Shown here: positions 1 to 64,000 of the stretch, piece by piece
Numbering within the stretch: position 1 is the stretch's first letter
Layout: each line of letters starts with the position of its first letter
Virus record (IMG/VR): IMGVR_UViG_3300021961_000025
Length of the DNA: 64,000 bases
Strand: one strand, 5' to 3'
From: a virus
The notes under the pieces: generated by a model
Database searches by the model: none
Told to the model about the DNA's origin: nothing
What the model saw: only the letters and a program-made list of their open reading frames with translations
Translations under genes and position numbers: made by a program

Positions 1-71
1 GTTCAAATTCGAGTACAATGCGAACGCTGGGCAACCCTCTTTGAAGAAAATTTCCTTCAAAATGGAGAAAT

Positions 72-96
72 AACCCTACTTTTTTGAGGGTTTTTT
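72..96 (+). terminator. Intrinsic terminator hairpin
   Basis: AACCCT(72-77)/AGGGTT(87-92) stem followed by a T run; near copy at 56466-56492. Confidence 0.7.
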
Positions 97-160
97 CATA
101 AGTTGTTGTATTTGCAACAAAAAAAGATTGAAAAAAAGAGCAAAAAAAGCAAAATAGTTG

Positions 161-189
161 TTGACTTTCTTGCAACTTTATGGTATAAT
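161..189 (+). promoter_or_regulatory. Sigma70-type early promoter
   Basis: TTGACT-N17-TATAAT with A-rich upstream tract. Confidence 0.85.
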
Positions 190-195
190 AGCAGT

Positions 196-561
196 ATGAA
201 AATTGAAAAGGAAACTGAAATTATGACTACTGCGACTCTTATCCATGCTGCTTTTTCTGATTTACCTACTGTTGTTGCTGAGATCTACGTTGGCGACTGG
301 ACTGGTGAAAAAGCATTGAACTACGTTTATCGTGCGACTCAAAATATCGAAGGATCTTGGTCGAAAGGTAAAAGTTTTGAATTCAATGGTCAGACTTATG
401 AGAATGAGGACTACGATGACAACATCACTGTTCTTGTTCCTCTGAAAACTGGCAAAGATGGTAACGTTTATGGTTTGCGTTCTACTTCGATGGGTGATCG
501 AATCATCCTTGGTGGTAAGATTTATGAAGTTGCTGCTGTTGGATTTAAGGAGGTGGCATAA
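196..561 (+). CDS. Hypothetical early protein (start 196 or 223)
   Basis: ORF directly after early promoter; the track start at 103 lies upstream of the promoter. Confidence 0.7.
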   Translation: MKIEKETEIMTTATLIHAAFSDLPTVVAEIYVGDWTGEKALNYVYRATQNIEGSWSKGKSFEFNGQTYENEDYDDNITVLVPLKTGKDGNVYGLRSTSMGDRIILGGKIYEVAAVGFKEVA

Positions 562-782
562 TGGTTGACACTACCTTTGACAATAGGCACGGAGGTGCTT
601 TTGATCGTGGGTGTGCTGACAGTTATTACAGACGTCCTCGAAACCCTCATTACTTTGAAGGTAAATCTTTTCAAAGTAATATCGTTTGGAAAGATAAACT
701 GACTGATGAAGAGATTCAGGCATACCATGCAGGTTATGATTATAATGATGAAATGAACAATCACAAAGACTGGGGAATTTAA
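561..782 (+). CDS. Conserved small phage protein
   Basis: GGAGG RBS, coupled TAATG start, RHGGAFDRGxADSYY motif. Confidence 0.7.
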   Translation: MVDTTFDNRHGGAFDRGCADSYYRRPRNPHYFEGKSFQSNIVWKDKLTDEEIQAYHAGYDYNDEMNNHKDWGI

Positions 783-785
783 TAA

Positions 786-2024
786 GTGGCATTCGGATTT
801 AAAGATTATTTAAAAGAACAGAAAAATACTCACATGGAGCATCTAGAGGATCTAGTGTTCAATGAGGGTATGGTTGGTACAAACAAAGCCATTAAATTCC
901 TAGAGGATCTCTTGGGAATGCTTTCTGGTAATGCGACGACTAAAGTATCTGCCACTGTAAAGTGGGATGGTGCTCCTGCTATCTTTGCTGGTATTGATCC
1001 ACGAGATGGCAAATTCTTCGTAGCGAAGAAAGGTGTCTTCAATAAAGATCCTAAAGTTTACAAGACTGCTGCAGATATTAATGCTGACGTCTCTGGCGAT
1101 CTTGCTGCAAAATTAAAAGTAGCATTAGTTGAATTAAAGAAACTTGGTATTACCAAAGGTGTATTCCAAGGCGATCTAATGTTTACAAAATCAGATTTAA
1201 AAACAGAAAAAATTAATGGTGAGTCTTATTTGACTTTCCACCCTAACACTATTGTATACGCTGTTCCTCTTAAGAGTAATCTAGCGACACAAATTAAAAA
1301 AGCAAATATGGGTATCGTTTGGCATACCTCCTACGAAGGATCTTCATTTGAAACAATGAAAGCATCTTTCGGTAAAACTATTATGAATAAGTTAAAATCG
1401 TCTCCAAGTGTTTGGATGGACGATGCTAACTATAAAGATTATAGTGGTACAGCTACCTTTACCAAAGCTGAAACCACAGCAGTAACAAACGAAATTAAGA
1501 AAGCAAAGGCTCTTTCTTCTAGTTTGAATACTAAAATGGTAGATGACATTCATAAAGATGAAGCACTACTGACACATATTAAGACTTATAATAATACCAA
1601 AGTAAGAGAGGGTGAAGAAATTACAAACATTGCAGCACACGTTGCTGGGTTGTTTCATTATATTCACGATAAATATCAAAAAGAAATTGACTCCAAAAAG
1701 ACTGACAAATCGAAGTCTTCTTGGGAAGAAAAACGTAAGAATGTATTAAAGTATTTCTCGGCACACGATCAAAATGAGATCGTTAAAATCTTCGAACTAA
1801 CTAATCTTTTGACTTCCATCAAAAGTGCAGTTATTACCAAGATGAATCAAGCTGGTCATATCAATACATTCTTGAAAACTACAGACGGATTTAAGGTTAC
1901 TGGAGTTGAGGGATTTGTAGCTATTGACCACCTCTCTGGTAATGCTGTAAAGATTGTAGATAGGCTCGAATTTAGCAAATCTAACTTCTCTCCTGACATA
2001 ATTAAAGGGTGGCAGAAGAATTAA
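786..2024 (+). CDS. DUF6267-like protein, possible ligase/nucleotidyltransferase fold
   Basis: KNTHMEHLED and KWDGAPAIF (KxDG) motifs, QGDLMF, EGFV; adjacent to cytidylyltransferase as in other T4-like phages. Confidence 0.65.
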   Translation: MAFGFKDYLKEQKNTHMEHLEDLVFNEGMVGTNKAIKFLEDLLGMLSGNATTKVSATVKWDGAPAIFAGIDPRDGKFFVAKKGVFNKDPKVYKTAADINADVSGDLAAKLKVALVELKKLGITKGVFQGDLMFTKSDLKTEKINGESYLTFHPNTIVYAVPLKSNLATQIKKANMGIVWHTSYEGSSFETMKASFGKTIMNKLKSSPSVWMDDANYKDYSGTATFTKAETTAVTNEIKKAKALSSSLNTKMVDDIHKDEALLTHIKTYNNTKVREGEEITNIAAHVAGLFHYIHDKYQKEIDSKKTDKSKSSWEEKRKNVLKYFSAHDQNEIVKIFELTNLLTSIKSAVITKMNQAGHINTFLKTTDGFKVTGVEGFVAIDHLSGNAVKIVDRLEFSKSNFSPDIIKGWQKN

Positions 2025-2029
2025 GATTA

Positions 2030-2036
2030 CTAAATA
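2030..2036 (+). promoter_or_regulatory. Late promoter (CTAAATA, T4 TATAAATA-like)
   Basis: Same heptamer recurs at gene boundaries at 4754, 8584, 9266, 21429, 36626, 37056, 47068, 50108, 54895, 60421. Confidence 0.7.
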
Positions 2037-2070
2037 AGAGTGTATTAAACTAAATCGATGGACAAAAGAA

Positions 2071-4761
2071 ATGAAGAACTTTAAAAACTTATTACAAGAA
2101 CTACCTGCAAAAAAGATAGTTATCGCCTTTGGACGATTTAATCCTCCAACTACAGGGCATGAACTACTCGTCAACAAGACGACTCAATTTGCATCACGCA
2201 ACAACATCCCCCATCGTATCTACGTTACGCACACTGAGGACAAGAAGAAAAACCCTCTTCCTCAAAAGCGTAAGATATACTTCATGCAACGAATGTTCGG
2301 TAAAGGTGCTAATCTAGTTGGCACTGGAAACGATGTTCGTACTATCATCGAAGTTGCAAAACATTTAGAAAAAGAAAAATTCACAGATTTAGTCCTCGTC
2401 GCTGGTAGCGATCGAGTCCCTCAGTATCGTAAACTACTTGAACAATACAATGGTAAAGAATACAAATTTAACTCAATCGAAGTTGTGTCTTCTGGTAAAA
2501 GGGATCCAGACTCGGAACAAGCAGACGGAATGTCAGCAACAAAAATGCGTGAAGCAGCAAAAGCTGGCAAGTTTGTTGATTTCAAGAGAGGCATCCCAGC
2601 GAAAATGACAGTCGCTGATGCTAAGCGTATGTTCAATGAAGTAAGATTGGGTATGGGTTTAGATCCTATCAAAGAAGAAATTAATTTCGAAACTTCAGAT
2701 ATTAGAGAGAAATACATCAACGAAGAAATCTTCGCTATTGGTTCTGTTGTAGAAGACAGCAATGGCGTATATGAAGTAGTTGATCGTGGTGCTAATTATG
2801 TCACTGTCGTTAATGAGAGTGGTGCAATGAGTAAGAAATGGTTACACCAAGTTGTAGAAGTTGCTACTGCAAAAGAAGCACAACCTATTCTACAAGAAGA
2901 CTCTACTGAAGTTGAGTATAAAGGATACAAAACGAATAACTTCCATATGTGTCCTATTGCGAAAACCGAATTTTTAAATCTTTTTAAAAAAGAAAAAGAT
3001 CCTGTTGCAGTACTGAATGCTCTTAAACTAACTGAAGAGTATTTAAGTATAGAGTCTGCAGCAGAAGAACGTGGGTATGCTACACAATCTGATATCGACA
3101 GATTCCAAGTGATTCAATTAAAAGCATCAGAATCTCTTAAGAAAATCGATGAGTTAGACAATCACGATTACATGAAGATCCATAGCGATGCTATGTCGAA
3201 TCTTCTAGAACAAAATAAAGGCAAGGACGAAATGATAGAAGAACAAATGAAATTTAGTTCGGCTGATCGGATCAAGGTTGCACGAATCATCGGTGGTGCT
3301 CTTGGTGTCAGCGAACCAGAAAAACAGGGTAATCCTACACAGCTAGTTAATATGGGATTACGTAAAATTAGAACAAAAAGAATTACTCCAGAATTTGCTG
3401 CGATTGTAGACAAGATGTTAAACACTGCACGTATTGCTGGAATCGATTATGACGACAGTTTAATGCCAGCTACAATGAAACAAATGAAAGCACGACAAGA
3501 TAAAGATATGAAAGAGGGAGTAGTTTCTGATCGTACTAAAGATCAAATTGCTCGAGAAAAAGAACAAGACAAATTGAAGCATAAAAATATGATGGATCGT
3601 GCTAAGGAGCAAGATAAGAAAATGAAAAAAGAAGAAAAACGATACACAGTTATCGCAATGACTGAAGACAAACAACGAGTGGTGAAAAATATCCTTGCCT
3701 CATCACAAGAAGAAGCTAAGTCTATTGTTGAAGCTGAAGGTATCTACAAATCAGTTATCGTAAGTCAACAAGGTAAGATTGAAGAAGTTAAGAAACCATC
3801 TGTTGAGAAAACAGACACTTCATCTACCTTTAACATTGCTAAGTCTATTATGTCTTATGATGACTTTAAGAAAATGTTAAAGATCCAAGGTGGAATTAAA
3901 AAAGACGAATCAACTTTTGAAGGTAAAAATGAGTTTGGTGTAATCGTTAAGAAACGAGGACATCATCCTGACGGAACAGAGATCGAAGACGATCCACATC
4001 CAGATCATAACCCTGCAAATATTCACGAGCCAAACCCACGTAAACGTCGTGCTGATCAGTACGATATGATGGACTCAGTAGAGTTAGATGGTGAAGTGCT
4101 TGAAGAAGGACGTATGAAAGAAATTTCAATAGATATGAAAGATCTATCTGCTGCAGAGTTCTTACAAAAGTATAAAAAAACAAAAGCTGAACTGCAAAAA
4201 GCATTAAGTGGTGGAATTAAACAAGAGGCACGTCCAACTGATGGAGATCCAGAAAAGGATTACCTATCAGATAGAGAAATGGAAGATATCATTTCTAGAT
4301 ACGACGATGATCTTGATCCACTAGATGACGAAGATTTACTTGATCTTTACGATGACGATGAATTAGAAATCGTTGACGAAGAAGATGAAGTAGTATCAGA
4401 GTCAGTATTGTTTGAGGGCGAAGAAGTACAAATGAATGAAGTGCTTTCTCGTACTGAACGTATTAAGGCACGTGTTCGTTTAATGAAGACTCGTGCAAAA
4501 CGTCAACGTAATTTAAAGATTGCTCTTAAGAAACACTCTTCAACTCAAGTTATTAACAGACGTGCAAGACGACTAGCAATCAAAGCTATCAAACAACGTC
4601 TATTCAAGAAACCTGCTAATAAAATGTCAGTGGGTGAAAAAGAAAGAGCAGAAGCAAGAATTAAAAAATTGTCACACATTGTTAATCGTGTTGCAATGAA
4701 ACTTGCTCCTAAAGTTAGAAGGATGGAAAAGAAACGTCTTTCAAGCCGAAGGACTAAATAA
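2071..4761 (+). CDS. Cytidylyltransferase-like domain fused to long multi-module internal head protein
   Basis: FGRFNPPTTGH (HxGH-type), VAGSDRV, MSATKMR motifs in N-terminal ~200 aa; charged modular C-terminal region. Confidence 0.75.
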   Translation: MKNFKNLLQELPAKKIVIAFGRFNPPTTGHELLVNKTTQFASRNNIPHRIYVTHTEDKKKNPLPQKRKIYFMQRMFGKGANLVGTGNDVRTIIEVAKHLEKEKFTDLVLVAGSDRVPQYRKLLEQYNGKEYKFNSIEVVSSGKRDPDSEQADGMSATKMREAAKAGKFVDFKRGIPAKMTVADAKRMFNEVRLGMGLDPIKEEINFETSDIREKYINEEIFAIGSVVEDSNGVYEVVDRGANYVTVVNESGAMSKKWLHQVVEVATAKEAQPILQEDSTEVEYKGYKTNNFHMCPIAKTEFLNLFKKEKDPVAVLNALKLTEEYLSIESAAEERGYATQSDIDRFQVIQLKASESLKKIDELDNHDYMKIHSDAMSNLLEQNKGKDEMIEEQMKFSSADRIKVARIIGGALGVSEPEKQGNPTQLVNMGLRKIRTKRITPEFAAIVDKMLNTARIAGIDYDDSLMPATMKQMKARQDKDMKEGVVSDRTKDQIAREKEQDKLKHKNMMDRAKEQDKKMKKEEKRYTVIAMTEDKQRVVKNILASSQEEAKSIVEAEGIYKSVIVSQQGKIEEVKKPSVEKTDTSSTFNIAKSIMSYDDFKKMLKIQGGIKKDESTFEGKNEFGVIVKKRGHHPDGTEIEDDPHPDHNPANIHEPNPRKRRADQYDMMDSVELDGEVLEEGRMKEISIDMKDLSAAEFLQKYKKTKAELQKALSGGIKQEARPTDGDPEKDYLSDREMEDIISRYDDDLDPLDDEDLLDLYDDDELEIVDEEDEVVSESVLFEGEEVQMNEVLSRTERIKARVRLMKTRAKRQRNLKIALKKHSSTQVINRRARRLAIKAIKQRLFKKPANKMSVGEKERAEARIKKLSHIVNRVAMKLAPKVRRMEKKRLSSRRTK

Positions 4762-4765
4762 TAAC

Positions 4766-5191
4766 ATGGCTGTTAAATCGTTTAAAGACTTTTTAGATGA
4801 AGTTGCTAATCAATTTCCTCACTCACAGCAGTTCGAACATTTAGATTGTGGAACTGGTAAGTGTTGTGGGGATTGCCAAGAAGAGACAGATTCTATTCTC
4901 TGGGAAGAAGTCCTAGAAGAATCTGAGTATCAAGGTAAGAAAGTAACTTTAAATAAACCATTTCGTGCTAGTGGTGGCAAGAAGAAATTCTATGTCTACG
5001 TTAGAAACGATAAAGGGAATATTATTAAGTTAGGGTTTGGTGATCCAAATATGGAAATCAAACGAGACGATCCAGCAAGACGTAAAGCATATCGATCAAG
5101 ACATGGTTGTGACAATCCTGGACCAAAATGGAAAGCCAACTATTGGTCTTGTAAGATGTGGAGCGCAAAACCAGTAAGTAAAATAACCTAA
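4766..5191 (+). CDS. Conserved phage protein (DUF6321-like)
   Basis: KKFYVYV..GFGDPNM..RRKAYRSRHGC..YWSCKMW motif; follows late promoter 4754. Confidence 0.6.
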   Translation: MAVKSFKDFLDEVANQFPHSQQFEHLDCGTGKCCGDCQEETDSILWEEVLEESEYQGKKVTLNKPFRASGGKKKFYVYVRNDKGNIIKLGFGDPNMEIKRDDPARRKAYRSRHGCDNPGPKWKANYWSCKMWSAKPVSKIT

Positions 5192-5205
5192 GGAGTGATT
5201 ATAAA

Positions 5206-5469
5206 ATGACACGTGAAGAAATATCTTTAGCAATTGTGGAAGCAATTAAGAAGATTACTATGAAAAGCGATATCGAGATTCATGGTGATACGGATCTAAG
5301 GAATGATGTTGGTATTGACAGTTTAGATACTGTTGAGTTGCTAATGGACTTAGAAGATAATTACGGAGTGATTATTTCTAATGAAGAGGCAGAAACATTT
5401 AAAACTTTAGATGATGTGGTTACAATGGTTGAAGAAAAGTTAAACGACCCAAGTAAGAACAAGGAATAA
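5206..5469 (+). CDS. acpP: Acyl carrier protein
   Basis: 87 aa, acidic, GIDSLDTVELLMDLED phosphopantetheine-attachment motif. Confidence 0.9.
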   Translation: MTREEISLAIVEAIKKITMKSDIEIHGDTDLRNDVGIDSLDTVELLMDLEDNYGVIISNEEAETFKTLDDVVTMVEEKLNDPSKNKE

Positions 5470-5476
5470 AAATTAA

Positions 5477-5965
5477 ATGGCTGGATTACATATACTTAAA
5501 AACTCGCATCAAGAGGCAATAGTCAAAGTTTATACGACGAGTCCTTCAGGAGAAACTATTGATATTTCTCTACAGAACACTCTAACTTTGCCTACTGAAG
5601 TATATGTTACAGGAACAGCACTCACTGATGAAAGTGTAGATGGTGGTTATTCTACCTATACTGGTTCACATGTTATTATAACTGGTATTTGGTGGGGTGC
5701 TAAGGATGGTAAACAAGTAGACATTCTGCGTAAGATTGATGCTGTACCTACTTATCACAATCACTATTATCTAATTGGTGCGAACTTTTACGACTTTAAA
5801 GCATCAGGATTTGCTGATCGTGTTTACGCAAATAAAGATATTACAGTTAGTTTTGTTGGTGGAGAAGGACATTGTATTCTTCGCCTAAGTAAAATGGGTT
5901 GGAATCAAAAGATAGAATTACCACAATTTTCGGTTTATGATAATCCGAACGTTGTTGGTTCATAA
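5477..5965 (+). CDS. Hypothetical (probable virion) protein
   Basis: ORF with RBS in late cluster. Confidence 0.55.
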   Translation: MAGLHILKNSHQEAIVKVYTTSPSGETIDISLQNTLTLPTEVYVTGTALTDESVDGGYSTYTGSHVIITGIWWGAKDGKQVDILRKIDAVPTYHNHYYLIGANFYDFKASGFADRVYANKDITVSFVGGEGHCILRLSKMGWNQKIELPQFSVYDNPNVVGS

Positions 5966-5977
5966 TAGAGGTTACGA

Positions 5978-6415
5978 ATGGATGAATTGAAAACAGCTTT
6001 AAAGATTGCAATCGCAAATAGTTTTGCAATGTATTATAAAGCACAGGCTATGCATTGGAATGTTGAGGGAATGTTCTTTGGACAGTTCCACGAATTCTTT
6101 GGTAATGTATACGAAGATATTTACGAGTCTATCGATAAGTCGGCAGAACAATTACGTGCACTAGGAGAGTATGCTCCTGCAAGTATTGACGATCTATATC
6201 GATATAAAACAGTAAATGAAAGTCAGCTAAATAGAGATGTAACGTCACAGTTAGAAGATCTATTAGTGACTAACACGATGCTTTTGGAGTCTTGGATGAA
6301 AGTACTTCATGAAGCAGAAAGCGAAATGCAACATGGTTTAGAAAACTATGCTGCTGAACGAATCGATGCTCATAAAAAACATGAGTGGATGATCAAATCA
6401 TATTTAAGGAAATAA
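5978..6415 (+). CDS. dps: Dps/ferritin-like DNA protection protein
   Basis: HWNVEG..F..HEFF..Y..D..AEQLR and terminal H.K..WM ferroxidase signature. Confidence 0.9.
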   Translation: MDELKTALKIAIANSFAMYYKAQAMHWNVEGMFFGQFHEFFGNVYEDIYESIDKSAEQLRALGEYAPASIDDLYRYKTVNESQLNRDVTSQLEDLLVTNTMLLESWMKVLHEAESEMQHGLENYAAERIDAHKKHEWMIKSYLRK

Positions 6416-6416
6416 A

Positions 6417-6611
6417 ATGGAAAATAATGAAGTAAAAAATACAGAAGTAAAAGTAGAGGAAACTCCTGCTACTGCTCCTGCTGAACAAGTTGCTAGTGAA
6501 ACTAAAGTAGAAACACCTGCTGCTGCACCTGCAGTAGAAGCACCTAAGAACCCACTAATTGATGCAACAGTAAAAGAACTAAGTGACAAAATGGGATTCC
6601 GAGGTAATTAA
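6417..6611 (+). CDS. Small Ala/Pro/Glu-rich hypothetical protein
   Basis: ORF with RBS. Confidence 0.55.
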   Translation: MENNEVKNTEVKVEETPATAPAEQVASETKVETPAAAPAVEAPKNPLIDATVKELSDKMGFRGN

Positions 6612-6627
6612 TTAAATCGAGGAAGAA

Positions 6628-7635
6628 ATGAAAAGTTACGGACAATTTATAGATGGACTATCTGAAGGAAAACTTACCGAGTTATCCAGATCCACTCTAT
6701 CATCATACTCGTCAAAGGCATCTGATGCATCAAAGCACAAAGGATTACCTACTAAAAAAGTAGATAATCGTTATGCTGGTGTAAAGAAAGCCAGTGACCA
6801 ATTAGCAAAGAAAAAATTAGGTGAAGAACAATGCACCTGCGATTGTGGTAAAAATCCATGCATTGAATGTGGCAAATCTCATCATAAAATGAACGAAGCA
6901 AAAGATCCTAACGAATACGATCGTGAAGGAGATATGGCTAAAACTCAATTAATGACTATCTGTCGTAATGCAGAAGATTTAATTGAAATGATGGATGACG
7001 ATGCTAACCTACCAGAATGGGTACAGGCTAAGATCGTTAAAGCAGAAGATTACATCACTACTGTTCGTGACTATTTGCAATCAGAAAAAGAACGTATGAA
7101 TGAGGCTGTAAAAGTACCATCTAAGTTCTCTGATATGCAGATTAAACAAGCATATGGTATTCTAAATGACAAACGATGGAAAGGTGGCAATATGACATCT
7201 ATCGTTAGTCGTATTGAAGCTATCGCTAAAGGTTTATCTAAACATCCTAACGTTTATCAAGCAATTAAACGTACCAACGAAGAATTATCACCAAAGCAAA
7301 AGAAAATCGATAAGAACAAAAATGGTAAAATCGATGGTTCTGATCTACAAGCAATACGTAAAGAGGCAGTTGAAAAAGCGACTGGCGATTTAAAAGATGC
7401 TTGCTGGAAAGGTTTCACTGCTGTAGGAACTAAAATGAAAAATGGTAAAAAAGTACCTAATTGTGTTCCTGTAAAAGAAGAAGAACTATCTGATGCTGAG
7501 GCAAAGAAAAAAGAAGAAATTGTGAAAGGCATGAAGAAGTCTTTCAAAGATTTTGTGAAGAAATACGGTAGCGAGAAAAAGGCAAAAGAAGTTATGTATG
7601 CCACTGCTGCGAAATTGGCACAAAAAAAGAAATAA
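6628..7635 (+). CDS. Modular internal head (poly)protein
   Basis: MKSYGQFI..LSE N-terminus resembles T4 capsid-targeting sequence; short modules separated by xxE sites. Confidence 0.6.
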   Translation: MKSYGQFIDGLSEGKLTELSRSTLSSYSSKASDASKHKGLPTKKVDNRYAGVKKASDQLAKKKLGEEQCTCDCGKNPCIECGKSHHKMNEAKDPNEYDREGDMAKTQLMTICRNAEDLIEMMDDDANLPEWVQAKIVKAEDYITTVRDYLQSEKERMNEAVKVPSKFSDMQIKQAYGILNDKRWKGGNMTSIVSRIEAIAKGLSKHPNVYQAIKRTNEELSPKQKKIDKNKNGKIDGSDLQAIRKEAVEKATGDLKDACWKGFTAVGTKMKNGKKVPNCVPVKEEELSDAEAKKKEEIVKGMKKSFKDFVKKYGSEKKAKEVMYATAAKLAQKKK

Positions 7636-7777
7636 GTTTGAATTCTATATCGAGTCATTCGACTCGCCCATAGCTAAATTAAATTGGTGGAATCGAAAGA
7701 AAGTAGCCAAACGTGATATAACTAGCCATAGGGATGATCTTTATAATCAAAGAGTAATTTAATAAGGAGAAATCAAA

Positions 7778-8587
7778 ATGGCTCTATGGGGTAAAACAGA
7801 CGCACCAGTATCTCGTCCTAATTGGATCGATGTTGGTCAAATCAAAAAAATCGTAGTCACCGATGGTGGCTCAGGATATACATCTGCAACTGTAGCAATT
7901 ACTGCTCCTGCATCAGGAACACAAGCTACTGCAACTGCAGTAATTTCCAATGGAGCAATTGCTTCAATCACTATTACAAATCCAGGAGATGGATACGTAG
8001 CTGGTGATGCAGCAACTGTTACTATTTCTGGTGACGGAGCAGACGCTACTGCTGAAGCACGTAAAGCACCTAACACTTACGCTGCAACAGACTTAGTATT
8101 TGTTGACGAAACTGAAGCAGGAATCGCATCAAACAAAGCACGTGGTATCACTGGTGCTGGTTGGTGGTTAGTAAAAACTTATACAGACTCAGACGGAAAC
8201 ACTCGTCATAAAAATGAATGCATCGTAACAATGGCTGTAACTGCTGTTGCTGCTGGTGATCAAGCTGACGATACTGTTGCTGCTGATGTATTAGAAACTA
8301 TCACTATCACTGCACAACCTACTGATGAAACAACTGTCGCAGGTGAAGCAACATTCACTGTTACAGCTACAGTCGATCAAAGTGGTACAATCGCTTACCA
8401 ATGGCAACGTAAACTTGCTGCTGCAGGTTCTCGTTGGGCTAACGTTGCTGGCGAAACAGCAAACTCAATCGATCTTACTGGACAGACTGCTGCCAATGAG
8501 GGCGATGAGTATCGTGTAAAAATTACTACAAGCAAGGGTGCTAAAGAAGTTACTTCTGACGCAGCATCTGTTGTTTGGGGTGACTAA
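7778..8587 (+). CDS. Virion structural protein with Ig-like C-terminal domain
   Basis: GGSGYTSATV beta-rich repeats; ITAQP..YQWQ..YRV Ig-like motif. Confidence 0.7.
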   Translation: MALWGKTDAPVSRPNWIDVGQIKKIVVTDGGSGYTSATVAITAPASGTQATATAVISNGAIASITITNPGDGYVAGDAATVTISGDGADATAEARKAPNTYAATDLVFVDETEAGIASNKARGITGAGWWLVKTYTDSDGNTRHKNECIVTMAVTAVAAGDQADDTVAADVLETITITAQPTDETTVAGEATFTVTATVDQSGTIAYQWQRKLAAAGSRWANVAGETANSIDLTGQTAANEGDEYRVKITTSKGAKEVTSDAASVVWGD

Positions 8588-8602
8588 ATAATAGTATAAA
8601 CC

Positions 8603-8644
8603 TAGAGTTGGGGTAGGGTTGTAACAAACCCTACCTACTCTTTA
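8603..8644 (+). terminator. Strong hairpin (terminator or 5' stabiliser)
   Basis: GTAGGGTT/AACCCTAC stem extended by AGAGT/ACTCT, then T-rich. Confidence 0.55.
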
Positions 8645-8666
8645 TTATCGAATAGGAGATATAAAA

Positions 8667-9269
8667 ATGGCTGATCAAAAGATCTCGGAACTAAATGCTG
8701 CAACGTCTGCTGCTGGTGCCGATTTATTTACCATCGTACAGGGTGGTTCTAACAAGAAATTAACTGTACAAAATTTTTTGGCGAATCTAAACTCGCCTGT
8801 TATTATTAACGAAAATGGTGCTGACCAAGACACTCGTGTTGAAGGATCTTCAGACGACAATCTATTGTTTGCTGATGCTTCAGCTGACAAAGTAGGTGTT
8901 GGTACTAATGCACCACAAGAAAAATTAGACGTAGACGGAAATCTTGCAATTTCTGGTGGGTTCTTACGTTTAAGTCAAACTCCACAATCTGCTAGTGGTA
9001 CTGCTACTGGCTCCCTTACAACTGCAATCACTTCGTTCACTCTTACGACAGGTGCTGACACTTTATCGTTAGCAAATGGCGTAGCTGGACAAATGAAGCA
9101 TGTCGTTGTTATCGGTGGTACTGGCTCATGCACAGTTACACCTGCAACTCGTTTGGGCTATTCATCTGTAACGATGAATGGTGCTGGAGACACTTTAACG
9201 CTAATGTATATTGATGATACATCTGGTTGGGCAATTTGCGCACAACACGGATGCACAGTTAACATCTAA
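8667..9269 (+). CDS. Virion structural / tail-fibre-like protein
   Basis: MADQKISEL N-terminus, VGVGTNAPQEKLDVDG fibre repeat. Confidence 0.65.
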   Translation: MADQKISELNAATSAAGADLFTIVQGGSNKKLTVQNFLANLNSPVIINENGADQDTRVEGSSDDNLLFADASADKVGVGTNAPQEKLDVDGNLAISGGFLRLSQTPQSASGTATGSLTTAITSFTLTTGADTLSLANGVAGQMKHVVVIGGTGSCTVTPATRLGYSSVTMNGAGDTLTLMYIDDTSGWAICAQHGCTVNI

Positions 9270-9293
9270 ATATAATTAACACTTGAGGATATT

Positions 9294-9491
9294 ATGGCTG
9301 ATAAAATCAAAGCTAAAGTTGATGAGTATCGTGGTTTGTTAAATCAGAAGAATAGTTATATGATTACTCTTCGTAACACCATTGCTCAAACACAAAAAGA
9401 AATTGACATGTTAACTGGTGCTGTACAAGCACTCGAACAAGTTATGGAACCTACAGAAGAAAAAGATGAGTCTAAAGCTGGACGAAAATAA
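9294..9491 (+). CDS. Small coiled-coil hypothetical protein
   Basis: GAGG RBS, after late promoter 9266. Confidence 0.55.
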   Translation: MADKIKAKVDEYRGLLNQKNSYMITLRNTIAQTQKEIDMLTGAVQALEQVMEPTEEKDESKAGRK

Positions 9492-9843
9492 CTTTTTAAA
9501 GGTTGCTACATCTCACTATGACAACCCTGCTTGTGTAAGCACGGAAGAAATTGAAGATGATTTAAAGCGATTTTTATATGTACGTAAACTGATTAATCGT
9601 TATAAAAAAGATAACGCACTCAGAGAACGACTCATATTAAATCACGTTATTATTATCTACAATTTATGGGAGAAGTTAGCAACTGATATGTTGTTCTTCA
9701 AGATTGATGAACAGGACTGGGACGTACTCGCTTCAGTCCTGATTTATCTTGGTAGATTACCTGATTTTATTCCAGGAACTACTACAAGAGCAACAGAACT
9801 AAAATACGATGAATACGTATTAAGAACGCTAAGGGAAATCTAA
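9466..9843 (+). CDS. Conserved T4-like hypothetical protein
   Basis: YDNP.C...EDLKRF..ERLILNH motif. Confidence 0.65.
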   Translation: MSLKLDENNFLKVATSHYDNPACVSTEEIEDDLKRFLYVRKLINRYKKDNALRERLILNHVIIIYNLWEKLATDMLFFKIDEQDWDVLASVLIYLGRLPDFIPGTTTRATELKYDEYVLRTLREI

Positions 9844-10583
9844 TGTCGAGAACAGTAGACAATTTAATATCATACCGAATACTTTATATGCTAGTCACAC
9901 CCTTTAATAAGACTAAGGCATATGAGTTGGGTATTATTGACGAGAAAGGTAAGATCTTACGTAAGGTATCAGAGTTAACAACTGGTGCTGAGAAAGATGC
10001 TTATTCCTATCTCCATCGTCTAGTGTTTTCATTAAAAAGATTATTGGGCAAACTTCCTGGAGGAAACTCTAGGATTGCCTCTCTTGCAGCAGCATATTAC
10101 TTAATTAAAGAATACTACGAAACTAACAAATCTCTAGTTGATCTTGAAGAAAGATTTGAATCTTTATCAGAACAACAAGTAACTTTAGTCGAAGAAGAAT
10201 TATTAATCAACGACTTTCTTATACACGAGTTTATTCAAGAGGATGCACCTGCTAATGTAACAGGTGCTGGGGTATCTACTGACCAACCTGTCATCCATGT
10301 TAAAAAGGGACGCAAATATGCAACCTTTAAAGTAAGTGATGATATCTTCCGAAGATTTACTCAAGGAAAGAAAAAGTTTAAGCGTTGGTCGGAGTACCTC
10401 AATATTGAGGATGAATACGAGTCTCAAATCTATAACTATGCGAAACGTAATCCAAAAGGTGTTTTAATTTTAAAAACCGATGAGGATAAAATTAAAGCCA
10501 TTCGTTTCAATCGTAATGGAGGTGGTGCTTGGAGCAAGATTCAAAGAAAGAGTAATATAGTTTCTACTGAAGTAGTGAGGTAG
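9843..10583 (+). CDS. Conserved T4-like hypothetical protein
   Basis: TPF.KT.AY.LGIIDEKG motif; coupled to previous gene. Confidence 0.65.
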   Translation: MSRTVDNLISYRILYMLVTPFNKTKAYELGIIDEKGKILRKVSELTTGAEKDAYSYLHRLVFSLKRLLGKLPGGNSRIASLAAAYYLIKEYYETNKSLVDLEERFESLSEQQVTLVEEELLINDFLIHEFIQEDAPANVTGAGVSTDQPVIHVKKGRKYATFKVSDDIFRRFTQGKKKFKRWSEYLNIEDEYESQIYNYAKRNPKGVLILKTDEDKIKAIRFNRNGGGAWSKIQRKSNIVSTEVVR

Positions 10584-10585
10584 AA

Positions 10586-11212
10586 ATGTTCGAATTCGTT
10601 TTTAGTTGGTTTAGCATAACAACATTATTGAGTCTGATTCCTGCGTTTTTAATTCAGGGATTAGTCATCGGTGGGCTGATTGCCTATTTTGTTTTAGGCA
10701 TTCCGTTTCCACTACCTTACAAATCATTATATCGTTTTGTTGCAGTCGTATCTATGTTGGTCGGTATTTGGCTAATGGGTGCAACTTGGAGCAATCGTGA
10801 AATGGTTGTTGAGATAAATAAACTGAAAGCAGAAATTGAGATGCTTGAAAAAGAAGCATCGATGGTAACTTCTGAAGTGAGAAAAGACTATGAACAAAAC
10901 AGAAAACAAATCGAAGACAATGGTAATGAAATCGCCAAACAAGTACCTAAGCTACTTAATGACGATGGTGTTGTTCAGTGCGATCTTGATCCTAACGTCA
11001 GGTTGCTCCACGACAGTGCCATTAAAAATGCGGTTCCCAACACCACCAGACGTGCTGATGGAGACACCGAAAAAACTGGAACAGTTACCCAACAAGAGTT
11101 AATGGGTACTGTTGTTAATAACTATACATCTTGTAATGAAGTGCGTGCTCAATTAGAAGCACTGCAAAAGTGGGTAAAAGAGATGGAGAGGATTTACACA
11201 GATGGCAAATGA
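10586..11212 (+). CDS. i-spanin (Rz-like)
   Basis: N-terminal transmembrane segments, periplasmic coiled coil, Rz-like C-terminus (QLEALQKWV); contains embedded lipoprotein ORF. Confidence 0.7.
   Translation: MFEFVFSWFSITTLLSLIPAFLIQGLVIGGLIAYFVLGIPFPLPYKSLYRFVAVVSMLVGIWLMGATWSNREMVVEINKLKAEIEMLEKEASMVTSEVRKDYEQNRKQIEDNGNEIAKQVPKLLNDDGVVQCDLDPNVRLLHDSAIKNAVPNTTRRADGDTEKTGTVTQQELMGTVVNNYTSCNEVRAQLEALQKWVKEMERIYTDGK
10926..11102 (+). CDS. o-spanin (Rz1-like lipoprotein) embedded in +1 frame
   Basis: Signal peptide with lipobox-like LTSG|C followed by Pro-rich segment; start 10920 or 10926. Confidence 0.7.
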   Translation: MKSPNKYLSYLMTMVLFSAILILTSGCSTTVPLKMRFPTPPDVLMETPKKLEQLPNKS

Positions 11213-11627
11213 GAAAGTAGAAGCAGAAGTAACTTTTCTGAAGAAGGTAGTCGATAAACTTGACACTTCTATAGAAAAGATTACTGATACGTCTGCGCAA
11301 ATTTCTAAATTACTTGCTGTTCACGATACAAGATTAGATAGTCAAGATAAACGTGACGAACGCATTGAAGACGAAATTAAAATTTTGCATGGTCGTATCA
11401 CAGAAAATAGTAAAGAAGTTATTAGTGCATTGCACGAAGTAGAACATCGTTTAGCAGATGCTGCACTAGATCAGCATCAAGATCTACATAAAGATATACA
11501 TATGGTCGGAGATCGTGTAAACGATTTAGAAAAATGGAAGTGGTATATTATGGGTGGTATTGCAGTATTCATCGCATTCATTTCTTCCACTGACATTGCA
11601 AGTTTTATCGCAAATTTATTCAAATAA
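11202..11627 (+). CDS. Coiled-coil protein with C-terminal TM helix (holin-like candidate)
   Basis: LEKWKWYIMGG + hydrophobic tail; next to spanins. Confidence 0.45.
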   Translation: MANEKVEAEVTFLKKVVDKLDTSIEKITDTSAQISKLLAVHDTRLDSQDKRDERIEDEIKILHGRITENSKEVISALHEVEHRLADAALDQHQDLHKDIHMVGDRVNDLEKWKWYIMGGIAVFIAFISSTDIASFIANLFK

Positions 11628-11649
11628 CATAACCTACAATATTCTAAAG

Positions 11650-11676
11650 AAGGGATCTTTAACGGATCCCTTTTTT
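11650..11676 (+). terminator. Intrinsic terminator
   Basis: AGGGATC/GATCCCT stem + T run, ends late gene block. Confidence 0.8.
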
Positions 11677-11757
11677 ATTTGTCCTGCAAGTTTGACTGCA
11701 GTAGAATAGTCGGTGTTAGGGTTGAAGCTGATATTAATACTATGTTACAGATTTATG

Positions 11758-11786
11758 TTGACTTTTGTTGAAAGATGTAGTATAAT
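11758..11786 (+). promoter_or_regulatory. Early promoter
   Basis: TTGACT-N17-TATAAT. Confidence 0.85.
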
Positions 11787-11814
11787 AATCGTAAATTATT
11801 GAGAGATCTATTGA

Positions 11815-12846
11815 ATGCTTTATATTGATGCGAAATACGCTAGTATGTTACAACCTCGTGTTCGTAACTTCAAACAGCTAAAAGATTACCTATGGAACTT
11901 CTCTTGTCCAGTTTGTGGTGATAGTAAAAAGAACAAACTAAAAGCAAGAGCATACATCTATCGTAAGAAGAACGATCTATTTGTTAAATGCCATAACTGT
12001 GCTTATGGTTCGAACATTGGTAACTTTATTAAGTTTATTGATGTATCGTTATATGATGCCTATGCACTAGAGCGATTTTCACAAGGCACACATCGTTCGA
12101 ACGATCATAAGGTTCCAGACTTCTTTGAACAATTTAAAGAGGAGCCTATGTTAGAAGAAAAGATTGAGGACGAGTTACTCTCTACTCTACGTTGTATTGA
12201 CGATCTAAAAGAAGATCATCCTATACGTCAATACTGTATTAATCGTAAGATACCTCTTGCGAGTTTAAAAAATTTATACTACACATCAAAGTTTTTTGAT
12301 TGGGTAAACAATAACATCGTCTGGAAGTTTCCAGAAATCGGTGGCGACCATCCACGTCTTGTCATACCTTTTATTGATGAGCATGGTCGAGTTATTGCAA
12401 TTACTGGTAGAGCATTCGGTGAAGAGAAACCTAAGTATTATACCATTAAGGTAAAAGAAAACGCACCAAAAATTTTTGGGCTAGAACGTATTAATTATGC
12501 AAAGACTGTGCATGTGGTTGAAGGACCAATCGATAGTTTGTTCTTGCCTAATTGTATTGCTGTTGCTGGTAGTGACTTTGATACTATAGAAGTCCAAGCC
12601 ATTAAGAGCAATGTAATATTGATACCTGATAACGAGCCACGAAATAAAGAGATCGTTAAGATGGTAAACAAATATATAGAAAACGACTATCGTGTTGTGA
12701 TGTTTCCTGACACAGTCGTTGAAAAAGATATTAATGAGATGATACTTGCAGGAAAGACTTCCGAAGATATTATGTCACTAATTAACACTAACGTGTATTC
12801 TGGTATGGAAGCACAAATGAGGTTTAGTCAATGGAAGAAATGTTAA
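11815..12846 (+). CDS. gp61: DNA primase (T4 gp61-like)
   Basis: CPVCGDS..CHNC zinc finger, EGPIDS TOPRIM, DNEPRN, KDINEM. Confidence 0.95.
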   Translation: MLYIDAKYASMLQPRVRNFKQLKDYLWNFSCPVCGDSKKNKLKARAYIYRKKNDLFVKCHNCAYGSNIGNFIKFIDVSLYDAYALERFSQGTHRSNDHKVPDFFEQFKEEPMLEEKIEDELLSTLRCIDDLKEDHPIRQYCINRKIPLASLKNLYYTSKFFDWVNNNIVWKFPEIGGDHPRLVIPFIDEHGRVIAITGRAFGEEKPKYYTIKVKENAPKIFGLERINYAKTVHVVEGPIDSLFLPNCIAVAGSDFDTIEVQAIKSNVILIPDNEPRNKEIVKMVNKYIENDYRVVMFPDTVVEKDINEMILAGKTSEDIMSLINTNVYSGMEAQMRFSQWKKC

Positions 12847-13214
12847 ATTACGACTTTGATTTTAAAGTCGATGGGTCGATGGTAAGAAATTATAGTGTTG
12901 CGTGTAGCGACAAAAACCCAATACATTTTTCTCCACACAATGTAGTTCCTGGAGGATTGATTACTGGACTACTACTAAGTAATCCTGTGGACAATTATTA
13001 CATTCGTAAAATAGAAATTAAGTTTTTGAATGTAACATACTATCCTGCTACAATAAACGTTAAACGAAAAGTAACTTCCTACAAAATAGGAAAATCTGGA
13101 ATACGTGCACAGATGGTAATGAGTGCATTCGTTAATGGCGAATGTGTTTGTGAAGCATCTGGTGAAGTATTCAAACCCAACGAGGAGTTCTATGACAGAA
13201 TCAAAGGTAATTGA
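12840..13214 (+). CDS. MaoC/hotdog-fold (R)-hydratase/dehydratase
   Basis: YS..SDKNPIH hydratase-2 motif, VVPGGL, F...Y.P. Confidence 0.7.
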   Translation: MLNYDFDFKVDGSMVRNYSVACSDKNPIHFSPHNVVPGGLITGLLLSNPVDNYYIRKIEIKFLNVTYYPATINVKRKVTSYKIGKSGIRAQMVMSAFVNGECVCEASGEVFKPNEEFYDRIKGN

Positions 13215-13551
13215 TATGACAAAAATACGTGAACAAAAAGATTTCGAAGCAAAACAAAAAGAAGCGATTGAAGAACAAAATACAATTATGCAACCAATCT
13301 ATCAATCGTTAATGAGAATTAAGAATCCTAAAATGGCAATCAATGCTGCACAAGCATTAATTACTGTAGGTAAGGATTTACTTTTACTTGAAACTGGAGA
13401 AGCAAACACAAGAGCATTTATTTCAAATATGAAAATGGATACTCCAGAGATGGTAAAGGCACAAAGACAAGCTGAAGCAAAACAGGCTGTCGAGGATCTA
13501 AAAGAAAAAGTATCCAAGTTAGAAGTCGAAGACCCACAAAACCTACATTAA
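13192..13551 (+). CDS. Hypothetical protein
   Basis: GAGGAG RBS, ORF. Confidence 0.55.
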   Translation: MTESKVIDMTKIREQKDFEAKQKEAIEEQNTIMQPIYQSLMRIKNPKMAINAAQALITVGKDLLLLETGEANTRAFISNMKMDTPEMVKAQRQAEAKQAVEDLKEKVSKLEVEDPQNLH

Positions 13552-13570
13552 TTTAAGAAGGAATTTTATA

Positions 13571-14254
13571 ATGAACGTGAGATTGATCTCTTATTCTATG
13601 CCACCTAAAGATGCATTTATTGGCTTAGATAATCTTATGGATATTATTGCCTATTGTGCACGAGTATCTAATCCCAGCAATCAAATGAATAATGAAACTG
13701 CTGAGAAGTTAATTAAATACTTGATTAAGCATCAGCATTGGTCTCCTCTTGAGATGGTCAGTGCTTGTTTAGAGATTAATACGACTAGAGATATCGCACA
13801 TCAGATTGTGCGTCATCGTTCGTTTAGTTTCCAAGAGTTTTCACAGCGTTATGCTGATCCTGCAGACATGGGTAATCAATTTGTTATTCGTGATGCACGA
13901 CTACAAGATTTAAAGAATCGTCAAAACAGCATTGAAACAGAAAATGTTGAACTTCACCATCAATGGATTGAACGTCAACAAGCTGTTATTGAATTGGCTA
14001 AAGCCACATACGAATGGGCAATCTCTGAAGGGATTGCGAAAGAACAGGCTCGAGTAATTTTACCTGAGGGTAATACCAAATCTCGACTGTATATGAACGG
14101 AACTTTGCGTTCTTGGATTCACTACATTCAGTTACGTAGTGCACACGGAACACAAAAGGAACATATGGAAATTGCGAAGGAATGTGCGTGTGTTATTGCC
14201 AGCATATTTCCTCTTATTAAGGACTTGTTAAATGACGAAACACAAAGTAGTTGA
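13571..14254 (+). CDS. thyX: FAD-dependent thymidylate synthase
   Basis: HWSPLE, RHRSFSFQEFSQRY signature, TQKEH. Confidence 0.95.
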   Translation: MNVRLISYSMPPKDAFIGLDNLMDIIAYCARVSNPSNQMNNETAEKLIKYLIKHQHWSPLEMVSACLEINTTRDIAHQIVRHRSFSFQEFSQRYADPADMGNQFVIRDARLQDLKNRQNSIETENVELHHQWIERQQAVIELAKATYEWAISEGIAKEQARVILPEGNTKSRLYMNGTLRSWIHYIQLRSAHGTQKEHMEIAKECACVIASIFPLIKDLLNDETQSS

Positions 14255-14462
14255 AGCAGGAAGTTTAGCTAGATATTTTGCAACCATGCTATTAACATTC
14301 GTAGCTGGTGTAATTTGTGGTGGGTTATTGTTAGTAGATGATCATCCGTACGATCGTTGTATGCTAACTTATACTGTACCAGAAGATATTATTGAATGTG
14401 TATGGCTTTTACAAAGTAACACTACTCCAGAAGTTACTGTTGGAAATGCACACAGATGGTAA
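14232..14462 (+). CDS. Small membrane hypothetical protein
   Basis: One TM segment. Confidence 0.45.
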   Translation: MTKHKVVEAGSLARYFATMLLTFVAGVICGGLLLVDDHPYDRCMLTYTVPEDIIECVWLLQSNTTPEVTVGNAHRW

Positions 14463-14469
14463 TGTATAC

Positions 14470-14493
14470 TTGCATCAATTTGTAGAGTATACT
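14470..14493 (+). promoter_or_regulatory. Putative middle-type promoter
   Basis: TTGCAT-N12-TATACT; same geometry at 11684, 27059, 37593, 48335, 51748, 54873, 60448. Confidence 0.55.
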
Positions 14494-14514
14494 AACAGAA
14501 ATAAATGAGGAAAC

Positions 14515-14715
14515 ATGCTTAAAAAATTTAGAGATGGCTTAGTCAAATTTTCGGCGAAGATTGCTAGCTATCACGAAAGGTTTTTTACTTACCTTGCTAA
14601 AAGAAGCAAAACAAGTATATGGTTTACATTTTTATTAGTGTTCATGGCATTCTATGAACTTGTAGAGCATTTTATTATACCACTAGCACTATTATGGTTT
14701 GGATTAACTAGATGA
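14515..14715 (+). CDS. Small membrane protein
   Basis: GAGG RBS; hydrophobic C-terminal half. Confidence 0.55.
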   Translation: MLKKFRDGLVKFSAKIASYHERFFTYLAKRSKTSIWFTFLLVFMAFYELVEHFIIPLALLWFGLTR

Positions 14716-15275
14716 ACGAATGGAAAGATTATACGTATAAAGAGGTTGACGGAAAACCTATTCACATTTTCGACAATCTTTTTACAATGGTTGAGAGAGA
14801 AAAACTATATCAGTTTTGTAAATCTCAATACTTCACTACTCTAGGTAGTGACACAGATCGTCTAGAGTACAAAGGCGATTATAATCTTTACTCAGATATC
14901 TTAACAAATTTAGAAAATAGTGGCTTTCTTTCACTAGAAAATGCTAAATACTTTTTACCACTCTTAAAGGACTATTCAATTATTCAGGCTCGTGTCAATC
15001 TATCAACGATGCACGATAGAAACAGATTTCATTGTGATGCTGCTGGGAGCAATGATGTAAGGACGATATTATATTATCCCAATATGGAATGGAATAAAGA
15101 TTGGGGTGGTTATACTCTTTTTACAAATCAACAGAGTAATGCTTTAGAGTATTGCTCATTTTATATTCCTGGAAGGACGATTATATTCGATGGAACAATC
15201 CCACACTGCATTAGCGCACCAAGTATCACAGCCCCAACGTACAGATTCAGTTTCGTTGTACAATATTACAGATAG
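14712..15275 (+). CDS. Fe(II)/2OG oxygenase (prolyl-4-hydroxylase-like)
   Basis: HCD..TILYYPN.EW..DWGG.T.F..FDG.IPH..R. Confidence 0.85.
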   Translation: MNEWKDYTYKEVDGKPIHIFDNLFTMVEREKLYQFCKSQYFTTLGSDTDRLEYKGDYNLYSDILTNLENSGFLSLENAKYFLPLLKDYSIIQARVNLSTMHDRNRFHCDAAGSNDVRTILYYPNMEWNKDWGGYTLFTNQQSNALEYCSFYIPGRTIIFDGTIPHCISAPSITAPTYRFSFVVQYYR

Positions 15276-15279
15276 CAAT

Positions 15280-17082
15280 ATGACACAATTAAATTCAATT
15301 CATGGTATTACCATAAACTACAATCGTGATCAGCTTTTTGACCAAGCTGGTTTAACACGTATGAAAGAGTCATATATGCGAGAAGATGAGCAATCTCCGC
15401 AACAACGATTCGCATTCGTTTCTAAAACGTTTTCATCAAATCAAGAACATGCTCAACGTCTTTATGACTACAGTTCTAAACACTGGTTGTCTTACGCAAC
15501 ACCGATCCTATCTTACGGTAGATCTAAACGTGGACTACCTATTTCTTGTTTCCTTAATTACATTGAGGATACTGCTGAGGGATTAGTTGAGAATCTATCA
15601 GAAACTAACTGGTTATCAATGATGGGAGGTGGAGTTGGAATTGGCTTTGGTATTCGTTCTGCCGATGATAAATCTACTGGTGTTATGCCTCATCTTAAAA
15701 TTTACGACGCATCATCACTGGCTTATCGTCAGGGTAGGACTCGTCGTGGTAGTTATGCTGCATATCTTAACATTAGCCATCCTGATATTGTTCCATTCTT
15801 AGAAATGCGTAAACCAACTGGAGATCAAAATCTTCGTTGTTTGAATATGCATCACGGAATTAATATCACGAATGACTTTATGGAAATCATCGAAGAATGT
15901 ATGATTGATCCAACAGCTGATGATAAGTGGGCACTTAAAGATCCACATAGTGGCGTAATTAGAGATTACGTTTCTGCAAAAGAACTATGGCAAAAGATTA
16001 TTGAATTGCGTATGCAAACTGGCGAGCCATATATTCATTACATCGATCATTCAAACGATGCAATGCCAGAACATCTTAAAAAATTAGGATTAAAAGTACA
16101 TCAATCAAATTTATGTTCAGAAATTATTTTACCGACTAACGAAAAGAGAACAGCAGTTTGTTGTTTATCTTCTCTTAATCTAGAATACTTTGACGAATGG
16201 TCACAAGATCCTCAGTTCCTACAAGACGTAGCTGAGATGTTAGATAACGTTCTTCAGTTCTTTATTGACAATGCACCTGATGCTATTTCTCGTGCACGTT
16301 ATTCTGCTGAACGTGAAAGATCTATTGGTATTGGTGCTTTAGGTTTCCATGCTTATTTACAAAAGAATAATGTTCCATGGGAGTCTGCTCCAGCTACTGG
16401 TATTAATCATAAAGTATTTGGACATATTAAAACAGGATTAGATGCAGCAAACTTTGCACTAGGTAAAGCAAGAGGTGAGGCTCCAGATGCAGTAGGCACT
16501 GGTCGTCGTTTTAGTCATATGATGGCTATTGCTCCGAACGCATCCTCTTCTATTCTAATGGGTAATACTTCACCAAGTATTGAGCCATTCCGTGCAAACG
16601 CATATCGTCAAGATACGTTAAGTGGCGCATCAACAAATAAAAACAAATACCTTTCTGAGATTATCAGACAGGAATGTGCAAAGAATCCAAAACTAGACGA
16701 ACAAGAAATCTGGTCTAGCATTATTGCTAACGATGGAAGTGTTCAACATCTAGAATGGATGGATGAGTGGAATAAAGAAGTATTTAAAACAGCGATGGAA
16801 ATCGATCAACGTTGGGTTATTCAACACGCATCAGATCGTCAGAAGTATGTTGACCAAGCACAATCGGTTAATCTATTCTTCCGTCCAGATGCTCATCTTA
16901 CTTATCTTCATGCTTGTCATTTCCAAGCATGGAAACAAAAACTTAAAACTCTTTACTACTGTCGTAGTGAAAAGATTGGTAGAGCCGATCGAGTTAGTAA
17001 ACGTATTGAAAGAGAAATTATCGAAGAGATTGATTTACGTGCACTAGCAGAGGGTGAAGCCTGTATTGCTTGCGAAGGATAA
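15280..17082 (+). CDS. nrdA: Ribonucleotide reductase class I alpha subunit
   Basis: ISCF, SNLCSEI, APNASSS, DQAQSVN, TLYY, C-terminal CIACEG. Confidence 0.95.
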   Translation: MTQLNSIHGITINYNRDQLFDQAGLTRMKESYMREDEQSPQQRFAFVSKTFSSNQEHAQRLYDYSSKHWLSYATPILSYGRSKRGLPISCFLNYIEDTAEGLVENLSETNWLSMMGGGVGIGFGIRSADDKSTGVMPHLKIYDASSLAYRQGRTRRGSYAAYLNISHPDIVPFLEMRKPTGDQNLRCLNMHHGINITNDFMEIIEECMIDPTADDKWALKDPHSGVIRDYVSAKELWQKIIELRMQTGEPYIHYIDHSNDAMPEHLKKLGLKVHQSNLCSEIILPTNEKRTAVCCLSSLNLEYFDEWSQDPQFLQDVAEMLDNVLQFFIDNAPDAISRARYSAERERSIGIGALGFHAYLQKNNVPWESAPATGINHKVFGHIKTGLDAANFALGKARGEAPDAVGTGRRFSHMMAIAPNASSSILMGNTSPSIEPFRANAYRQDTLSGASTNKNKYLSEIIRQECAKNPKLDEQEIWSSIIANDGSVQHLEWMDEWNKEVFKTAMEIDQRWVIQHASDRQKYVDQAQSVNLFFRPDAHLTYLHACHFQAWKQKLKTLYYCRSEKIGRADRVSKRIEREIIEEIDLRALAEGEACIACEG

Positions 17083-17084
17083 TT

Positions 17085-17288
17085 ATGATTGAATTTATAG
17101 TATGGGTGTGGCTAGGTACTGCGTATGATACACCTCCAGTTAAGGTAGGAATATTTGATAATTGCAAAGAGGGATCAAGAGTAGCACGAGAAATGTATCC
17201 TAATCACGTAGCAATGCATTGTATTCTACCGATATATAATCCTCCAGGAGTGTCTAATCCTGAGGGAGTTGTAGGAGTTAGTCTATGA
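17085..17288 (+). CDS. Small hypothetical protein
   Basis: AAGGA RBS, ORF. Confidence 0.5.
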   Translation: MIEFIVWVWLGTAYDTPPVKVGIFDNCKEGSRVAREMYPNHVAMHCILPIYNPPGVSNPEGVVGVSL

Positions 17289-17677
17289 TTAAAAAAATAG
17301 TATTGCTATGTAGTATTGTATTAATTACAGGGTGTAGCACTCTGAATAGTCTTTTGCCATCTCCATGGGATGACAATGAGATGATGTATATTGCTACGTT
17401 ACAATATGAAGTTCGAAAGATTCAATGTGAGGGTGATAAATCTCACGAGACTATCGAACAAGTATGGGCAACCAAAGAAAAGTTATGGTGGTACGCACAA
17501 GCAGCAAGACATGCTGATGTTGTGAACTTAATTGAGCCATATCACCAATCAATGGTAGGACTTTATGAACAGTCAAAAGCAGGGAAACTTCGTAAACCTT
17601 ATTGTGTGAATAAAGTTACTATATTAACAACACAAACTGATATGATCGCTGAGGCTCTTGCGTCAAGAAATAGATAA
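17285..17677 (+). CDS. Lipoprotein
   Basis: Signal peptide with LITG|C lipobox. Confidence 0.65.
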   Translation: MIKKIVLLCSIVLITGCSTLNSLLPSPWDDNEMMYIATLQYEVRKIQCEGDKSHETIEQVWATKEKLWWYAQAARHADVVNLIEPYHQSMVGLYEQSKAGKLRKPYCVNKVTILTTQTDMIAEALASRNR

Positions 17678-17720
17678 TATGTTAGACGGAGAATATGGAA
17701 GTTATTATGGAGAAAAGAAA

Positions 17721-17969
17721 ATGAACAAAGTAAAAGTATACAGTACACAACATTGCAGTTATTGCGTACAAGCAAAGAACTACTTGCAATCTAATGGCAT
17801 TGACTATGAATCAGTAATGATTGATGAGAATATTGATGCTGCAAAATTAATGATGTCTAAAGGACTACGTACTGTTCCACAAATCTTTATTGGAGAGGAA
17901 CATATCGGTGGTTATGATAAACTAAGACTCCTAAGTAAAGATGACTTACAAGCTAAAATAGGAGTATAA
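17721..17969 (+). CDS. Glutaredoxin
   Basis: CSYC active site, TVPQIF, IGGYD. Confidence 0.92.
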   Translation: MNKVKVYSTQHCSYCVQAKNYLQSNGIDYESVMIDENIDAAKLMMSKGLRTVPQIFIGEEHIGGYDKLRLLSKDDLQAKIGV

Positions 17970-17970
17970 T

Positions 17971-18219
17971 ATGTCCATGTTTATAACAAAAGAACTTGGT
18001 AAAATGGCAGATACGTCTGAAGATGCTTGGATTGCAGAACGAGCAAAACTGGCATTAAAGTTTAAAGAAGAACTTGATAATGGTATTTTAAACGAGTGGG
18101 AATTTAAAGACTTAATGGAAGATCTTATTCGTACCGACCAAATCAAAGACTCTGCTGATAAAATGAAGTTAAAAGCAAATATAGAAAAATTAATTACGTT
18201 GGCGATGAATGCTATTTAA
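17971..18219 (+). CDS. Hypothetical protein
   Basis: GGAG RBS, ORF. Confidence 0.5.
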   Translation: MSMFITKELGKMADTSEDAWIAERAKLALKFKEELDNGILNEWEFKDLMEDLIRTDQIKDSADKMKLKANIEKLITLAMNAI

Positions 18220-18907
18220 TGTTAGATCAGTACCATCATTTTTAAGTGATGAAGAAGTTATAGAAGTTAGAAAAAAGGTTCATTACTTAAAACCTTTTTG
18301 GCGACACATTAAAGATTTTCCTATTGCGAAGTCTGCGATGTTATTAGCCAAACAAGATCCGAATTTATATAAGAGTGCAGAGAATCAACACTTTCTTGGT
18401 GATTCTTTGTATGTGATTGAGAAACTCGAAGAAATCAACTGGGAGATACAACAGAGTATCAACTACCATTTCTCGCCATTGTATGATAAACTACAAACTA
18501 CTATCGGCGAGATTACAGGTATACCAGCTGAATATATTTCGAGTATGGCTGTTCCAGGATTCCATGTGTTTCATGGACAGCAAAGACCACATCCTTTTGA
18601 ATGGCATATTGATACAACGATATGCAGATTTGATAGGAAGTATAAACCAGAAAATGTCTACTCGTTTTTGTGTTTGATTGAATCCCCAGAAGATCCAGCT
18701 GGACTTGAGTACAAGGACACTACGGATTGGGACAGTCATGAAGATCTAGAAACGAAGATATTTACCTATGACTTAGGAACACTCTTTATGTGGAAAGGAG
18801 ATCGTATTCATCGTATGAAACGATTTGCCATGAAAGAGGGCGAAAGCAGAATAACACTACAAGGACATTTTGTAGTGCACGATGGGAAGGCATTGATACA
18901 CTGGTAG
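18209..18907 (+). CDS. Fe(II)/2OG oxygenase
   Basis: PGFHVF..WHID..GL..IHR..RITLQGH. Confidence 0.8.
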   Translation: MLFNVRSVPSFLSDEEVIEVRKKVHYLKPFWRHIKDFPIAKSAMLLAKQDPNLYKSAENQHFLGDSLYVIEKLEEINWEIQQSINYHFSPLYDKLQTTIGEITGIPAEYISSMAVPGFHVFHGQQRPHPFEWHIDTTICRFDRKYKPENVYSFLCLIESPEDPAGLEYKDTTDWDSHEDLETKIFTYDLGTLFMWKGDRIHRMKRFAMKEGESRITLQGHFVVHDGKALIHW

Positions 18908-18917
18908 AAAGGAACGC

Positions 18918-19079
18918 ATGTCTGCGCAAGCAGGATGGGGACTATTCTTTTTAGGTATTATGTTATATCCTTTAATAATGTATGGGATATTTGTTTTTGA
19001 ACGACATGTTGAAGAAGATAAAAAAAGAAAAGAAGAATGGAAGAAAAACCCACTCTACGACTTTTATAATCGAGATTAA
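18918..19079 (+). CDS. Small membrane protein (not in ORF track)
   Basis: AAGGA RBS; MSAQAGWGLFFLG.. 53 aa. Confidence 0.45.
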   Translation: MSAQAGWGLFFLGIMLYPLIMYGIFVFERHVEEDKKRKEEWKKNPLYDFYNRD

Positions 19080-19082
19080 ATT

Positions 19083-19271
19083 ATGATAAGATGGTTGTTA
19101 TGGCAAATACCAAGATACAGAGGTTTACATTACGTAATCTATTTGTATCTTGGTATAATTGTTATCCCTGCAGTTTTTGGTGTACAATATACACCAGCTA
19201 GTTTATTAACACAGTTTTTAATGTTAGATTTTTTCTACTATATAATGGCAAGAAAACAGATCGGTAAATAG
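19083..19271 (+). CDS. Small membrane protein
   Basis: Two hydrophobic segments. Confidence 0.5.
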   Translation: MIRWLLWQIPRYRGLHYVIYLYLGIIVIPAVFGVQYTPASLLTQFLMLDFFYYIMARKQIGK

Positions 19272-19272
19272 A

Positions 19273-19953
19273 ATGAAGAAGTTTGCTTTTGACGAAATAT
19301 ATAATTTCTTTACTAAAGAACAAAGACAAGAAATTTTAAGTAAAGTAATTGGTCTTAATCAACATTGGAGAAAGTTGCACGATTATCCAGTGTATAATGA
19401 TCCAAGTGAAGATCCAGATCCATGTTCTAAGAATCAGTATTTATTGGGTGATAGTATTTACCCTATTAAAAGTGTTGAAGAAATCAATCAAGACACTCAA
19501 AGAATTTTAAAATCAGAGTTTGGTGATTTAATATATAATCGCTTACTCAACGAAATACCGAAGCACTTTGGTTTAGATATCAAAGGTGCTTCATTTTATG
19601 ATGACTTGCCAATTCCTGGATTCCATATATTTTCTGGAGTTCAAGATGAAAGCGATCCATTTCCATATCATACAGATGTAAGTCTTGCGTTATGGAAAAA
19701 GGATATCTACCAAAATAGAATCTACTCATTTTTAAGTCCAATCATTTTGCCACCACAAGGTGGTCATTTAGAATGGAAACAACCCTCTGGTAAAGAGAGT
19801 AAGATAATCTATCATTATGGTTCTCTGCACTTTTGGGCAGGATTGGTGCCACATAGAATAGGTAGTCACGCATTGAAACAGGGAGAGATGCGTATCACAC
19901 TACAAGGACATTTGTATATCGACCCTGATAAAAACATAAAAATTTATTTTTAA
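19273..19953 (+). CDS. Fe(II)/2OG oxygenase, paralog of 18209
   Basis: NQY.LGDS.Y, PGFHIF, YHTD, VPHRI, RITLQGH shared with 18209. Confidence 0.8.
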   Translation: MKKFAFDEIYNFFTKEQRQEILSKVIGLNQHWRKLHDYPVYNDPSEDPDPCSKNQYLLGDSIYPIKSVEEINQDTQRILKSEFGDLIYNRLLNEIPKHFGLDIKGASFYDDLPIPGFHIFSGVQDESDPFPYHTDVSLALWKKDIYQNRIYSFLSPIILPPQGGHLEWKQPSGKESKIIYHYGSLHFWAGLVPHRIGSHALKQGEMRITLQGHLYIDPDKNIKIYF

Positions 19954-19966
19954 CGAAGGAAAAAAG

Positions 19967-20992
19967 ATGGTAAAGGGCAAGCAACACTTAAATTTACAAG
20001 AAGAACGTAGTTATTTTAAACCATTTAACTACCCATGGGCATACGAAGCATGGTTAAAGCATGAACAAAGTCATTGGTTACACACTGAAGTGCCTATGCT
20101 TGAAGATGTAAAAGATTGGAAGACTAAACTAAATCCATCTCAAAAACATTTTTTAACAAACATCTTTCGTTTCTTTACACAAGGCGACATTGATGTCGCT
20201 GGTGGTTATGTAATGAATTATCTTCCTTACTTTCCACAACCAGAAATTCGTATGATGCTTTGTGGTTTTGCTGCACGTGAAGCATTACACATTGCTGCAT
20301 ATTCACATCTAATTGAAACACTAGGTATGCCAGAGTCAACTTACTCTGAGTTCCTAGAATACAAAGAGATGGCAGACAAGCATAGTTATTTTATGGACTT
20401 GTCTATGAAGAATGGAACAAAGCAATCTATTGCTACTAACATTGCTGCATTCTCTGCATTTACAGAGGGTATGCAATTGTTTAGTTCGTTCATTATGCTA
20501 TTAAATTTCCCACGCCATGGACTTATGAAAGGTATGGGACAAATCGTCACTTGGTCTATTGTTGATGAAACTCAACATGCTGAGAATATGATTAAACTAT
20601 TCAGAACTTATGTTGAAGAAAACAAAGAGATCTGGAATGACGAGACTAAAGAAAAAATCTATTCTATCGCTGAAAAGATGGTAGAACTAGAAGATAAGTT
20701 TATCGACTTATCATTCTCAATGGGTGAGATGGTTAATCTTACCTCAGAAGACGTTAAGAAATATATTCGTTATATTGCTGATCGTCGTCTAATCTCTCTT
20801 GGACTAAAAGGTATCTTTAAAGTTAAGAAGAATCCACTTCCATGGGTAGAAGAAATGATCAATGCTCCAACGCATGGTAACTTCTTTGAGAACCGAGTAA
20901 CTGATTATGCCAAAGGTGCATTAAAAGGATCTTGGGGTGATATTTGGGCAGTGGATCTTTCTGAGAAAGAACCAGCTGTCGTAAATGGCTGA
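19967..20992 (+). CDS. nrdB: Ribonucleotide reductase class I beta subunit
   Basis: FFTQGD, EALH..AY, EGMQLFSSF, DETQH, NFFE.RV..Y. Confidence 0.95.
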   Translation: MVKGKQHLNLQEERSYFKPFNYPWAYEAWLKHEQSHWLHTEVPMLEDVKDWKTKLNPSQKHFLTNIFRFFTQGDIDVAGGYVMNYLPYFPQPEIRMMLCGFAAREALHIAAYSHLIETLGMPESTYSEFLEYKEMADKHSYFMDLSMKNGTKQSIATNIAAFSAFTEGMQLFSSFIMLLNFPRHGLMKGMGQIVTWSIVDETQHAENMIKLFRTYVEENKEIWNDETKEKIYSIAEKMVELEDKFIDLSFSMGEMVNLTSEDVKKYIRYIADRRLISLGLKGIFKVKKNPLPWVEEMINAPTHGNFFENRVTDYAKGALKGSWGDIWAVDLSEKEPAVVNG

Positions 20993-21278
20993 GTATAGAG
21001 AAGTAAAGGCAGTTAGTGATTTTGCCGAGTTGATTGAGGAGAAAAACCCAATCGACTTCGGTATGTTACGAATACCTGAAAAAGATGTATTCGACTTTTG
21101 TGCTAACTGCGTTATCGATCACTTTGTGAATGTTCATCAACGATATATACACGAGCACGAGATGCAAATGCTTGCACAAGTAACTTATAATATGGTAGAG
21201 GCATTTGTGTTAAACTTACAGCAAAATGCTAAAATTATTGCTGTTATAAAAGGAAAGAATAAAGGGAATGAAGAGTAA
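20985..21278 (+). CDS. Hypothetical protein
   Basis: Coupled ORF. Confidence 0.55.
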   Translation: MAEYREVKAVSDFAELIEEKNPIDFGMLRIPEKDVFDFCANCVIDHFVNVHQRYIHEHEMQMLAQVTYNMVEAFVLNLQQNAKIIAVIKGKNKGNEE

Positions 21279-21432
21279 AGACTTCGAATGTAATAACTGT
21301 GGGGCAGAAGGATTAATTAAGTTCGTAGATGATGGTGAGCACTTAGCATCGGATATAGCTTATTGTCCATTCTGCGGACACGACATTCATAAATCTGACG
21401 ACGACGATCTCGACTGGTCAAAAGAGGACTAA
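21268..21432 (+). CDS. Small zinc-ribbon protein (not in ORF track)
   Basis: MKSKDFECNNCG...YCPFCG, 54 aa. Confidence 0.7.
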   Translation: MKSKDFECNNCGAEGLIKFVDDGEHLASDIAYCPFCGHDIHKSDDDDLDWSKED

Positions 21433-21442
21433 ATAGTAGACT

Positions 21443-21856
21443 ATGTGGATATACGGAGACAAAGTCTTCGAGGATCCTTCTGGTTATTATGGATTTGTTT
21501 ATGAGATAACGTGCACTGAAACCAATAAAAGGTATATTGGTAGGAAATATTTCTCCAAAGCTAAAACTTTGGCTCCATTAAAAGGCAAAAAGAATAAACG
21601 TCGGAGTCGTGTTGATAGTGACTGGATCGAATATTACGGATCATCGAAATCATTATTAGAGGATGTAGAAAAATACGGAAAAGACAAGTTCGTCCGTAGG
21701 ATTCTGCGTCTTTGCAAAACACGTGGAGAAACTAATTACTGGGAAGCAAAACTCCAGTTCTACCACGATGTATTAAATGCAAAAAACGAATTAGGTGAAA
21801 CTCTCTATTACAACGAGAACATAATGATGAAATTTACAAGGAAGAATATCGGATGA
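21443..21856 (+). CDS. GIY-YIG endonuclease (endonuclease II-like)
   Basis: GFVYEIT..RYIGRK..W..YYGSS..E..YYN. Confidence 0.8.
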   Translation: MWIYGDKVFEDPSGYYGFVYEITCTETNKRYIGRKYFSKAKTLAPLKGKKNKRRSRVDSDWIEYYGSSKSLLEDVEKYGKDKFVRRILRLCKTRGETNYWEAKLQFYHDVLNAKNELGETLYYNENIMMKFTRKNIG

Positions 21857-22863
21857 CATTACTACTATTAACAATTGCTATATTTTTATCAGCGATTGCT
21901 GCATTTTATGCAGTGTCAGGTTTAGTTGCTATTTTTAGTGCAGCAGCAATCCCTATCGCAATTATGGGTGGTGGTCTTGAAGTCGCAAAATTGGTTGTTG
22001 CGTCTTGGCTTTATAGAAGATGGAAAGACGTTAATTTTTTAATGAAGACATACTTCGCAGTAGCACTGATTGTGCTAATGCTATTAACAAGTATGGGTAT
22101 CTTTGGTTTCTTATCAAAGGCACATATCGAGCAAAGAGGTGTCAGTGGTACTACTGATTTGCAAGTTGTTCAAATTGATAATAACATTGCAAGAGAACAA
22201 AAGAAAATTAAAGATGCTGAGTTAGTTATATCTCAGTTAGACAAAACAGTACAAATTCTATTAGATAACGATCGTGTTCGTGGAAACAGTGGTGCTGTCG
22301 CTACTCGTCAGAATCAAAAAGAAGAACGTGATAGTCTACAGGCTATTATCGATTCAGCTACCAATAAGATCGTAGAATTAGAAAACACAAAGCAACCTCT
22401 ATTACAATCACAATTAGCACAGGAACTAGAGATCGGTCCACTTAAATACGTGGCTGAATTAATCTATGGTGATGATGCTAAATCACACTTCGACGAGGCA
22501 GTTCGTTGGGTAATTATTGCAATTATTTTTGTATTTGACCCACTAGCTGTTATGCTTTTAATCGCATGGAATAAGGAAATGGGAATGCGTGTAACACCTA
22601 TCGCTCCAGTAACACCTACACATAATCCACCGAAAAGAAGAGAGCCAGAGGTTAAAAAACCTGAGCCCAAAAAGGAAGAAGTCCTAAATACTAGTGAACC
22701 TGTAAAGGAAACATGGGATTCGTTCTTTACTGAGTCAGTTGAAAACATGCCTTGGCATGATAAGGAATCCGAAGAAGCAAAGAAAAGACGAGAGTCGGAC
22801 ATCTATAATAAGATTTCAAGACCGACAGATTCTCGTCCAAATAAATTTCAAGACAGAGAGTGA
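21853..22863 (+). CDS. Multi-pass membrane protein with coiled coil
   Basis: 3 N-terminal TMs, TSMGIFGFLSKAH, coiled coil, IIFVFDPLA TM. Confidence 0.7.
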   Translation: MTLLLLTIAIFLSAIAAFYAVSGLVAIFSAAAIPIAIMGGGLEVAKLVVASWLYRRWKDVNFLMKTYFAVALIVLMLLTSMGIFGFLSKAHIEQRGVSGTTDLQVVQIDNNIAREQKKIKDAELVISQLDKTVQILLDNDRVRGNSGAVATRQNQKEERDSLQAIIDSATNKIVELENTKQPLLQSQLAQELEIGPLKYVAELIYGDDAKSHFDEAVRWVIIAIIFVFDPLAVMLLIAWNKEMGMRVTPIAPVTPTHNPPKRREPEVKKPEPKKEEVLNTSEPVKETWDSFFTESVENMPWHDKESEEAKKRRESDIYNKISRPTDSRPNKFQDRE

Positions 22864-22926
22864 TTTGAACGTCACCCAATATAATTAGAACTTAGTTCTC
22901 TGCCATGGTCAGACAAGAGGCAGAAA

Positions 22927-23247
22927 ATGAACGCAAAAAAACTACAAATAGACTCTGAATACGCAGAGTACGACATTGATGGCGATGGGACTGTAACCGA
23001 TTCCGAATTAGCACGGATTAAGGAAATCAAGTCTCAAGAGATGGCAGAACGTAAGCAAGCATCTCAAAGAAAAATGGCATGGACTTCTTTATGGTCTATG
23101 GCAATCTTTACTGTTATTTTATTTTCCCCTTTAGTTTCTGACACTCGAGTATCAGCACTTGCTGATTTACTCGGACTATTCTACATTGCGCAAGCAGGTG
23201 TGGTTGGTGCATATATGGGCATGACAGCTTATATGTCAAGAAAATAA
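22927..23247 (+). CDS. EF-hand-like loop + two-TM membrane protein
   Basis: DIDGDGTVTDSE loop; two hydrophobic helices. Confidence 0.6.
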   Translation: MNAKKLQIDSEYAEYDIDGDGTVTDSELARIKEIKSQEMAERKQASQRKMAWTSLWSMAIFTVILFSPLVSDTRVSALADLLGLFYIAQAGVVGAYMGMTAYMSRK

Positions 23248-23266
23248 TTAAATAAAGGGAAGTAAA

Positions 23267-23833
23267 ATGTCGTTTAAAGAATTAGTTATCGTCATGCTTG
23301 TCTGTACAGGATTAATGTATGGAATCTCTGCAAACAAAGCACATGCAGAAACTAATACAGTTACGTCTACGGTAACAGGTACAACGACAGTAGATAAAAC
23401 TCCCTCCACTGCTAACGCTCCAAGTGTTATAATCAATAATCAAGATGTCTGCTCGACTGGTGTCGGTGCAGCAGTACAAACTCAAATCTTGGGTATTGCT
23501 GGTGGAACAACAATAAGAGATTTAAACTGCGAACGATTAAAACTATCTCGTGCTCTATACGGTATGGGAATGAAAGTCGGTGCAGTTGCTTTATTATGCC
23601 AAGACGCAAGAGTCTTCCAAGCAATGGAAATGGCTGGCACTCCTTGTCCATATATGGGTAAAATTGGTATTGAAGCAGCAAAAGCATGGGCTGAAAATCC
23701 AGAGAAACGTCCTGACTACGATAAGTGGTTAAAGGAAAACGATTTAGTGGATAAAGAAAAGGAATTGAACAATGAGATTAAAACCATTGGTGTTGGCTTG
23801 GGTGCTCTTTCTCTCTTGCTTTTCTTACTCTAG
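23267..23833 (+). CDS. Secreted Cys-containing protein with C-terminal anchor
   Basis: Signal peptide AHA|E, four Cys, hydrophobic C-terminus. Confidence 0.65.
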   Translation: MSFKELVIVMLVCTGLMYGISANKAHAETNTVTSTVTGTTTVDKTPSTANAPSVIINNQDVCSTGVGAAVQTQILGIAGGTTIRDLNCERLKLSRALYGMGMKVGAVALLCQDARVFQAMEMAGTPCPYMGKIGIEAAKAWAENPEKRPDYDKWLKENDLVDKEKELNNEIKTIGVGLGALSLLLFLL

Positions 23834-25298
23834 TCTAGCATTCGAAACCAAATATGTAATTGGACAGGTTGGTCCAAACGGAGGAACAATTACTTCCGTA
23901 GATATTACACAAACGTTAATCGACACACAGGTAAAGCAAGTAGGTGATTTTGAAGAAACCACTTACACCTATAAGATTATCGAAGACATTAAAGAAGATG
24001 TCATAAGCACACAGCAAATTACAACTACGACTATCGAATCCGTAGTTACCTCAAAAAACAATCTACAATTAGACTCATCAGTAAGCACTTCAGGTGGCAT
24101 TACTGATTTGTCACACTATAATACGTATAACGATTTTCATACAGATTATCAGGGTGGATCAGTTACGTTCACTAATAAACTTGATGATAATATGACACAA
24201 AGCGAGATGCGTACTGGCTTTGACGTTACTGCTGGTGCAACTGTAGGTGCTTGTGAAAATACTTATGGTGGTGGATGTAGTTCTGGTGTATTAGATACCT
24301 TTACAATTACAATAAGAGTTTATGATTCAGTAAGTGGATTTGATCAACAAAAAGTAAGAACGTGGTCAGTAGGTAATACTTGGAACACTTATGAAACTAC
24401 TTTAAACATTGGTCCAAATATGTTAAATGGTAGTAGTTCTATGTTAAGTACTAACTTCTATGGATATGATACAGGTTATTGGGCAGGATACTATGGTCCA
24501 ACTATTGCAGATCCATATATCAATTTACAATATAATTCATTACAAGAAGTATTAACGACTATTGAACAAACGATTACTAACTCTATTTCTTCTTCTCTAG
24601 AAACAATTGAATCGCAACTCACAAAGAAGTATAGTCCTATTGTTCAACCTGGAACTGAAAACTTTATTACTGCTACTGAAATTAAAATAGAAGAACCAAA
24701 GATCGAACTTAAAATAGATACACCGAATGGTCAATCTATACAGTTTGAAGTTAAAGTAGAAACTAACGATTCAGGTAATGTAGAAGTTTCAATGACAAGC
24801 AGTGCATCAGGCGAAACTAAAATCGCAGAGATTAAACCTATTGCTGCAACTGCAACAACTGAAGCAAAAGTAGAGATTAAATTACCTGCTACAAAAACAG
24901 AATCAAAAGAAGAATCAAAATCAGAGTCAAAGTCTGATAGTAAGAGCGACAATAAAAAAGAAGATAACAAAGGCGAAAGTAAAACAACTACAACTACTGT
25001 AGCTGAAGCCAAACAGAAAGTCGCAGAAAGAATTCTCCAACAAGTGTTGGCACAAACAGATGCATTATTAATTAACGATACTAAAATTGGATTAATGATT
25101 GCCTTAGCAGATACCGAAAACTTTAACAAATACCTAGCAAAGAAACAAGACGATCTTGGACTATGGTATGTTGATGATGGTATCTACCAAAATCAGAAAC
25201 AACTCGCTGATCCTTATGCTGTTATATTTAATTTGGCACAAGACCGATTATTTGAACAGATGGAGAATGAACAATACAAGCCTGATTTTGGGAAATAA
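23772..25298 (+). CDS. Large secreted/periplasmic protein
   Basis: Signal peptide SLA|F, beta-rich domain (GYWAGYYGP), charged linker. Confidence 0.65.
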   Translation: MRLKPLVLAWVLFLSCFSYSSLAFETKYVIGQVGPNGGTITSVDITQTLIDTQVKQVGDFEETTYTYKIIEDIKEDVISTQQITTTTIESVVTSKNNLQLDSSVSTSGGITDLSHYNTYNDFHTDYQGGSVTFTNKLDDNMTQSEMRTGFDVTAGATVGACENTYGGGCSSGVLDTFTITIRVYDSVSGFDQQKVRTWSVGNTWNTYETTLNIGPNMLNGSSSMLSTNFYGYDTGYWAGYYGPTIADPYINLQYNSLQEVLTTIEQTITNSISSSLETIESQLTKKYSPIVQPGTENFITATEIKIEEPKIELKIDTPNGQSIQFEVKVETNDSGNVEVSMTSSASGETKIAEIKPIAATATTEAKVEIKLPATKTESKEESKSESKSDSKSDNKKEDNKGESKTTTTTVAEAKQKVAERILQQVLAQTDALLINDTKIGLMIALADTENFNKYLAKKQDDLGLWYVDDGIYQNQKQLADPYAVIFNLAQDRLFEQMENEQYKPDFGK

Positions 25299-25317
25299 AT
25301 AGAGAGGTAGAAATACA

Positions 25318-25521
25318 ATGTCAAAAATGAGAACATTCACTTTCTACGATGGCGAAGATGTAACAACTAAGGAAGCAGTTAGCTACAAAAAAGCAGTAAA
25401 ATCGTATCAAGGAAGTGCAAAAAACAAAGTAGTACGTGTAGAGTGGACAGCTAAAAAGGGTGGACTCTACGAAATTTTACAATCACTACCTATGGGTAGA
25501 TCTAAGAAAATAGGAAGATAG
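25318..25521 (+). CDS. Small hypothetical protein
   Basis: GAGG RBS. Confidence 0.55.
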   Translation: MSKMRTFTFYDGEDVTTKEAVSYKKAVKSYQGSAKNKVVRVEWTAKKGGLYEILQSLPMGRSKKIGR

Positions 25522-25523
25522 TT

Positions 25524-25667
25524 ATGGCTAAAACTGTATCACAACACATCCATGAACCTACTAAAAAGAAGTCTTCTTCTAGTGGTAAAATGAGTATGGT
25601 TAAATGGGCATCTATGAACAAAAATAAAAAGCGATCGTTTAAAGCGTATCGTGGACAAGGAAGATAA
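25524..25667 (+). CDS. Small basic protein ending YRGQGR (not in ORF track)
   Basis: 47 aa; MNK.KKRSFKAYRGQGR end typical of small T4-like phage proteins. Confidence 0.6.
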   Translation: MAKTVSQHIHEPTKKKSSSSGKMSMVKWASMNKNKKRSFKAYRGQGR

Positions 25668-25668
25668 A

Positions 25669-26373
25669 ATGGCTAAAAATGAAGCAAGTGCAGGAACGGA
25701 AGTTGATCACGGATCTGTTACGAAAGACAAGAATTCTGTATCAGCTGGCGTTGGCGCAGAGGCAGGTGCTGAGGCATCCTCAAAAAGAGGATTAGGTAAT
25801 GGAACGACAGGTGAAGCATCAGCAGGTGCTGGTGTATCTGCTACTGCAAATGCAGGTGCTCAAGCCAAAGATGGTAATGCGTCTTTTGAAGCAGTAACTA
25901 AAGTTGAAGCAGGTGCTACAGCATCAGCAGGAACTTCTACTAAACTTATAGGTGATACAACAGCAGATGTGGAAGTACACGCATCAGCAAAAACTTATTC
26001 CGAAGTAGGTGTCTCAGGACAAATTGGTAAAGATGGCGTTGCAGGTTCTGCAGGTGCTATCGCTGGTTCAAAGGTAGGTGTTGGTACATCTGCTACAGTA
26101 GGTAATGACAGAAACAATGCTAAGATGGGTGCTGAAGTTTCAGTCGGTCCACAAGTTGGTGCTGCTGTCGGTGGTGGTGCAACTTTGGATGATGGTAAAC
26201 TAACAGTAGGTGCTGATGTTAAATTAGCATTGGGTGTTGGTGTTACTTTACAACCAAGCGTAACTGTTGATTTAAAACCAGTACAAACACACGTTGTTGC
26301 TCCAGTAGCAAATGCTGCAAAGGCAACTGGTAATGCAGTTAAGAACACTGCTAAGAAATTAAAATTTTGGTAA
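25669..26373 (+). CDS. Gly/Ala/Val-rich beta-repeat protein
   Basis: Alternating small-residue strands (SAGVGAEAGAEAS) with DG/NG turns. Confidence 0.65.
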   Translation: MAKNEASAGTEVDHGSVTKDKNSVSAGVGAEAGAEASSKRGLGNGTTGEASAGAGVSATANAGAQAKDGNASFEAVTKVEAGATASAGTSTKLIGDTTADVEVHASAKTYSEVGVSGQIGKDGVAGSAGAIAGSKVGVGTSATVGNDRNNAKMGAEVSVGPQVGAAVGGGATLDDGKLTVGADVKLALGVGVTLQPSVTVDLKPVQTHVVAPVANAAKATGNAVKNTAKKLKFW

Positions 26374-26376
26374 GAT

Positions 26377-26652
26377 ATGGCACACAAGATTGACGAAACT
26401 ACTGAAGTAAGAGTTTCACTGAAGACGTTGGTAGTGGTAATCATTGCCATTGTTTCAGGTGCTGCATTTATGTTTCATATAGAAGAACGACTTGATATGT
26501 TAGATCATGCAGTTATGATGAATAAATCTAACTTTGAAAACTATAAAGAAATGCCAAGTCGTGGATATACAGATATCGAAGTTATGAAAAAAGAAATAGA
26601 ATATCTACAAAAAGAAGTAGATAAACTGGAGGAAAAATGGAACTCGAAGTAG
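26377..26652 (+). CDS. Single-TM coiled-coil protein
   Basis: TM then heptad pattern. Confidence 0.55.
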   Translation: MAHKIDETTEVRVSLKTLVVVIIAIVSGAAFMFHIEERLDMLDHAVMMNKSNFENYKEMPSRGYTDIEVMKKEIEYLQKEVDKLEEKWNSK

Positions 26653-27050
26653 GGGGAATCAAATTTACTGGGGGTAGAGTATTTGCTGTATTAACAGCAT
26701 TGTCAACTGCTGCTGGTATTGTTTGGGGTGCTGCATTATTCTGGCAGGACTATACTGCTATGAAGAATCAAATACAATCATACGTTGCACCAGATTTAAG
26801 TATGATTGAAAAGCGTCTTGCTGTTACAGAAGAAAACTCTGCAAAAGCAGTAGACTATACACGTGATATCAAGAACGATCTTAAAGCTGATATTCGTAAA
26901 GTTGAAAAAGTTGTAGAAACTGTTGAGCGTGATACGAAAGATCGTCAGCGTGAAATGGACAAAGACATTAGAGAACTACGTACAGATATTGATTTAAAAA
27001 TTAAAAAAGCGTTAGAAAATCCACTTGCTAATATGGGAACTTCCAATTAG
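26637..27050 (+). CDS. Single-TM coiled-coil protein
   Basis: GGAGG RBS; TM, coiled coil, KALENPL end. Confidence 0.6.
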   Translation: MELEVGGIKFTGGRVFAVLTALSTAAGIVWGAALFWQDYTAMKNQIQSYVAPDLSMIEKRLAVTEENSAKAVDYTRDIKNDLKADIRKVEKVVETVERDTKDRQREMDKDIRELRTDIDLKIKKALENPLANMGTSN

Positions 27051-27088
27051 TAATTGTTTTGCAACATTATTTACAGTAGAATTACAGT

Positions 27089-27640
27089 ATGAACAAAATT
27101 ATTATCACAGGCGATGGTGAAGGTATTGGTCTTGGACTGCGTAATGCTCTAAGTCCAATTGCTAATGTAGTAGGTTACGATCTTAAACAAGGTAAGAACG
27201 TAGCACTTGAGCCAACCTATTCAGAAGTTATTAAAAATTGCGAGGATGCGAATGTCGTAATCCTCAACGCACACACAGGTGAGCAACATTCGATGCTTGC
27301 CGAACTCTACGTCCTCTACAAAGATAAACCTATTCATTGTATCGTACTCGGTTCAATGGTCACTCAGTATTACAGTGATAGTGACTCAGTACCCAAAGAA
27401 TTTAACTTTGTAAAATATTATAATGATAAAGCGAAACTAGATCATAAAGTCAAAGTAATACACACCAATGGACAAAAACCTTTTCGTGTCACGATCGTTC
27501 GTCCATCTTGGGTAGAAACTCCACTAGCAAAAGAATATAATGGTAAGAAATTACCAGTAACTGCAGTTGTTAACTCAATTGTAGATATAATCAACGCACC
27601 TTATCACGTGACAACATTAAATTTAGAAGAGATTGAATAA
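27089..27640 (+). CDS. Short-chain dehydrogenase/reductase
   Basis: ITGDGEGIG Rossmann motif, NA, GS, YYNDK (YxxxK), PSWVET. Confidence 0.8.
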   Translation: MNKIIITGDGEGIGLGLRNALSPIANVVGYDLKQGKNVALEPTYSEVIKNCEDANVVILNAHTGEQHSMLAELYVLYKDKPIHCIVLGSMVTQYYSDSDSVPKEFNFVKYYNDKAKLDHKVKVIHTNGQKPFRVTIVRPSWVETPLAKEYNGKKLPVTAVVNSIVDIINAPYHVTTLNLEEIE

Positions 27641-27641
27641 T

Positions 27642-28850
27642 ATGGGATTTGAATTAAGAGCATGGACTCCTGGAGAACTGGAGAAAATTGTAGTTAAAAC
27701 TGACAAGTACTGGGTACACTACAAAGACGGAAAAAAGATTTTAGATATGCAGTCAGGTAACTCTGCATATATTCTTGGTTATGGCAACGAAGAAGTTATT
27801 GAAGCAATGAACGAACAAATTCGTAGTGTTGCTTTCGTTCGTGGTAATCGAGGAGAAACTGCTGAGATCTGTCAAGAGATGGCAGAGTTAATTTGTACGA
27901 CTGGTGGCTTTGATGTTATGTCTTGGGCAGTAACTGGATCGTCTGCTGTTGAAGCAGCAATTGCAATGAACGATACGTATTGGAAAAGACAAAAGATTGA
28001 GCGACCATACATTATTAGTTTCACTCCAGGATATCACGGAACAACTCATCTCACAAAAGCAATGGGACTACCTCATCTACAAGAGTTTGGTCTTGAGCGA
28101 GTATTAACTTGCACTGCTCCACGATGGATGGAAGAACATCAACGTTCAGTTGAAGAAGAAAAATCACTTAAACATTTAAAGAGTATGGTAGAACGATACA
28201 AAGGTAAAGTCGGATGTATCGTTATGGAATCTTGTCCATGGTATCAAGGTATTCTTCCATGGTCTGAAAATTGGTGGAAACAAATTCGTTCTATTTGTGA
28301 TGCATACGATATTCTAATGATTACCGATGACGTAGCTGTATGTTGGGGTAAAGCACTTCACTATCATGGCTATCAAGTCCATGGTGTTCAACCAGATATT
28401 TCTGCACTCGGTAAATCGCTTTCTGCAGGTTATACACCTTTGGGTGCTGCAGTGGGTAATAAAAAGGTAGGTGCTGTTCTACGTAAAAACGAATGGGAGT
28501 TTGGTCATACTTGGCAACCTAATATGATGGGTATTGCTGCAATGAAAGCAGTTAATAACATTATCGTTCGTGATAAACTATTTGAAAAAGCAGTATCTCA
28601 CTCTGACAAATTTAAAGCCATTGCTGAAAATCTTAAAGCACAAGGTTATATTAAGTCTTACCGACATCAAGGACTATTCCTTGCTATTGATACAGACAGC
28701 TATACAACCATTAATAAGTTAGTCGATGCAGGACTAGGTGCTACAACAGCACAACAAGGAACCATTAAAATCATTGGAAACCTTATAGCTGACGACGAAT
28801 ACTTTGCAGAGATGGAAAAAAGACTTACAATTTTCTTTGAAAGACAGTAA
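27642..28850 (+). CDS. Class III PLP aminotransferase
   Basis: LDMQSG..LGY, GSSAVE, YHG.T, DDVAVCWG, PDI..GKSLSAG, GHTW. Confidence 0.9.
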   Translation: MGFELRAWTPGELEKIVVKTDKYWVHYKDGKKILDMQSGNSAYILGYGNEEVIEAMNEQIRSVAFVRGNRGETAEICQEMAELICTTGGFDVMSWAVTGSSAVEAAIAMNDTYWKRQKIERPYIISFTPGYHGTTHLTKAMGLPHLQEFGLERVLTCTAPRWMEEHQRSVEEEKSLKHLKSMVERYKGKVGCIVMESCPWYQGILPWSENWWKQIRSICDAYDILMITDDVAVCWGKALHYHGYQVHGVQPDISALGKSLSAGYTPLGAAVGNKKVGAVLRKNEWEFGHTWQPNMMGIAAMKAVNNIIVRDKLFEKAVSHSDKFKAIAENLKAQGYIKSYRHQGLFLAIDTDSYTTINKLVDAGLGATTAQQGTIKIIGNLIADDEYFAEMEKRLTIFFERQ

Positions 28851-28858
28851 AATACCTG

Positions 28859-28887
28859 TTGACTTTTTGTAAATAATATGGTATAAT
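28859..28887 (+). promoter_or_regulatory. Early promoter
   Basis: TTGACT-N17-TATAAT. Confidence 0.85.
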
Positions 28888-28922
28888 AGTCGTTGAAAGT
28901 AGAAATTTAGGAAATTTTTATT

Positions 28923-29549
28923 ATGAGAAAAAGTTATATACCTGTTGTTGCAAGATATATGTTTAGCAACAAGAAAGTTGAAGACTTTACTGAATGTGAA
29001 AGAATGGTAATTGATTATCATATCGATTGTATTACCTCTCATGGTATGGGTGGTAAAGCAATGGAGAGGTTTAACGATTATAAATTCGGATTTACTGCAT
29101 GGAACGATAAGATTCATGACTTTGATAGTCGCCATCAAGATTCACGTCCAATAGAACAGAAACTCGAAACTGTAAATGATAGTAAAAAATTACAGTTTTG
29201 TGGATCTTTCTTTCCCACACCTAATAGAGTTACTAAATTTCAAGACCAGCAACCTTATATGCTTAATACTGCAGTTTGTGATAAAACTGGTAAAGTATTA
29301 TGGGTTGCACTTACAGATACTAATCTCATACCTGAGGATAGTGAGTTCTGGAAAAATATGTCAGCGAATGCACCACGTATTAGTTTTGCATGCTACAGTC
29401 AATATCCAGAAGCAGTAAACTTTTTGTATGTGAATAAACAGTTGTGTAAGGAATATAAAATGCCTACTCCAGATCGTAAGACAAGAAACTCTTGTATTGC
29501 AACTGACGTCTGGAATCTATTACTTGAAAGGAAGTATGTAAATGCCTAA
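28923..29549 (+). CDS. Hypothetical early protein
   Basis: 208-aa ORF after promoter. Confidence 0.6.
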   Translation: MRKSYIPVVARYMFSNKKVEDFTECERMVIDYHIDCITSHGMGGKAMERFNDYKFGFTAWNDKIHDFDSRHQDSRPIEQKLETVNDSKKLQFCGSFFPTPNRVTKFQDQQPYMLNTAVCDKTGKVLWVALTDTNLIPEDSEFWKNMSANAPRISFACYSQYPEAVNFLYVNKQLCKEYKMPTPDRKTRNSCIATDVWNLLLERKYVNA

Positions 29550-30042
29550 TTGGTGCCAAAATACTTTAAATCTATATCATGAAGATAAAGCAAAGATAGA
29601 CGATTTAGAGAGATTACTTAAAACTGAAAAAGAACCCAAGTTGTTCGAATACCTATATCCAATGCCAAAAGCTGAAGAAGATTGGTACTCTTGGAACGTA
29701 GAAAATTGGGGAACTAAATGGGATGCTTCAATTATTGATAGCGAACGACTAGATGAGAATACAATCAGTATTCAAATGGATACTGCATGGGCACCACCGA
29801 TTGCTTTGTATGATTATCTAGAAGAAAAGGGATGGGGAGTTGATGCTCACTATCTAGAAGAAGGAATGGGATTTGTTGGAAGATACTTTAATGGGGATGA
29901 TGAAGAATTCGAAATCGATTATTCAAAACCCAAAAAAGAATTTCTAAAAGATATCCCACAAGAATGTATCGACCATTGGGGACTTGATACACAATATGAT
30001 GACATGAAGGAGAATGAAGATGACGAACCCAGTATACACTAA
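29542..30042 (+). CDS. DUF1281/Api92-like ferredoxin-fold protein
   Basis: MPNWC.N, NWGTKWD, DTAWAPP, EEGMGF.G. Confidence 0.75.
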   Translation: MPNWCQNTLNLYHEDKAKIDDLERLLKTEKEPKLFEYLYPMPKAEEDWYSWNVENWGTKWDASIIDSERLDENTISIQMDTAWAPPIALYDYLEEKGWGVDAHYLEEGMGFVGRYFNGDDEEFEIDYSKPKKEFLKDIPQECIDHWGLDTQYDDMKENEDDEPSIH

Positions 30043-30283
30043 AGAATATATTAATGGTCTTCTTAACGAAAGTGAGATTACTGTTAAGTTTACAAAGAAG
30101 AGTGGTGAAGAACGTGTAATGCGTTGCACTAAAGTCTTTGATAAAATTCCTGAAGATATGCGACCAAAGGAAGATTCTAAACGTAAGGTATCAGAAGAGT
30201 CAGATGCTATTGCAGTATTTGATTTGGATATTAGTCAGTGGCGATCTTTTAATGTAGGGAATATTTTGGAGGTAACACACTAA
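30020..30283 (+). CDS. WYL_2/SH3-like conserved T4-like protein
   Basis: FTKKSGEERVMRCT..VFDL...WRSF. Confidence 0.75.
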   Translation: MTNPVYTKEYINGLLNESEITVKFTKKSGEERVMRCTKVFDKIPEDMRPKEDSKRKVSEESDAIAVFDLDISQWRSFNVGNILEVTH

Positions 30284-30501
30284 TGGATATTCATCCTAAA
30301 CTAAGGAAGTCTTACAAAGACACTTCTGCATATTTAATCATTTTCTTAATGGTAGTATGTTTTGTTCTATTATTTCCGTATGCAGTGGTATGGTCTTTAA
30401 ATACCCTATTCGGATTAATGATTCCATACACATGGCAAACTTGGCTTGCAGCATTTGTTCTTACATCTGTCGTAAGTGGTTCTATCCACAGGGTAAAATA
30501 A
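30283..30501 (+). CDS. Small membrane protein
   Basis: WSLNTLF..IPYT..TWLAA, two TMs. Confidence 0.6.
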   Translation: MDIHPKLRKSYKDTSAYLIIFLMVVCFVLLFPYAVVWSLNTLFGLMIPYTWQTWLAAFVLTSVVSGSIHRVK

Positions 30502-30504
30502 GTG

Positions 30505-30533
30505 TTGACTTTTTGCATAAACTGTAGTATAAT
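30505..30533 (+). promoter_or_regulatory. Early promoter
   Basis: TTGACT-N17-TATAAT. Confidence 0.85.
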
Positions 30534-30562
30534 AGTCTTGAATTTGAAATTGGAGAACTAAC

Positions 30563-31699
30563 ATGAGTATCGTACAAGATCATGCTGCAATTCGTGCAAA
30601 ACGTAGAGCAAAGAATGCTAAGGTTTTAGCTAAACTGAATAAGACCTCAGCAGAGCCGATTGTTCCAGAAAACGACAAGTCGGCTCTTGGTAATGCACTT
30701 AGTATCTACTCTCGTGATACAAACAGTGCTAAGCAAAAAGAATTTGCTATTGAGTATTTTAAAACTGTTGATCCTACGATCGCTGAAAAACTAGAGACAC
30801 TTGAGGACTGGAACTTTGGAACCTTTGGCTCAGTGTGTCGTTTGAAGCATCGTGGTCAGTGGGTAGATCCTACTAGCGATTTCTTTCCTAGACGTTTGAA
30901 AGAACTTATTGAGCGTGCAGATAAAAAGGCAACTGAGGTTGAAGCCAAACCTGTTGTCGAACAAAAAGTTAAAAAGGTAATAACTGCTGAAGAACGTTAC
31001 AAAGCTGAAGCAAATAAGATCCTCGGAGATTTGGAAGAGGAAGAAGAACTCATTATGGGTTATGGTTATCCTAAGCATGCGTGTAGTAAGGTAAACACCA
31101 AAGGACTAAAAACTGCTCGTCCTCAGGTGGCTAAACTTATTCGTGACTGGATTGAACCACGTCTTAACGAAATGAAAGAGGCAGTAGCTGGTCTAGATGA
31201 GCAACTTGTTGAGGGTTATGCTCATATGGATGCTCGTCAAAAGGGTAATTATATTAACTGGCTAGAACTAGCATTGGGTATGGTCAAGACTGCTGAGAAG
31301 TCAGAATTCCGTATTCGTGCTCGTAAACCTCAGAAACCAGAGAAGATCGTTAAGCGATTTAAATACCTCAAAGAACATACAGAACTTAAACTTACTTCTG
31401 AGAACGCAACATCAATTGTTGAAGCAACTCAAGTGGTACTGTATAATACTAAAAATCGAAGAGTGGATCTTTACATTGCTGCAGAGGGTAAGTCACTTTC
31501 TGTTAAGGGATCCTCTATTATTAACTACGATGCAACTAAATCACTACGTAAGGTAGTGCGTAAACCAGAACTCTTGGTCTCAATACCAAAGGGTAAGGTA
31601 TCAATAAGACAATGGTTTGATGCTTTGACCACTAAACCAATTGAGTGTAATGGACGATCCTCTGCGGATACCATTATCCTCTCAACAACTAGGATGTAA
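30563..31699 (+). CDS. Conserved T4-like hypothetical protein
   Basis: DEQLVEGY, YNTK.R, VKGSSI, LRK.VRKPE, NGR motifs. Confidence 0.65.
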   Translation: MSIVQDHAAIRAKRRAKNAKVLAKLNKTSAEPIVPENDKSALGNALSIYSRDTNSAKQKEFAIEYFKTVDPTIAEKLETLEDWNFGTFGSVCRLKHRGQWVDPTSDFFPRRLKELIERADKKATEVEAKPVVEQKVKKVITAEERYKAEANKILGDLEEEEELIMGYGYPKHACSKVNTKGLKTARPQVAKLIRDWIEPRLNEMKEAVAGLDEQLVEGYAHMDARQKGNYINWLELALGMVKTAEKSEFRIRARKPQKPEKIVKRFKYLKEHTELKLTSENATSIVEATQVVLYNTKNRRVDLYIAAEGKSLSVKGSSIINYDATKSLRKVVRKPELLVSIPKGKVSIRQWFDALTTKPIECNGRSSADTIILSTTRM

Positions 31700-31702
31700 A
31701 TT

Positions 31703-32575
31703 ATGATATTGATTGATTATTCACAAGTGGCATTAGCGAACATTTTGTCATTCAAACACGAACTGAAAGGCGATGAGACTACTCTTAAGAATCTTATTCG
31801 TCATACTGTTTTGTCAACACTCAAGTACTACAAGAAACGATATGGTGCTGAGTATGGCGAAATGGTAATTTGTGCAGATGGTCGTCACTACTGGCGACGA
31901 GATGAGTTTAAATTCTATAAAGCACATCGTAAGAAAGTACGAGAAGATTCTGATCTTAACTGGAATCTAATCTTTGATACATTGTCTGAGATTCGAGACG
32001 ATTTAGCTAATCATTTTCCTTACAAGGTTATTCATCTTGATAAGGCAGAGGCAGACGACATCGTTGGTGTTCTTGTTAAGATGACTAATGAGTTTGGAGA
32101 ATTCCAACAGAATATGATTATCAGTAGCGACAAAGACTTTAAACAGCTACAAAAGTATGGTAATGTAAAACAGTTTTCACCTATGCAAAAGAAAAGCGTA
32201 GTGTTGAAACAAAACGAATATGATACGTTTCTGATTGAGCATATTGTAAGAGGGGATCCAGGAGATGGTATTCCTAACATTTTATCGGAAGACGATATCA
32301 TTATGCAAGAGGGTGCAAGACAGCGACCAATTACACAAAAGATTCTTAAACGATTTTTTGCGAAGGGACGTGATGCTTGTGAAACTGAAGAAGAACGTAC
32401 TCGTTGGGATCGTAATGAACAACTAGTAGATCTTAATAAGATTCCTGAAGAGATCGAAAAGAACATCTTATCTCAGTACCTAAATAATAAACCAAAGGGT
32501 GACAAAATGTCTGTATATAATTATCTTATACAGAATCGTTGTCGTTTGTTACTTGACGAGATTGAGGAGTTTTAA
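31703..32575 (+). CDS. rnh: T4-type RNase H / 5'-3' exonuclease
   Basis: LID, YWR..YKAHR, EADD, SSDKDF.QL, GD.GDGIPN. Confidence 0.93.
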   Translation: MILIDYSQVALANILSFKHELKGDETTLKNLIRHTVLSTLKYYKKRYGAEYGEMVICADGRHYWRRDEFKFYKAHRKKVREDSDLNWNLIFDTLSEIRDDLANHFPYKVIHLDKAEADDIVGVLVKMTNEFGEFQQNMIISSDKDFKQLQKYGNVKQFSPMQKKSVVLKQNEYDTFLIEHIVRGDPGDGIPNILSEDDIIMQEGARQRPITQKILKRFFAKGRDACETEEERTRWDRNEQLVDLNKIPEEIEKNILSQYLNNKPKGDKMSVYNYLIQNRCRLLLDEIEEF

Positions 32576-32691
32576 TGGGCGATGGTGGAAAAGGAAGTAA
32601 ACCAAGACCGATTCCAGATCCTCAAAAGTTTGAAGAGAACTGGGACAGAATCTTCGGCAAGAAACCGAAAAAGATAATGGAGATACTATGA
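32575..32691 (+). CDS. Small conserved phage peptide (not in ORF track)
   Basis: MGDGGKGSKPRP..FEENWDRIF, GAGGAG RBS. Confidence 0.65.
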   Translation: MGDGGKGSKPRPIPDPQKFEENWDRIFGKKPKKIMEIL

Positions 32692-33074
32692 GAAAAGAAG
32701 CATGGGAAATACTAGAAGATATCAATAAAGATAATTCTGCTATTTCTAAATATAAAGAAAACACTATGTTGAAGTTGTTGCTACAAAATAACTTCGTTGA
32801 AGAAAACAAATGGCTACTGCCAGAGGGAAATCCTCCATACAAATCATCTGTTGAACCAGAGGGTATGGCACCAAACAATCTCTATATGGAATGTGGTCGT
32901 TTTTATGTTTTCCGTAGACAGGATTTGAAACCTGTAAGACGTGAAACAATTTTTATTGGAATGTTAGAGTCAGTTGATCCTAAAGAGGCAAAGATTTTGC
33001 TAGCAGTTAAAGATCAACAGTTAAGTAAACTCTATCCAAACATAACTAAAGAGGCAGTAAAGGAACTATTATAA
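32688..33074 (+). CDS. Conserved T4-like protein (DUF6433-like)
   Basis: LPEG.PPY, RRET.FI.MLE..DP.EA..L..VKD. Confidence 0.65.
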   Translation: MRKEAWEILEDINKDNSAISKYKENTMLKLLLQNNFVEENKWLLPEGNPPYKSSVEPEGMAPNNLYMECGRFYVFRRQDLKPVRRETIFIGMLESVDPKEAKILLAVKDQQLSKLYPNITKEAVKELL

Positions 33075-33076
33075 GT

Positions 33077-33283
33077 ATGCTGCACAAAGTCTCTGAATTC
33101 GTAGAACAAGTTAGAGCAATGAGTAAGTTGGCTGATCGATTGGAAGATTTGAAATATAATCAACCAAAGTCACCAGCACGAGATCTTCTTGTTGACGATC
33201 TAATTGCTCAAATAAAATACCTTGCTTTACTAATTCACAAAGACAATCAACCTTACGAGAAAAATAAAAATGAAGATTTGTAA
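33077..33283 (+). CDS. Hypothetical protein
   Basis: ORF in operon. Confidence 0.5.
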   Translation: MLHKVSEFVEQVRAMSKLADRLEDLKYNQPKSPARDLLVDDLIAQIKYLALLIHKDNQPYEKNKNEDL

Positions 33284-33512
33284 TCTAAAAGAAAAGGCAA
33301 CTGATCGCTTATTTCCTGCAGAGGTACGTCAGTGGGACAATGATAAGTTAGTTACTGTTCATCGTGGCTGGGATGATCCTCACCTTGTTGTGCAAGAATT
33401 TACCGAGTATAATGATGGTCAGTGGGAGAACGCAGAGTTTGTTGCGAACGTTGCAACTCCTGCCGAAGAAGAAAAAAAAGAAAAGCTAATTAAAATTTAT
33501 AAGAATCAATAA
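33270..33512 (+). CDS. Hypothetical protein
   Basis: ORF in operon. Confidence 0.5.
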   Translation: MKICNLKEKATDRLFPAEVRQWDNDKLVTVHRGWDDPHLVVQEFTEYNDGQWENAEFVANVATPAEEEKKEKLIKIYKNQ

Positions 33513-33591
33513 TGATTATTGCGATACTAACTTATGTAGCTTTATTGCTACCAGCAGTCGTACTGCTGTATAAATGGAACAATGAGAAACT

Positions 33592-34029
33592 ATGAATGAT
33601 AATGTAATTACTTTACACGAAACACCAGTCCACAAGTTTGCGACGATGCGTGATCAGAAACTACTTTTTGAAATGAATGGTTTTCTATTTCGTACCACTG
33701 TTGATAAAATTGACGAAGTCCTACCCAACGACATTCAACGTTACTGCGTCAATCACGTACTTTATATGATGGACTGTCATCGTCAAGATGCGTTCGATGC
33801 AGACATGCCTATGCATATTGTGCAAATGAATAATACTGCAACTATCCACGGATCTCGTGTAGATATCGATGTTAAACTAGAGGACGAAACCGAACTACCA
33901 TCCTACATGGCTAAGGGTGTAAAAGGAACTTCTTGGTCTATTCATAACAATCCTGATCAAAACGAAGAGTCCATTAAGAAGATTAATTATGGCTCTATCA
34001 TTCACAATCTTACCGACTGCGAGGGGTAG
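33592..34029 (+). CDS. Hypothetical protein
   Basis: 145-aa ORF. Confidence 0.55.
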   Translation: MNDNVITLHETPVHKFATMRDQKLLFEMNGFLFRTTVDKIDEVLPNDIQRYCVNHVLYMMDCHRQDAFDADMPMHIVQMNNTATIHGSRVDIDVKLEDETELPSYMAKGVKGTSWSIHNNPDQNEESIKKINYGSIIHNLTDCEG

Positions 34030-34109
34030 TAGTTGGGGTTCCCCATCCCTCTAATCCCTCTCTCCACGTCTCTAAAGCGTTCCTAAGGGCACTTTTAAGG
34101 GTGTTTTAA

Positions 34110-34274
34110 ATGACTAGAAAAGAAGAATTTGAGTTTTGGTATGATCGGTGTTTCTTGCAAAACCCTAGTCTGTGGGAGGCATGGCAAGCAGGGTATAAAC
34201 AGGGTCGAAATAATGCCTTTGCAAGGAAAGATTGCCCACCAGAGATTTTCACTATTCCTAAAAAAGACAAATAA
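34110..34274 (+). CDS. Small phage protein (not in ORF track)
   Basis: MTRKEEFEFWY..WEAWQAG, 54 aa. Confidence 0.55.
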   Translation: MTRKEEFEFWYDRCFLQNPSLWEAWQAGYKQGRNNAFARKDCPPEIFTIPKKDK

Positions 34275-34323
34275 ACTGTTGATTTTACAGGCAAAAAAAG
34301 TTTCAAAAAAGTGAAAATAAGTG

Positions 34324-34352
34324 TTGACTTCTTGCAAGAAATATGCTATAAT
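34324..34352 (+). promoter_or_regulatory. Early promoter with upstream IHF-like site (34272-34284)
   Basis: TTGACT-N17-TATAAT; TAAACTGTTGATT matches YAANNNNTTGATW. Confidence 0.85.
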
Positions 34353-34358
34353 AGGTGT

Positions 34359-34661
34359 ATGAAAATTGAAAAAGAAGGAAATATTATGATTAGTTATGCA
34401 ACCTTTGATCCTGATAAGGATTACCCACCTACTACATTCTGTAAGTCTCTATGCGAGAAAGCAAATCTTGCATGGAAAGCGTATGCCGATGGCGAGATCG
34501 TTTCGGTCTATGCTGACGTAGAGTGTATGGGTACACCATACCAAGTTTCTGATTACTTTGCAAATCTTTGCACTGATGAGGAAAAACAAGATCCAAACTA
34601 TAACGATATCCTTGACGATATCGAATTGTTTGTTGACGAAAATAACGCAAGTTTGAACTAG
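34359..34661 (+). CDS. Hypothetical early protein (start 34359 or 34386)
   Basis: ORF after promoter. Confidence 0.6.
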   Translation: MKIEKEGNIMISYATFDPDKDYPPTTFCKSLCEKANLAWKAYADGEIVSVYADVECMGTPYQVSDYFANLCTDEEKQDPNYNDILDDIELFVDENNASLN

Positions 34662-34671
34662 GAGATACATT

Positions 34672-34884
34672 ATGAAATACGTTGCTTATATTTTTATTAT
34701 TGGTGGTTTGTTTACTGTTATGGGTGCTGTTGGAAACGATGATTTCCACCACATTGAGTTAGTTAAGGCTGGTGAATTTGTTGCAGAAGAAGCACCAAGT
34801 TTATTTCAAACTTTAATGCTTTCTGTGTCAGGTTTGTTAGCTATGGGAATCGGTGCTTTACTTTTAAATAAAACGGAGGCATAA
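34672..34884 (+). CDS. Small two-TM protein
   Basis: GGAG RBS, GAVG.DD motif. Confidence 0.6.
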   Translation: MKYVAYIFIIGGLFTVMGAVGNDDFHHIELVKAGEFVAEEAPSLFQTLMLSVSGLLAMGIGALLLNKTEA

Positions 34885-35069
34885 TGCATAGCGAGGACAT
34901 TAAACGAGCAAGAGAGATGGGTTGGAAACCTAACAATGATCCTTATTCAAAGAAACCGCAAACTGCAAAACTTGCTCCTGCAGAAGAATTGCAAGAGAAC
35001 GAAGAATTACAAAAACAGTACGAGATGATGTCTCGATTGGCAGATGAAGAGTATCAGGGAGGATACTAA
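34884..35069 (+). CDS. Hypothetical protein
   Basis: GGAGG RBS, coupled start. Confidence 0.55.
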   Translation: MHSEDIKRAREMGWKPNNDPYSKKPQTAKLAPAEELQENEELQKQYEMMSRLADEEYQGGY

Positions 35070-35083
35070 AGTGAAGAAAGTGC

Positions 35084-35112
35084 TTGACTTTTATAAAAAT
35101 TTCGAGTATAAT
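35084..35112 (+). promoter_or_regulatory. Early promoter
   Basis: TTGACT-N17-TATAAT. Confidence 0.8.
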
Positions 35113-35137
35113 AACAAGGTAACAAAAGAGGTATATT

Positions 35138-35311
35138 ATGGCTAAAGTGAAAAGTTGGTTGATGGATTTGGAAGATGATGCTACTTATATGAGCAAGTCT
35201 GAATTCGTTAAGACGCATGGTGAAAGATACGCAGATATCTGGGAAAGGGTTAATTATGAAATGTTAAATGATGAACCTTATTTCGATGAAAGTGATCGAG
35301 CACCTTTGTGA
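35138..35311 (+). CDS. Small phage protein (not in ORF track)
   Basis: GAGG RBS; MAKVKSWLMDLEDDA.., 57 aa. Confidence 0.6.
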   Translation: MAKVKSWLMDLEDDATYMSKSEFVKTHGERYADIWERVNYEMLNDEPYFDESDRAPL

Positions 35312-35730
35312 TGCAGTCTAAATTTCAACAACTGTTTATGAAATTTGCAGAAGAAACTGCTAAAGTCTCTTCTGCTACGAAACTGCAAGTTGGTGCAGTT
35401 ATAGTGAAGAACAATCGAGTTATTTCGATTGGATACAATGGTACTCCTGCTGGATGGGATAACGTTTGCGAGGATGCTGATGGTCACACTAAATCTGAGG
35501 TAATGCATGCTGAAGAGAATGCGATACTTAAACTTGCTAGAGATGGCGAGTCTGGTTTAGGAAGTTGGATGTTTTTAACCCACGCACCTTGCATACATTG
35601 TGCGAGAATGATACATGGAGTAGGAATAAATACTATTGTTTATGGACAAAAATACAAAAACGACGAAGGACTGGAATTTCTGGAAAAGTCAAATATACCG
35701 ACTTTCCACTTCCAACAATCTCATTCTTAG
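35311..35730 (+). CDS. dCMP deaminase
   Basis: VGAVIV..IGYNG.P, HAEENAI, PCIHC. Confidence 0.9.
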   Translation: MQSKFQQLFMKFAEETAKVSSATKLQVGAVIVKNNRVISIGYNGTPAGWDNVCEDADGHTKSEVMHAEENAILKLARDGESGLGSWMFLTHAPCIHCARMIHGVGINTIVYGQKYKNDEGLEFLEKSNIPTFHFQQSHS

Positions 35731-36457
35731 AATAGGCTACTATGGATTTCTTCATGCTCTTGCTCTTTATGGGATTATTAGTTGGGGGAGTTTGGGGTTT
35801 GTGGCGACTGCTCTCGGAATTTGGTTTGTGGGGGGGATTGCTGTTAGTGTTTATGTCCATCGTGGTTTGGCTCATGGAGTCGTTCAATTTCATCCAGTAA
35901 TAGAGTATATACTTTTAATTTTCTCAATAGGTAGTGGCATAGGTACACCAGTAGGATGGGCAGCAATCCATCGAATGCATCACGAATATTTGGACACGGA
36001 TCAAGATCCACATAGTCCTTGGCGTATAGGTTTTTGGAGAAGTTATTTTCATTTATGGAACTGGGAGGCAAAAGATGTGCCTTACCGAATGGCAAAAGGT
36101 TTGATTAGTAACAAACGTGCTATGATGTTTCATAATTGGGCAGTACCAATTCTAATTCTATTTTGGATTGGTTGTTTTAGTTTCGGTATGTGGTTTGCCA
36201 CTGCAGCAGCATTAGGTGCAGCATTTGGTGTTCACGGAATGGGATTAACAAATGCTTTTAGTCATCATGGCAAAGAGCGAAAAGAGATTCGAGATTTACC
36301 GAAGTGGTTATCTTGGGTTAACGTAGGTGAAGGACAGCACGAATATCATCATGCTCGTCCATGGGATTATAGTTTCGGAAAAGGGTACTCTGATATCGGT
36401 GCAAGATTTGTTGAGGTATTAGAGAAATTGGGTTTGGCTACTATCAAAAGGAAATGA
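35642..36457 (+). CDS. Membrane fatty-acid (delta-9-type) desaturase; start uncertain
   Basis: His boxes HRGLAH, HRMHH..DT..DPHSP, GEG.HEYHH; TM helices. Confidence 0.9.
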   Translation: MDKNTKTTKDWNFWKSQIYRLSTSNNLILRIGYYGFLHALALYGIISWGSLGFVATALGIWFVGGIAVSVYVHRGLAHGVVQFHPVIEYILLIFSIGSGIGTPVGWAAIHRMHHEYLDTDQDPHSPWRIGFWRSYFHLWNWEAKDVPYRMAKGLISNKRAMMFHNWAVPILILFWIGCFSFGMWFATAAALGAAFGVHGMGLTNAFSHHGKERKEIRDLPKWLSWVNVGEGQHEYHHARPWDYSFGKGYSDIGARFVEVLEKLGLATIKRK

Positions 36458-36465
36458 TATCCAGT

Positions 36466-36542
36466 GCGAGCATAGCCCAATCGGTAGAGGCAACAGACTT
36501 AAAATCTGTACAGTGTGGGTTCGAATCCCACTGCTCGTACCA
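36466..36542 (+). tRNA. tRNA-Leu(TAA)
   Basis: Cloverleaf GCGAGCA/TGCTCGT, anticodon loop CT-TAA-AA, TTCGAAT, encoded CCA. Confidence 0.9.
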
Positions 36543-36544
36543 TA

Positions 36545-36621
36545 GTCCCTTTAGTTCAGTTGGATAGAACAACAGTCTTCTAAACTGTAGGTCGCAGGTT
36601 CGAATCCTGCAGGGGACGCCA
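36545..36621 (+). tRNA. tRNA-Arg(TCT)
   Basis: GTCCCTT/GGGGAC acceptor, CT-TCT-AA loop, encoded CCA. Confidence 0.92.
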
Positions 36622-36650
36622 TTTACTAAATAACAGATTAAGGAGAAATT

Positions 36651-36947
36651 ATGATCAAAAAAACATTGCTAAAGAATGATGATTATTCTCTGACTGTTAG
36701 TGTTTCTCGTACTATACCATCGGACTTGTATGAAGTTAAGTTTATTCAACAATACGAACTAGACGAGAGAATGAATACTTGCGACAGATTCTTTTTGACT
36801 AAAGAGAGTCTTGCCACTTTAAAAGAAGCATTAAACGTTGAAGAATTATATAACCCAAAATGTGAAGTGTGTGGGTTTATCAACAACATGGAGAAAGAAC
36901 CTCCTGTTATAATCTGTTCTTCATGCGGAAATATGCTTAAAAAATGA
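36651..36947 (+). CDS. Hypothetical protein with C-terminal zinc ribbon
   Basis: AAGGAG RBS; CEVCG..CSSCG. Confidence 0.55.
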   Translation: MIKKTLLKNDDYSLTVSVSRTIPSDLYEVKFIQQYELDERMNTCDRFFLTKESLATLKEALNVEELYNPKCEVCGFINNMEKEPPVIICSSCGNMLKK

Positions 36948-37067
36948 GTTTTGGACGAGATCCATTTAAAGAACCAGACAAGGAAGTTAAGGGAATAGAA
37001 CCATTATTATTCGTAATGTTGTTTCTTTTTCTATGGTTATTACTTTCTTATTTGACTAAATAATATT

Positions 37068-37116
37068 ACACGTTCATCTCGAAAGAGACGGAAGTAAGCG
37101 AATGCTGAAGGAACGC
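37068..37116 (+). ncRNA. Glutamine riboswitch (glnA RNA motif)
   Basis: CGTTCA-TCTC GAAA GAGA-CGGAAGTA-AGC GAAT GCT-GAAG-GAACG: three-way junction with E-loop. Confidence 0.85.
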
Positions 37117-37140
37117 ACCCAACTAAACTAAGGAGGGTGT

Positions 37141-37332
37141 ATGGAAAGATTTACACATCTCTTAAAGTCTTACAGCGAGATCGCCGAAAAGCGTAAAAAA
37201 GATAAATTGTTATTTGCTGCAAGAAAAGAGATTGAGATAAATGGGAATGGTACCTCTGGATATATGATAAAACATGGTCCAAATAAAGGTAAAGTTCTAC
37301 AACATATTTCTATTAAAAAAAGAGATATATAA
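37141..37332 (+). CDS. Small basic protein under glutamine riboswitch
   Basis: AAGGAGG RBS just 3' of aptamer. Confidence 0.7.
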   Translation: MERFTHLLKSYSEIAEKRKKDKLLFAARKEIEINGNGTSGYMIKHGPNKGKVLQHISIKKRDI

Positions 37333-37350
37333 TTTATTTCTTGCAAATGC

Positions 37351-37379
37351 TTGACTAATTCTTCAAGTTGTAGTATAAT
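37351..37379 (+). promoter_or_regulatory. Early promoter
   Basis: TTGACT-N17-TATAAT, followed by ORF-free structured region. Confidence 0.8.
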
Positions 37380-37380
37380 G

Positions 37381-37590
37381 TATAACCTAAATGATGGTTA
37401 TATACTAACTTGAGTTGAAGAGATTCTACCAGACGATGACAAACATCGTTGATCATTGACGATGCTTATACGCATCATGAGATCTCTCGTTCTGAGATTG
37501 GTAGGTGTGGTGGAGACGAATACCACTTGAATATAAACGTCAAAGGAGTGGGGTGCGCATACTCGTCCGATTGACATTCACGCACACTTT
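37381..37590 (+). ncRNA. Putative structured ncRNA of unknown class
   Basis: Own promoter, no + strand ORF, several nested hairpins (see findings). Confidence 0.5.
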
Positions 37591-37645
37591 CTTTGCAACT
37601 AATCTTAAAGTATAATAATCCATATAAGACTACGGAGTGTTTTCT

Positions 37646-37721
37646 TCGCTCGTAGCTCAGTGGATAGAGCACTTGTCTACGGAACAAGGGGTCGCACGTT
37701 CGAATCGTGCCGAGCGAGCCA
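37646..37721 (+). tRNA. tRNA-Arg(ACG)
   Basis: TCGCTCG/CGAGCGA acceptor, CT-ACG-GA loop, TTCGAAT, encoded CCA. Confidence 0.92.
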
Positions 37722-37752
37722 AGAAAACACTTCAGACAAGATAGGTGACAAC

Positions 37753-38208
37753 TTGTACAATACTGTTTCTGAAGATCATCCGTGGGGTATACTTTCGTAT
37801 AATCCCTCTTACAATCGACATCCTTACGAACGAATCTTCAAGCAATTAGAAGAACACGCTATACGCAACTATGGTGTACGTGATCAATTTAAACTTGCTG
37901 CAGGAGTTGTAAAGAAAAAGCAACTGATTACTATTGGCTATAATCAGTTAAAGTCCCATCCACTTCAGAGTCAGTTTGGTAAAAATTTCGATAGTGTTTT
38001 TCTCCATGCAGAAATAGACGCTATCCGTAAATCTTTACGACTACTAAATAGTAGTGAATTGTCAGACTGCGTTCTTTATGTTCTTAGGGTTAAGCGAGAT
38101 CCTAATGGTAATTGGATTCGAGGAATGTCAAAACCATGCGCAGGATGTTACAAAGCAATTAACAATTATGGTATAAAACGAGTTTATTATACCACAGATG
38201 GGGAATAA
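37753..38208 (+). CDS. Zn-dependent nucleotide/tRNA deaminase (start uncertain)
   Basis: IGYN, HAEIDA, LYV.R, SKPCAGC. Confidence 0.8.
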   Translation: MYNTVSEDHPWGILSYNPSYNRHPYERIFKQLEEHAIRNYGVRDQFKLAAGVVKKKQLITIGYNQLKSHPLQSQFGKNFDSVFLHAEIDAIRKSLRLLNSSELSDCVLYVLRVKRDPNGNWIRGMSKPCAGCYKAINNYGIKRVYYTTDGE

Positions 38209-38213
38209 ATTAA

Positions 38214-39059
38214 ATGTTTGTAGCAACACATCCAAGAGAAGTTTTTAACTACACAGATGAAACTGTGATAGCAAACTCGCATCCACCTTACGCAGTAAAA
38301 CTCAAAGTCCCTTTCTCACGTCCATTCACTGACGAAGATTTCATTTCAAAACTACCTATTCCAAAATATTGGTTTGATCCAAAGCACATCCCTGAAAAGA
38401 TGACTTTGATTGATTACCTTATTCATCCTATTAAAAAAGATTATAATGCAGATGTAGGTTACTGTAGCGAGGGTAACTATCGTCAAGGAACTAACTTGGG
38501 TACGGATATTATTCGTATGCCAATGGATAAAATTGTTTGGAAAAACAAATACGAATTTTGGTGGTCTTGTATTGATATTATTAATAACGAAAATAGTTCA
38601 GATCTTGTTCATCCACGATTTACAAAATGGTTAAATGAAAGAGATCTTATTCTATTAGGTTGGGATATTTTTATTACACCACCTAATATGTGGTTGCTTT
38701 ATCACAAAGACACCTACAACGAATGCTGCAAATTAAACTTCGTATATCATTTTAATATGGATGGTTACTCTTGTCAAAGTTATTTTGACGATAATGCTAA
38801 AGGAGATGGTATTGTTTCTGGAGATCCAGATGTAAAATATCGTATTCCACCAGAAGTAAAACCAAAGATGATACACGAACATAATCTATCAAACGATTTA
38901 ACGATGCCATCACTAACCAACATTGGTAAGTGGCATTGTGTATATAACTCTACATCTGGACCAAGAGTTTGCCTTAGCTATATGATTGGTAAAAAAAATG
39001 GTAGAGATATAACTTGGGATAAAGTATATCCACAAGTTGAAAAGGATGTAATTTGGTAA
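38214..39059 (+). CDS. Fe(II)/2OG-type (DSBH) oxygenase, array A member 1
   Basis: F.TPP..YHKD..KLNF..NIGKWHCVYN..R. Confidence 0.65.
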   Translation: MFVATHPREVFNYTDETVIANSHPPYAVKLKVPFSRPFTDEDFISKLPIPKYWFDPKHIPEKMTLIDYLIHPIKKDYNADVGYCSEGNYRQGTNLGTDIIRMPMDKIVWKNKYEFWWSCIDIINNENSSDLVHPRFTKWLNERDLILLGWDIFITPPNMWLLYHKDTYNECCKLNFVYHFNMDGYSCQSYFDDNAKGDGIVSGDPDVKYRIPPEVKPKMIHEHNLSNDLTMPSLTNIGKWHCVYNSTSGPRVCLSYMIGKKNGRDITWDKVYPQVEKDVIW

Positions 39060-39664
39060 TGACTTACATCAAGCAAGTAAAGTTTCCATTCAATATACCT
39101 TATGACGATCCTATGATGATCCAATCTTTTCGTGAAGAAGCAAAGAAAGAGATTAAAAAAAATCCATTAGTTCAAAACTATGGCATCGATTATGACGCCA
39201 GTGGAGTTAGTGAAACTGCTCGTGCTTTCTTTAATCAACAGGGGTATGATGTAGTTGGATGCGAATACTTTTACTTTGAGCCAAATTTTAAAATGGGTAT
39301 TCATATTGATGGCAGTAAGTATTGCTACAAAGCAAAATTTAATTGGGTACTTAACGATAACGTAACGCATATCTTTAAATTCTTCGAGCCAATAGTAGAA
39401 GGAAAATCGGATGCTCACAACGATGGCAATAGTCCGTATAGTCTACAGTTTGATGAAAAAATGGTTGTCGAAAAAGAAGCAAATGTAATTGGCAAACCAA
39501 GTTTATGTATGGTGGGAGTTCCACACCAAGTAATTAATGGACCAAAAGAATTAGAATTATTTAATGTCTGTGTTTGGAAAAAAGGTGTAAAGAGATCTCA
39601 TCCAGATTTAGGTGGTATGGATATGCAAGATGCATTAAAGGATTTCAGTAAATATGTTATATAA
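39059..39664 (+). CDS. DSBH oxygenase, array A member 2
   Basis: IHIDG..KFNW..VGVPHQVIN. Confidence 0.7.
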   Translation: MTYIKQVKFPFNIPYDDPMMIQSFREEAKKEIKKNPLVQNYGIDYDASGVSETARAFFNQQGYDVVGCEYFYFEPNFKMGIHIDGSKYCYKAKFNWVLNDNVTHIFKFFEPIVEGKSDAHNDGNSPYSLQFDEKMVVEKEANVIGKPSLCMVGVPHQVINGPKELELFNVCVWKKGVKRSHPDLGGMDMQDALKDFSKYVI

Positions 39665-40241
39665 AAGATTAAGACATCAAGAACACTTAGAACCAATTCC
39701 ACAACCATTAACACCTTTAGGTATGGCTTGGGCTAAAGACTATCCATTCGAAAAACAAACTAAAATATTTACTGAGAGGAATTTATTTAATCCTGAGTTT
39801 GAAGAATGGCTTTGGAAACATGGACAACTAAGAATTGCAGATATTGAATTGTTTTTAAATCCAGCTAATCACAGCATGCCTGTTCACATAGATGGTGAAA
39901 CAATTTGTGATGTCTGTAAAATAAACTTTGCATATTGCGATAGTCCTAGCTTTATGAAATGGTATAAACCTTTAGTTCCAGGAACTAGAGGAAACTTACC
40001 TTATGCAAATGGAAAACCAACCAACACTGTTGATATGTATTGGCAGTGGGATGGCGTAGAAGAATTAGAATCGGAAGAGATATCTATACATCTCGTGAAT
40101 GTAGGTGTTCCTCATAGTGTAACAACTACAGAAACTGAAAGGCGATGTTTATCTGTTAACCTAGATAAAATTATGCCTGATGGTACTGAAATTACTGAAG
40201 TGCCTTTTAGAATGGGTTTAGAATGTTTATCGCTCACTTAG
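39654..40241 (+). CDS. DSBH oxygenase, array A member 3
   Basis: VHIDG..KINF..NVGVPHSV..RR.LS. Confidence 0.7.
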   Translation: MLYKRLRHQEHLEPIPQPLTPLGMAWAKDYPFEKQTKIFTERNLFNPEFEEWLWKHGQLRIADIELFLNPANHSMPVHIDGETICDVCKINFAYCDSPSFMKWYKPLVPGTRGNLPYANGKPTNTVDMYWQWDGVEELESEEISIHLVNVGVPHSVTTTETERRCLSVNLDKIMPDGTEITEVPFRMGLECLSLT

Positions 40242-40789
40242 AAATACCACACAAACCATTTACTGAAGAGAACTGGCAACGTAGACTTCCATTGAAAGGA
40301 CACGTTCCTATTGATCAATCTTTGATTAATAAAGAAATGATTGATTGGTTTGAAATGAAAGGTATGTGGATTAAAAATGTGGATGTCTTTTGTAGTCCTC
40401 CAGGATTTAGATTACCTATTCACGTAGACGGAAAGAAAATTGATCATTGTTGCGCAATTAATTGGGCATATTGTGATGAGTTGGGTGCACTTATGGAGTG
40501 GTGGAAACCTAAATCAGATGTTATAAGAACAGTAACTCCAGGAACAGAAAAGACTGCATACAATATAACTACAACACCTTATGCATTTGCATGGTCAGAT
40601 GATGAGTGTGATAAAGTTTTTGAATCGGAAGTAAAGCAACCCTCTCTAGTTAATATTGGTCAACCACATGCTATGACCAATCATACAAACAGTCAGCGTT
40701 TTGCAATTAGTATTACTTTCCGTAATTTTAATGGAGTCGATATGCAATTTGAGGAAGCACATGCAAGATTACAACCACACCTACTTTAG
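40223..40789 (+). CDS. DSBH oxygenase, array A member 4
   Basis: IHVDG..AINW..NIGQPHAMTN..R..IS. Confidence 0.7.
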   Translation: MFIAHLEIPHKPFTEENWQRRLPLKGHVPIDQSLINKEMIDWFEMKGMWIKNVDVFCSPPGFRLPIHVDGKKIDHCCAINWAYCDELGALMEWWKPKSDVIRTVTPGTEKTAYNITTTPYAFAWSDDECDKVFESEVKQPSLVNIGQPHAMTNHTNSQRFAISITFRNFNGVDMQFEEAHARLQPHLL

Positions 40790-41345
40790 AAATTTAAAAT
40801 TAGACTTTGATCCTTTTAGTGACAAGTACGTTTTTCCAGAAAGCCAAACTCAGAAAGCTAAATACACAGACCATATCGACAATCGAGAACTTATTAATCC
40901 AAAGTTAATTGATTGGGCGACGAGTATTGGTTTAGGTGTTACAAGAATAGAGAGATTCAGTAGCAATCCAAACTATCGTATGTATATACATACTGATAAT
41001 CATGATTGGATTGACAATTTGGTTAAGATCATTTGGTGTTATTGTCCTACCAATGATCATCGTATGACTTGGTACACACTTAAAGACGAATCGTGGTACG
41101 AAGTTATTACAAACAATGATAGTGGTGGAACCATGATGTTTCCAGACTTTAATTGCGTTGAAGAGGTAAGCACTACAATAATGCCCAACTCTCCAATACT
41201 TGCAAATACTGGTCAACCACACAATATAGAAAACGGACAAAATTACAGGCATGTTGTATGTGCATGGTTTCATACTTTAAAAAATCCACAGATTGACTTG
41301 CAATGGGATCTTGCGGTAAAATGTATGAAAGAATTTATTATTTAA
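40761..41345 (+). CDS. DSBH oxygenase, array A member 5
   Basis: IHTD..KIIW..NTGQPHNIEN..R. Confidence 0.7.
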   Translation: MQDYNHTYFRNLKLDFDPFSDKYVFPESQTQKAKYTDHIDNRELINPKLIDWATSIGLGVTRIERFSSNPNYRMYIHTDNHDWIDNLVKIIWCYCPTNDHRMTWYTLKDESWYEVITNNDSGGTMMFPDFNCVEEVSTTIMPNSPILANTGQPHNIENGQNYRHVVCAWFHTLKNPQIDLQWDLAVKCMKEFII

Positions 41346-41355
41346 AGAGCAAATT

Positions 41356-42531
41356 ATGAAAAAATGTTATGTTGTTGGTTATGGGATGATTGATTCCTTA
41401 GGAAATAATCCAGTGGATTGTTTCGCTAAAATGCTTGATCCTATCGACTACTCGTCGGAACTACCAAGACTAAAAGAAGAAAATTTTCCAGTTTATCGTG
41501 GAGCGATTTTTGATCCAGAAACGATAGTTATGCCTGAGGACTTTGATCCAAAAATGGCGAGGACTTTGACTAACGCACAAAAGATGATGTTGCATGCTAC
41601 TGATCAAGCACTAGCAATGTCACGATTACCTCATCACTATGATGTAGCTGTGCTTATGTCGTCAGTTTCTAATGATACAGAATTCTTAGAGCAAAATTAT
41701 AATGCGATTAAGGATAACAGAAGAGTAAACCCAAGACAGTCTGCGAATCGAATTCCAGACATGGGATGTTCACACATAACATCACATTATCAATTCATGG
41801 GTTTATCGACCGCAGTATTTGCTAGTTGTGCAACTGGTTTGGTCGGTATCGATTATGCAATGCGTCTCGTAGATGAATACGAGTATGTTGTTGTAGGTGG
41901 TGCCGATGCTGGTTGCTTTCCGATGGCTATCAAATACTTTAACACTATGGGAGCAGTTGCCAATCATAGTATGCCTTTCGATGATAATCGTAAGGGATTT
42001 CTAATGGGAGATGGCTGTGGGGTTATGATTTTACAATCGGAGAAAAATGTAAAGAAATATGGTAGCACTGTCCATGCGACACTTTATCCAACTGGATGTG
42101 CTAGTGATGCTATGGATATGACGAGTCCTGCGAACGATGGTCGTGGTGCTAGAATCTCTATGGCAAAAGCAATGGAACACGTAGACAAAGTAGATTATGT
42201 ATGTGCGCATGCGACATCTACTTTTGTTGGCGATCCCATTGAATATGAAACTGTAGTTAGCTTTGTGGGTGATACTCCTATTTGGGCACCAAAGTCTAAG
42301 ATCGGACACACACTTGCTGCTGCTGGAATACTTGAGGGAATCTATTCCATTCTTGCGATGCAACATGGTATTGTACCTCATATTCAAAACCTCACAAATG
42401 CCTCTCTCGACACAAAGGACTTGCTCGTACGAGAGAATCAAACAAACTCGAACAAATGCTTGAGAACGCTTAACAATTCTTTTGGCTTTGGAGGTAAATG
42501 CGTTTCTCAGGTAATTGAGGTAAACAAATGA
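41356..42531 (+). CDS. fabF: Beta-ketoacyl-ACP synthase (FabF/FabB type)
   Basis: ASCATG (Cys), PFD..R.GF.MG.G, HATST, KSKIGH, NSFGFGG. Confidence 0.92.
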   Translation: MKKCYVVGYGMIDSLGNNPVDCFAKMLDPIDYSSELPRLKEENFPVYRGAIFDPETIVMPEDFDPKMARTLTNAQKMMLHATDQALAMSRLPHHYDVAVLMSSVSNDTEFLEQNYNAIKDNRRVNPRQSANRIPDMGCSHITSHYQFMGLSTAVFASCATGLVGIDYAMRLVDEYEYVVVGGADAGCFPMAIKYFNTMGAVANHSMPFDDNRKGFLMGDGCGVMILQSEKNVKKYGSTVHATLYPTGCASDAMDMTSPANDGRGARISMAKAMEHVDKVDYVCAHATSTFVGDPIEYETVVSFVGDTPIWAPKSKIGHTLAAAGILEGIYSILAMQHGIVPHIQNLTNASLDTKDLLVRENQTNSNKCLRTLNNSFGFGGKCVSQVIEVNK

Positions 42532-42878
42532 GTTGGGGATATCACCTAATCATTGATTGTAAGGCATGCGAAAAAAACTTTAAAGAACCAGATATTATGA
42601 AAAAATTTGTCGCAACATTACTAGAAAAAATAAAAATGAATGCTTGGGGTGAGTGTCAAGTTGAACACTTCGCAGAAAAACCAGAGATTGCTGGTTGGAC
42701 TGTTATTCAACCATTGACGACAAGCACATTAACAATGCATTTCTTGGATAATTCAGGAGATCTATACTTTGATCTTTTCAGTTGTAAGAAATTTGATATT
42801 CAAGAAGTCGTGGATCACTTAGCTGAGTATTTTGCTCCAGTTAATATTCGTCCATTCTATCTTGAAAGGAGTGCCTAA
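42528..42878 (+). CDS. speD: S-adenosylmethionine decarboxylase-like pyruvoyl enzyme
   Basis: GYHLIID, G.T..Q.LTTS.L.MH, Y.DLFSCK.FD. Confidence 0.75.
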   Translation: MSWGYHLIIDCKACEKNFKEPDIMKKFVATLLEKIKMNAWGECQVEHFAEKPEIAGWTVIQPLTTSTLTMHFLDNSGDLYFDLFSCKKFDIQEVVDHLAEYFAPVNIRPFYLERSA

Positions 42879-42880
42879 TT

Positions 42881-43351
42881 TTGCTAACACCAAAAGAAGC
42901 ACTAATGAGGTGGCTTAATAGAATCCAGATACCTCAAGAAAAGTTATCTGGATTTGCCATCTGTCCATTTAGTAAACAGATTCGTGGAGAACCTGCAATG
43001 ATCTCTACATTAGTAGAAGATATTGTTCCACCAAAAGTAAGCGAAATTAAAAAGATTCTAGTTTATCATATTCTTGATGAGGATATTACTATTGAAGAAC
43101 TAGAGAATGAAGTGTTTATATTGAATTCTAAATATAAACCAGAGTTACTATTTTTAGGCGATCATATGGATCGTGATACATATATTAATGGTGTTCAAAC
43201 TAATAATGGACATTATAACTTTATACTGTGCCAACCACTAGATGATTTGAGAAGTGCAAGAAAAGTACTTGCTAAAACTCCATATTACTCTTACTGGGAT
43301 GACGAGTATTTAAAAGAAATCTTAGGAGAAGATTATGGCAGTTTGGACTGA
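42881..43351 (+). CDS. DUF1415-like protein
   Basis: W...I..G..CPF, DH, L..AR..L..T.YY..W. Confidence 0.55.
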   Translation: MLTPKEALMRWLNRIQIPQEKLSGFAICPFSKQIRGEPAMISTLVEDIVPPKVSEIKKILVYHILDEDITIEELENEVFILNSKYKPELLFLGDHMDRDTYINGVQTNNGHYNFILCQPLDDLRSARKVLAKTPYYSYWDDEYLKEILGEDYGSLD

Positions 43352-44423
43352 TTACGACCCACTAAAAGAAATTATTGTTGGTAGTTGCCCAACAGCAGAA
43401 TACTTCAAAGCATTCCTACCTGATGATGTAATTGCTGCACTTACACCAATCCTTAAAGAAACCAAAGAAGATCTAGATAATATGCAACGAGTGTTTGAAT
43501 CACTCGGTGTTAAAGTATATCGTCCTAAGATTTTACCATTTCAACAGAATTTAAAACTTCCTGGATTCTCAATTAAAAATGCTATTGCACCTATTGTTCC
43601 TCGTGATCAATACTTGGTGTATGGTGATACTATTATCCAATCATATACTTCAATGCCAGATCGTTGGCTTGAGGGATTATGTTTCTATGATATCTTCAAC
43701 GAAAAGTTTGACGAAGGATATAATTGGATAAGTGTACCACCACCTGTTATTAAAAACTTCCCTTCAAATACTTCTTGGTTTACTCATGGTGGCGATCGTT
43801 ATAAGATCGAAATGAAAGATAAACTACTCTGGCATGCAGCAACAATGTTTAAAATTGGCGACAGTTTAATTGTCAATAATCAAGGTCCAGGAACTCAAAA
43901 AGGATATGAGTGGTTTAAACGTCAGTTACCTCAAACCAAATTTGTAGATAACATTAAGAAACCACATCGTGGATGGGGACATATTGATCAATACTTCTTT
44001 TTAGTTAATGATACTACTTGTTTCTGTACTGATGAGAATTATGTTCCAGAAGCAATTAGACAAAATCCAAATATCAAAGTCCATTCATTTGGGCATTTGA
44101 TTAAAGATGTTGATCTTAACTCTTACGATGATAATCTAGTTGCAAGCGATGGTAAATTTACCAAAGGCTGGATTGATGAATGGGTTGGTGAATGGAGAGG
44201 GTTTGCACAAGACGTTGCTTTTGATAGTAACGTTGTTGTAGTAGATGAAAAGAATATCGTTATAAGTAACGAACAGCCAAAACTACAAGAGTGGTTATTA
44301 AAGAATCACGGAGTAACTGCTCACGTTGCAAAACAGAGACAAGGTGGTTTCTGGGATGGTGGCGTTCATTGTTTAACGCTAGATATTAAGCGTGATGGAG
44401 TATCAAGAAATGTCTTGGGTTAA
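43335..44423 (+). CDS. Amidinotransferase (Arg:glycine/inosamine amidinotransferase family)
   Basis: W...DPLKEIIVG, PRD, GHID, GGVHCLTLD..R. Confidence 0.85.
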   Translation: MAVWTDYDPLKEIIVGSCPTAEYFKAFLPDDVIAALTPILKETKEDLDNMQRVFESLGVKVYRPKILPFQQNLKLPGFSIKNAIAPIVPRDQYLVYGDTIIQSYTSMPDRWLEGLCFYDIFNEKFDEGYNWISVPPPVIKNFPSNTSWFTHGGDRYKIEMKDKLLWHAATMFKIGDSLIVNNQGPGTQKGYEWFKRQLPQTKFVDNIKKPHRGWGHIDQYFFLVNDTTCFCTDENYVPEAIRQNPNIKVHSFGHLIKDVDLNSYDDNLVASDGKFTKGWIDEWVGEWRGFAQDVAFDSNVVVVDEKNIVISNEQPKLQEWLLKNHGVTAHVAKQRQGGFWDGGVHCLTLDIKRDGVSRNVLG

Positions 44424-45021
44424 CGCTAAAACCTATACACATTATGCAGATTTAGAAAAAGCAATTCCTATTGTTGTAGAAGAAACACAACAATGGATGA
44501 AGCATAATCACGATATTGTTGGTGTTACGGTAAATACCTTTGGAGTAAATAGTAAAGAAGATTTAACCGAAGTCCCTGTTACACCAGAAGAGTATAAGCA
44601 TATGGATGACTGGAGAGTTTTACCTATGCTTTATGCGAAAGAGTGGAATCGACATGTATTTCCAAAGTCGCACTTTTTGCTTGCTCCACTTCCAGGACTG
44701 TATCAAGCATTAGTAAATTTTGTTGTTCCTGGAGGAAGGATTGCGAAACATCGTGACACAGGAAACTGGGACAGGATTGAAGAACACTATGGGATTCGTA
44801 TTGATGGTTATAGTGTGGTACTTAATCTTAACATCGCTATGAGTGATAAGAAAGAAAAAACAGTAGGTATGGAAGTTGGTGGATTTGAAAAGTATCCACT
44901 AACTGGAGAGATCGTCGCATTTGATGGTCGTTCAACAGCACATAGTATGTGGAATTTAACAGATCAATGGCGAGTTACTGCTGTACTTGACTTTGATAAG
45001 AGGTATTTCAATGTGGATTAA
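44410..45021 (+). CDS. Asp/Asn beta-hydroxylase-like oxygenase, array B member 1
   Basis: LPGL..VNF..PGG.I..HRD..FDG...HSMWN.T..WRV. Confidence 0.75.
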   Translation: MSWVNAKTYTHYADLEKAIPIVVEETQQWMKHNHDIVGVTVNTFGVNSKEDLTEVPVTPEEYKHMDDWRVLPMLYAKEWNRHVFPKSHFLLAPLPGLYQALVNFVVPGGRIAKHRDTGNWDRIEEHYGIRIDGYSVVLNLNIAMSDKKEKTVGMEVGGFEKYPLTGEIVAFDGRSTAHSMWNLTDQWRVTAVLDFDKRYFNVD

Positions 45022-45724
45022 TGTAAAGAAGTATAAACACTACGACAAGTTATTGGAGATTATTCCATTAGCACAACAAGACTTTGCTAATTGGAAAGAC
45101 AAATACAAATACGAAGATCGTATGCAGGTATTAAAGTTTGAACATCCAGATGTTTATCCTGAATTAAAAGGAACATCTACAAGCAGTGATCTTTATCACC
45201 GACCAGAAAGTATTCCAGATCGACCAAATCCAAAAGAGAATTGGTTCTGCGATCCTTGCAGTACAGACACTGGTAAGAAGATTGGTCCAGCATTTCAAGA
45301 CTGGAAACTATCAGCACCTAAAATTTTAGAACTTCCAGGATTTGTTCAACACCTTGTTAACTTTGTTAAGCCACATAGTAGCTTACCACCACACGATGAC
45401 TTGGGTGGATGGGTAAGACTATCAAAAGATACTGGAAGAGAATTAAATGGATTTAGTGTAGTATTAGGACTAGATACAGTAAAGAATAAAGACCAAATGG
45501 GTATTATGTTTAATAACGTTTGGACTGGCAATAAAGATCCACGTGCATGGGGTATTGGCGAGTGGGTTGCATTTGAGGGTAAAACTCATTTTCACGATGT
45601 GTTTAATAGAACAGATCAATGGCGAGTTACTGTCGTTGTAGATATTGAATACGATCAGTTTGATTTAAGTGATGAAGAGTTAGACTATTTACAAAATCGT
45701 TGGAGAACTTATAAACCTGTATGA
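45011..45724 (+). CDS. Asp/Asn beta-hydroxylase-like oxygenase, array B member 2
   Basis: VNFVKP..LPPHDD..FEG..HFHDVFN.T..WRV. Confidence 0.75.
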   Translation: MWINVKKYKHYDKLLEIIPLAQQDFANWKDKYKYEDRMQVLKFEHPDVYPELKGTSTSSDLYHRPESIPDRPNPKENWFCDPCSTDTGKKIGPAFQDWKLSAPKILELPGFVQHLVNFVKPHSSLPPHDDLGGWVRLSKDTGRELNGFSVVLGLDTVKNKDQMGIMFNNVWTGNKDPRAWGIGEWVAFEGKTHFHDVFNRTDQWRVTVVVDIEYDQFDLSDEELDYLQNRWRTYKPV

Positions 45725-45894
45725 AAAAAACAATAATAAAAATATTAGATGTAACTAAAGATATACTAGAGTGGTGGATTTACTGGGTGTTTTATGTAGT
45801 AGCTGTTCCACTTTTCTTCGGTGGACTAGCTGTAATATGGACGATAGATCAAGCGATGGAATTAATAAAGAAAATTTATAAACGTTATAGGTAG
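45721..45894 (+). CDS. Small membrane protein (not in ORF track)
   Basis: ATGA-coupled, 57 aa, one TM. Confidence 0.45.
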   Translation: MKKTIIKILDVTKDILEWWIYWVFYVVAVPLFFGGLAVIWTIDQAMELIKKIYKRYR

Positions 45895-45897
45895 AAA

Positions 45898-46482
45898 ATG
45901 TGGAGAAATTATAAAGATTATAAACACCATGGATTGCTTAGAGAAGTACATCAAGCAATGCATGCAGATTATCTAGATTGGATAAAAACTCATGATATTA
46001 GAAACAGTACTGTTAATGTGTTTAAGTATGAGTATCCTGAAGCAAAGCATCAATACGCAGACTCTTGGTGGGCGATACCTATTGCGCAGGGTGGTAAACT
46101 CGAACCCAATGACTGGAAAAGAACATCACCACTTGTAGAAAAACTTCCTGGATTACTACAGTGTGTTATTAATTTTATTGAACCACAAGGTGGACTACCA
46201 ATGCATAAAGACATGGGTAGTTGGCATCGTATTGAACAGGCTATCGGACGCAGAGTAACAGGATGGACGATTGGTATTGGTATCGATATGCCTAGTGAAT
46301 CACATAGAGAATTAGCAATTAAATTTCTTGAAGATGATATTGGAACATGCTATAAAAACGGAGAGTTCGTTTGTTTCGATGGACGTAATCATCTACACGA
46401 AGTTTGGAATAAAACAGACAAATGGCGAGTCAGTGCAGTAATTGATCTCGATGATAAGGAGTTTCGAAATGTGGTTGGGTGA
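45898..46482 (+). CDS. Asp/Asn beta-hydroxylase-like oxygenase, array B member 3
   Basis: INFIEP..LPMHKD..FDGR..HEVWNKT..WRV. Confidence 0.75.
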   Translation: MWRNYKDYKHHGLLREVHQAMHADYLDWIKTHDIRNSTVNVFKYEYPEAKHQYADSWWAIPIAQGGKLEPNDWKRTSPLVEKLPGLLQCVINFIEPQGGLPMHKDMGSWHRIEQAIGRRVTGWTIGIGIDMPSESHRELAIKFLEDDIGTCYKNGEFVCFDGRNHLHEVWNKTDKWRVSAVIDLDDKEFRNVVG

Positions 46483-47050
46483 TCCAATTCAATATAAGCA
46501 TTACACCAAATTACAAGATTTGATGACTGCGATGATGCAAGATCATCTTGAATGGAAAGAAAAATATACCATTGAGGAAAAATGCATTGACGCTGGATTG
46601 CGTTATAAAATGCCTGCAGAAAACACTGGTGGCTTTATGGCACTACCAGTAATTGACGCAAGAGAAATTAAAATGCCATGGGCAGAGGGATGGGATCGAA
46701 CTATGACTGCTGCCTTTGATTGTCCTGGAATGATTGATATGTGTATTAACTTCATTCGTCCAGGAATGATGTTACCTGTCCATCACGATGGGTATGTATG
46801 GGATTGGATTCGTAAATCGATGAACAATCCGAAATTATCTGGGTATACCATTTCTTTTGGTATTTCAATTCCTGAACCCAGTAAACAAGCACTAATCTTT
46901 GACGAAGAAAAACGTATTTGGAGTACTGGAGAGTTTCGTGCATTTAATGGGCACGACGTTCAACATCAACTTACAAATCGTTCGAAAGAACACTGGCGTG
47001 TAACTGCAGTGATGGAAGTCGAAGAAAAATATTTTGATCTGCAAGAGTAG
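46469..47050 (+). CDS. Asp/Asn beta-hydroxylase-like oxygenase, array B member 4
   Basis: INFIRPG..LPVHHD..FNG...HQLTN...WRV. Confidence 0.75.
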   Translation: MWLGDPIQYKHYTKLQDLMTAMMQDHLEWKEKYTIEEKCIDAGLRYKMPAENTGGFMALPVIDAREIKMPWAEGWDRTMTAAFDCPGMIDMCINFIRPGMMLPVHHDGYVWDWIRKSMNNPKLSGYTISFGISIPEPSKQALIFDEEKRIWSTGEFRAFNGHDVQHQLTNRSKEHWRVTAVMEVEEKYFDLQE

Positions 47051-47090
47051 CAAAACGTATAATCATACTAAATAATTTTATAGGAGTTTT

Positions 47091-47402
47091 ATGATGGCTT
47101 ATGTATTGGTAGATGCAATTTCTCAATTCCGTATTCGTTATGCAGTTAAAGTTCCTGATGAGATCTCTGACAAAGAGAAACTTGAATGGGCTAACGATTC
47201 AGTAACGTGTGAGGAATTAGAAGAGTTTAGTCAAGAGCATCTTGGTGAAGTGATTTCATCAACACGCATATTAACAGAGGGAGAAGTCTTATCAACATTT
47301 CGCTTAGATAATGATTATTTAAGTTCTTGGGGTGACGACTTAATCCTTAGTAAAATTCAATCAATTGATTCTGAAGGAACGTTGTCAAAACTCAAGACAT
47401 AA
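47091..47402 (+). CDS. Conserved phage hypothetical protein
   Basis: EEFSQEHLGEVI..DNDYL..W. Confidence 0.6.
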   Translation: MMAYVLVDAISQFRIRYAVKVPDEISDKEKLEWANDSVTCEELEEFSQEHLGEVISSTRILTEGEVLSTFRLDNDYLSSWGDDLILSKIQSIDSEGTLSKLKT

Positions 47403-47432
47403 GAAAACCCATTAACTCACAAGAGGTTTAAA

Positions 47433-47660
47433 ATGTCTAAATCTGCTCGTAAAATAGATCTTACACCAACAGAAAAAGTAGCAATCTATGAATCTTTATT
47501 AATGTCAATAGATGAGGCTACTTGGAACAAGGAGAAATTAAATGACTATATCGCCAACATTTCGGACTGGGCAATGCAAAGAAAACTATATTACAGTGGA
47601 GAAGACAATACTAAGCGTGTTGAAGAATCAGTATACAATCTCTTAAAAACAAATCACTAA
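47433..47660 (+). CDS. Hypothetical protein
   Basis: GAGG RBS. Confidence 0.55.
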   Translation: MSKSARKIDLTPTEKVAIYESLLMSIDEATWNKEKLNDYIANISDWAMQRKLYYSGEDNTKRVEESVYNLLKTNH

Positions 47661-47675
47661 AAACAAGGTTATATT

Positions 47676-47882
47676 ATGACACTACCGATTGAACGTCGTA
47701 ATGCAGTAATTAACACAGAAGCATTCTTGCTCGACTTATGTAATCCCAAAAGGACACCACGTGTTCCTAGCGAGATACGAAGTCGAGCAAGATCTTTATT
47801 AAGGCATTACCCACATCGTTACGATATGGAAATTGCTGGAGAGCAAGCACCTAAAGTATTTGGAGAACATTATGAAAGTTAA
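47676..47882 (+). CDS. Conserved small phage protein
   Basis: MTLP.ER..A..TPRVP..IR..A..LLRHYP. Confidence 0.65.
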   Translation: MTLPIERRNAVINTEAFLLDLCNPKRTPRVPSEIRSRARSLLRHYPHRYDMEIAGEQAPKVFGEHYES

Positions 47883-48333
47883 CATTGGAAACTATACAAA
47901 TCGTTGGTATAGTGAGTCAGATATTTTACAGTGGATATATAATCATACCATTAATCTTTATCTTGACACAAGAGTTCAAAAAGTAAAAGTTCATATTGAT
48001 CGGTGGGACACTTGGAGTATGGATCATACTCTGGCACATATTGTTGTTCCAATGCTCGTGCAATTAAAAGAGTCCAAGCATGGTGCTCCCTTTGTAGATG
48101 ACAAAGACGTACCAGCAGAATTACGAAGCACTAATTGTCCACCAAAAGAAAACCCATGGGATACAGACGCCAATCACTTCAAACGTTGGGATTGGGTAAT
48201 GGATGAAATGATCCATGCTTTCCAAAGTAAACTAGATGATGATTATATGTGGCGTCCAACAGATAAACAATATAAAAGAATTAGGAATGGATTCCGTCTC
48301 TTTGGCAAATATTATGATGCACTTTGGGATTGA
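47872..48333 (+). CDS. Conserved T4-like hypothetical protein
   Basis: WDTWSMDHTLA..W..DEMI.AF..GF.LFGKYY..LWD. Confidence 0.7.
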   Translation: MKVNIGNYTNRWYSESDILQWIYNHTINLYLDTRVQKVKVHIDRWDTWSMDHTLAHIVVPMLVQLKESKHGAPFVDDKDVPAELRSTNCPPKENPWDTDANHFKRWDWVMDEMIHAFQSKLDDDYMWRPTDKQYKRIRNGFRLFGKYYDALWD

Positions 48334-48364
48334 ATTGCAAGAATGAAAGGAGTATAATACACTT

Positions 48365-48556
48365 ATGGATTGGTTAAAAGAAATAGAAAGACTTGAAGCG
48401 AGTGAAAGCGAAGAAACACGATCTGCTGCAATAGTACTAAGATCTCTATATCTAGAGAATCAAAGAATGAGAAAGTTTAATGCGGACATCTCTAAAGCGA
48501 ATCAAGATCTAAATGAAGAATTACAAAGAATTATTAAACAAGCACAATCGAGGTAA
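48365..48556 (+). CDS. Small coiled-coil protein
   Basis: ATG 7 nt after TATAAT. Confidence 0.55.
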   Translation: MDWLKEIERLEASESEETRSAAIVLRSLYLENQRMRKFNADISKANQDLNEELQRIIKQAQSR

Positions 48557-48559
48557 CAA

Positions 48560-48928
48560 ATGATTAATGATGTACAAACGTGGATTGAAAATGCTGGGCA
48601 AACTACTAACACCGATAATGAAGCACAGCGTAATCTCTATGCAAAACTTATTACAGAGGAGTACGGAGAGTTCGTATCTGCTTTTGTAGATGGAGATGAT
48701 ACCGAACAACTAGATGCAGTTTGTGATCTTATCTGGGTAACTATCGGTTATGCACTATCTCGAGGATGGGATATCAATGGAGCGTTTCAAGAGGTAGTTC
48801 GAAGTAACTTCTCGAAGTTCGATCCAGCTACTGGAATGCCTATTAAGAACGAAGAAACAGGCAAAATTATGAAGTCCGAGTCGTTCTCTCCCCCAAATTT
48901 ATCACCTTTTTTGTCTAAAACCCTGTAA
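48560..48928 (+). CDS. MazG/PRA-PH-like NTP pyrophosphohydrolase
   Basis: LI.EEY.E..DA.CDL..V..G..EV..SN.SK..GKI.K. Confidence 0.85.
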   Translation: MINDVQTWIENAGQTTNTDNEAQRNLYAKLITEEYGEFVSAFVDGDDTEQLDAVCDLIWVTIGYALSRGWDINGAFQEVVRSNFSKFDPATGMPIKNEETGKIMKSESFSPPNLSPFLSKTL

Positions 48929-48967
48929 ATACAGGCAAAAATAATTCAAAATATATGAAGAAAAGTG

Positions 48968-48996
48968 TTGACTTTTTGTAAATATTGTGGTATAAT
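48968..48996 (+). promoter_or_regulatory. Early promoter
   Basis: TTGACT-N17-TATAAT. Confidence 0.85.
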
Positions 48997-49002
48997 ATAC
49001 TT

Positions 49003-49515
49003 ATGAAAATGGAAAATATGATGAAAAACGTGAAAAAAATATACTTAGACATGGATGGCGTTATCGCCGATTTTGATAAACATTACTTTGCAGGTGGTAA
49101 GTCATTCTTATACGATGACTTTAGGGATCAAGTCCTTAATAAAAATCTGTTTAGGCAACTACCTTTGATGCCTGATTATGAAAAGTTTATCGCAGGTGTG
49201 TTAGAGATTGCACACGATAATGGATTTGAAGTTGAAATCTGTTCTTCGACTCATACTTTAGATCCTGAAATGATGAAGATTGCTAGTGATCAAAAAAGCT
49301 GGTGGTTGAAAAATGTAGCGATGCTGAAGTCGATGCCTGCAAACTTTGTTGAACGTAGATCGGCAAAAGCGAAATTCGCAAATGAAAAAACGATTCTAAT
49401 TGACGATTCTATAGAATGTATTAACTACTTTAAAGAGGGTGGTGGTAATGCGATCTGTCATCAAGACGTAGATACTACTCTTACTCTTCTAAAAGAAATG
49501 GTGAAATCGATTTGA
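49003..49515 (+). CDS. HAD-family 5'(3')-deoxyribonucleotidase
   Basis: LDMDGVIADF, K..W, LIDD. Confidence 0.8.
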   Translation: MKMENMMKNVKKIYLDMDGVIADFDKHYFAGGKSFLYDDFRDQVLNKNLFRQLPLMPDYEKFIAGVLEIAHDNGFEVEICSSTHTLDPEMMKIASDQKSWWLKNVAMLKSMPANFVERRSAKAKFANEKTILIDDSIECINYFKEGGGNAICHQDVDTTLTLLKEMVKSI

Positions 49516-50111
49516 ACATATTCTACTTAGATCCTAATCCAAAACTATGTGCTGAATATCATTGCGACAAACACGTCGTTAAGATGATTATTGAATATGC
49601 ACAATTGCTTTCCACTGCACATCGTGTTATTGATGGTACGCAATGGGAAGGTAAATCTATTAGTGGAAGACGTATTGCTCGTTGGAAACATCCAGATCCA
49701 ATAATGGATTCAGAGTTATATTTGGCATCACACATTAAACATCCTAGTGGTATTTGGTGTCGTGAAAACGAAAAGAATTATACTTGGTTGTATACTCTTT
49801 GGATTAATCTTTGCCACGAATATACTCATCGTTATGGTAAGGTGCATCTTACTGAACAAAAACTTTCAAAACATTTAATTAGTATTCCAAAGAATATAAA
49901 ACAGGGTGTATGGTGTGAACCCTATCCTGCAATGGCACATTATCCTCAATGTATTGTTAAAAATGATAGTTTGAAATCCTATCATAACTATTATATTGCT
50001 GACAAGGTTAGATTTGCAAAATGGACAAAACGAGATATTCCTAAATGGTTTAAAGATATGCTTGTTACTGCAATGTCAAATACACATCAGATAGTAGGAA
50101 TTCGTTCCTAA
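49512..50111 (+). CDS. Pyrimidine-dimer DNA glycosylase (DenV)-family protein
   Basis: NIFYLD..HCDKHVVKM..E.AQLL..HP..W..EY..RYGK.H. Confidence 0.75.
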   Translation: MNIFYLDPNPKLCAEYHCDKHVVKMIIEYAQLLSTAHRVIDGTQWEGKSISGRRIARWKHPDPIMDSELYLASHIKHPSGIWCRENEKNYTWLYTLWINLCHEYTHRYGKVHLTEQKLSKHLISIPKNIKQGVWCEPYPAMAHYPQCIVKNDSLKSYHNYYIADKVRFAKWTKRDIPKWFKDMLVTAMSNTHQIVGIRS

Positions 50112-50140
50112 ATAAATAATAGTTAATTAGAGAGTACAAT

Positions 50141-50392
50141 ATGCCAACTTACAGTTTTAGAGACAACGATACAGGAAAAGAATTTGATGTCGTAATGTCA
50201 ATCTCCGAAAGAGATGAGTATGTAAAGAAAAACAAAAACCATACTCAAATATTAAAATCAGCACCAATGGTAGTACAAGGACATCGTTCTGGTAATACCG
50301 ATCTCGGAAAGAATAAAGGATTTAAGGAAGTCTTGAATAACATTCATAAACGGACTCCTGGATCTGTTCTTAATAAAACAACAGACTTATAA
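50141..50392 (+). CDS. FmdB-like small protein
   Basis: MPTYSF...TG..F..MSISE. Confidence 0.6.
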   Translation: MPTYSFRDNDTGKEFDVVMSISERDEYVKKNKNHTQILKSAPMVVQGHRSGNTDLGKNKGFKEVLNNIHKRTPGSVLNKTTDL

Positions 50393-50403
50393 GTAAGGAT
50401 TAA

Positions 50404-51150
50404 ATGGCTAGAGCATCTAGACGTAAAGAGGATGATCACGTAAATCCCTCAACTGGCAGAAAGCCAGCACCACCCAAAATTAAAATTGATCAGTTAGAAG
50501 TAATTAAACCTCTAACAAAGAATCAAGAACTCTTTTTTGATTCATACAAATCAAACAAAGAATTGATTGTACTGCACGGAGTTGCTGGTACAGGTAAATC
50601 TTTTATCGCAGTATACAAAGGTTTAGAAGAAGTATTAAATAGAGCAACTCACTATGATAAATTGATCATTATTAGATCGGCTGTTCAAACAAGAGAAATT
50701 GGACATCTTCCTGGAGATCTAGCTGAGAAGTTAGAGCAGTATCAATTACCATATAAACAGATTTGTACTCATCTATTCGGTAGACGTGATGCTTATAGTT
50801 TATTGGCTGATCAAGGAACAGTAGAATTCGCAAGTACTTCTTTTGTAAGAGGGTTGACGTTTGATGACGCAGTTATTATTGTAGATGAATGTCAAAATAT
50901 GACTTGGGAAGAACTCGATACTATTACTACTCGAGTAGGCGATAGATCCAGAATTATTTTTTGTGGAGACTATCGACAAACAGATTTGAAGAAGACTGGT
51001 GATAAATCAGGACTCTTTAAATTTTTAGATGTATTAAAACTCATGAAGAGTTATGCTCGTATTGAGTTTGATGCAAATGATATCGTGCGAAGTAATCTCG
51101 TTAAAGAGTATATCTTAGCACGTATTGATTACGAAGATAAAGAAAAATAG
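50404..51150 (+). CDS. phoH: PhoH-like ATPase
   Basis: GVAGTGKS, G.LPG, RGLTF, DE.QN, GD..Q.D, DIVRS. Confidence 0.93.
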   Translation: MARASRRKEDDHVNPSTGRKPAPPKIKIDQLEVIKPLTKNQELFFDSYKSNKELIVLHGVAGTGKSFIAVYKGLEEVLNRATHYDKLIIIRSAVQTREIGHLPGDLAEKLEQYQLPYKQICTHLFGRRDAYSLLADQGTVEFASTSFVRGLTFDDAVIIVDECQNMTWEELDTITTRVGDRSRIIFCGDYRQTDLKKTGDKSGLFKFLDVLKLMKSYARIEFDANDIVRSNLVKEYILARIDYEDKEK

Positions 51151-51162
51151 GAGATGAAAACT

Positions 51163-51279
51163 ATGCTTACATGGTTAATCGTTGGACTTTTTATTGGTTG
51201 GAATTTACCACAACCAGTCTGGGCAAAAGCTGTTCAGGATAAAGTGGTAGCAACAGTAAAATCTTGGGTTGCAAAATAA
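51163..51279 (+). CDS. Small membrane peptide (not in ORF track)
   Basis: GGAG RBS; FIGWNLPQP.WAK. Confidence 0.5.
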   Translation: MLTWLIVGLFIGWNLPQPVWAKAVQDKVVATVKSWVAK

Positions 51280-51289
51280 GGAATAAACA

Positions 51290-51742
51290 ATGACATTTAA
51301 ATTATCACAAAGATCGTTAGACAGACTAGACGGAGTTGATGAATCCCTAGTCAATGTGGTCAAGCGAGCAATTGAATTAACTGATGTAGACTTTGGTGTT
51401 ACCGAAGGACTACGTTCAGAAGAAACTCAACGAAAGTATGTTGAGGCTGGCAAATCACAGACTATGAAGTCTAAGCATCTTGAGGGTAAAGCAGTCGATC
51501 TAGTTGCATACGTAGATGGTGCTGTTACTTGGGAATTAAACGTATATGATAATATTGCAGATGCTATGAAGAAAGCAGCAGACGAACAAGGTGTATCTGT
51601 TCGTTGGGGTGCAGCATGGCATATCAATAACATTTGCGACTTCTCAGGCACTATGGATGATGCAATGATGGAGTATATCGATAAACGTAGGGCAGAGGGC
51701 AAGCGTCCTTTTATTGACGCACCACACTTCGAACTTACATAA
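51290..51742 (+). CDS. Endolysin, peptidase M15 (L-Ala-D-Glu peptidase type)
   Basis: EGLR...Q, SKH..G.AVD, WG..W, D.PHFEL. Confidence 0.88.
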   Translation: MTFKLSQRSLDRLDGVDESLVNVVKRAIELTDVDFGVTEGLRSEETQRKYVEAGKSQTMKSKHLEGKAVDLVAYVDGAVTWELNVYDNIADAMKKAADEQGVSVRWGAAWHINNICDFSGTMDDAMMEYIDKRRAEGKRPFIDAPHFELT

Positions 51743-51777
51743 TTGCTTTGCAATTTATTATGTAGTATAATATTATG

Positions 51778-52431
51778 ATGAAATTTACACACATTGAACA
51801 TAACTTTCCTACGTTACAAAGAATAGACGGAGAACATGGTAGGGTTTATCAGACACCATCTGGTAAATCCTATCCATCCGTAACTTCTGTAACTGGATTA
51901 CTAAACAAAAAAGCCATTCAAGAATGGCGAGATAGAGTTGGTGCCAAAGTTGCGAACGAGATATCTACTCGTGCAGCAAAACGTGGGACAAGCATTCACA
52001 AACTGTGTGAAGATTATCTATCTAATAAAGGTGATACTTCGGACATCTTTGATCAAGAAGAATTCACACATATTAAACCTTACCTCCACAAAATCAATAA
52101 CATTCACTGCTTAGAAGATAAGCTGTACAGCGATCACTTAGGTGTTGCTGGAACAGTGGATTGTATTGCTGAGTATGAGGGTAAGTTATCAGTCATTGAC
52201 TTTAAAACTTCTTCAAAACCAAAAACGAGGGAGATGATTGCGAACTACTTTATGCAAACATCTGCTTATGCTGTTTGTTTTGAAGAATTATTTGGAAGAC
52301 CCATTGAAAGAATGTTAATTATTATGTCTGTCAAAGATCAAGGCATTGACATCTTTGAGGGTAAGCGAGATGACTATATCGATGGCTTTAAAAAGCTGAG
52401 AATTGAATATAAACAATGGAAGGGAATATAA
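51778..52431 (+). CDS. PD-(D/E)XK (Cas4-like) exonuclease
   Basis: YPSVT, RGT..H, AGTVDC, IDFKTS, YFMQ..AYA. Confidence 0.85.
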   Translation: MKFTHIEHNFPTLQRIDGEHGRVYQTPSGKSYPSVTSVTGLLNKKAIQEWRDRVGAKVANEISTRAAKRGTSIHKLCEDYLSNKGDTSDIFDQEEFTHIKPYLHKINNIHCLEDKLYSDHLGVAGTVDCIAEYEGKLSVIDFKTSSKPKTREMIANYFMQTSAYAVCFEELFGRPIERMLIIMSVKDQGIDIFEGKRDDYIDGFKKLRIEYKQWKGI

Positions 52432-52432
52432 G

Positions 52433-52954
52433 ATGAAACTACAAGATGTTTTATTCTACATGCGAGAGCGTGATGAATCGATCGGTGGAGACAATCCTTA
52501 CAAGTGGGTTTATAAGCATACAAATGATTTGTTTGCGAATAAGAAAGTTGTAATTTTTGGTCTTCCTGGAGCATTCACACCTACCTGTTCCAACTCACAA
52601 CTACCTGAATATGAACAACGTCATCAAGAGTTTAAAGATCTTGGTGTTGACGAAGTTTGGTGTACGTCTGTTAATGATGCGTTTGTAATGCATCAATGGG
52701 CGAAGTCACAAAACCTTGTTCATACAAAGTTGTTGCCTGATGGAAATGGAGACTTTGCGAAGTCTATGGGTATGCTAGTAGATAAACGTAATCTTGGATT
52801 CGGACATCGTAGCTGGAGATATTCTATGTTGGTTGACAACATGGAAGTCAAAGCGATTTTCAAAGAACCAGATCTAATGGATAACTGTCCATACGATCCA
52901 TTCTTTGTATCAGATGCTGACCAAATGATTGCGCATTTAAAAACAGTATGCTAA
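52433..52954 (+). CDS. Peroxiredoxin (Prx5 type)
   Basis: PGAFTPTCS, SVND.FVM..W, DGNG.F, RSWRYSM. Confidence 0.93.
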   Translation: MKLQDVLFYMRERDESIGGDNPYKWVYKHTNDLFANKKVVIFGLPGAFTPTCSNSQLPEYEQRHQEFKDLGVDEVWCTSVNDAFVMHQWAKSQNLVHTKLLPDGNGDFAKSMGMLVDKRNLGFGHRSWRYSMLVDNMEVKAIFKEPDLMDNCPYDPFFVSDADQMIAHLKTVC

Positions 52955-54228
52955 ACAACGAACTAAAACCTTTTAGTCTTGGTGAGAGCAATAAGAAAGT
53001 TATTGCTACATACGATTATTGGATTGAATACGAGGGAGGTTCTAAATCCCTCGAAATTCAATCTGGTAATGCTGCATTTACTTTAGGGTATAATCATAAT
53101 AAACTAAAACAACACATCTTTGACAATAAGGTTGATTTTGTTCGAGGTAATACTGGAGAGTCTTCTGAATTAGTAGATTCTCTTTCAGATTTATTATGCA
53201 ATATTTCTAATATGAAATCTATTGCTTATGCTGTAAGTGGTAGTGATGCTAACGAATCAGCAATTAATGCTGTGGATCGTTACTGGACTTCTAAAGGTGC
53301 ACATCGTCCATACATTATATCAATTGCTCCTTGTTATCACGGAACAACGTATACCACAAAGACATTATCAACAGAATTAGAAAGACCAAACTATAGTGGA
53401 TGGTCTGAGTTTAATAGAACAAGAGTTATTCTTGGTAAACGTTGGGAGGATGTTAAAGACCAACGTGCAAACGAATTATATAAGATAGCCAAACTTAAAG
53501 AGTATCTACAAACACACAGTAAAGAGACAGGTGCGATTATATTAGAATCGATACCTTGGAATGATCAAATTGCTCCCTACAGTAAAGAGTTTTGGCTAGA
53601 CATTGAAGCACTTGTAGACGAATACGATATTCTTTTTATATTGGATGATGTAGCTGGATGTTTCGGTAAGAACGAAAGACTATTTACACATCAGTATTTG
53701 TCTATTCGACCAGATATTATTACCATTGGTAAATCACTTACGAATGGTTATGTTCCTTTAAGTGCTAGTTTACATAATGATAAAGTTTCAAGTATGATTG
53801 CTAGTAAGACATGGGAACACGGACATACGTGGCAACCTACAATGAATGGTGTAGTTGCTGCACATATTTGTTTGATGGAACATATTCAACACATTGAAGA
53901 TAACAAACATAAGTATATTGGCGAACAGTTAGATGCATTAGGTAATGAGTTAGTACAAAAAGGTTTATCCGATGGATTCGTAAGACAAGGATCTTTTATG
54001 GGTATTAATACCTTTGGTATTGACGTAAGTTTAGCTAAACTATCAAATGCTGGTCTTGCAGCAACAACTGCAGCAGATCAAATAAAATTGGTAGTACCAA
54101 CTATTGCCAATGATAACTATTTTACAGAATTAAAAACCAGAGTTTATAATTTACTAGATGATGTTTATGCTTCTAAAAGAGCAATGGAAGAAACACTCAA
54201 AGGTTATATGAACTCAACGAGAGTATAG
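52948..54228 (+). CDS. Class III PLP aminotransferase (paralog of 27642)
   Basis: QSGN.A..LGY, FVRGN.GE, SGSDANE, YHG.T, DDVA.CFG, PDI..GKSL..G, GHTWQP.M. Confidence 0.88.
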   Translation: MLNNELKPFSLGESNKKVIATYDYWIEYEGGSKSLEIQSGNAAFTLGYNHNKLKQHIFDNKVDFVRGNTGESSELVDSLSDLLCNISNMKSIAYAVSGSDANESAINAVDRYWTSKGAHRPYIISIAPCYHGTTYTTKTLSTELERPNYSGWSEFNRTRVILGKRWEDVKDQRANELYKIAKLKEYLQTHSKETGAIILESIPWNDQIAPYSKEFWLDIEALVDEYDILFILDDVAGCFGKNERLFTHQYLSIRPDIITIGKSLTNGYVPLSASLHNDKVSSMIASKTWEHGHTWQPTMNGVVAAHICLMEHIQHIEDNKHKYIGEQLDALGNELVQKGLSDGFVRQGSFMGINTFGIDVSLAKLSNAGLAATTAADQIKLVVPTIANDNYFTELKTRVYNLLDDVYASKRAMEETLKGYMNSTRV

Positions 54229-54236
54229 GAGATACA

Positions 54237-54725
54237 ATGACAGATAATGTAAATATCAAAGAACAAGAAGTGGAATCGTTTGATCCATGGTATATTAATT
54301 ATTCCGTAGGAATCCCAACCTTTGCACATAAATTAAAAGATAGATTAATTGCATTTGAAAACTATGATCATGCAAATGAGATTGGTTTGGTAACTGCAGT
54401 TTGTAATCATCAAATTGAGATGATGCACGATATCACACAAGATTACTTTGATGACTCATTAGTAGAAGAACGTGATACAGTAATGACTATTATCTCAGAA
54501 ACTATTCCTGCATTAATGAAAAACGATATGCATGGATTTGTTTCAGGCACACCACAAGAACTAAGAATTAGATATGCTTGTGCTTTATGTTTTAATAAAG
54601 CAGATATGCTAGACAGTCAATTCCTAGAACAATTAAATAGAGTGTCAGAAGAGTCCCTCGGACACGTGTCAAAAGAGATTGATGAAATTGTTGCTGTGAC
54701 TACTACTATTATCAAGTTAGCATAA
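54237..54725 (+). CDS. Hypothetical helical protein (possibly degenerate AhpD-like)
   Basis: GGAG RBS; weak resemblance only, no CxxC. Confidence 0.45.
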   Translation: MTDNVNIKEQEVESFDPWYINYSVGIPTFAHKLKDRLIAFENYDHANEIGLVTAVCNHQIEMMHDITQDYFDDSLVEERDTVMTIISETIPALMKNDMHGFVSGTPQELRIRYACALCFNKADMLDSQFLEQLNRVSEESLGHVSKEIDEIVAVTTTIIKLA

Positions 54726-54729
54726 TTGT

Positions 54730-54867
54730 GTGGAGAAAGAGATACAAGAGTTTCTATCATATTGGGAAAGACGTGGAATTAAACTTCCTAATCCAGAAAT
54801 GTATCCTAAGTGTTTTGAATATTACGTTAAGATTTACAAGTATTACAAGAGCAGAGGAACTGCCTGA
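54730..54867 (+). CDS. Small conserved phage protein (not in ORF track)
   Basis: LPNPE.YP..F.YYVK motif, GTG start. Confidence 0.5.
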   Translation: MEKEIQEFLSYWERRGIKLPNPEMYPKCFEYYVKIYKYYKSRGTA

Positions 54868-54904
54868 TTTACTTGCAAGAAATTAAAGAATATACTAAAT
54901 AATA

Positions 54905-55141
54905 TGCTTGAGTTGATGACTCTGCTTGGAAGATACTTGGACGTGGGTGCGATTCCCACCACCTCCACCATAAACACATTTACTGAGTGTGCTTATGATG
55001 GGGGTGATTTTAGGTTCGACAGGTTTACGAAGATCAGACGAGATGACAGCAAAACACAAACGCAAACGAAAACTTTGCACTTGCTGCCTAATTTAGGCTG
55101 ACGGAGTTTCGGTAGGTTTCTTGGCAACAGAATAACCTACC
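54905..55141 (+). ncRNA. ssrA: Permuted two-piece tmRNA
   Basis: Acceptor piece ends CACCTCCACCA (54970); coding piece starts GGGGGTG (55000) giving G3:U70; tag ANENFALAA* at 55062-55091; terminal hairpin. Confidence 0.92.
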
Positions 55142-55170
55142 ACTTTATTAACTTTTATAATAGGAGAACG

Positions 55171-55470
55171 ATGAGACCAAATAATAGAAACTTTCGAGGT
55201 GGAAACAAATTCGGCAACAAACATTTCGACAACAAGAGAAATAGCCGACCAGAAAGACCGAGAGAGCAAGGACTCATGGTTTATGTTGAAGATAATAACA
55301 TTGAAAAAGCGATCCGTAAATTAAGACGTAAAGTAGATCGTTCAGGTTTGATGCGTGATATTAGAGAAAAACAATATTATTCTAAACCTAGCGAAATACG
55401 TAAAGAGGCAAAGAAACAAGCCATCAAACGTTTTAAGAAAAACCAAAAACTTAGAGAAGAATTGAGATAA
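55171..55470 (+). CDS. rpsU: Ribosomal protein bS21 with basic N-terminal extension
   Basis: VYV..NNIEKAIRKLRRK...G...DIR.KQYY.KPS..R. Confidence 0.9.
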   Translation: MRPNNRNFRGGNKFGNKHFDNKRNSRPERPREQGLMVYVEDNNIEKAIRKLRRKVDRSGLMRDIREKQYYSKPSEIRKEAKKQAIKRFKKNQKLREELR

Positions 55471-55476
55471 GAAATT

Positions 55477-55770
55477 ATGGCAGACAAAGACAAACAGGTA
55501 GATGTTTCTCAGCTGAAATTCAATAAAGATATGAATCTTGGTAAGAAAGATCCTAAGAAATACTCCCCTACTGCTATTATGCGTCCTAAAACTAGAACGT
55601 ATCCTGTTGAAGAAATTTTCTTTGACATTGAGGGAGATCCTGAACACGTCATTATGAAAATTCCTGAAGCGATTGCAGAAGATGCAGATTGGAAAGAGGG
55701 TGATACTATCTCTCTAACCATGTTGCCTGATCGTCAAGGATTTGTAATGAAGAAGATAAAGGTAAAGTAG
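55477..55770 (+). CDS. AbrB/MazE-like DNA-binding protein
   Basis: IP..I.....W.EGD.I pattern. Confidence 0.55.
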   Translation: MADKDKQVDVSQLKFNKDMNLGKKDPKKYSPTAIMRPKTRTYPVEEIFFDIEGDPEHVIMKIPEAIAEDADWKEGDTISLTMLPDRQGFVMKKIKVK

Positions 55771-55850
55771 AAAAGAAGTGACAGCCACCTCTACTATGCG
55801 AATAAAAAGAAACAAGTTGAAGCAATTGACCAACACAGAAAGGAAACTGT

Positions 55851-56444
55851 ATGTGGAAAACGAGAACTTTAATAATGCCTTTGATAGCGACAGTAATATT
55901 ATCGATGGTTTTATATTATCCACCAAATCAAGCGAGTGCGGACACCAATCCCGATCTTGATCTAGTCTATCCCAAGTATAAAAAGAATGTAAGTGCTTGG
56001 ACTTATGAAGATGTAGAATGTTTAGCAAAAAACATCTACTTTGAATCTGGTACTGAATCCATGACAGGAAAGATAGCTGTCGGATTAGTTACTTTAAATA
56101 GAGTCAACGACTCACGATTCCCCAATAGCGTATGCGAAGTCATTTACCAAGGACCAACCAGTAAATGGCATAAAGAAAATTCTGGTAAGATCGTACCTAT
56201 CAAAAACAAATGCCAATTCAGTTGGTATTGTGATGGTAAGTCCGATGAAATATCAGAACGAACTCGTATGTCTTATAATTTTCAACAAAGTTTAGATGCT
56301 GCCTATAAGGTGCTGTCTGGATACTACTCTGGTATGGTTGAGGGTGCTACGCACTATCACGCAGACTATGTTAAACCTTATTGGAGAACAGAATTAACGT
56401 ATGTAGCTAAGATTGATAGGCATATTTTCTATCGACACGACTAA
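55851..56444 (+). CDS. Cell wall hydrolase (SleB/Hydrolase_2)
   Basis: Signal/TM, CLAKNIYFES, V.LNRV..RFP.SVC.V, CQFSW, GATHYHA, HIFY. Confidence 0.9.
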   Translation: MWKTRTLIMPLIATVILSMVLYYPPNQASADTNPDLDLVYPKYKKNVSAWTYEDVECLAKNIYFESGTESMTGKIAVGLVTLNRVNDSRFPNSVCEVIYQGPTSKWHKENSGKIVPIKNKCQFSWYCDGKSDEISERTRMSYNFQQSLDAAYKVLSGYYSGMVEGATHYHADYVKPYWRTELTYVAKIDRHIFYRHD

Positions 56445-56465
56445 AAAAGACTAAAAAACTTGCAG

Positions 56466-56492
56466 AAAACCCTCTTTTTTGGAGGGTTTTTT
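56466..56492 (+). terminator. Intrinsic terminator
   Basis: AAAACCCTC/GAGGGTTTT + T run. Confidence 0.8.
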
Positions 56493-56566
56493 GTTATTAT
56501 TTTATAAAACGTTGATTTTACAGGGTTTTTTTCTGAAAAAAAGATGAAAAAAGTTGAAGAAAAGTG

Positions 56567-56595
56567 TTGACTTTTATGTTGACTTGTAGTATAAT
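56567..56595 (+). promoter_or_regulatory. Early promoter with upstream IHF-like site (56505-56517)
   Basis: TTGACT-N17-TATAAT; TAAAACGTTGATT. Confidence 0.85.
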
Positions 56596-56646
56596 AGTCG
56601 GTGTTAGGGTTGAAGAATTCCTAATTAACACATAACAAAAGGATAT

Positions 56647-56880
56647 ATGATGATAAACGTGAAAAAGAAAATTGAAAAGTTGTTGAATCAAGGATACGAT
56701 TCCTTTGAGATCGCAGAGAAAATGTCGATCGATGTTAACGAAGTAGAAAAGCTGATTGCTGATATCTATGATGCTAATGATGAAGCACCGATTCTTGCCT
56801 ATGAAGAAGACGATACTTCTATAAACGATATACTTTACGAAAACGGATTTGATCTACCGAACAACTCATACTATGAATAG
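56647..56880 (+). CDS. Small HTH-like early protein
   Basis: L..QG....EIAEKM.I....V pattern. Confidence 0.5.
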   Translation: MMINVKKKIEKLLNQGYDSFEIAEKMSIDVNEVEKLIADIYDANDEAPILAYEEDDTSINDILYENGFDLPNNSYYE

Positions 56881-57160
56881 ACTAATAGCTGTGAAGAATT
56901 GGGTAGTTTCGGACTTCAGAGCCTACCCACTAAGATTTACATTAGAAGTTCTAGCATGGGCATGTTCTATAGGTGTATCAATTGGAATGGCAGTAACAGT
57001 TCCAAACCCTCCTCTAATTATATTTTATCCTATCTGGATCGTAAGCTGTGCTACGTATGCATGGTGTGCCTATACACGTAAATCTTTTGGACTCCTAGCA
57101 AACTATATCTTTCTAACAGGGATTGATATGGTAGGGTTAACAAGGTTAATTTTAGCATAA
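56873..57160 (+). CDS. Three-TM membrane protein
   Basis: Hydrophobic; TVPNPP..YP.W..R.SFG. Confidence 0.6.
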   Translation: MNRLIAVKNWVVSDFRAYPLRFTLEVLAWACSIGVSIGMAVTVPNPPLIIFYPIWIVSCATYAWCAYTRKSFGLLANYIFLTGIDMVGLTRLILA

Positions 57161-57168
57161 AATAAGTG

Positions 57169-57197
57169 TTGACTTTTGCAAAAAAGTGTAGTATAAT
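57169..57197 (+). promoter_or_regulatory. Early promoter
   Basis: TTGACT-N17-TATAAT. Confidence 0.85.
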
Positions 57198-57203
57198 AGT
57201 AGT

Positions 57204-57746
57204 ATGAAAATTGAAAATGAGGTTTATATGATGGACTTGACTACTTATATCGCAGAACAAAATGCAAAGACTCAAGCATGGATCGATGAAGATCCTGCTA
57301 ATCGTTGGGCAAGTATGATCATTACAGATATACAATTCTGGAATGATCAAGGTATCTACACTGTTGAAGATATGAAACGTCACGATTTAGAAACATACAT
57401 TTGGGATGCTTACAAAGATGCTAATGGCATTCGTCCTCGTTTTATGAATTTCTCTGCTATGTCTACAGAAGAGTTGCAAGCTGAAGCAGACTATCTTTCA
57501 AATCAAATCAAAAAACAAATCGAAGAAGAAAAGAAAGAACAATCTCTTGCAAAAGAGCAGTTCGAAGAACACATTAACTGTATGATTACTAATCATAACG
57601 TAGATGAGAAAACTGCTATTCGTTGGGATATGCAAGCTGAGAACACTGATCCAGTTAACGAACAAGACGTTGAACACTATTACTGGAACAAAGGATTGTC
57701 CATGGAAGAGATTCGATCTTACATGGCTAAATATAAATACATATGA
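57204..57746 (+). CDS. Conserved phage early protein
   Basis: D.YKDA.GIRPR..AIRW motif. Confidence 0.65.
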   Translation: MKIENEVYMMDLTTYIAEQNAKTQAWIDEDPANRWASMIITDIQFWNDQGIYTVEDMKRHDLETYIWDAYKDANGIRPRFMNFSAMSTEELQAEADYLSNQIKKQIEEEKKEQSLAKEQFEEHINCMITNHNVDEKTAIRWDMQAENTDPVNEQDVEHYYWNKGLSMEEIRSYMAKYKYI

Positions 57747-57976
57747 AAATAAAATATACGTTTTTTATACTATTAATCGGCATTGGACTTTACATAGTTT
57801 GCGATTGGTATAAATACAAAAAAGCAAGACTGTTCTACTACGACAAAACCGATTGTTTAGTATCAGCTAAATATAAAGACGTACCACTTGAGCAAGGATG
57901 GGGAGTTTACATTTGCAAACGTGGTGATGAAGTAAAAACAGAAATTTTAATGGATCCAGCTAAATTAGAGAGGTAA
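57743..57976 (+). CDS. Small membrane-anchored protein
   Basis: N-terminal TM. Confidence 0.5.
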   Translation: MKIKYTFFILLIGIGLYIVCDWYKYKKARLFYYDKTDCLVSAKYKDVPLEQGWGVYICKRGDEVKTEILMDPAKLER

Positions 57977-57982
57977 TAATCT

Positions 57983-58417
57983 ATGGAAGAAGAAATGAAG
58001 ACTATGGTTGAAACGACTACAATTGTAGAGAATGACGAAGTTGAAACAACCGAACCTGTAAGAAACTTGTATCGTTATACATTTATTCTAAAAGGTAAAA
58101 AGACTTGGACTACTGACGCAGAGTCAGAAGAAGAGGCAAAACAAAGATTCGAAGAAGATACTTTTATCAATGGTAATCCGATTATCGATATTATTGAAAA
58201 CGAACTTCCTGTTCCAGAACCAGTTGATCTTGGTTACAGAGAAATGAAATCTACTAAGGTAATCTTAGAAAAAGGTGAAGAATATCTAACCGATCAGAAA
58301 GCACAATTTGCTAAAATGTTTGCTGAAGCATCTAAACAAAAGGTTGATGGTGCGACAGAGAACGTTGCTGTAGAGATCGAAACTGCTGTAAAGAAAACAA
58401 CAAAAAAGAAAAAATAG
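57983..58417 (+). CDS. Hypothetical acidic protein
   Basis: GAGG RBS. Confidence 0.55.
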   Translation: MEEEMKTMVETTTIVENDEVETTEPVRNLYRYTFILKGKKTWTTDAESEEEAKQRFEEDTFINGNPIIDIIENELPVPEPVDLGYREMKSTKVILEKGEEYLTDQKAQFAKMFAEASKQKVDGATENVAVEIETAVKKTTKKKK

Positions 58418-58420
58418 TTG

Positions 58421-58449
58421 TTGACTTTTGAGTGAACCTGTAGTATAAT
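58421..58449 (+). promoter_or_regulatory. Early promoter
   Basis: TTGACT-N17-TATAAT. Confidence 0.8.
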
Positions 58450-58474
58450 AGGTTTTTAGATTATGGAGAATATT

Positions 58475-58687
58475 ATGTTTAAACTAGCTTACTGTGACTA
58501 TATTGCTGCTACGATTAGTAAGGCTCTACTTGGTGAAGCAAAACAAGTAACATCGCTTATTAAGAGTGCATCACATCCTCAAATGGATTTACATCCAGAT
58601 GAAGGGTACTTCCTTTCTACCAAAAAGACCATTGAAGTCGAAGACGTCCATGGTAAACAATATCGTGTTACGGTAGAGGAACTATAA
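58475..58687 (+). CDS. Hypothetical protein
   Basis: GGAG RBS. Confidence 0.55.
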   Translation: MFKLAYCDYIAATISKALLGEAKQVTSLIKSASHPQMDLHPDEGYFLSTKKTIEVEDVHGKQYRVTVEEL

Positions 58688-58688
58688 T

Positions 58689-59072
58689 ATGGGACTAATG
58701 CCTGCATGGTTTTCGACTACCAACAATGGTCGTAAAAAAGTGAAAATCAAGAAAAAACCTGGATGGGAAAAACGACAAGCAGAACACGATGCTTGGCTAC
58801 GAAAACACAATGCTCATCCTGATCAGTTAAAAGGCAAAGAACTAAGGGGAGTGGTAACACTTCCATGGGAGGCAAGTGGGTATGTCGTACGAGAGACACC
58901 TCACTATCCTAGTCGATCAACAGGTGGGTTTGCACCTTGTACAAAAAAAGAACCAATGGTTTACAGTGGCGAACGAAAACTACTTGGTATAGCTACAATG
59001 CATAAGTCGAATATGGTTCCAGTTTTTGAGGAGCAGGATGCAAAAGACATCGCTAGAATGCGAAGAGGTTAA
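58689..59072 (+). CDS. Conserved phage protein
   Basis: Y.G..L.GIATMHKSN.VPVF..A..MRR. Confidence 0.65.
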   Translation: MGLMPAWFSTTNNGRKKVKIKKKPGWEKRQAEHDAWLRKHNAHPDQLKGKELRGVVTLPWEASGYVVRETPHYPSRSTGGFAPCTKKEPMVYSGERKLLGIATMHKSNMVPVFEEQDAKDIARMRRG

Positions 59073-59076
59073 ACAT

Positions 59077-59265
59077 ATGTTTATAGACATGGGATATGTT
59101 GCAGTATTTTTTGCATCACTCATTGGCTACTTGGGTTATCTAATGGGTAAATGGAAATACAGAGATCTAGTCGAAACAGTCGTCAATCAATTAATTGAAG
59201 ATGGCTATCTTAAGTTAGATGAACAGACAGACGAACTGATTCCGTGGAAAGAGTGGAAAAAATAA
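59077..59265 (+). CDS. Small membrane protein
   Basis: GAGG RBS, TM. Confidence 0.5.
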   Translation: MFIDMGYVAVFFASLIGYLGYLMGKWKYRDLVETVVNQLIEDGYLKLDEQTDELIPWKEWKK

Positions 59266-59266
59266 G

Positions 59267-59295
59267 TTGACTTTCAAGACAAAATAGAGTATAAT
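59267..59295 (+). promoter_or_regulatory. Early promoter
   Basis: TTGACT-N17-TATAAT. Confidence 0.8.
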
Positions 59296-59318
59296 ATATT
59301 ATAACAATGGAGAAAAAT

Positions 59319-59597
59319 ATGATGGTTGAGTTGAGTAAGATCCAAAGCGAATTGCCAATGCTTTCGCTACAGCGTGATGTGAAAAAGATTAACGAGTACA
59401 AGACGTTCTTGACAACTCAGCGTGAGAAACTTGATCGTTGGTTTGACAAGTATCTTGATATGTTCGATAAAGATATGAAACCAGAAGAAGGAACTACTCC
59501 TGTCTGGAATATGTATCGTAAGAAGTATAAAGAGTATGAGAGCATTGATTATATGATTAAGACAACTGAGTTTTATCTCTCGAAAGCACGAGTATGA
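59319..59597 (+). CDS. Hypothetical protein
   Basis: GGAG RBS. Confidence 0.55.
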   Translation: MMVELSKIQSELPMLSLQRDVKKINEYKTFLTTQREKLDRWFDKYLDMFDKDMKPEEGTTPVWNMYRKKYKEYESIDYMIKTTEFYLSKARV

Positions 59598-59824
59598 TTT
59601 TTAAAGATGCTCAAAACTTTGCAATGTATATCGAAAAGGAAGTTATCAACAAAGGTAAGAATGGTGGCTTTACTCATTTAGATGCAATCATTGCGTACTG
59701 TGAAGTAAATTTTATCGAACCCTCTGATATCAAACATCTAATCAAAGGACCACTTAAAGAGAAATTAGAAGTTTGTTATCAGGACTTGAACTACTTACCT
59801 AAAACAGCTAAGCTGGATATGTAA
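59594..59824 (+). CDS. gp33: Late transcription coactivator (T4 gp33-like)
   Basis: F...IE..DAI..YCE..IE..LKEKLE..LNYLP; synteny 33-59-32. Confidence 0.85.
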   Translation: MIFKDAQNFAMYIEKEVINKGKNGGFTHLDAIIAYCEVNFIEPSDIKHLIKGPLKEKLEVCYQDLNYLPKTAKLDM

Positions 59825-60441
59825 TGAATGGTTATGAAGTATACAAATTACACCTACGTATTAAACTGCATTATCGGAACTACTCCTTTGATGCCTTTAC
59901 GACAAATGTAGGGAGAAAACCTTATGCTAGTTACACGCAACGAAATGATATGGGTTTATATGAAAAACTTGGTAAAAGATTTAAGACACCATTTGAATGT
60001 ATTGAGTATTTCGTTTCCAATTTATCTTATGGAAATGATAGCGTACTCTATACTGGTAGTGTCGGTGATGATTACTGGAAGTCTTGGTTAAAATACAAGG
60101 AATCATTATCTCAAAGTTTCCAAAACGATCTCGATGTAATTACATTACATTGTGAAAAGAATCGAAAAGAGATTACTTCTCTATTTGATTTTGAGGAAAA
60201 GGGAATACCAGAAGTGTTTAAACTGTTACTTGGACGAAAGGTAGCAGTGCAAAGTTTGGTAATCCTTAACAGTTACAGACCATTCTTTGATAACTGGAAG
60301 TCTAGCGATATCATCTTTGAAGATGATGCTAAACGAGTTGTCAAAACAAGTGGCTTTGTAAAATTCCCTAGTGCAAAGCTGGGAAAAGGTTTCGATATTT
60401 TTCGTCGTGATTTATCGGAACTAAATATTATGGGTATGTGA
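59824..60441 (+). CDS. gp59: Helicase loader (T4 gp59-like)
   Basis: Y..Y...KLH...R.D...EKL...YFVSN; between gp33 and gp32. Confidence 0.8.
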   Translation: MNGYEVYKLHLRIKLHYRNYSFDAFTTNVGRKPYASYTQRNDMGLYEKLGKRFKTPFECIEYFVSNLSYGNDSVLYTGSVGDDYWKSWLKYKESLSQSFQNDLDVITLHCEKNRKEITSLFDFEEKGIPEVFKLLLGRKVAVQSLVILNSYRPFFDNWKSSDIIFEDDAKRVVKTSGFVKFPSAKLGKGFDIFRRDLSELNIMGM

Positions 60442-60506
60442 TTTGCTTTGCAAGAAACATACTAATATAATAACAACATACGACATATTAACATACGGAG
60501 AAACAT

Positions 60507-61427
60507 ATGGATATTAATACACTTAAGAAACTTCGCAATGATGACTTCAGCAAAATTGCTGGCGAATTCGAAAAACTTGCGAACCCTCAAGCAACACAAT
60601 CCCAAAACTCAAACGAAGATACTAGATTCTGGAGACTTGATCCAGATAAAGCTGGTAATGCAACTGCAGTAATTCGTTTCCTACCTCGAGTTGAGGGTGA
60701 CGAACTACCATGGGTACGAGTATTTTCTCATGGATTCCAAGGACCAACTGGTAAGTGGTACATTGAAAACTCATTGACTACTATCGGTGGAAAAGATCCT
60801 GTCGGAGAATTAAATTCAAAACTATGGAACTCTGGTATTGAAGCAAATAAAGAGATCGCTCGAAAACAAAAGAGACGTCTTGGTTATATTGCTAACGTAC
60901 TAGTGATTTCAGATCCTAAACATCCAGAAAACGAAGGACAAGTAAAACTGTTCAAGTTTGGTAAGAAAATCTTTGATAAGATTATGGACAAAGCACGTCC
61001 AACTTTCGAAGATGAAAAGCCAGTAAACGTTTTCGATCTTTGGGAAGGTGCTGACTTTAAAATCAGAATGCGTAAAGTAGATGGTTATTCTAACTATGAT
61101 CAGTCTGCGTTTATGGAACCTGCTGCATTACACAGTGGTGAAGAATCTGCACTATTGGAAGTTGTAGGAAAACAACATAAACTTTCTGAATTTGTCTCAC
61201 CTGATAAGTTCAAATCTTTCGAAGAACTTCAAAAACGTCTTAACGATGTGTTAAGTGGTGAGTCGGCTCCAAGCACTAAACGTGCTGCAGATATGGATGA
61301 CGAACCAGTAGCTGTCGCTAAACCTGCACCGAGCAAACCTGCTCCTGCTTTGGCAACAAAGAATGCAGATTCTGACGATGACGCTGACGTGATGTCTTAC
61401 TTCCAGAAAATTGCTGAAGCAGAATAA
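60507..61427 (+). CDS. gp32: Single-stranded DNA-binding protein (T4 gp32-like)
   Basis: D.RFW..D..GN..AVIRFLP, WYIEN, FGKKIFDKI, NYD.S.F, acidic tail. Confidence 0.95.
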   Translation: MDINTLKKLRNDDFSKIAGEFEKLANPQATQSQNSNEDTRFWRLDPDKAGNATAVIRFLPRVEGDELPWVRVFSHGFQGPTGKWYIENSLTTIGGKDPVGELNSKLWNSGIEANKEIARKQKRRLGYIANVLVISDPKHPENEGQVKLFKFGKKIFDKIMDKARPTFEDEKPVNVFDLWEGADFKIRMRKVDGYSNYDQSAFMEPAALHSGEESALLEVVGKQHKLSEFVSPDKFKSFEELQKRLNDVLSGESAPSTKRAADMDDEPVAVAKPAPSKPAPALATKNADSDDDADVMSYFQKIAEAE

Positions 61428-61455
61428 TCAGTAATAGACTTATCGTTATATAATT

Positions 61456-61486
61456 AAAGTGGGGGACTTTCGTCCCCCATTTTTTT
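61456..61486. terminator. Probably bidirectional intrinsic terminator
   Basis: TGGGGGAC/GTCCCCCA stem flanked by A and T runs at convergence of + and - gene blocks. Confidence 0.85.
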
Positions 61487-61670
61487 AATTTCTTCTTCTC
61501 CACCTTTTGTTCCATATCCAATTATTAAACTTACTGGCATATTTCTCGACTTTATTCCAAAACCAGCCGAAGATACCTCTATGCCAAAACCAATGATCAT
61601 ATCGTTTGTGGTGGAATAAGAACTTCTTTTCCTTATTCATATTTTGCATTAACTCCCACATTGTCAGCAT
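61485..61670 (-). CDS. Small Trp-rich hypothetical protein
   Basis: ORF between HAD gene and terminator; start uncertain. Confidence 0.35.
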   Translation of the reverse strand: MLTMWELMQNMNKEKKFLFHHKRYDHWFWHRGIFGWFWNKVEKYASKFNNWIWNKRWRRRN

Positions 61671-62309
61671 TTATTGTTTTATCGTCCTAATAGATCCATC
61701 TTCAAGTGCAAGATACGCACTGAATTGTATAGTAGGGAACATTCTTTTCATTTTCAAAAATTCTCTTAGATTATTCAAATCATCATCAATCATTCTTACT
61801 CGTGCATATCGCTTAGTCATTAAGTAAGCACGAATAATTAACATCTTCTTTATCGCAGGTACATCAATGTCGCCAATCATACCTGCTCTTTCAACACGAA
61901 CTTTGTCGATGTCGAAACCATATTTCCTAAAAGTCGCTAAAAACTTATCACGATGATCGAAGTTATTTCGAGCAGTGATAATAATTACTCGGCTTAAAGG
62001 ATTCTTAATACTGTTCGCTAGAATTGCTTTAGCTTTCGCCATCATCTTTGCAATTGGAACAGATTCTTTATAAAACTTAGCAGCATCTTTAAACTGCTTA
62101 TAATCGTATACTTCACCTTGCTTCAGTTTGTAGCTATTATATTCAGAAGTCGATAACTCTCGAGTTACTTTTTGTAACTTCGTATCATAGACCGCAATTT
62201 TAGCCGTAGTACGAAATAAAGTATCATCAATATCAAAGACAGTAAGTCCACCATTTTGATATTCCTCCGATTCCTTCAAGAAACCTTTTAGTGAGAGCAA
62301 TTTGGACAT
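61671..62309 (-). CDS. HAD-family phosphatase (PNKP/RNA-repair HAD-like)
   Basis: FDIDDTL, ITAR, K, IDDD..NL. Confidence 0.75.
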   Translation of the reverse strand: MSKLLSLKGFLKESEEYQNGGLTVFDIDDTLFRTTAKIAVYDTKLQKVTRELSTSEYNSYKLKQGEVYDYKQFKDAAKFYKESVPIAKMMAKAKAILANSIKNPLSRVIIITARNNFDHRDKFLATFRKYGFDIDKVRVERAGMIGDIDVPAIKKMLIIRAYLMTKRYARVRMIDDDLNNLREFLKMKRMFPTIQFSAYLALEDGSIRTIKQ

Positions 62310-62311
62310 TA

Positions 62312-64000
62312 CTAAAATGCTCCCACGTATGCTCTACTGCTATTGTATTGACTACGTACAGTAGAATCAGTATTTCTTACAGGGATCGACACAGTATTAA
62401 CTGATGTCGATACATTGTTGTTAGAAGTAGGTGCAACGACTGTATTTACGTTACCACCTCCACCAGCAGATTCATCTCTTGCTGCTGATGTCATTGCTGA
62501 AGCATTAGTAACTATTGTTCCATCGGAATTCATATAGCCACCAGCTTGAACAAATGATGTCATTCTACGCCATGGAGCCTCACCGAGTGCATCCATTGCT
62601 TTTTCTAATTTGTCTGCGTCAACGTCTGCGAAAGACGCCATTGATAAACCGAGTTGATCTAATCCTGCTGCTGCTGCTTGAATACCTGCACCAGCTTCAC
62701 CAATCTTAATTAATTGTTCAACAGGAGTATCCTGTCCGAAAGAAAGTAATTTTGTAACTAGATTACCCAAGCCAGCAAGAACGTTACCTGCAGCAAACGC
62801 AACCATTGATGCACCAATTGCTGTAATACCTGCAGCAACAGCTAATAGATTACCACCATCAAGTTCTCCTAGTCTTTCTAGACCAGTAGTCATTGAGTTC
62901 ATACCCTCGCCGATTGCTTGCATTGCTTCGCCGATAATCCAAAGAGCACCACCCATTAAGCCAAGAGCAACTGCACCAGCGATAATTAGTGGAGCAGCAG
63001 TACCTGCGATTGCACCAATAACACCCACACCTGCGAGAGTTAATAAACCTTTAGCAACAGTATCCCATCCGATACCTTCAAATGCTTCAAGTGCTTTACT
63101 TGCTAACCACATTACACCTGTAATTGCTGCAAGTCCTAATGCACCCATTAACATAGATCCAGATGCTTTACCTGCGATAACTCCAATAACAGCAAGTGCA
63201 CCTATTGTACCTACACCTTTAGCTAGAGTTTCCCAATCTAGATCTTCAAAATTACTTAATGCTTTACTTACAATCCATAAAGCACCTGCGATACCGACTA
63301 AACCTAATGCACCTTTAAGCAATGATCCAGCCATACCACCGAAACCTTTAATTCCTTCTCCAATTTTACCCATAAGTCCACCACCACCTCCAGCAGCAGG
63401 TTGTGGATTTCCTGGAGTGCCACCTCCAGCAGATGCTCTAGTGTTGGCTTCAATTTTTTCTAGGATGTCATTTTGACTATCCATTTGACGAACATTTTCC
63501 AAGTGCTGTTCTTTTTCTTCTGCACTTGGTGCTGGACCAACTTCTTCTCCAGTAGCACTATCTACCTTTTCAGGTTGAATAGTTGAGAAGTTTTGGTCTG
63601 TAGCAAACCTTGCACGAATGTCAGTATTACCGACAACTTGTAGCATTTCATCTCTGCTTGCTAAAAGTTTAGAACCTTGTTCTGTACGAGCAATTTGCTC
63701 TTCATTCATCCCAGCATCTTTAAAGTACTGGAGTTCTTTATTTGTTTTAGATAAATTTCTTCTTGCGTCGTAGTTCGCTCCAAAGTCTAAAGCGAGTTCT
63801 TCATTAGATTTGGTCGATCCTAATCTCTTTTGTTGTTCTACGAATTCTGATTTGGCAATTGATTTATTAAAGAGACCACCGAAGTTAAATGCTTTCATTA
63901 AACCTCGTCCTGGATTTTTAATAAAATCACCGAAAGGTTTTACGAATCCTTTAATGCCATCGACCATTCTTGCGATTGGACCACGAATCTCTTGTATTCC
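62312..64000 (-). CDS. Tape-measure/baseplate-hub-like virion protein (5' truncated by window)
   Basis: Gly/Ala-rich amphipathic repeats (W..LAKG), frame open to window edge. Confidence 0.6.
   Translation of the reverse strand, partial: GIQEIRGPIARMVDGIKGFVKPFGDFIKNPGRGLMKAFNFGGLFNKSIAKSEFVEQQKRLGSTKSNEELALDFGANYDARRNLSKTNKELQYFKDAGMNEEQIARTEQGSKLLASRDEMLQVVGNTDIRARFATDQNFSTIQPEKVDSATGEEVGPAPSAEEKEQHLENVRQMDSQNDILEKIEANTRASAGGGTPGNPQPAAGGGGGLMGKIGEGIKGFGGMAGSLLKGALGLVGIAGALWIVSKALSNFEDLDWETLAKGVGTIGALAVIGVIAGKASGSMLMGALGLAAITGVMWLASKALEAFEGIGWDTVAKGLLTLAGVGVIGAIAGTAAPLIIAGAVALGLMGGALWIIGEAMQAIGEGMNSMTTGLERLGELDGGNLLAVAAGITAIGASMVAFAAGNVLAGLGNLVTKLLSFGQDTPVEQLIKIGEAGAGIQAAAAGLDQLGLSMASFADVDADKLEKAMDALGEAPWRRMTSFVQAGGYMNSDGTIVTNASAMTSAARDESAGGGGNVNTVVAPTSNNNVSTSVNTVSIPVRNTDSTVRSQYNSSRAYVGAF

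Follow-up and report, generated by a model that had tools for sequence, protein, structure and literature searches.

The window examined here, the whole 64,000-nucleotide stretch of IMG/VR virus record IMGVR_UViG_3300021961_000025, encodes an acyl carrier protein (ACP), a β-ketoacyl synthase (KS), a MaoC-like protein, a short-chain dehydrogenase/reductase-type (SDR) protein, a fatty acid desaturase, and two aminotransferases at scattered positions. Do these genes serve one type II fatty acid or polyketide synthase (FAS/PKS)-like pathway acting on an ACP-bound chain, as an earlier note on this DNA proposed, or do they belong to separate functions? All seven open reading frames (ORFs) were found where that note had placed them, on the + strand. 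The identities it gave to the ACP, KS, desaturase, and both aminotransferases are solid, while the SDR and the MaoC-like protein are recognized by motifs and fold only.

Phage type and comparison set

The window belongs to a freshwater T4-like pelagimyophage of the "fonsimyophage" type, as judged from its T4-like core genes and fonsimyophage-type content. Freshwater pelagimyophages of group PMP-D ("fonsimyophages") carry fabF, a stearoyl-CoA desaturase, and speH, the first two labelled "genes involved in lipid biosynthesis" (Zaragoza-Solas et al. 2020, PMC7029224); fabF and the desaturase are thus already known as lipid genes of fonsimyophages. The window is from the same kind of phage and shares fabF, the desaturase, speH (SpeD-like), Asp/Asn hydroxylases, and bS21 with those genomes, whereas its ACP, aminotransferases, and amidinotransferase are unmentioned in that paper, which offers annotation only, without co-occurrence analysis. 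Our comparison set comprised hundreds of related phage contigs. Because most viral records are fragments and few are near-complete genomes, the absence of a gene is weak evidence except in the near-complete genomes.

A FabF-like KS and a membrane desaturase

The KS (41356..42531, + strand) is a FabF-like elongating enzyme that matches PF00109 and PF02801 above cut-off. Its best solved structures are the FabF enzymes of Thermus thermophilus (1j3n) and E. coli (1kas), at an E value of 1e-40, with which it shares the thiolase fold, the Cys-His-His triad, the Lys and GFGG motifs, and a length of ~390 amino acids. The triad (C158/H285/H318) and the NSFGFGG motif do not vary across 13 homologs; the decarboxylating active site is complete. 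It differs from the bacterial FAS II enzymes in identity (~30-35%), in scoring 218 bits with its best NCBIfam model, fabF, under the 494-bit equivalog cut-off, and in being phage encoded, mostly without any other FAS gene; phage-encoded partners are absent in most phages. The family has more than 3,600 members on phage-sized contigs. No second KS-like ORF that could be a chain-length-factor partner was found in the window, and the KS was also single in the whole-record comparison with relatives G001 to G003. A type II PKS, with a KS-α/chain-length-factor pair and a dedicated ACP, was considered and rejected, the KS gene being single.

The desaturase (35636..36457, + strand) is a membrane protein of the stearoyl-CoA (delta-9-like) type (PF00487, 33.1 bits against a cut-off of 29.7) with three His boxes, HRGLAH, HRMHH, and HEYHH; its structural relatives are stearoyl-CoA desaturase (SCD1) structures 4zyo and 4ymk, at an E value of 1e-9. 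It is the sole recurrent partner of the KS, occurring in half (25) of the 50 KS-bearing viral records, typically ~3 kb away, and it lies within 10 kb of the KS in only about one-quarter of dereplicated KS lineages. On one contig that also has an ACP (L061), the same KS family adjoins a nonhomologous soluble acyl-ACP desaturase (PF03405, E value of 4e-52).

Two accessory genes: ACP and a MaoC-like protein

The ACP (5206..5469, + strand) matches PF00550 above cut-off (E value of 5.5e-12), carries the DSL serine in a GIDSLD motif, and sits in an island with ferritin. Contig L265 has an ACP of 78% identity, flanked by the same neighbors as in the window. The MaoC-like hot-dog protein (12831..13214, + strand) was recognized by a hydratase-2-like motif, SDKNPIH, and by the fold of a low-confidence model. 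Aligned with the hydratase-2 pattern [YF]-x-x-[STG]-G-D-x-N-P-[LIV]-H, it reads YSVACSDKNPIH, with Ser replacing Gly. It gave no Pfam match and no PDB sequence match; with the model (pLDDT of 60, low confidence), Foldseek returned hot-dog thioesterases and dehydratases such as HadAB, HTD2, and PhaJ at E values of ~1e-4, and the top language-model neighbor was a viral cluster with MaoC_dehydratas on 58% of its members. The protein is possibly an (R)-hydratase or dehydratase. It has 7 homologs in total, of 80 to 98% identity, among 5.8 billion proteins, and its gene is inserted where the primase gene and the next conserved gene would otherwise adjoin.

Neither gene was found in the sister clade (G001 to G003), which keeps all other genes of the set; in the complete relative G003, these include the KS, amidinotransferase, SDR, both aminotransferases, and desaturase. 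The ACP gene and the MaoC-like gene both count as accessory genes belonging to the window's own subclade.

The genes are not inherited as one FAS/PKS-like line

The proposal of a single line holds that all seven genes and the amidinotransferase cluster build a chain on the phage ACP and then hydroxylate, oxidize, aminate, and amidinate it. The window does encode the ACP, KS, hot-dog dehydratase-like protein, SDR, desaturase, aminotransferases, and amidinotransferase with catalytic motifs intact, and it places the KS right beside the SpeD-like gene and amidinotransferase. The remainder of a FAS II system is another matter: the carrier serine and the elongating KS triad are present, while a Pfam scan of ~80 window ORFs (those under ~100 amino acids scanned in part) found no chain-length-factor partner, FabD, FabI or other enoyl reductase, FabG-type reductase, or phosphopantetheinyl transferase (PPTase), in agreement with the earlier note, which had seen no PPTase, FabD, or enoyl reductase.

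That note had named phylogenetic profiling across related phages as one check and independent gain and loss as a refuting outcome, and this outcome is what the profiles show. Among the 50 KS-bearing viral records, only 2 have an ACP, 10 have the amidinotransferase, and 12 have a class-III aminotransferase. One of the 48 records with a KS and no ACP is a complete relative of 145 kb in which the entire KS cluster is present, and none of the three KS-bearing near-complete genomes has an ACP. Conversely, 50 distant amidinotransferase-bearing records, searched as whole records, held no KS and an ACP in just 2. The KS is inherited separately from the amidinotransferase, and a FAS II gene set inherited as one functional set is contradicted by the scarcity of ACP among KS records and the restriction of the MaoC-like gene to the window's subclade. 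Since genes are gained and lost independently across phages, a single ACP-tethered pathway is unsupported; G003, which lacks the ACP and MaoC-like gene yet keeps the other pathway genes, speaks against it as well, as does an SDR conserved with partners other than the KS (below). The gain-and-loss pattern largely refutes the single line, which we regard as very improbable.

An SDR, aminotransferases, and an amidinotransferase recur together

The SDR-type protein (27089..27640, + strand) is short (183 amino acids) and has TGxxxGxG and YxxxK motifs; it has no Pfam match and at best a weak NCBIfam match. In 16 homologs, T7, G14, and K114 never vary, G8 and Y110 are conserved in at least 90%, and most have an upstream Ser. 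A FabG-like ketoreductase role is conceivable for such a protein. Its conserved neighbors are the amidinotransferase and aminotransferase, not the KS. Its stop overlaps the start of aminotransferase 1 by 8 nt (translationally coupled), and the two genes are adjacent in all T4-like relatives.

Aminotransferase 1 (27633..28850, + strand; PF00202, E value of 1e-54, 186 bits against a cut-off of 30.5) is a class-III, ω-transaminase-like enzyme whose best solved structures are the ω-transaminases 3hmu and 4a6r. Its class-III paralog, aminotransferase 2 (52948..54228, + strand; PF00202, E value of 2e-41, 143 bits against the same cut-off), lies 8.5 kb downstream of the amidinotransferase, a position kept in the 75-78% KS clade; it is missing from the 58% clade. 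The pyridoxal phosphate (PLP) lysine, K261 (GK), and the cofactor-binding D232/D233 of the DD motif are invariant. In the aminotransferase tree, both window genes belong to a clade of phage sequences, some of them amidinotransferase linked, and aminotransferase 2 forms its own group.

The L-arginine-type amidinotransferase (43335..44423, + strand) had no Pfam match at an E value of 0.01. By its PDB sequence matches (HsvA, 2e-19; StrB1, 6e-18; AGAT, 3e-16; SxtG, 1e-15) and its PRD, HID, and GGxHC motifs, in which D91, H216, D218, and H345-C346 do not vary among 20 homologs, we assign it as a genuine family member. Two small genes precede it. The divergent SpeD-like protein (42528..42878, + strand), of the AdoMet decarboxylase fold, scores 55.7 bits with PF02675; the canonical phage SpeD genes of G014 and G030 reach 104 to 107 bits. 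The CPF-motif protein (42881..43351, + strand) is the most constant neighbor of the amidinotransferase and has an invariant Cys28-Pro29. Its model is confident (pLDDT of 93.6) and has no clear match in the PDB; the best match found by VIA was AglA (9ub3; Z of 6.3, below the usual noise level of 7 to 8; root mean square deviation of 4.0 over 144 residues). To the YqcI/YcgG heme-thiolate guanidine N-hydroxylases, which have a sandwich fold, no sequence or Pfam link was found. Cys28-Pro29 is suggestive of the N-terminal Cys heme ligand of YqcI/YcgG-type enzymes.

Homologs of the amidinotransferase were found at 147 viral loci. Within 10 kb of the 63 distant ones lie an aminotransferase (43 loci), an SDR (28), a SpeD-like gene (24), and never a KS; the CPF protein lies directly upstream in 39. 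After dereplication at 70% identity to 22 lineages, the counts within 10 kb were 16 for the CPF protein, 12 for a class-III aminotransferase, 10 for a SpeD-like gene, 8 for an SDR, and 0 for a KS. In the distant phages, the SDR, aminotransferase, amidinotransferase, CPF protein, and often the SpeD-like gene are mostly directly adjacent, in several gene orders. The logic of dehydrogenase, aminotransferase, and amidinotransferase proposed earlier is supported by this clustering in distant phages.

These patterns bear on the reading that there is no pathway and that the genes work separately, as auxiliary metabolic genes that each serve some part of the host's primary metabolism: ornithine, putrescine, or biotin intermediates for the aminotransferases, polyamines for SpeD, and lipids for the KS and desaturase. 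The best NCBIfam models of the aminotransferases are indeed of the bioA and argD types, at scores far under their cut-offs; a marine T4-like phage has a solitary aminotransferase 1-like gene among fiber and neck genes; and T4-like hyperplastic regions gather unrelated genes. A direct adjacency of SDR, CPF protein, amidinotransferase, and aminotransferase that persists across at least 5 gene orders and 22 dereplicated lineages speaks against this reading, as do the overlap and constant pairing of the SDR and aminotransferase 1. We consider it unlikely.

Two proposed units and their possible products

The probable explanation, and the one we favor, is that the window holds two independently inherited functional units, one for lipids (A) and one for amine-to-guanidine tailoring (B), together with the two accessory genes. 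The gene identities, catalytic residues, and co-occurrence patterns on which it draws are observed. Unit A would comprise the KS and the delta-9-type desaturase, to which the phage ACP and MaoC-like dehydratase may contribute in the window's subclade. We infer that the KS most likely draws on host malonyl-ACP and acyl-ACP; with the desaturase, it would probably change acyl chain length and unsaturation in the membrane lipids of the infected host.

Unit B, whose core of dehydrogenase, aminotransferase, and amidinotransferase is an unstudied module, would comprise the short SDR, class-III aminotransferases, SpeD-like and CPF proteins, amidinotransferase, and surrounding Fe-oxygenases. From these families we infer an order of steps in which the SDR would oxidize an alcohol to a carbonyl, an ω-type aminotransferase would convert the carbonyl to an amine, and the amidinotransferase would transfer the amidino group of arginine to that amine. 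The substrate is probably soluble or peptide-like rather than ACP bound, with a polyamine, an amino-sugar or inositol, and a peptide as candidates.

Oxygenase genes flank the KS and amidinotransferase. Upstream of the KS lie five paralogous small HxD...H (cupin/2-oxoglutarate oxygenase-like) proteins (38214..41345, + strand) with HxD and distal PH motifs and no match in a Pfam search; paralogs recur beside the KS and also within distant amidinotransferase clusters. Downstream are four oxygenase paralogs of the Asp/Arg β-hydroxylase-like (AspH/LpxO) family (44392..47050, + strand; PF05118, E values of 1e-7 to 3e-3), with synteny kept in relatives. Because HxD...H oxygenases co-occur with the amidinotransferase, a putative step from C-H to C-OH ahead of the SDR is plausible.

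The SpeD-like, CPF, and amidinotransferase genes follow the KS, either directly or within 6 kb, in both the window clade and the 58% clade, and an oxygenase array stands on each side. Because of this arrangement, a functional merger confined to fonsimyophage-type phages keeps some probability: an acyl chain made by the KS on host ACP would be joined to a head group that has been aminated or amidinated, with a product such as an N-acyl or guanidino lipid. Contiguity of the four genes in the 75-78% clade favors it, and the AspH/LpxO family includes hydroxylases of lipid acyl chains. However, no acyltransferase or ligase to couple the halves was found among the window ORFs scanned, the KS and the SpeD-like gene of L033 and L034 are ~6 kb apart, with unrelated small genes and an AAA gene between them, and adjacency counts for little within the hyperplastic region of a T4-like genome. 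We hold the merger to be quite unlikely.

Relation of unit B to known systems

With two separate units as the preferred reading, unit B can be compared with known guanidine-forming routes. The streptidine branch of streptomycin biosynthesis (dehydrogenase, StsC, and StrB1; PDB 1bwd) follows a like chemical logic and shares the amidinotransferase family (StrB1), but it uses a DegT/StsC-class aminotransferase rather than class III, an inositol dehydrogenase rather than a short SDR of 165 to 205 amino acids, and a kinase step, none of which was seen in the phage module; the setting here is a phage. The streptidine-type trio is encoded together in distant phages. In the window, by contrast, the module is split over three places, the trio being divided between 27 kb and 43 kb, and lies beside the KS.

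HsvA, the polyamine amidinotransferase of Erwinia amylovora (PDB 5wpi), is the best solved relative of the phage enzyme, at an identity of only ~25 to 30% and inseparable by score from StrB1, AGAT, and SxtG. A polyamine substrate would fit the adjoining SpeD-like gene; the hsv-type ATP-grasp partners are absent from the window. The "glycine amidinotransferase" of Campylobacter phages (CP220) and F379 matches the window enzyme over its full length at 27% identity.

Distant amidinotransferase clusters frequently include B12-radical SAM and SPASM radical SAM proteins, oxygenases, and a halogenase, whereas the window has no radical SAM genes. A metagenome-assembled genome of the Pseudobdellovibrionaceae has the same arrangement as the radical-SAM/amidinotransferase clusters of those distant phages.

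Phage type and identity of the seven genes

Nearly all genes in the window lie on the plus strand, GC content is ~36%, and the T4-type core genes gp32, gp59, RNase H, class I ribonucleotide reductase, SegE, a primase-like gene, and DUF6267 are present, together with ThyX, PhoH, ferritin, peroxiredoxin, a tmRNA, and three tRNAs. Two dCMP/cytidine deaminase-like genes (35308-35730 and 37660-38208) lie on either side of the tRNA cluster. The tmRNA gene and, directly after it, a bS21 homolog occupy 54878-55470; the bS21 counterpart in L033, a record of a sister clade, matches PF01165. This gene set matches freshwater pelagimyophages ("fonsimyophages," group PMP-D), for which fabF, stearoyl-CoA desaturase, speH, Asp/Asn hydroxylases, and bS21 are characteristic (PMC7029224). 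A megablast search of GenBank phages with 6 kb of the window gave no match, and tblastn with the ketosynthase (KS) and aminotransferase 1 recovered bacterial contamination or transduced genes only; no cultured phage in GenBank carried the window-type KS or aminotransferase family.

The earlier note had assigned seven genes to one ACP-bound type II FAS/PKS-like pathway, and all seven ORFs are present: an ACP (from 5206), a MaoC-like gene (12831-13214), a short SDR (27089-27640), aminotransferase 1 (27633-28850), a desaturase (35636-36457), a FabF-like KS (41356-42531), and aminotransferase 2 (52948-54228). The ACP, KS, desaturase, and both class III aminotransferases scored above curated Pfam cutoffs and retained their catalytic residues. 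The SDR had no Pfam match; proteins of its family (165 to 205 amino acids) carry TGxxxGxG and an invariant Lys114, while Tyr110 is retained in at least 90% of them and a Ser in most. The MaoC-like protein, which matched no sequence family, has a near-canonical hydratase-2 motif, and a low-confidence structure model resembled hot-dog dehydratases and thioesterases. Neither of these two proteins had a usable PDB sequence match. FabD, enoyl reductase, and PPTase, already noted as missing, were not found among the window ORFs scanned. The desaturase start codon is uncertain, since the deaminase-like gene at 35308-35730 overlaps the annotated start by ~90 nt.

Aminotransferase 1 resembles omega-transaminases of solved structure. 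Such enzymes aminate ketones and aldehydes, so the likeness fits a step after SDR oxidation. BioA and ArgD were rejected as identities for the aminotransferases because scores fell far below the cutoffs of those models. In a tree of the phage aminotransferases, one clade comprises amidinotransferase-adjacent enzymes, and a second contains aminotransferases 1 and 2 with further amidinotransferase-linked members. A class III aminotransferase 53% identical to aminotransferase 1 was also seen on an 88.6-kb marine T4-like contig (L263:10001-11248; JGI 3300020468), where it stands alone, with neither SDR nor amidinotransferase nearby, between giant fiber-like genes (4,195 amino acids, and 1,829 amino acids with Ig-like matches) and gp13/gp14/gp15.

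ACP and MaoC-like genes are accessory

A KS with 74 to 78% identity was found on 15 IMG/VR contigs. Whole-record comparisons were made with three relatives, of which G003 is complete at 144.8 kb and has terminal repeats. The SDR-aminotransferase 1 pair, desaturase, small oxygenase paralogs, KS, SpeD-like gene, CPF-motif gene, amidinotransferase, hydroxylases, and aminotransferase 2 are syntenic in all three. The same three records lack the ACP, MaoC-like gene, ferritin, ThyX, PhoH, and peroxiredoxin, and a PF00550 profile search of them found no carrier protein. Compared with G003, the window has two small insertions, one at 5206-6611 (ACP, a 162-amino-acid protein, ferritin, and a 64-amino-acid ORF) and one at 12831-13214 (the MaoC-like gene). 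Both are common to the nearest relatives (locus L265), whose ACP, MaoC-like, ferritin, and ThyX genes follow the window order. These four are accessory genes of one subclade, and the window ACP is a sporadic extra. Single-sequence IMG/VR scans with the ACP and with aminotransferase 1 gave no match, and alignment queries were required. ACPs are known from other large phages, e.g., phiCbK-like phages and P-HM1.

KS and amidinotransferase are gained and lost independently

The KS family has >3,600 members, with typical identities of 52 to 64%; the longest contigs that carry one reach 330 kb. When 50 KS-bearing viral records were searched in full, a desaturase was found in 25 (typically ~3 kb from the KS), AdoMet_dc in 13, a class III aminotransferase in 12, an amidinotransferase in 10, and an ACP in 2; none of the 3 near-complete genomes had an ACP. 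Aminotransferase and amidinotransferase matches in these records were limited to the window clade and its sister clade (58% KS identity), with the exception of one aminotransferase in record G049, whose KS is 42% identical. Within 10 kb of the KS in 18 distant groups (dereplicated at 70% KS identity), there were desaturases in 4, an amidinotransferase in 1, and no ACP. The link between KS and desaturation is real but not universal. At L061:9204-12101 (IMG/VR 3300005583_000005), a window-type KS has a 2OG-Fe(II) oxygenase on one side and is followed on the other by a soluble acyl-ACP desaturase (PF03405; E value, 4e-52) unrelated to the window desaturase family, and this record does have an ACP.

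The window amidinotransferase (43335-44423) is a true member of the AGAT/StrB1/HsvA/SxtG family, with invariant catalytic residues. An alignment-based scan of IMG/VR found homologs at 147 viral loci; an alignment query was needed, as a single-sequence scan returned one locus only. Neighbors were counted within 10 kb at 63 loci with <48% identity (22 lineages after dereplication at 70%). The most constant was the CPF-motif protein, directly upstream at 39 of the 63 loci and nearby in 16 of the 22 lineages. A class III aminotransferase, usually adjacent and convergent, was present at 43 loci (12 lineages), a short SDR at 28 (8 lineages), a SpeD-like gene at 24 (10 lineages), and small oxygenases at 21 (7 lineages), in at least five orders of the core genes. 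No locus or lineage had a KS within this range. A whole-record search of 50 distant amidinotransferase contigs, including fragments of 225 to 270 kb, found a KS in none and an ACP in two.

The KS and the amidinotransferase module are thus gained and lost independently, the ACP is dispensable for both, and the SDR goes with the aminotransferase and amidinotransferase rather than with the KS. On these grounds we divide the window into a lipid unit (KS and desaturase) and an amine-to-guanidine unit. The gain-and-loss check that the earlier note proposed therefore speaks against most of its single ACP-bound pathway; its order of SDR, aminotransferase, and amidinotransferase is right in outline, as the three genes recur as neighbors in distant phages. 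A FabG-type ketoreductase role for the SDR in the lipid unit was rejected as the principal interpretation, since the neighbors conserved around the SDR gene encode an aminotransferase and the amidinotransferase.

Phages of the window clade have the KS directly beside the amine-to-guanidine unit. We consider a clade-specific merger of the two, with a product such as a nitrogen-bearing lipid, improbable.

A candidate guanidino pathway

The genes of the amine-to-guanidine unit cluster tightly in other phages but are spread over three sites in the window: the SDR-aminotransferase 1 pair at 27 kb; the SpeD-like gene (42528-42878), CPF-motif gene (42881-43351), and amidinotransferase at 42.5 to 44.4 kb; and aminotransferase 2 at 53 kb. 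In the proposed route, the SDR would oxidize the substrate, the omega-type aminotransferase would aminate it, and the amidinotransferase would add a guanidino group. Dehydrogenase, aminotransferase, and amidinotransferase act in this logic in streptidine biosynthesis; judged from the genes, the phages share the logic but use other enzyme classes. The split layout suggests a minimal set without radical SAM enzymes (SDR, aminotransferase, SpeD-like protein, CPF-motif protein, and amidinotransferase) that would lend itself to laboratory reconstitution.

The lipid pair, fabF and desaturase, is a known annotation of freshwater SAR11-type phages (PMC7029224), whereas the SDR-aminotransferase-amidinotransferase pathway is uncharacterized. 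The analysis separates the ordinary (this published pair and a sporadic ACP) from the unusual (the amidinotransferase module), which is conserved in phages and almost absent from cellular genomes. Two amidinotransferase alignments found only 3 loci in 185,579 species genomes. One, in a Polynucleobacter MAG, probably belongs to phage DNA; at another, in Pseudobdellovibrionaceae MAG JAYVPG010000050 (L268/L270), the amidinotransferase is accompanied by an AspH-like gene and ~10 radical SAM genes, the same association as in phages. Full-length relatives among GenBank cultured phages were confined to Campylobacter phages. Should this chemistry be borne out, guanidino compounds would be made during infection by abundant aquatic phages. 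There is a slim chance that the full scheme holds, in which the SDR/class III aminotransferase/CPF/amidinotransferase core is an undescribed phage pathway (>100 aquatic contigs) for guanidino installation with or without N-hydroxylation, joined in fonsimyophages by the KS to give a nitrogen-bearing lipid or lipid-like molecule.

Hints at the substrate diverge. Among solved structures, HsvA, a polyamine enzyme, is closest to the window amidinotransferase, which has a SpeD-like gene close by, but StrB1, AGAT, and SxtG are nearly level with HsvA in score. A peptide substrate would fit the radical SAM, SPASM, and AspH company kept in other phages, where frequent extra partners are B12-binding and SPASM radical SAM proteins, a flavin halogenase, 2OG and AspH-type oxygenases, and a methyltransferase. 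At distant loci (L119 to L182), large tailoring clusters surround the core. B12-binding radical SAM genes number as many as three in these clusters, and further members encode SPASM radical SAM proteins, methyltransferases, tandem HxD..H oxygenase paralogs, and a flavin halogenase (Trp_halogenase; E value, 5e-87).

SpeD-like and CPF-motif proteins

The SpeD-like protein scored 56 bits on PF02675, compared with 104 to 107 bits for canonical phage SpeD in two other viral records (G014 and G030). By eye, residues near what we take to be the Ser processing site of the canonical motif look changed, and the protein may not be a SAM decarboxylase.

The CPF-motif protein has an invariant Cys28-Pro29 and a confidently predicted, new-looking fold (pLDDT, 93.6) with no Foldseek match in the PDB. 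Its profile matched neither PDB sequences nor YqcI/YcgG, and DUF6875 was seen in only 4 of 30 members. The best VIA match was AglA (9ub3), at a Z score of 6.3 that lies within the noise of the tool. In AglA, a guanidine N-hydroxylase of the heme-thiolate type, the ligand is an N-terminal cysteine; we treat the modeled likeness as a lead only.

Follow-up and report, generated by a model that had tools for sequence, protein, structure and literature searches.

A T4-like freshwater phage locus that may set a ketosynthase module beside a conserved module for a hydroxylated guanidino-amine

Aquatic T4-like phages commonly carry arrays of oxygenases. Phage SpeD homologues with ODC or ADC activity are established polyamine auxiliary genes, and homologues of 117-122 aa from freshwater myophages are proven ODCs (PMC9992855). 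Zaragoza-Solas et al. (2020, PMC7029224) list fabF, speH, stearoyl-CoA desaturase, 2OG oxygenase and AspH for freshwater pelagimyophages. HsvA amidinates a polyamine with L-arginine as donor (PMC6187163), and the heme ligand of AglA is the Cys44 thiolate (PMC12866846). Campylobacter phage CP220 and cyanophage S-SCSM2R already have annotated amidinotransferases.

We analysed a 64-kb stretch of viral DNA (the window), in which a preliminary description had reported a dense gene run of about 8.8 kb at 38214-47050. The run is real. All 16 ORFs lie where reported, on the + strand and closely packed, with overlaps of 4-32 nt or gaps of 2-10 nt. The enzyme classes named there (DSBH, KS, SpeD-like, amidinotransferase and AspH-like) proved right by profile, motif or fold, and the catalytic residues are intact. 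The entire block is syntenic in 15 related viral contigs, one of them a complete 144.8-kb genome. The window carries gp32, RNR, RNase H and tRNAs on a single coding strand, and the source genome is that of a T4-like, pelagimyophage-type freshwater phage. Its GC content is even along the window, so mis-assembled host DNA is not indicated.

The same description had read the run as one pathway uniting the ketosynthase (KS) and the amidinotransferase, and this did not hold in a survey of about 160 IMG/VR loci. The SpeD-like gene, the 156-aa gene, the amidinotransferase gene and the AspH-like array (module B) flank KS in the closest clade alone, where KS identity is 74-78%. In the next lineage, L019, KS and module B are 6.5 kb apart, and at about 65 other KS loci the module B genes are absent within 10 kb, the neighbours being uvsX and gp33-type core genes. 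Most KS-bearing phages are without the amidinotransferase, among them two essentially complete genomes, G001 and G005 (one of the two 92% and the other 100% complete), for which positive controls worked, and KS was absent from 127-270-kb contigs bearing the amidinotransferase. Since the two modules are separable, the cluster is not a single KS-plus-amidinotransferase pathway. We hold with moderate confidence that the locus is a lineage-specific juxtaposition of a KS module (module A) and the widely conserved module B, which would make a (N-)hydroxylated guanidino-amine.

An integrated pathway, in which a KS-built acyl chain would be aminated, amidinated and poly-hydroxylated into a guanidino acyl compound decorating virions, DNA or the envelope, is unlikely by comparison. 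It agrees with the contiguity and constant order of the genes in the window and its 15 relatives, and with the overlap of the KS stop and the SpeD-like start (41356..42531 / 42528..42878). A sigma-70-like promoter match (TTGACT-18-TAAAAT, 41293..41322, + strand, 10/12 positions) stands a short gap before KS; promoter-like counts overall were not above those of shuffles, so this site is only suggestive. Together, the overlap and the site make co-transcription and a lineage-specific functional link possible. The window also holds an ACP (5206-5469) and two class-III aminotransferases. However, the two modules are independent in most phages, the ACP lies 36 kb off, and it is missing in a complete relative (G010) that keeps the whole cluster. 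The cluster itself has no ACP, acyltransferase, ketoreductase (or other KR/DH/ER function), adenylating enzyme or CoA ligase, and the "acyl" product once proposed is therefore unsupported.

Module A would comprise a desaturase, five orphan Fe/2OG DSBH oxygenases and the FabF-like KS. It would most likely join the host type II fatty-acid synthase, drawing on the ACP of the host, and so sustain or change acyl-chain elongation and modification during infection. The KS (41356..42531, + strand) matches PF00109 and PF02801; its C158, H285, K313 and H318 are invariant among 15 homologues, and the Cys-His-His triad is intact. The top NCBIfam match, fabF, reached 218 bits where the cut-off is 493.75, and an assignment as orthologous FabF was rejected on that score. 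The KS is 25-33% identical to bacterial-type FabF/FabB sequences of the phage collection, which are host-like or contaminant entries, and has homologues of 40-78% identity in 111 IMG/VR contigs; by sequence comparison it belongs to a virus-specific clade. In these contigs KS is mostly alone amid T4 core genes. The orphan oxygenase array lies immediately upstream of KS in lineages A and B, and a desaturase-like gene lies within 10 kb of KS in 31 of 81 KS loci, spanning all four KS lineages. In the window this membrane fatty-acid desaturase-like protein (35636..36457, + strand; PF00487, 6.3e-8) is encoded outside the run first described. It has three His boxes (HRGLAH, HRMHH and HEYHH), and its NCBIfam DesA-family match (3e-15) is far under the cut-off.

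The five orphan DSBH oxygenases (38214-41345, all + strand), of the HxD..H..R type, have no Pfam match and no PDB sequence match, and their family is without a Pfam model. Paralogue 1 (38214..39059; HKD..H) diverges most from the other copies and carries a long extension at its N-terminus; it aligns with the array family and gives paralogue cross-matches in tblastn. Paralogue 2 (39053..39664) has an HID..H motif and a 56%-identical orthologue in L001, and paralogue 3 (39654..40241; HID..H..R) has orthologues of 41-49% identity in all related contigs. Paralogue 5 (40701..41345; HTD..H..R) has orthologues of 54-64% identity, and since these relatives begin at an equivalent internal Met, its true start is probably near 40761. 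Paralogue 4 (40223..40789) was assigned from its conserved residues and an AF2 model of DSBH fold (pLDDT 91.3). In VIA the model scored Z 9.9 against proline 3-hydroxylase (1e5r) and Z 8.8 against human AspH (5apa), and Foldseek matched it to NO66, AlkB and EvdMO1. Across 73 homologues H67, D69 and H149 never vary, and conservation of R159 is at least 90%. The family counts 1398 representatives at E<=1e-3 among 1.8 billion.

Module B is best explained as a small-molecule pathway built around the conserved 156-aa/amidinotransferase gene pair. In its first step, a SpeD-fold pyruvoyl enzyme would convert ornithine (or arginine) to putrescine (or agmatine). The candidate is a class 1b SpeD-fold pyruvoyl-dependent decarboxylase (42528..42878, + strand; PF02675, 55.7 bits, cut-off 25; phrog_3125). 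Its residues were judged against the diagnostics in PMC10407285. The processing/catalytic S66, H71 and C86 are conserved, as are Q61, T65, F72 and Y80, and unlike in AdoMetDC the His is not followed by Pro. On these residues the substrate is probably ornithine or arginine. The best cultured-phage match is phiN3 (35% identity), whose bona fide AdoMetDC shares three of the four presumed ODC-diagnostic residues (Gln, Phe and Tyr) and likewise lacks the AdoMetDC-type Pro. In several lineages the SpeD-like gene immediately precedes the pair, and minimal trios of SpeD-like, 156-aa and amidinotransferase genes occur in L118 and L137.

In the second step the amidinotransferase would transfer the amidino group of L-arginine to that amine, and the by-product ornithine would go back into the decarboxylase. 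This enzyme (43335..44423, + strand) belongs to a virus-specific subfamily of L-arginine-dependent amidinotransferases according to profile matches and catalytic residues. It has no Pfam match; a seven-sequence profile matched HsvA (5wpi, 4e-25), StrB1 (1bwd, 1.6e-23), SxtG (6u1r, 1.8e-22) and AGAT (1jdw, 2e-21), in a range reaching 4e-20. The motifs PRD, HID and GGVHC are invariant, and so are D91, H216, D218 and C346 in 20 sequences of 43-68% identity. Homologues form 272 clusters at E<=1e-10 and occur at 115 IMG/VR loci, and a pattern scan of 185k cellular genomes did not find the subfamily.

StrB1, an inosamine-phosphate amidinotransferase, nearly equals HsvA in score, and the amidinotransferase and its tailoring enzymes might then act on a macromolecule or on a sugar or cyclitol, such as a StrB1-like aminocyclitol, a glycan precursor or a DNA or protein side chain. 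The SDR, class-III aminotransferase, radical SAM and B12-radical-SAM neighbours in other lineages fit such a target, as do the glycosyltransferases that adjoin the CP220 amidinotransferase. We regard it as very doubtful, for the window's cluster has no cyclase, glycosyltransferase or nucleotide-sugar gene, and the recurrent SpeD-like neighbour indicates amines derived from amino acids.

For the third step of the preferred guanidino-amine pathway, the 156-aa protein (42881..43351, + strand) is a candidate AglA-like heme-thiolate guanidine N-hydroxylase, from its synteny and predicted fold; it would N-hydroxylate the guanidine of arginine before transfer, or that of the product. The gene immediately precedes that of the amidinotransferase in 56 of 81 loci, at amidinotransferase identities of 40-68%. 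It has no Pfam match, no PDB sequence match and no sequence-level link to YqcI/YcgG, and "DUF1415-like", its label in the preliminary description, is a weak lead only. The AF2 model (pLDDT 93) had AglA (9ub3) as its sole VIA match above Z 5 (Z 6.5 with 144 of 156 residues aligned, under the safe zone of about 8, a structural likeness only); the next match was at Z 3.9. C28-P29, D94, N109, Q118 and R127 are invariant, and the position of the Cys-Pro is consistent with the heme-ligating Cys of AglA. The protein matches phrog_10325 and T4-LIKE GC 824, and is viral-only. The 64-kb window yielded no redox partner for a heme enzyme.

Four AspH-like oxygenases would add more hydroxyl groups in the fourth step, giving a (N-)hydroxylated guanidino-amine of the agmatine or arcaine type. 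These AspH/LpxO-like 2OG oxygenases (44392-47050, + strand) are paralogues of one another, each with HxD..H. Paralogue 1 (44392..45021; HRD..H; PF05118, 27.3 bits, cut-off 22.6; a weak OlsC match) overlaps the 3' end of the amidinotransferase gene. Paralogue 2 (44987..45724; HDD..H) is just under the cut-off at 20.4 bits, paralogue 3 (45898..46482; HKD..H) reaches 32 bits and matches the OlsC model at 3.8e-6, and paralogue 4 (46442..47050; HHD..H), below the cut-off at 17.8 bits, has orthologues of 57-62% identity in related contigs. Between paralogues 2 and 3 the ORF list and sequence give a 57-aa ORF with a hydrophobic core (45721..45894, + strand), absent from the gene list of the preliminary description; tblastn found no homologue in related loci, and it belongs to the cluster only doubtfully.

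Both oxygenase arrays may be directed at unrelated targets. The SpeD-like enzyme and the amidinotransferase could then simply lift putrescine/agmatine pools, with the 156-aa protein accessory or unrelated and the oxygenases acting on ribosomal or virion proteins or, as LpxO and OlsC do, on lipid A or ornithine lipids. The ODC/ADC activities of phage SpeD homologues (PMC9992855) and the weak OlsC matches accord with this, as do cyanophages such as S-PM2, which have a 156-aa homologue but no amidinotransferase; AspH is core to pelagimyophages regardless of the amidinotransferase (PMC7029224). This is a possible reading, though a tentative one. The 156-aa/amidinotransferase adjacency is kept over 40-68% divergence, and the amidinotransferase is consistently followed, as next gene, by one for an oxidative or radical tailoring enzyme (AspH-like, B12-radical-SAM or Trp halogenase). 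The tailoring genes around the pair in general vary among AspH-like, B12-radical-SAM, radical SAM, Trp halogenase, SDR and class-III aminotransferase, and the CP220 amidinotransferase stands inside a radical-SAM array, a pattern closer to a biosynthetic cluster than to a pool-boosting pair. The observation first made on this DNA is confirmed and its interpretation partly supported: the SpeD-like, 156-aa, amidinotransferase and oxygenase genes could plausibly form a viral route to a hydroxylated guanidino/amino compound, but an acyl product and a part for KS in one conserved pathway are unsupported.

Like bacterial FabF, the phage KS has two thiolase-fold domains, Cys-His-His, a catalytic Lys and a C-terminal NSFGFGG. 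It differs in scoring below the equivalog cut-off, in falling in a virus-only clade and in having no adjoining FAS genes or ACP. The SpeD-like protein resembles SpeDC/SpeDA (Li et al. 2023, PMC9992855, PMC10407285) in fold, PF02675 match and length (116 aa versus 117-122 aa), as well as in freshwater myophage source, Ser/His/Cys residues and the absent AdoMetDC-type Pro. Unlike SpeDC/SpeDA, its closest cultured match is a validated AdoMetDC, and those papers describe no linkage to an amidinotransferase or 156-aa gene. The YqcI/YcgG heme-thiolate guanidine N-hydroxylases (AglA, DcsA, GntA, Mhr24, AmbT and ChmN) share with the 156-aa protein a genomic context of guanidine chemistry and, in its predicted fold, a four-stranded sheet, flanking helices and an invariant N-terminal Cys. 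The phage protein is much smaller (156 aa versus 243 aa) and has no PF08892 match, its heme binding is putative, and no reductase partner was seen.

The window has the gene set listed for the PMP-D pelagimyophages, along with ribosomal protein S21 and a tmRNA of alphaproteobacterial type; the searched text of PMC7029224 treats the listed genes as separate auxiliary genes and does not mention the amidinotransferase. Among annotated phage enzymes, CP220 gp086 (27% identity) lies within a paralogous radical SAM array and S-SCSM2R gp266 (matching only in part, at 32% over 27% of the query) within a 2OG oxygenase array, neither with an adjoining 156-aa or SpeD-like gene annotated. The gene content is not entirely new, several genes and phage amidinotransferases having been listed or annotated before, but the conserved 156-aa/amidinotransferase core appears to be undescribed. 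The phage amidinotransferase shares the catalytic Asp, His-x-Asp and Cys with HsvA, AGAT, StrB1 and SxtG, at only about 25-30% identity. Compared with the hsv operon (phevamine), the phage cluster has no ATP-grasp ligases, and the amidinotransferase is partnered instead by a SpeD-fold decarboxylase, a small heme-like protein and oxygenases.

The window belongs to a T4-like myophage. Nearly all of its ORFs lie on the + strand, its GC content is uniform (34-40%), and it encodes RNR subunits, T4 RNase H, ribosomal protein S21, three tRNAs and gp32, the ssDNA-binding protein, which shares about 50% identity with its counterparts in Pelagibacter phage HTVC008M and in the Melnitz methylophages. A permuted (two-piece) tmRNA of the Alphaproteobacteria type (54864-55141, + strand; tag ANENFALAA; Rfam RF01849 and RF04321; ARAGORN) points to an alphaproteobacterium of the SAR11/LD12 type as host. 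Mis-assembled host DNA was excluded as the source of the cluster at 38214-47050, because the window is homogeneous in GC content and strand use and because the block also occurs in a relative that is a complete viral genome (144,834 bp, direct repeats at its termini). Megablast with the region gave no match among isolate phages. Genes for tRNA-Leu(TAA) and tRNA-Arg(TCT) stand side by side; tRNA-Arg(ACG) is followed by an ORF of the cytidine/dCMP-deaminase fold, which overlaps the tRNA at its annotated GTG start and also matches MafB19-like deaminase (tRNA genes and deaminase ORF at 36466-36621 and 37646-38208, + strand). At 786-4761 (+ strand), a DUF6267 protein (359 bits) precedes an 896-aa protein with a cytidylyltransferase-like N-terminus (phrog_3041, phrog_395), whose other 600 residues are without assignment.

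Every ORF that the preliminary description listed in the cluster is present at the coordinates given there, overlapping or abutting its neighbours, and the observation is thus confirmed. Its interpretation, a single pathway joining a ketosynthase and an amidinotransferase, is partly supported: the whole block is kept in related contigs, but the two genes proved separable in a wider survey. Fifteen IMG/VR contigs (KS 74-78% identical) keep the entire order of membrane desaturase (35636-36457 in the window), upstream array of five oxygenases (38214-41345), FabF-like ketosynthase (KS, 41356-42531), SpeD-like decarboxylase (42528-42878), 156-aa protein (42881-43351), amidinotransferase (AT, 43335-44423), downstream array of AspH-like oxygenases (4-6 copies; 44392-47050 in the window) and 199-aa gene. 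Because these contigs fall into essentially two sub-lineages, and because synteny is general among T4-like phages anyway, the survey was widened. The 199-aa ORF (49512-50111, + strand), which has no NCBIfam match, follows the cluster in every close relative at 55-58% identity and is also found +3.3 to +3.9 kb from KS in lineage-B phages without the AT module.

A KS profile survey recovered 111 viral contigs with 40-78% identity. Beyond the closest clade there were 65 KS loci, and in these no SpeD-like, 156-aa, AT or AspH gene was found within 10 kb of KS; the exception is L019, which has them 6.5 kb downstream. The KS neighbours in those 65 loci are phage genes of the uvsX, gp33 and DUF types, and their conserved neighbourhoods contained no ACP and no other FAS/PKS genes. 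Two KS-bearing viral genomes, G001 and G005 (92% and 100% complete), had no AT, with positive controls at 1e-173, and four AT-bearing contigs of 127-270 kb had no KS. KS and AT are therefore separable, and their abutment here is lineage-specific. Since the two occur apart both at the locus and at the whole-genome level, the proposal of one operon-type pathway is not supported; it was a tempting over-reading, and KS is a separate, widespread phage gene outside any "KS + amidinotransferase operon". A literature search for a phage cluster of this kind gave nothing relevant. In the window the end of KS and the beginning of the SpeD-like gene overlap by 4 nt, and a promoter-like site precedes KS in the window's lineage; KS may accordingly have a secondary functional link with the SpeD-like side in this lineage. 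In the close relatives L001-L015, KS and the SpeD-like gene are separated by a conserved ORF of 50 aa, about 150-220 nt after KS, which is missing in the window, and the SpeD-like proteins of these relatives have longer N-termini (136-163 aa).

KS matched both ketoacyl-synthase domains (PF00109, 3.7e-25; PF02801, 2.8e-22), and C158, H285, K313 and H318 were invariant in 15 homologues, so that the Cys-His-His triad is intact, as had been described, together with the catalytic Lys. Its score against the NCBIfam fabF equivalog (218.1 bits) is below the cut-off of 493.75, and we therefore call it FabF-like, not a FabF orthologue. None of the FAS/PKS partners sought (ACP, CLF, acyltransferase, KR, DH) was found within 38214-47050, and without them the cluster is not classed as a type II FAS/PKS gene cluster. 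The sole ACP of the window (87 aa, 5206-5469, + strand; PF00550, 46 bits; classical GIDSL phosphopantetheine site) lies 36 kb from the cluster, flanked by two 162-aa ORFs of no assigned function, with a ferritin-like gene adjoining (5978-6415). It was not found in G010, a complete relative which has the cluster, or in the KS-bearing complete genomes; in these searches the first-look filter may miss short domains, and no positive control accompanied the protein query. Weak homologues annotated as ACP occur in phiCbK-like Caulobacter phages and in cyanophage P-HM1.

A desaturase-like gene recurs near KS in every lineage (31/81 loci), and an oxygenase directly adjoins KS; in lineages A and B it belongs to the orphan family, in lineage D to PF13640. 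Because KS has neither a carrier protein of its own nor reductive partners, the simplest option is that acyl-ACP and malonyl-ACP of the host would be its substrates; acyl chains would be modified by the desaturase and the adjoining oxygenases. A glutamine riboswitch (glnA RNA, Rfam; 62 bits, gathering score 35) was detected at 37069-37119 (+ strand), directly upstream of a 63-aa ORF (37141-37332); the oxygenase array follows at a distance of about 1 kb. This RNA may serve as a nitrogen sensor beside a nitrogen-rich pathway.

The five ORFs of the upstream array are predicted Fe(II)/2-oxoglutarate oxygenases of the DSBH fold, in agreement with the earlier assignment. H67, D69 and H149 are invariant (H-x-D...H), R159, the candidate basic residue for the 2OG C5 carboxylate, is at least 90% conserved, and the AlphaFold model (pLDDT 91) has a DSBH fold whose closest structural matches are proline 3-hydroxylase (Z 9.9), the nucleoside-antibiotic hydroxylase 7v4p (Z 9.7) and AspH (Z 8.8). 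The family has 1398 representatives. Pfam, PHROGs and NCBIfam returned nothing for these five ORFs or for the 156-aa ORF, except two PHROGs of no known function. The downstream array consists of four paralogues of PF05118, the Asp/Asn beta-hydroxylase/LpxO family, all with the HxD..H motif, as the Asp-beta-hydroxylase-like label implied; two score above the cut-off of 22.6 (27.3 and 32 bits) and the other two reach 20.4 and 17.8.

Searched as a single sequence, the 362-aa ORF matched no Pfam family (E<=0.01). A profile built from seven orthologues matched pentein-fold amidinotransferases in the PDB at 4e-25 to 4e-20, including HsvA (4e-25), StrB1 (1.6e-23), SxtG (1.8e-22) and AGAT (2e-21), with alignments in two stretches (residues 2-222 and 297-357) that take in both halves of the protein. 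The catalytic residues C346 (G-x-H-C), H216/D218 (His-x-Asp) and D91 (P-R-D) are invariant in 20 sequences. The profile matches and the invariant PRD, HID and GGVHC motifs identify the ORF as an amidinotransferase, as first proposed. Agmatine deiminase was considered for this ORF and rejected, because every significant PDB match was an amidinotransferase.

An AT profile survey recovered 115 viral loci. The 156-aa gene stands immediately upstream of AT in 56/81 loci, 400-470 nt before the AT start, and this adjacency spans 40-68% AT identity. A SpeD-like gene lies directly upstream of the 156-aa gene in several independent lineages, including the minimal SpeD-156-AT trios of loci L118 and L137, and 2-8.5 kb away in about a dozen further AT loci. 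The gene straight after AT varies: among 61 distinct architectures it is AspH-like in 10, a B12-binding radical SAM gene in nine and a Trp halogenase in four, and it is uncharacterised in many of the remaining ones. Other neighbours are a second radical SAM, SDR, class-III aminotransferase, AspH-like oxygenases and orphan oxygenases. Biosynthetic gene clusters evolve in this way, keeping a core and varying the tailoring enzymes around it. In a pattern scan of 185,579 cellular genomes, which detects solely sequences sharing the chosen motifs, neither the AT subfamily nor the 156-aa family had relatives.

A recurrent alternative architecture (L102, L107, L109, L125, L134; around 8001-9080) starts with 2-4 copies of a 181-aa family, continues with Trp halogenase, 156-aa gene, AT and B12-radical SAM (609 aa), and ends with a radical SAM with an HMPTM-type Zn ribbon (387 aa), SDR and class-III aminotransferase. 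Another AT lineage (41-42% identity; L138, L141, L142, L144, L145, L147, L149, L150, L153) is without the 156-aa gene and has its own fixed order of neighbours, named here by local cluster: c34, c50, c45, c39, AT, c40, c43, c44, B12-rSAM, c49, c65. Class-III (ornithine/GABA/putrescine-type) aminotransferases are encoded in the window at 27633-28850 and 52948-54228 (+ strand), and such a gene recurrently neighbours AT in L107, L109, L134 and L140.

The SpeD-like protein passed PF02675 with 55.7 bits (cut-off 25), which bears out its naming and places it in the class 1b AdoMetDC/SpeD fold, and conserves the processing Ser S66, preceded by Thr, and the catalytic H71 and C86. According to PMC10407285, bona fide AdoMetDCs have a fully conserved Pro three residues after the catalytic His, and SpeDC pyruvoyl ornithine decarboxylases are recognised by Gln, Thr, Phe and Tyr, four residues of their central region. 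There is no Pro in H71-F-L-D74 or at this position in any relative, and Q61, T65, F72 and Y80, the candidate counterparts of the four, are conserved in that order. The validated AdoMetDC of phage phiN3, the best cultured-phage match, is likewise without the Pro and shares the Gln, Phe and Tyr of that same set. Freshwater myophage homologues of 117-122 aa have been shown biochemically to be ODCs, some also ADCs (PMC9992855). The protein is probably an ODC/ADC, and AdoMetDC activity is unlikely.

The 156-aa family is viral-only; in cyanophages it is annotated as T4-LIKE GC 824, and in S-PM2 it is present without AT. C28-P29 is invariant in 31 sequences, as are D94, N109, Q118 and R127. The protein had no match in Pfam (including YqcI_YcgG), NCBIfam or PDB sequences, 120 homologues carried no Pfam label, and a literature search on DUF1415, to which the protein had been likened, gave nothing relevant. 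PDB sequence-profile searches with this family, the SpeD-like family and the upstream array gave no match. The structural model is confident (pLDDT 93), and Foldseek of it against the PDB found nothing significant. In an exhaustive structural (VIA) scan of 48,161 chains, AglA from Streptomyces monomycini was the sole chain with Z>=5 (next, Z 3.9), with a modest Z score of 6.5, rmsd 4.0 and 144/156 residues aligned. AglA is the prototype YqcI/YcgG heme-thiolate enzyme, with the N-terminal Cys44 as heme ligand, and enzymes of this group N-hydroxylate guanidine in argolaphos, guanitoxin, miharamycin and D-cycloserine biosynthesis (PMC12866846). The position of C28 is consistent with Cys44, judged by the alignment start only (model residue 1 = chain residue 14). 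Guanidine N-hydroxylase is the best available, if tentative, hypothesis for this protein, because the modelled fold match and the invariant N-terminal Cys coincide with a constant neighbour that is a guanidine-forming enzyme.

From the enzyme families, residues and linkage patterns observed, we infer substrates, step order and product as follows. Ornithine would be decarboxylated to putrescine; AT would transfer the amidino group from arginine to the amine, in the way that HsvA amidinates spermidine (PMC6187163), releasing ornithine that could re-enter the first step. The AglA-like protein would N-hydroxylate the guanidine before or after transfer, and the AspH-like paralogues would add hydroxyl groups. 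A wider proposal, which we consider rather doubtful, is that the 156-aa/AT pair forms the core of a family of biosynthetic gene clusters, confined to viruses and so far unrecognised, by which phages make N-hydroxyguanidine-type small molecules from arginine/ornithine and in which tailoring enzymes are swapped. The swapped enzymes would be AspH-like and orphan 2OG oxygenases, B12-radical-SAM methylases, radical SAM, flavin halogenase, SDR and aminotransferase. If this were true, aquatic T4-like phages would have genuine secondary metabolism, and a miniature heme-thiolate N-hydroxylase would be a new enzyme class.

Phage auxiliary genes are usually read singly; here a decarboxylase, an AT and a small viral-only protein form a conserved core in more than 50 divergent viral loci, and a constant core with changing tailoring enzymes is what marks a family of natural-product clusters. 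Confirmation would mean that abundant phages of fresh and marine waters produce modified guanidino-polyamines while infecting their hosts; it would also place the characterised phage pyruvoyl ODCs in a pathway and add a very small heme-thiolate N-hydroxylase scaffold to the known enzymes.

Related arrangements occur in known phages. In Campylobacter phage CP220, an AT with 27% identity, annotated with only a weak PF02274 match, lies within a radical-SAM array. At this locus (L018, 69923-82966) the AT is gp086; the run that contains it has five radical-SAM genes, and after it come two nucleotide-diphospho-sugar transferase-like genes and a PAP2 phosphatase. The AT of cyanophage S-SCSM2R is followed by four oxygenase-type genes. 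Part of the gene content has been noted before, and the conserved 156-aa/AT core, its putative AglA-like fold and the variable tailoring neighbourhood appear to be new. Like the freshwater pelagimyophages described by Zaragoza-Solas et al., which uniquely have speH, fabF, stearoyl-CoA desaturase and 2OG oxygenase, with AspH and S21 among the core genes of pelagimyophages (PMC7029224), the window has a gene content that fits this description.
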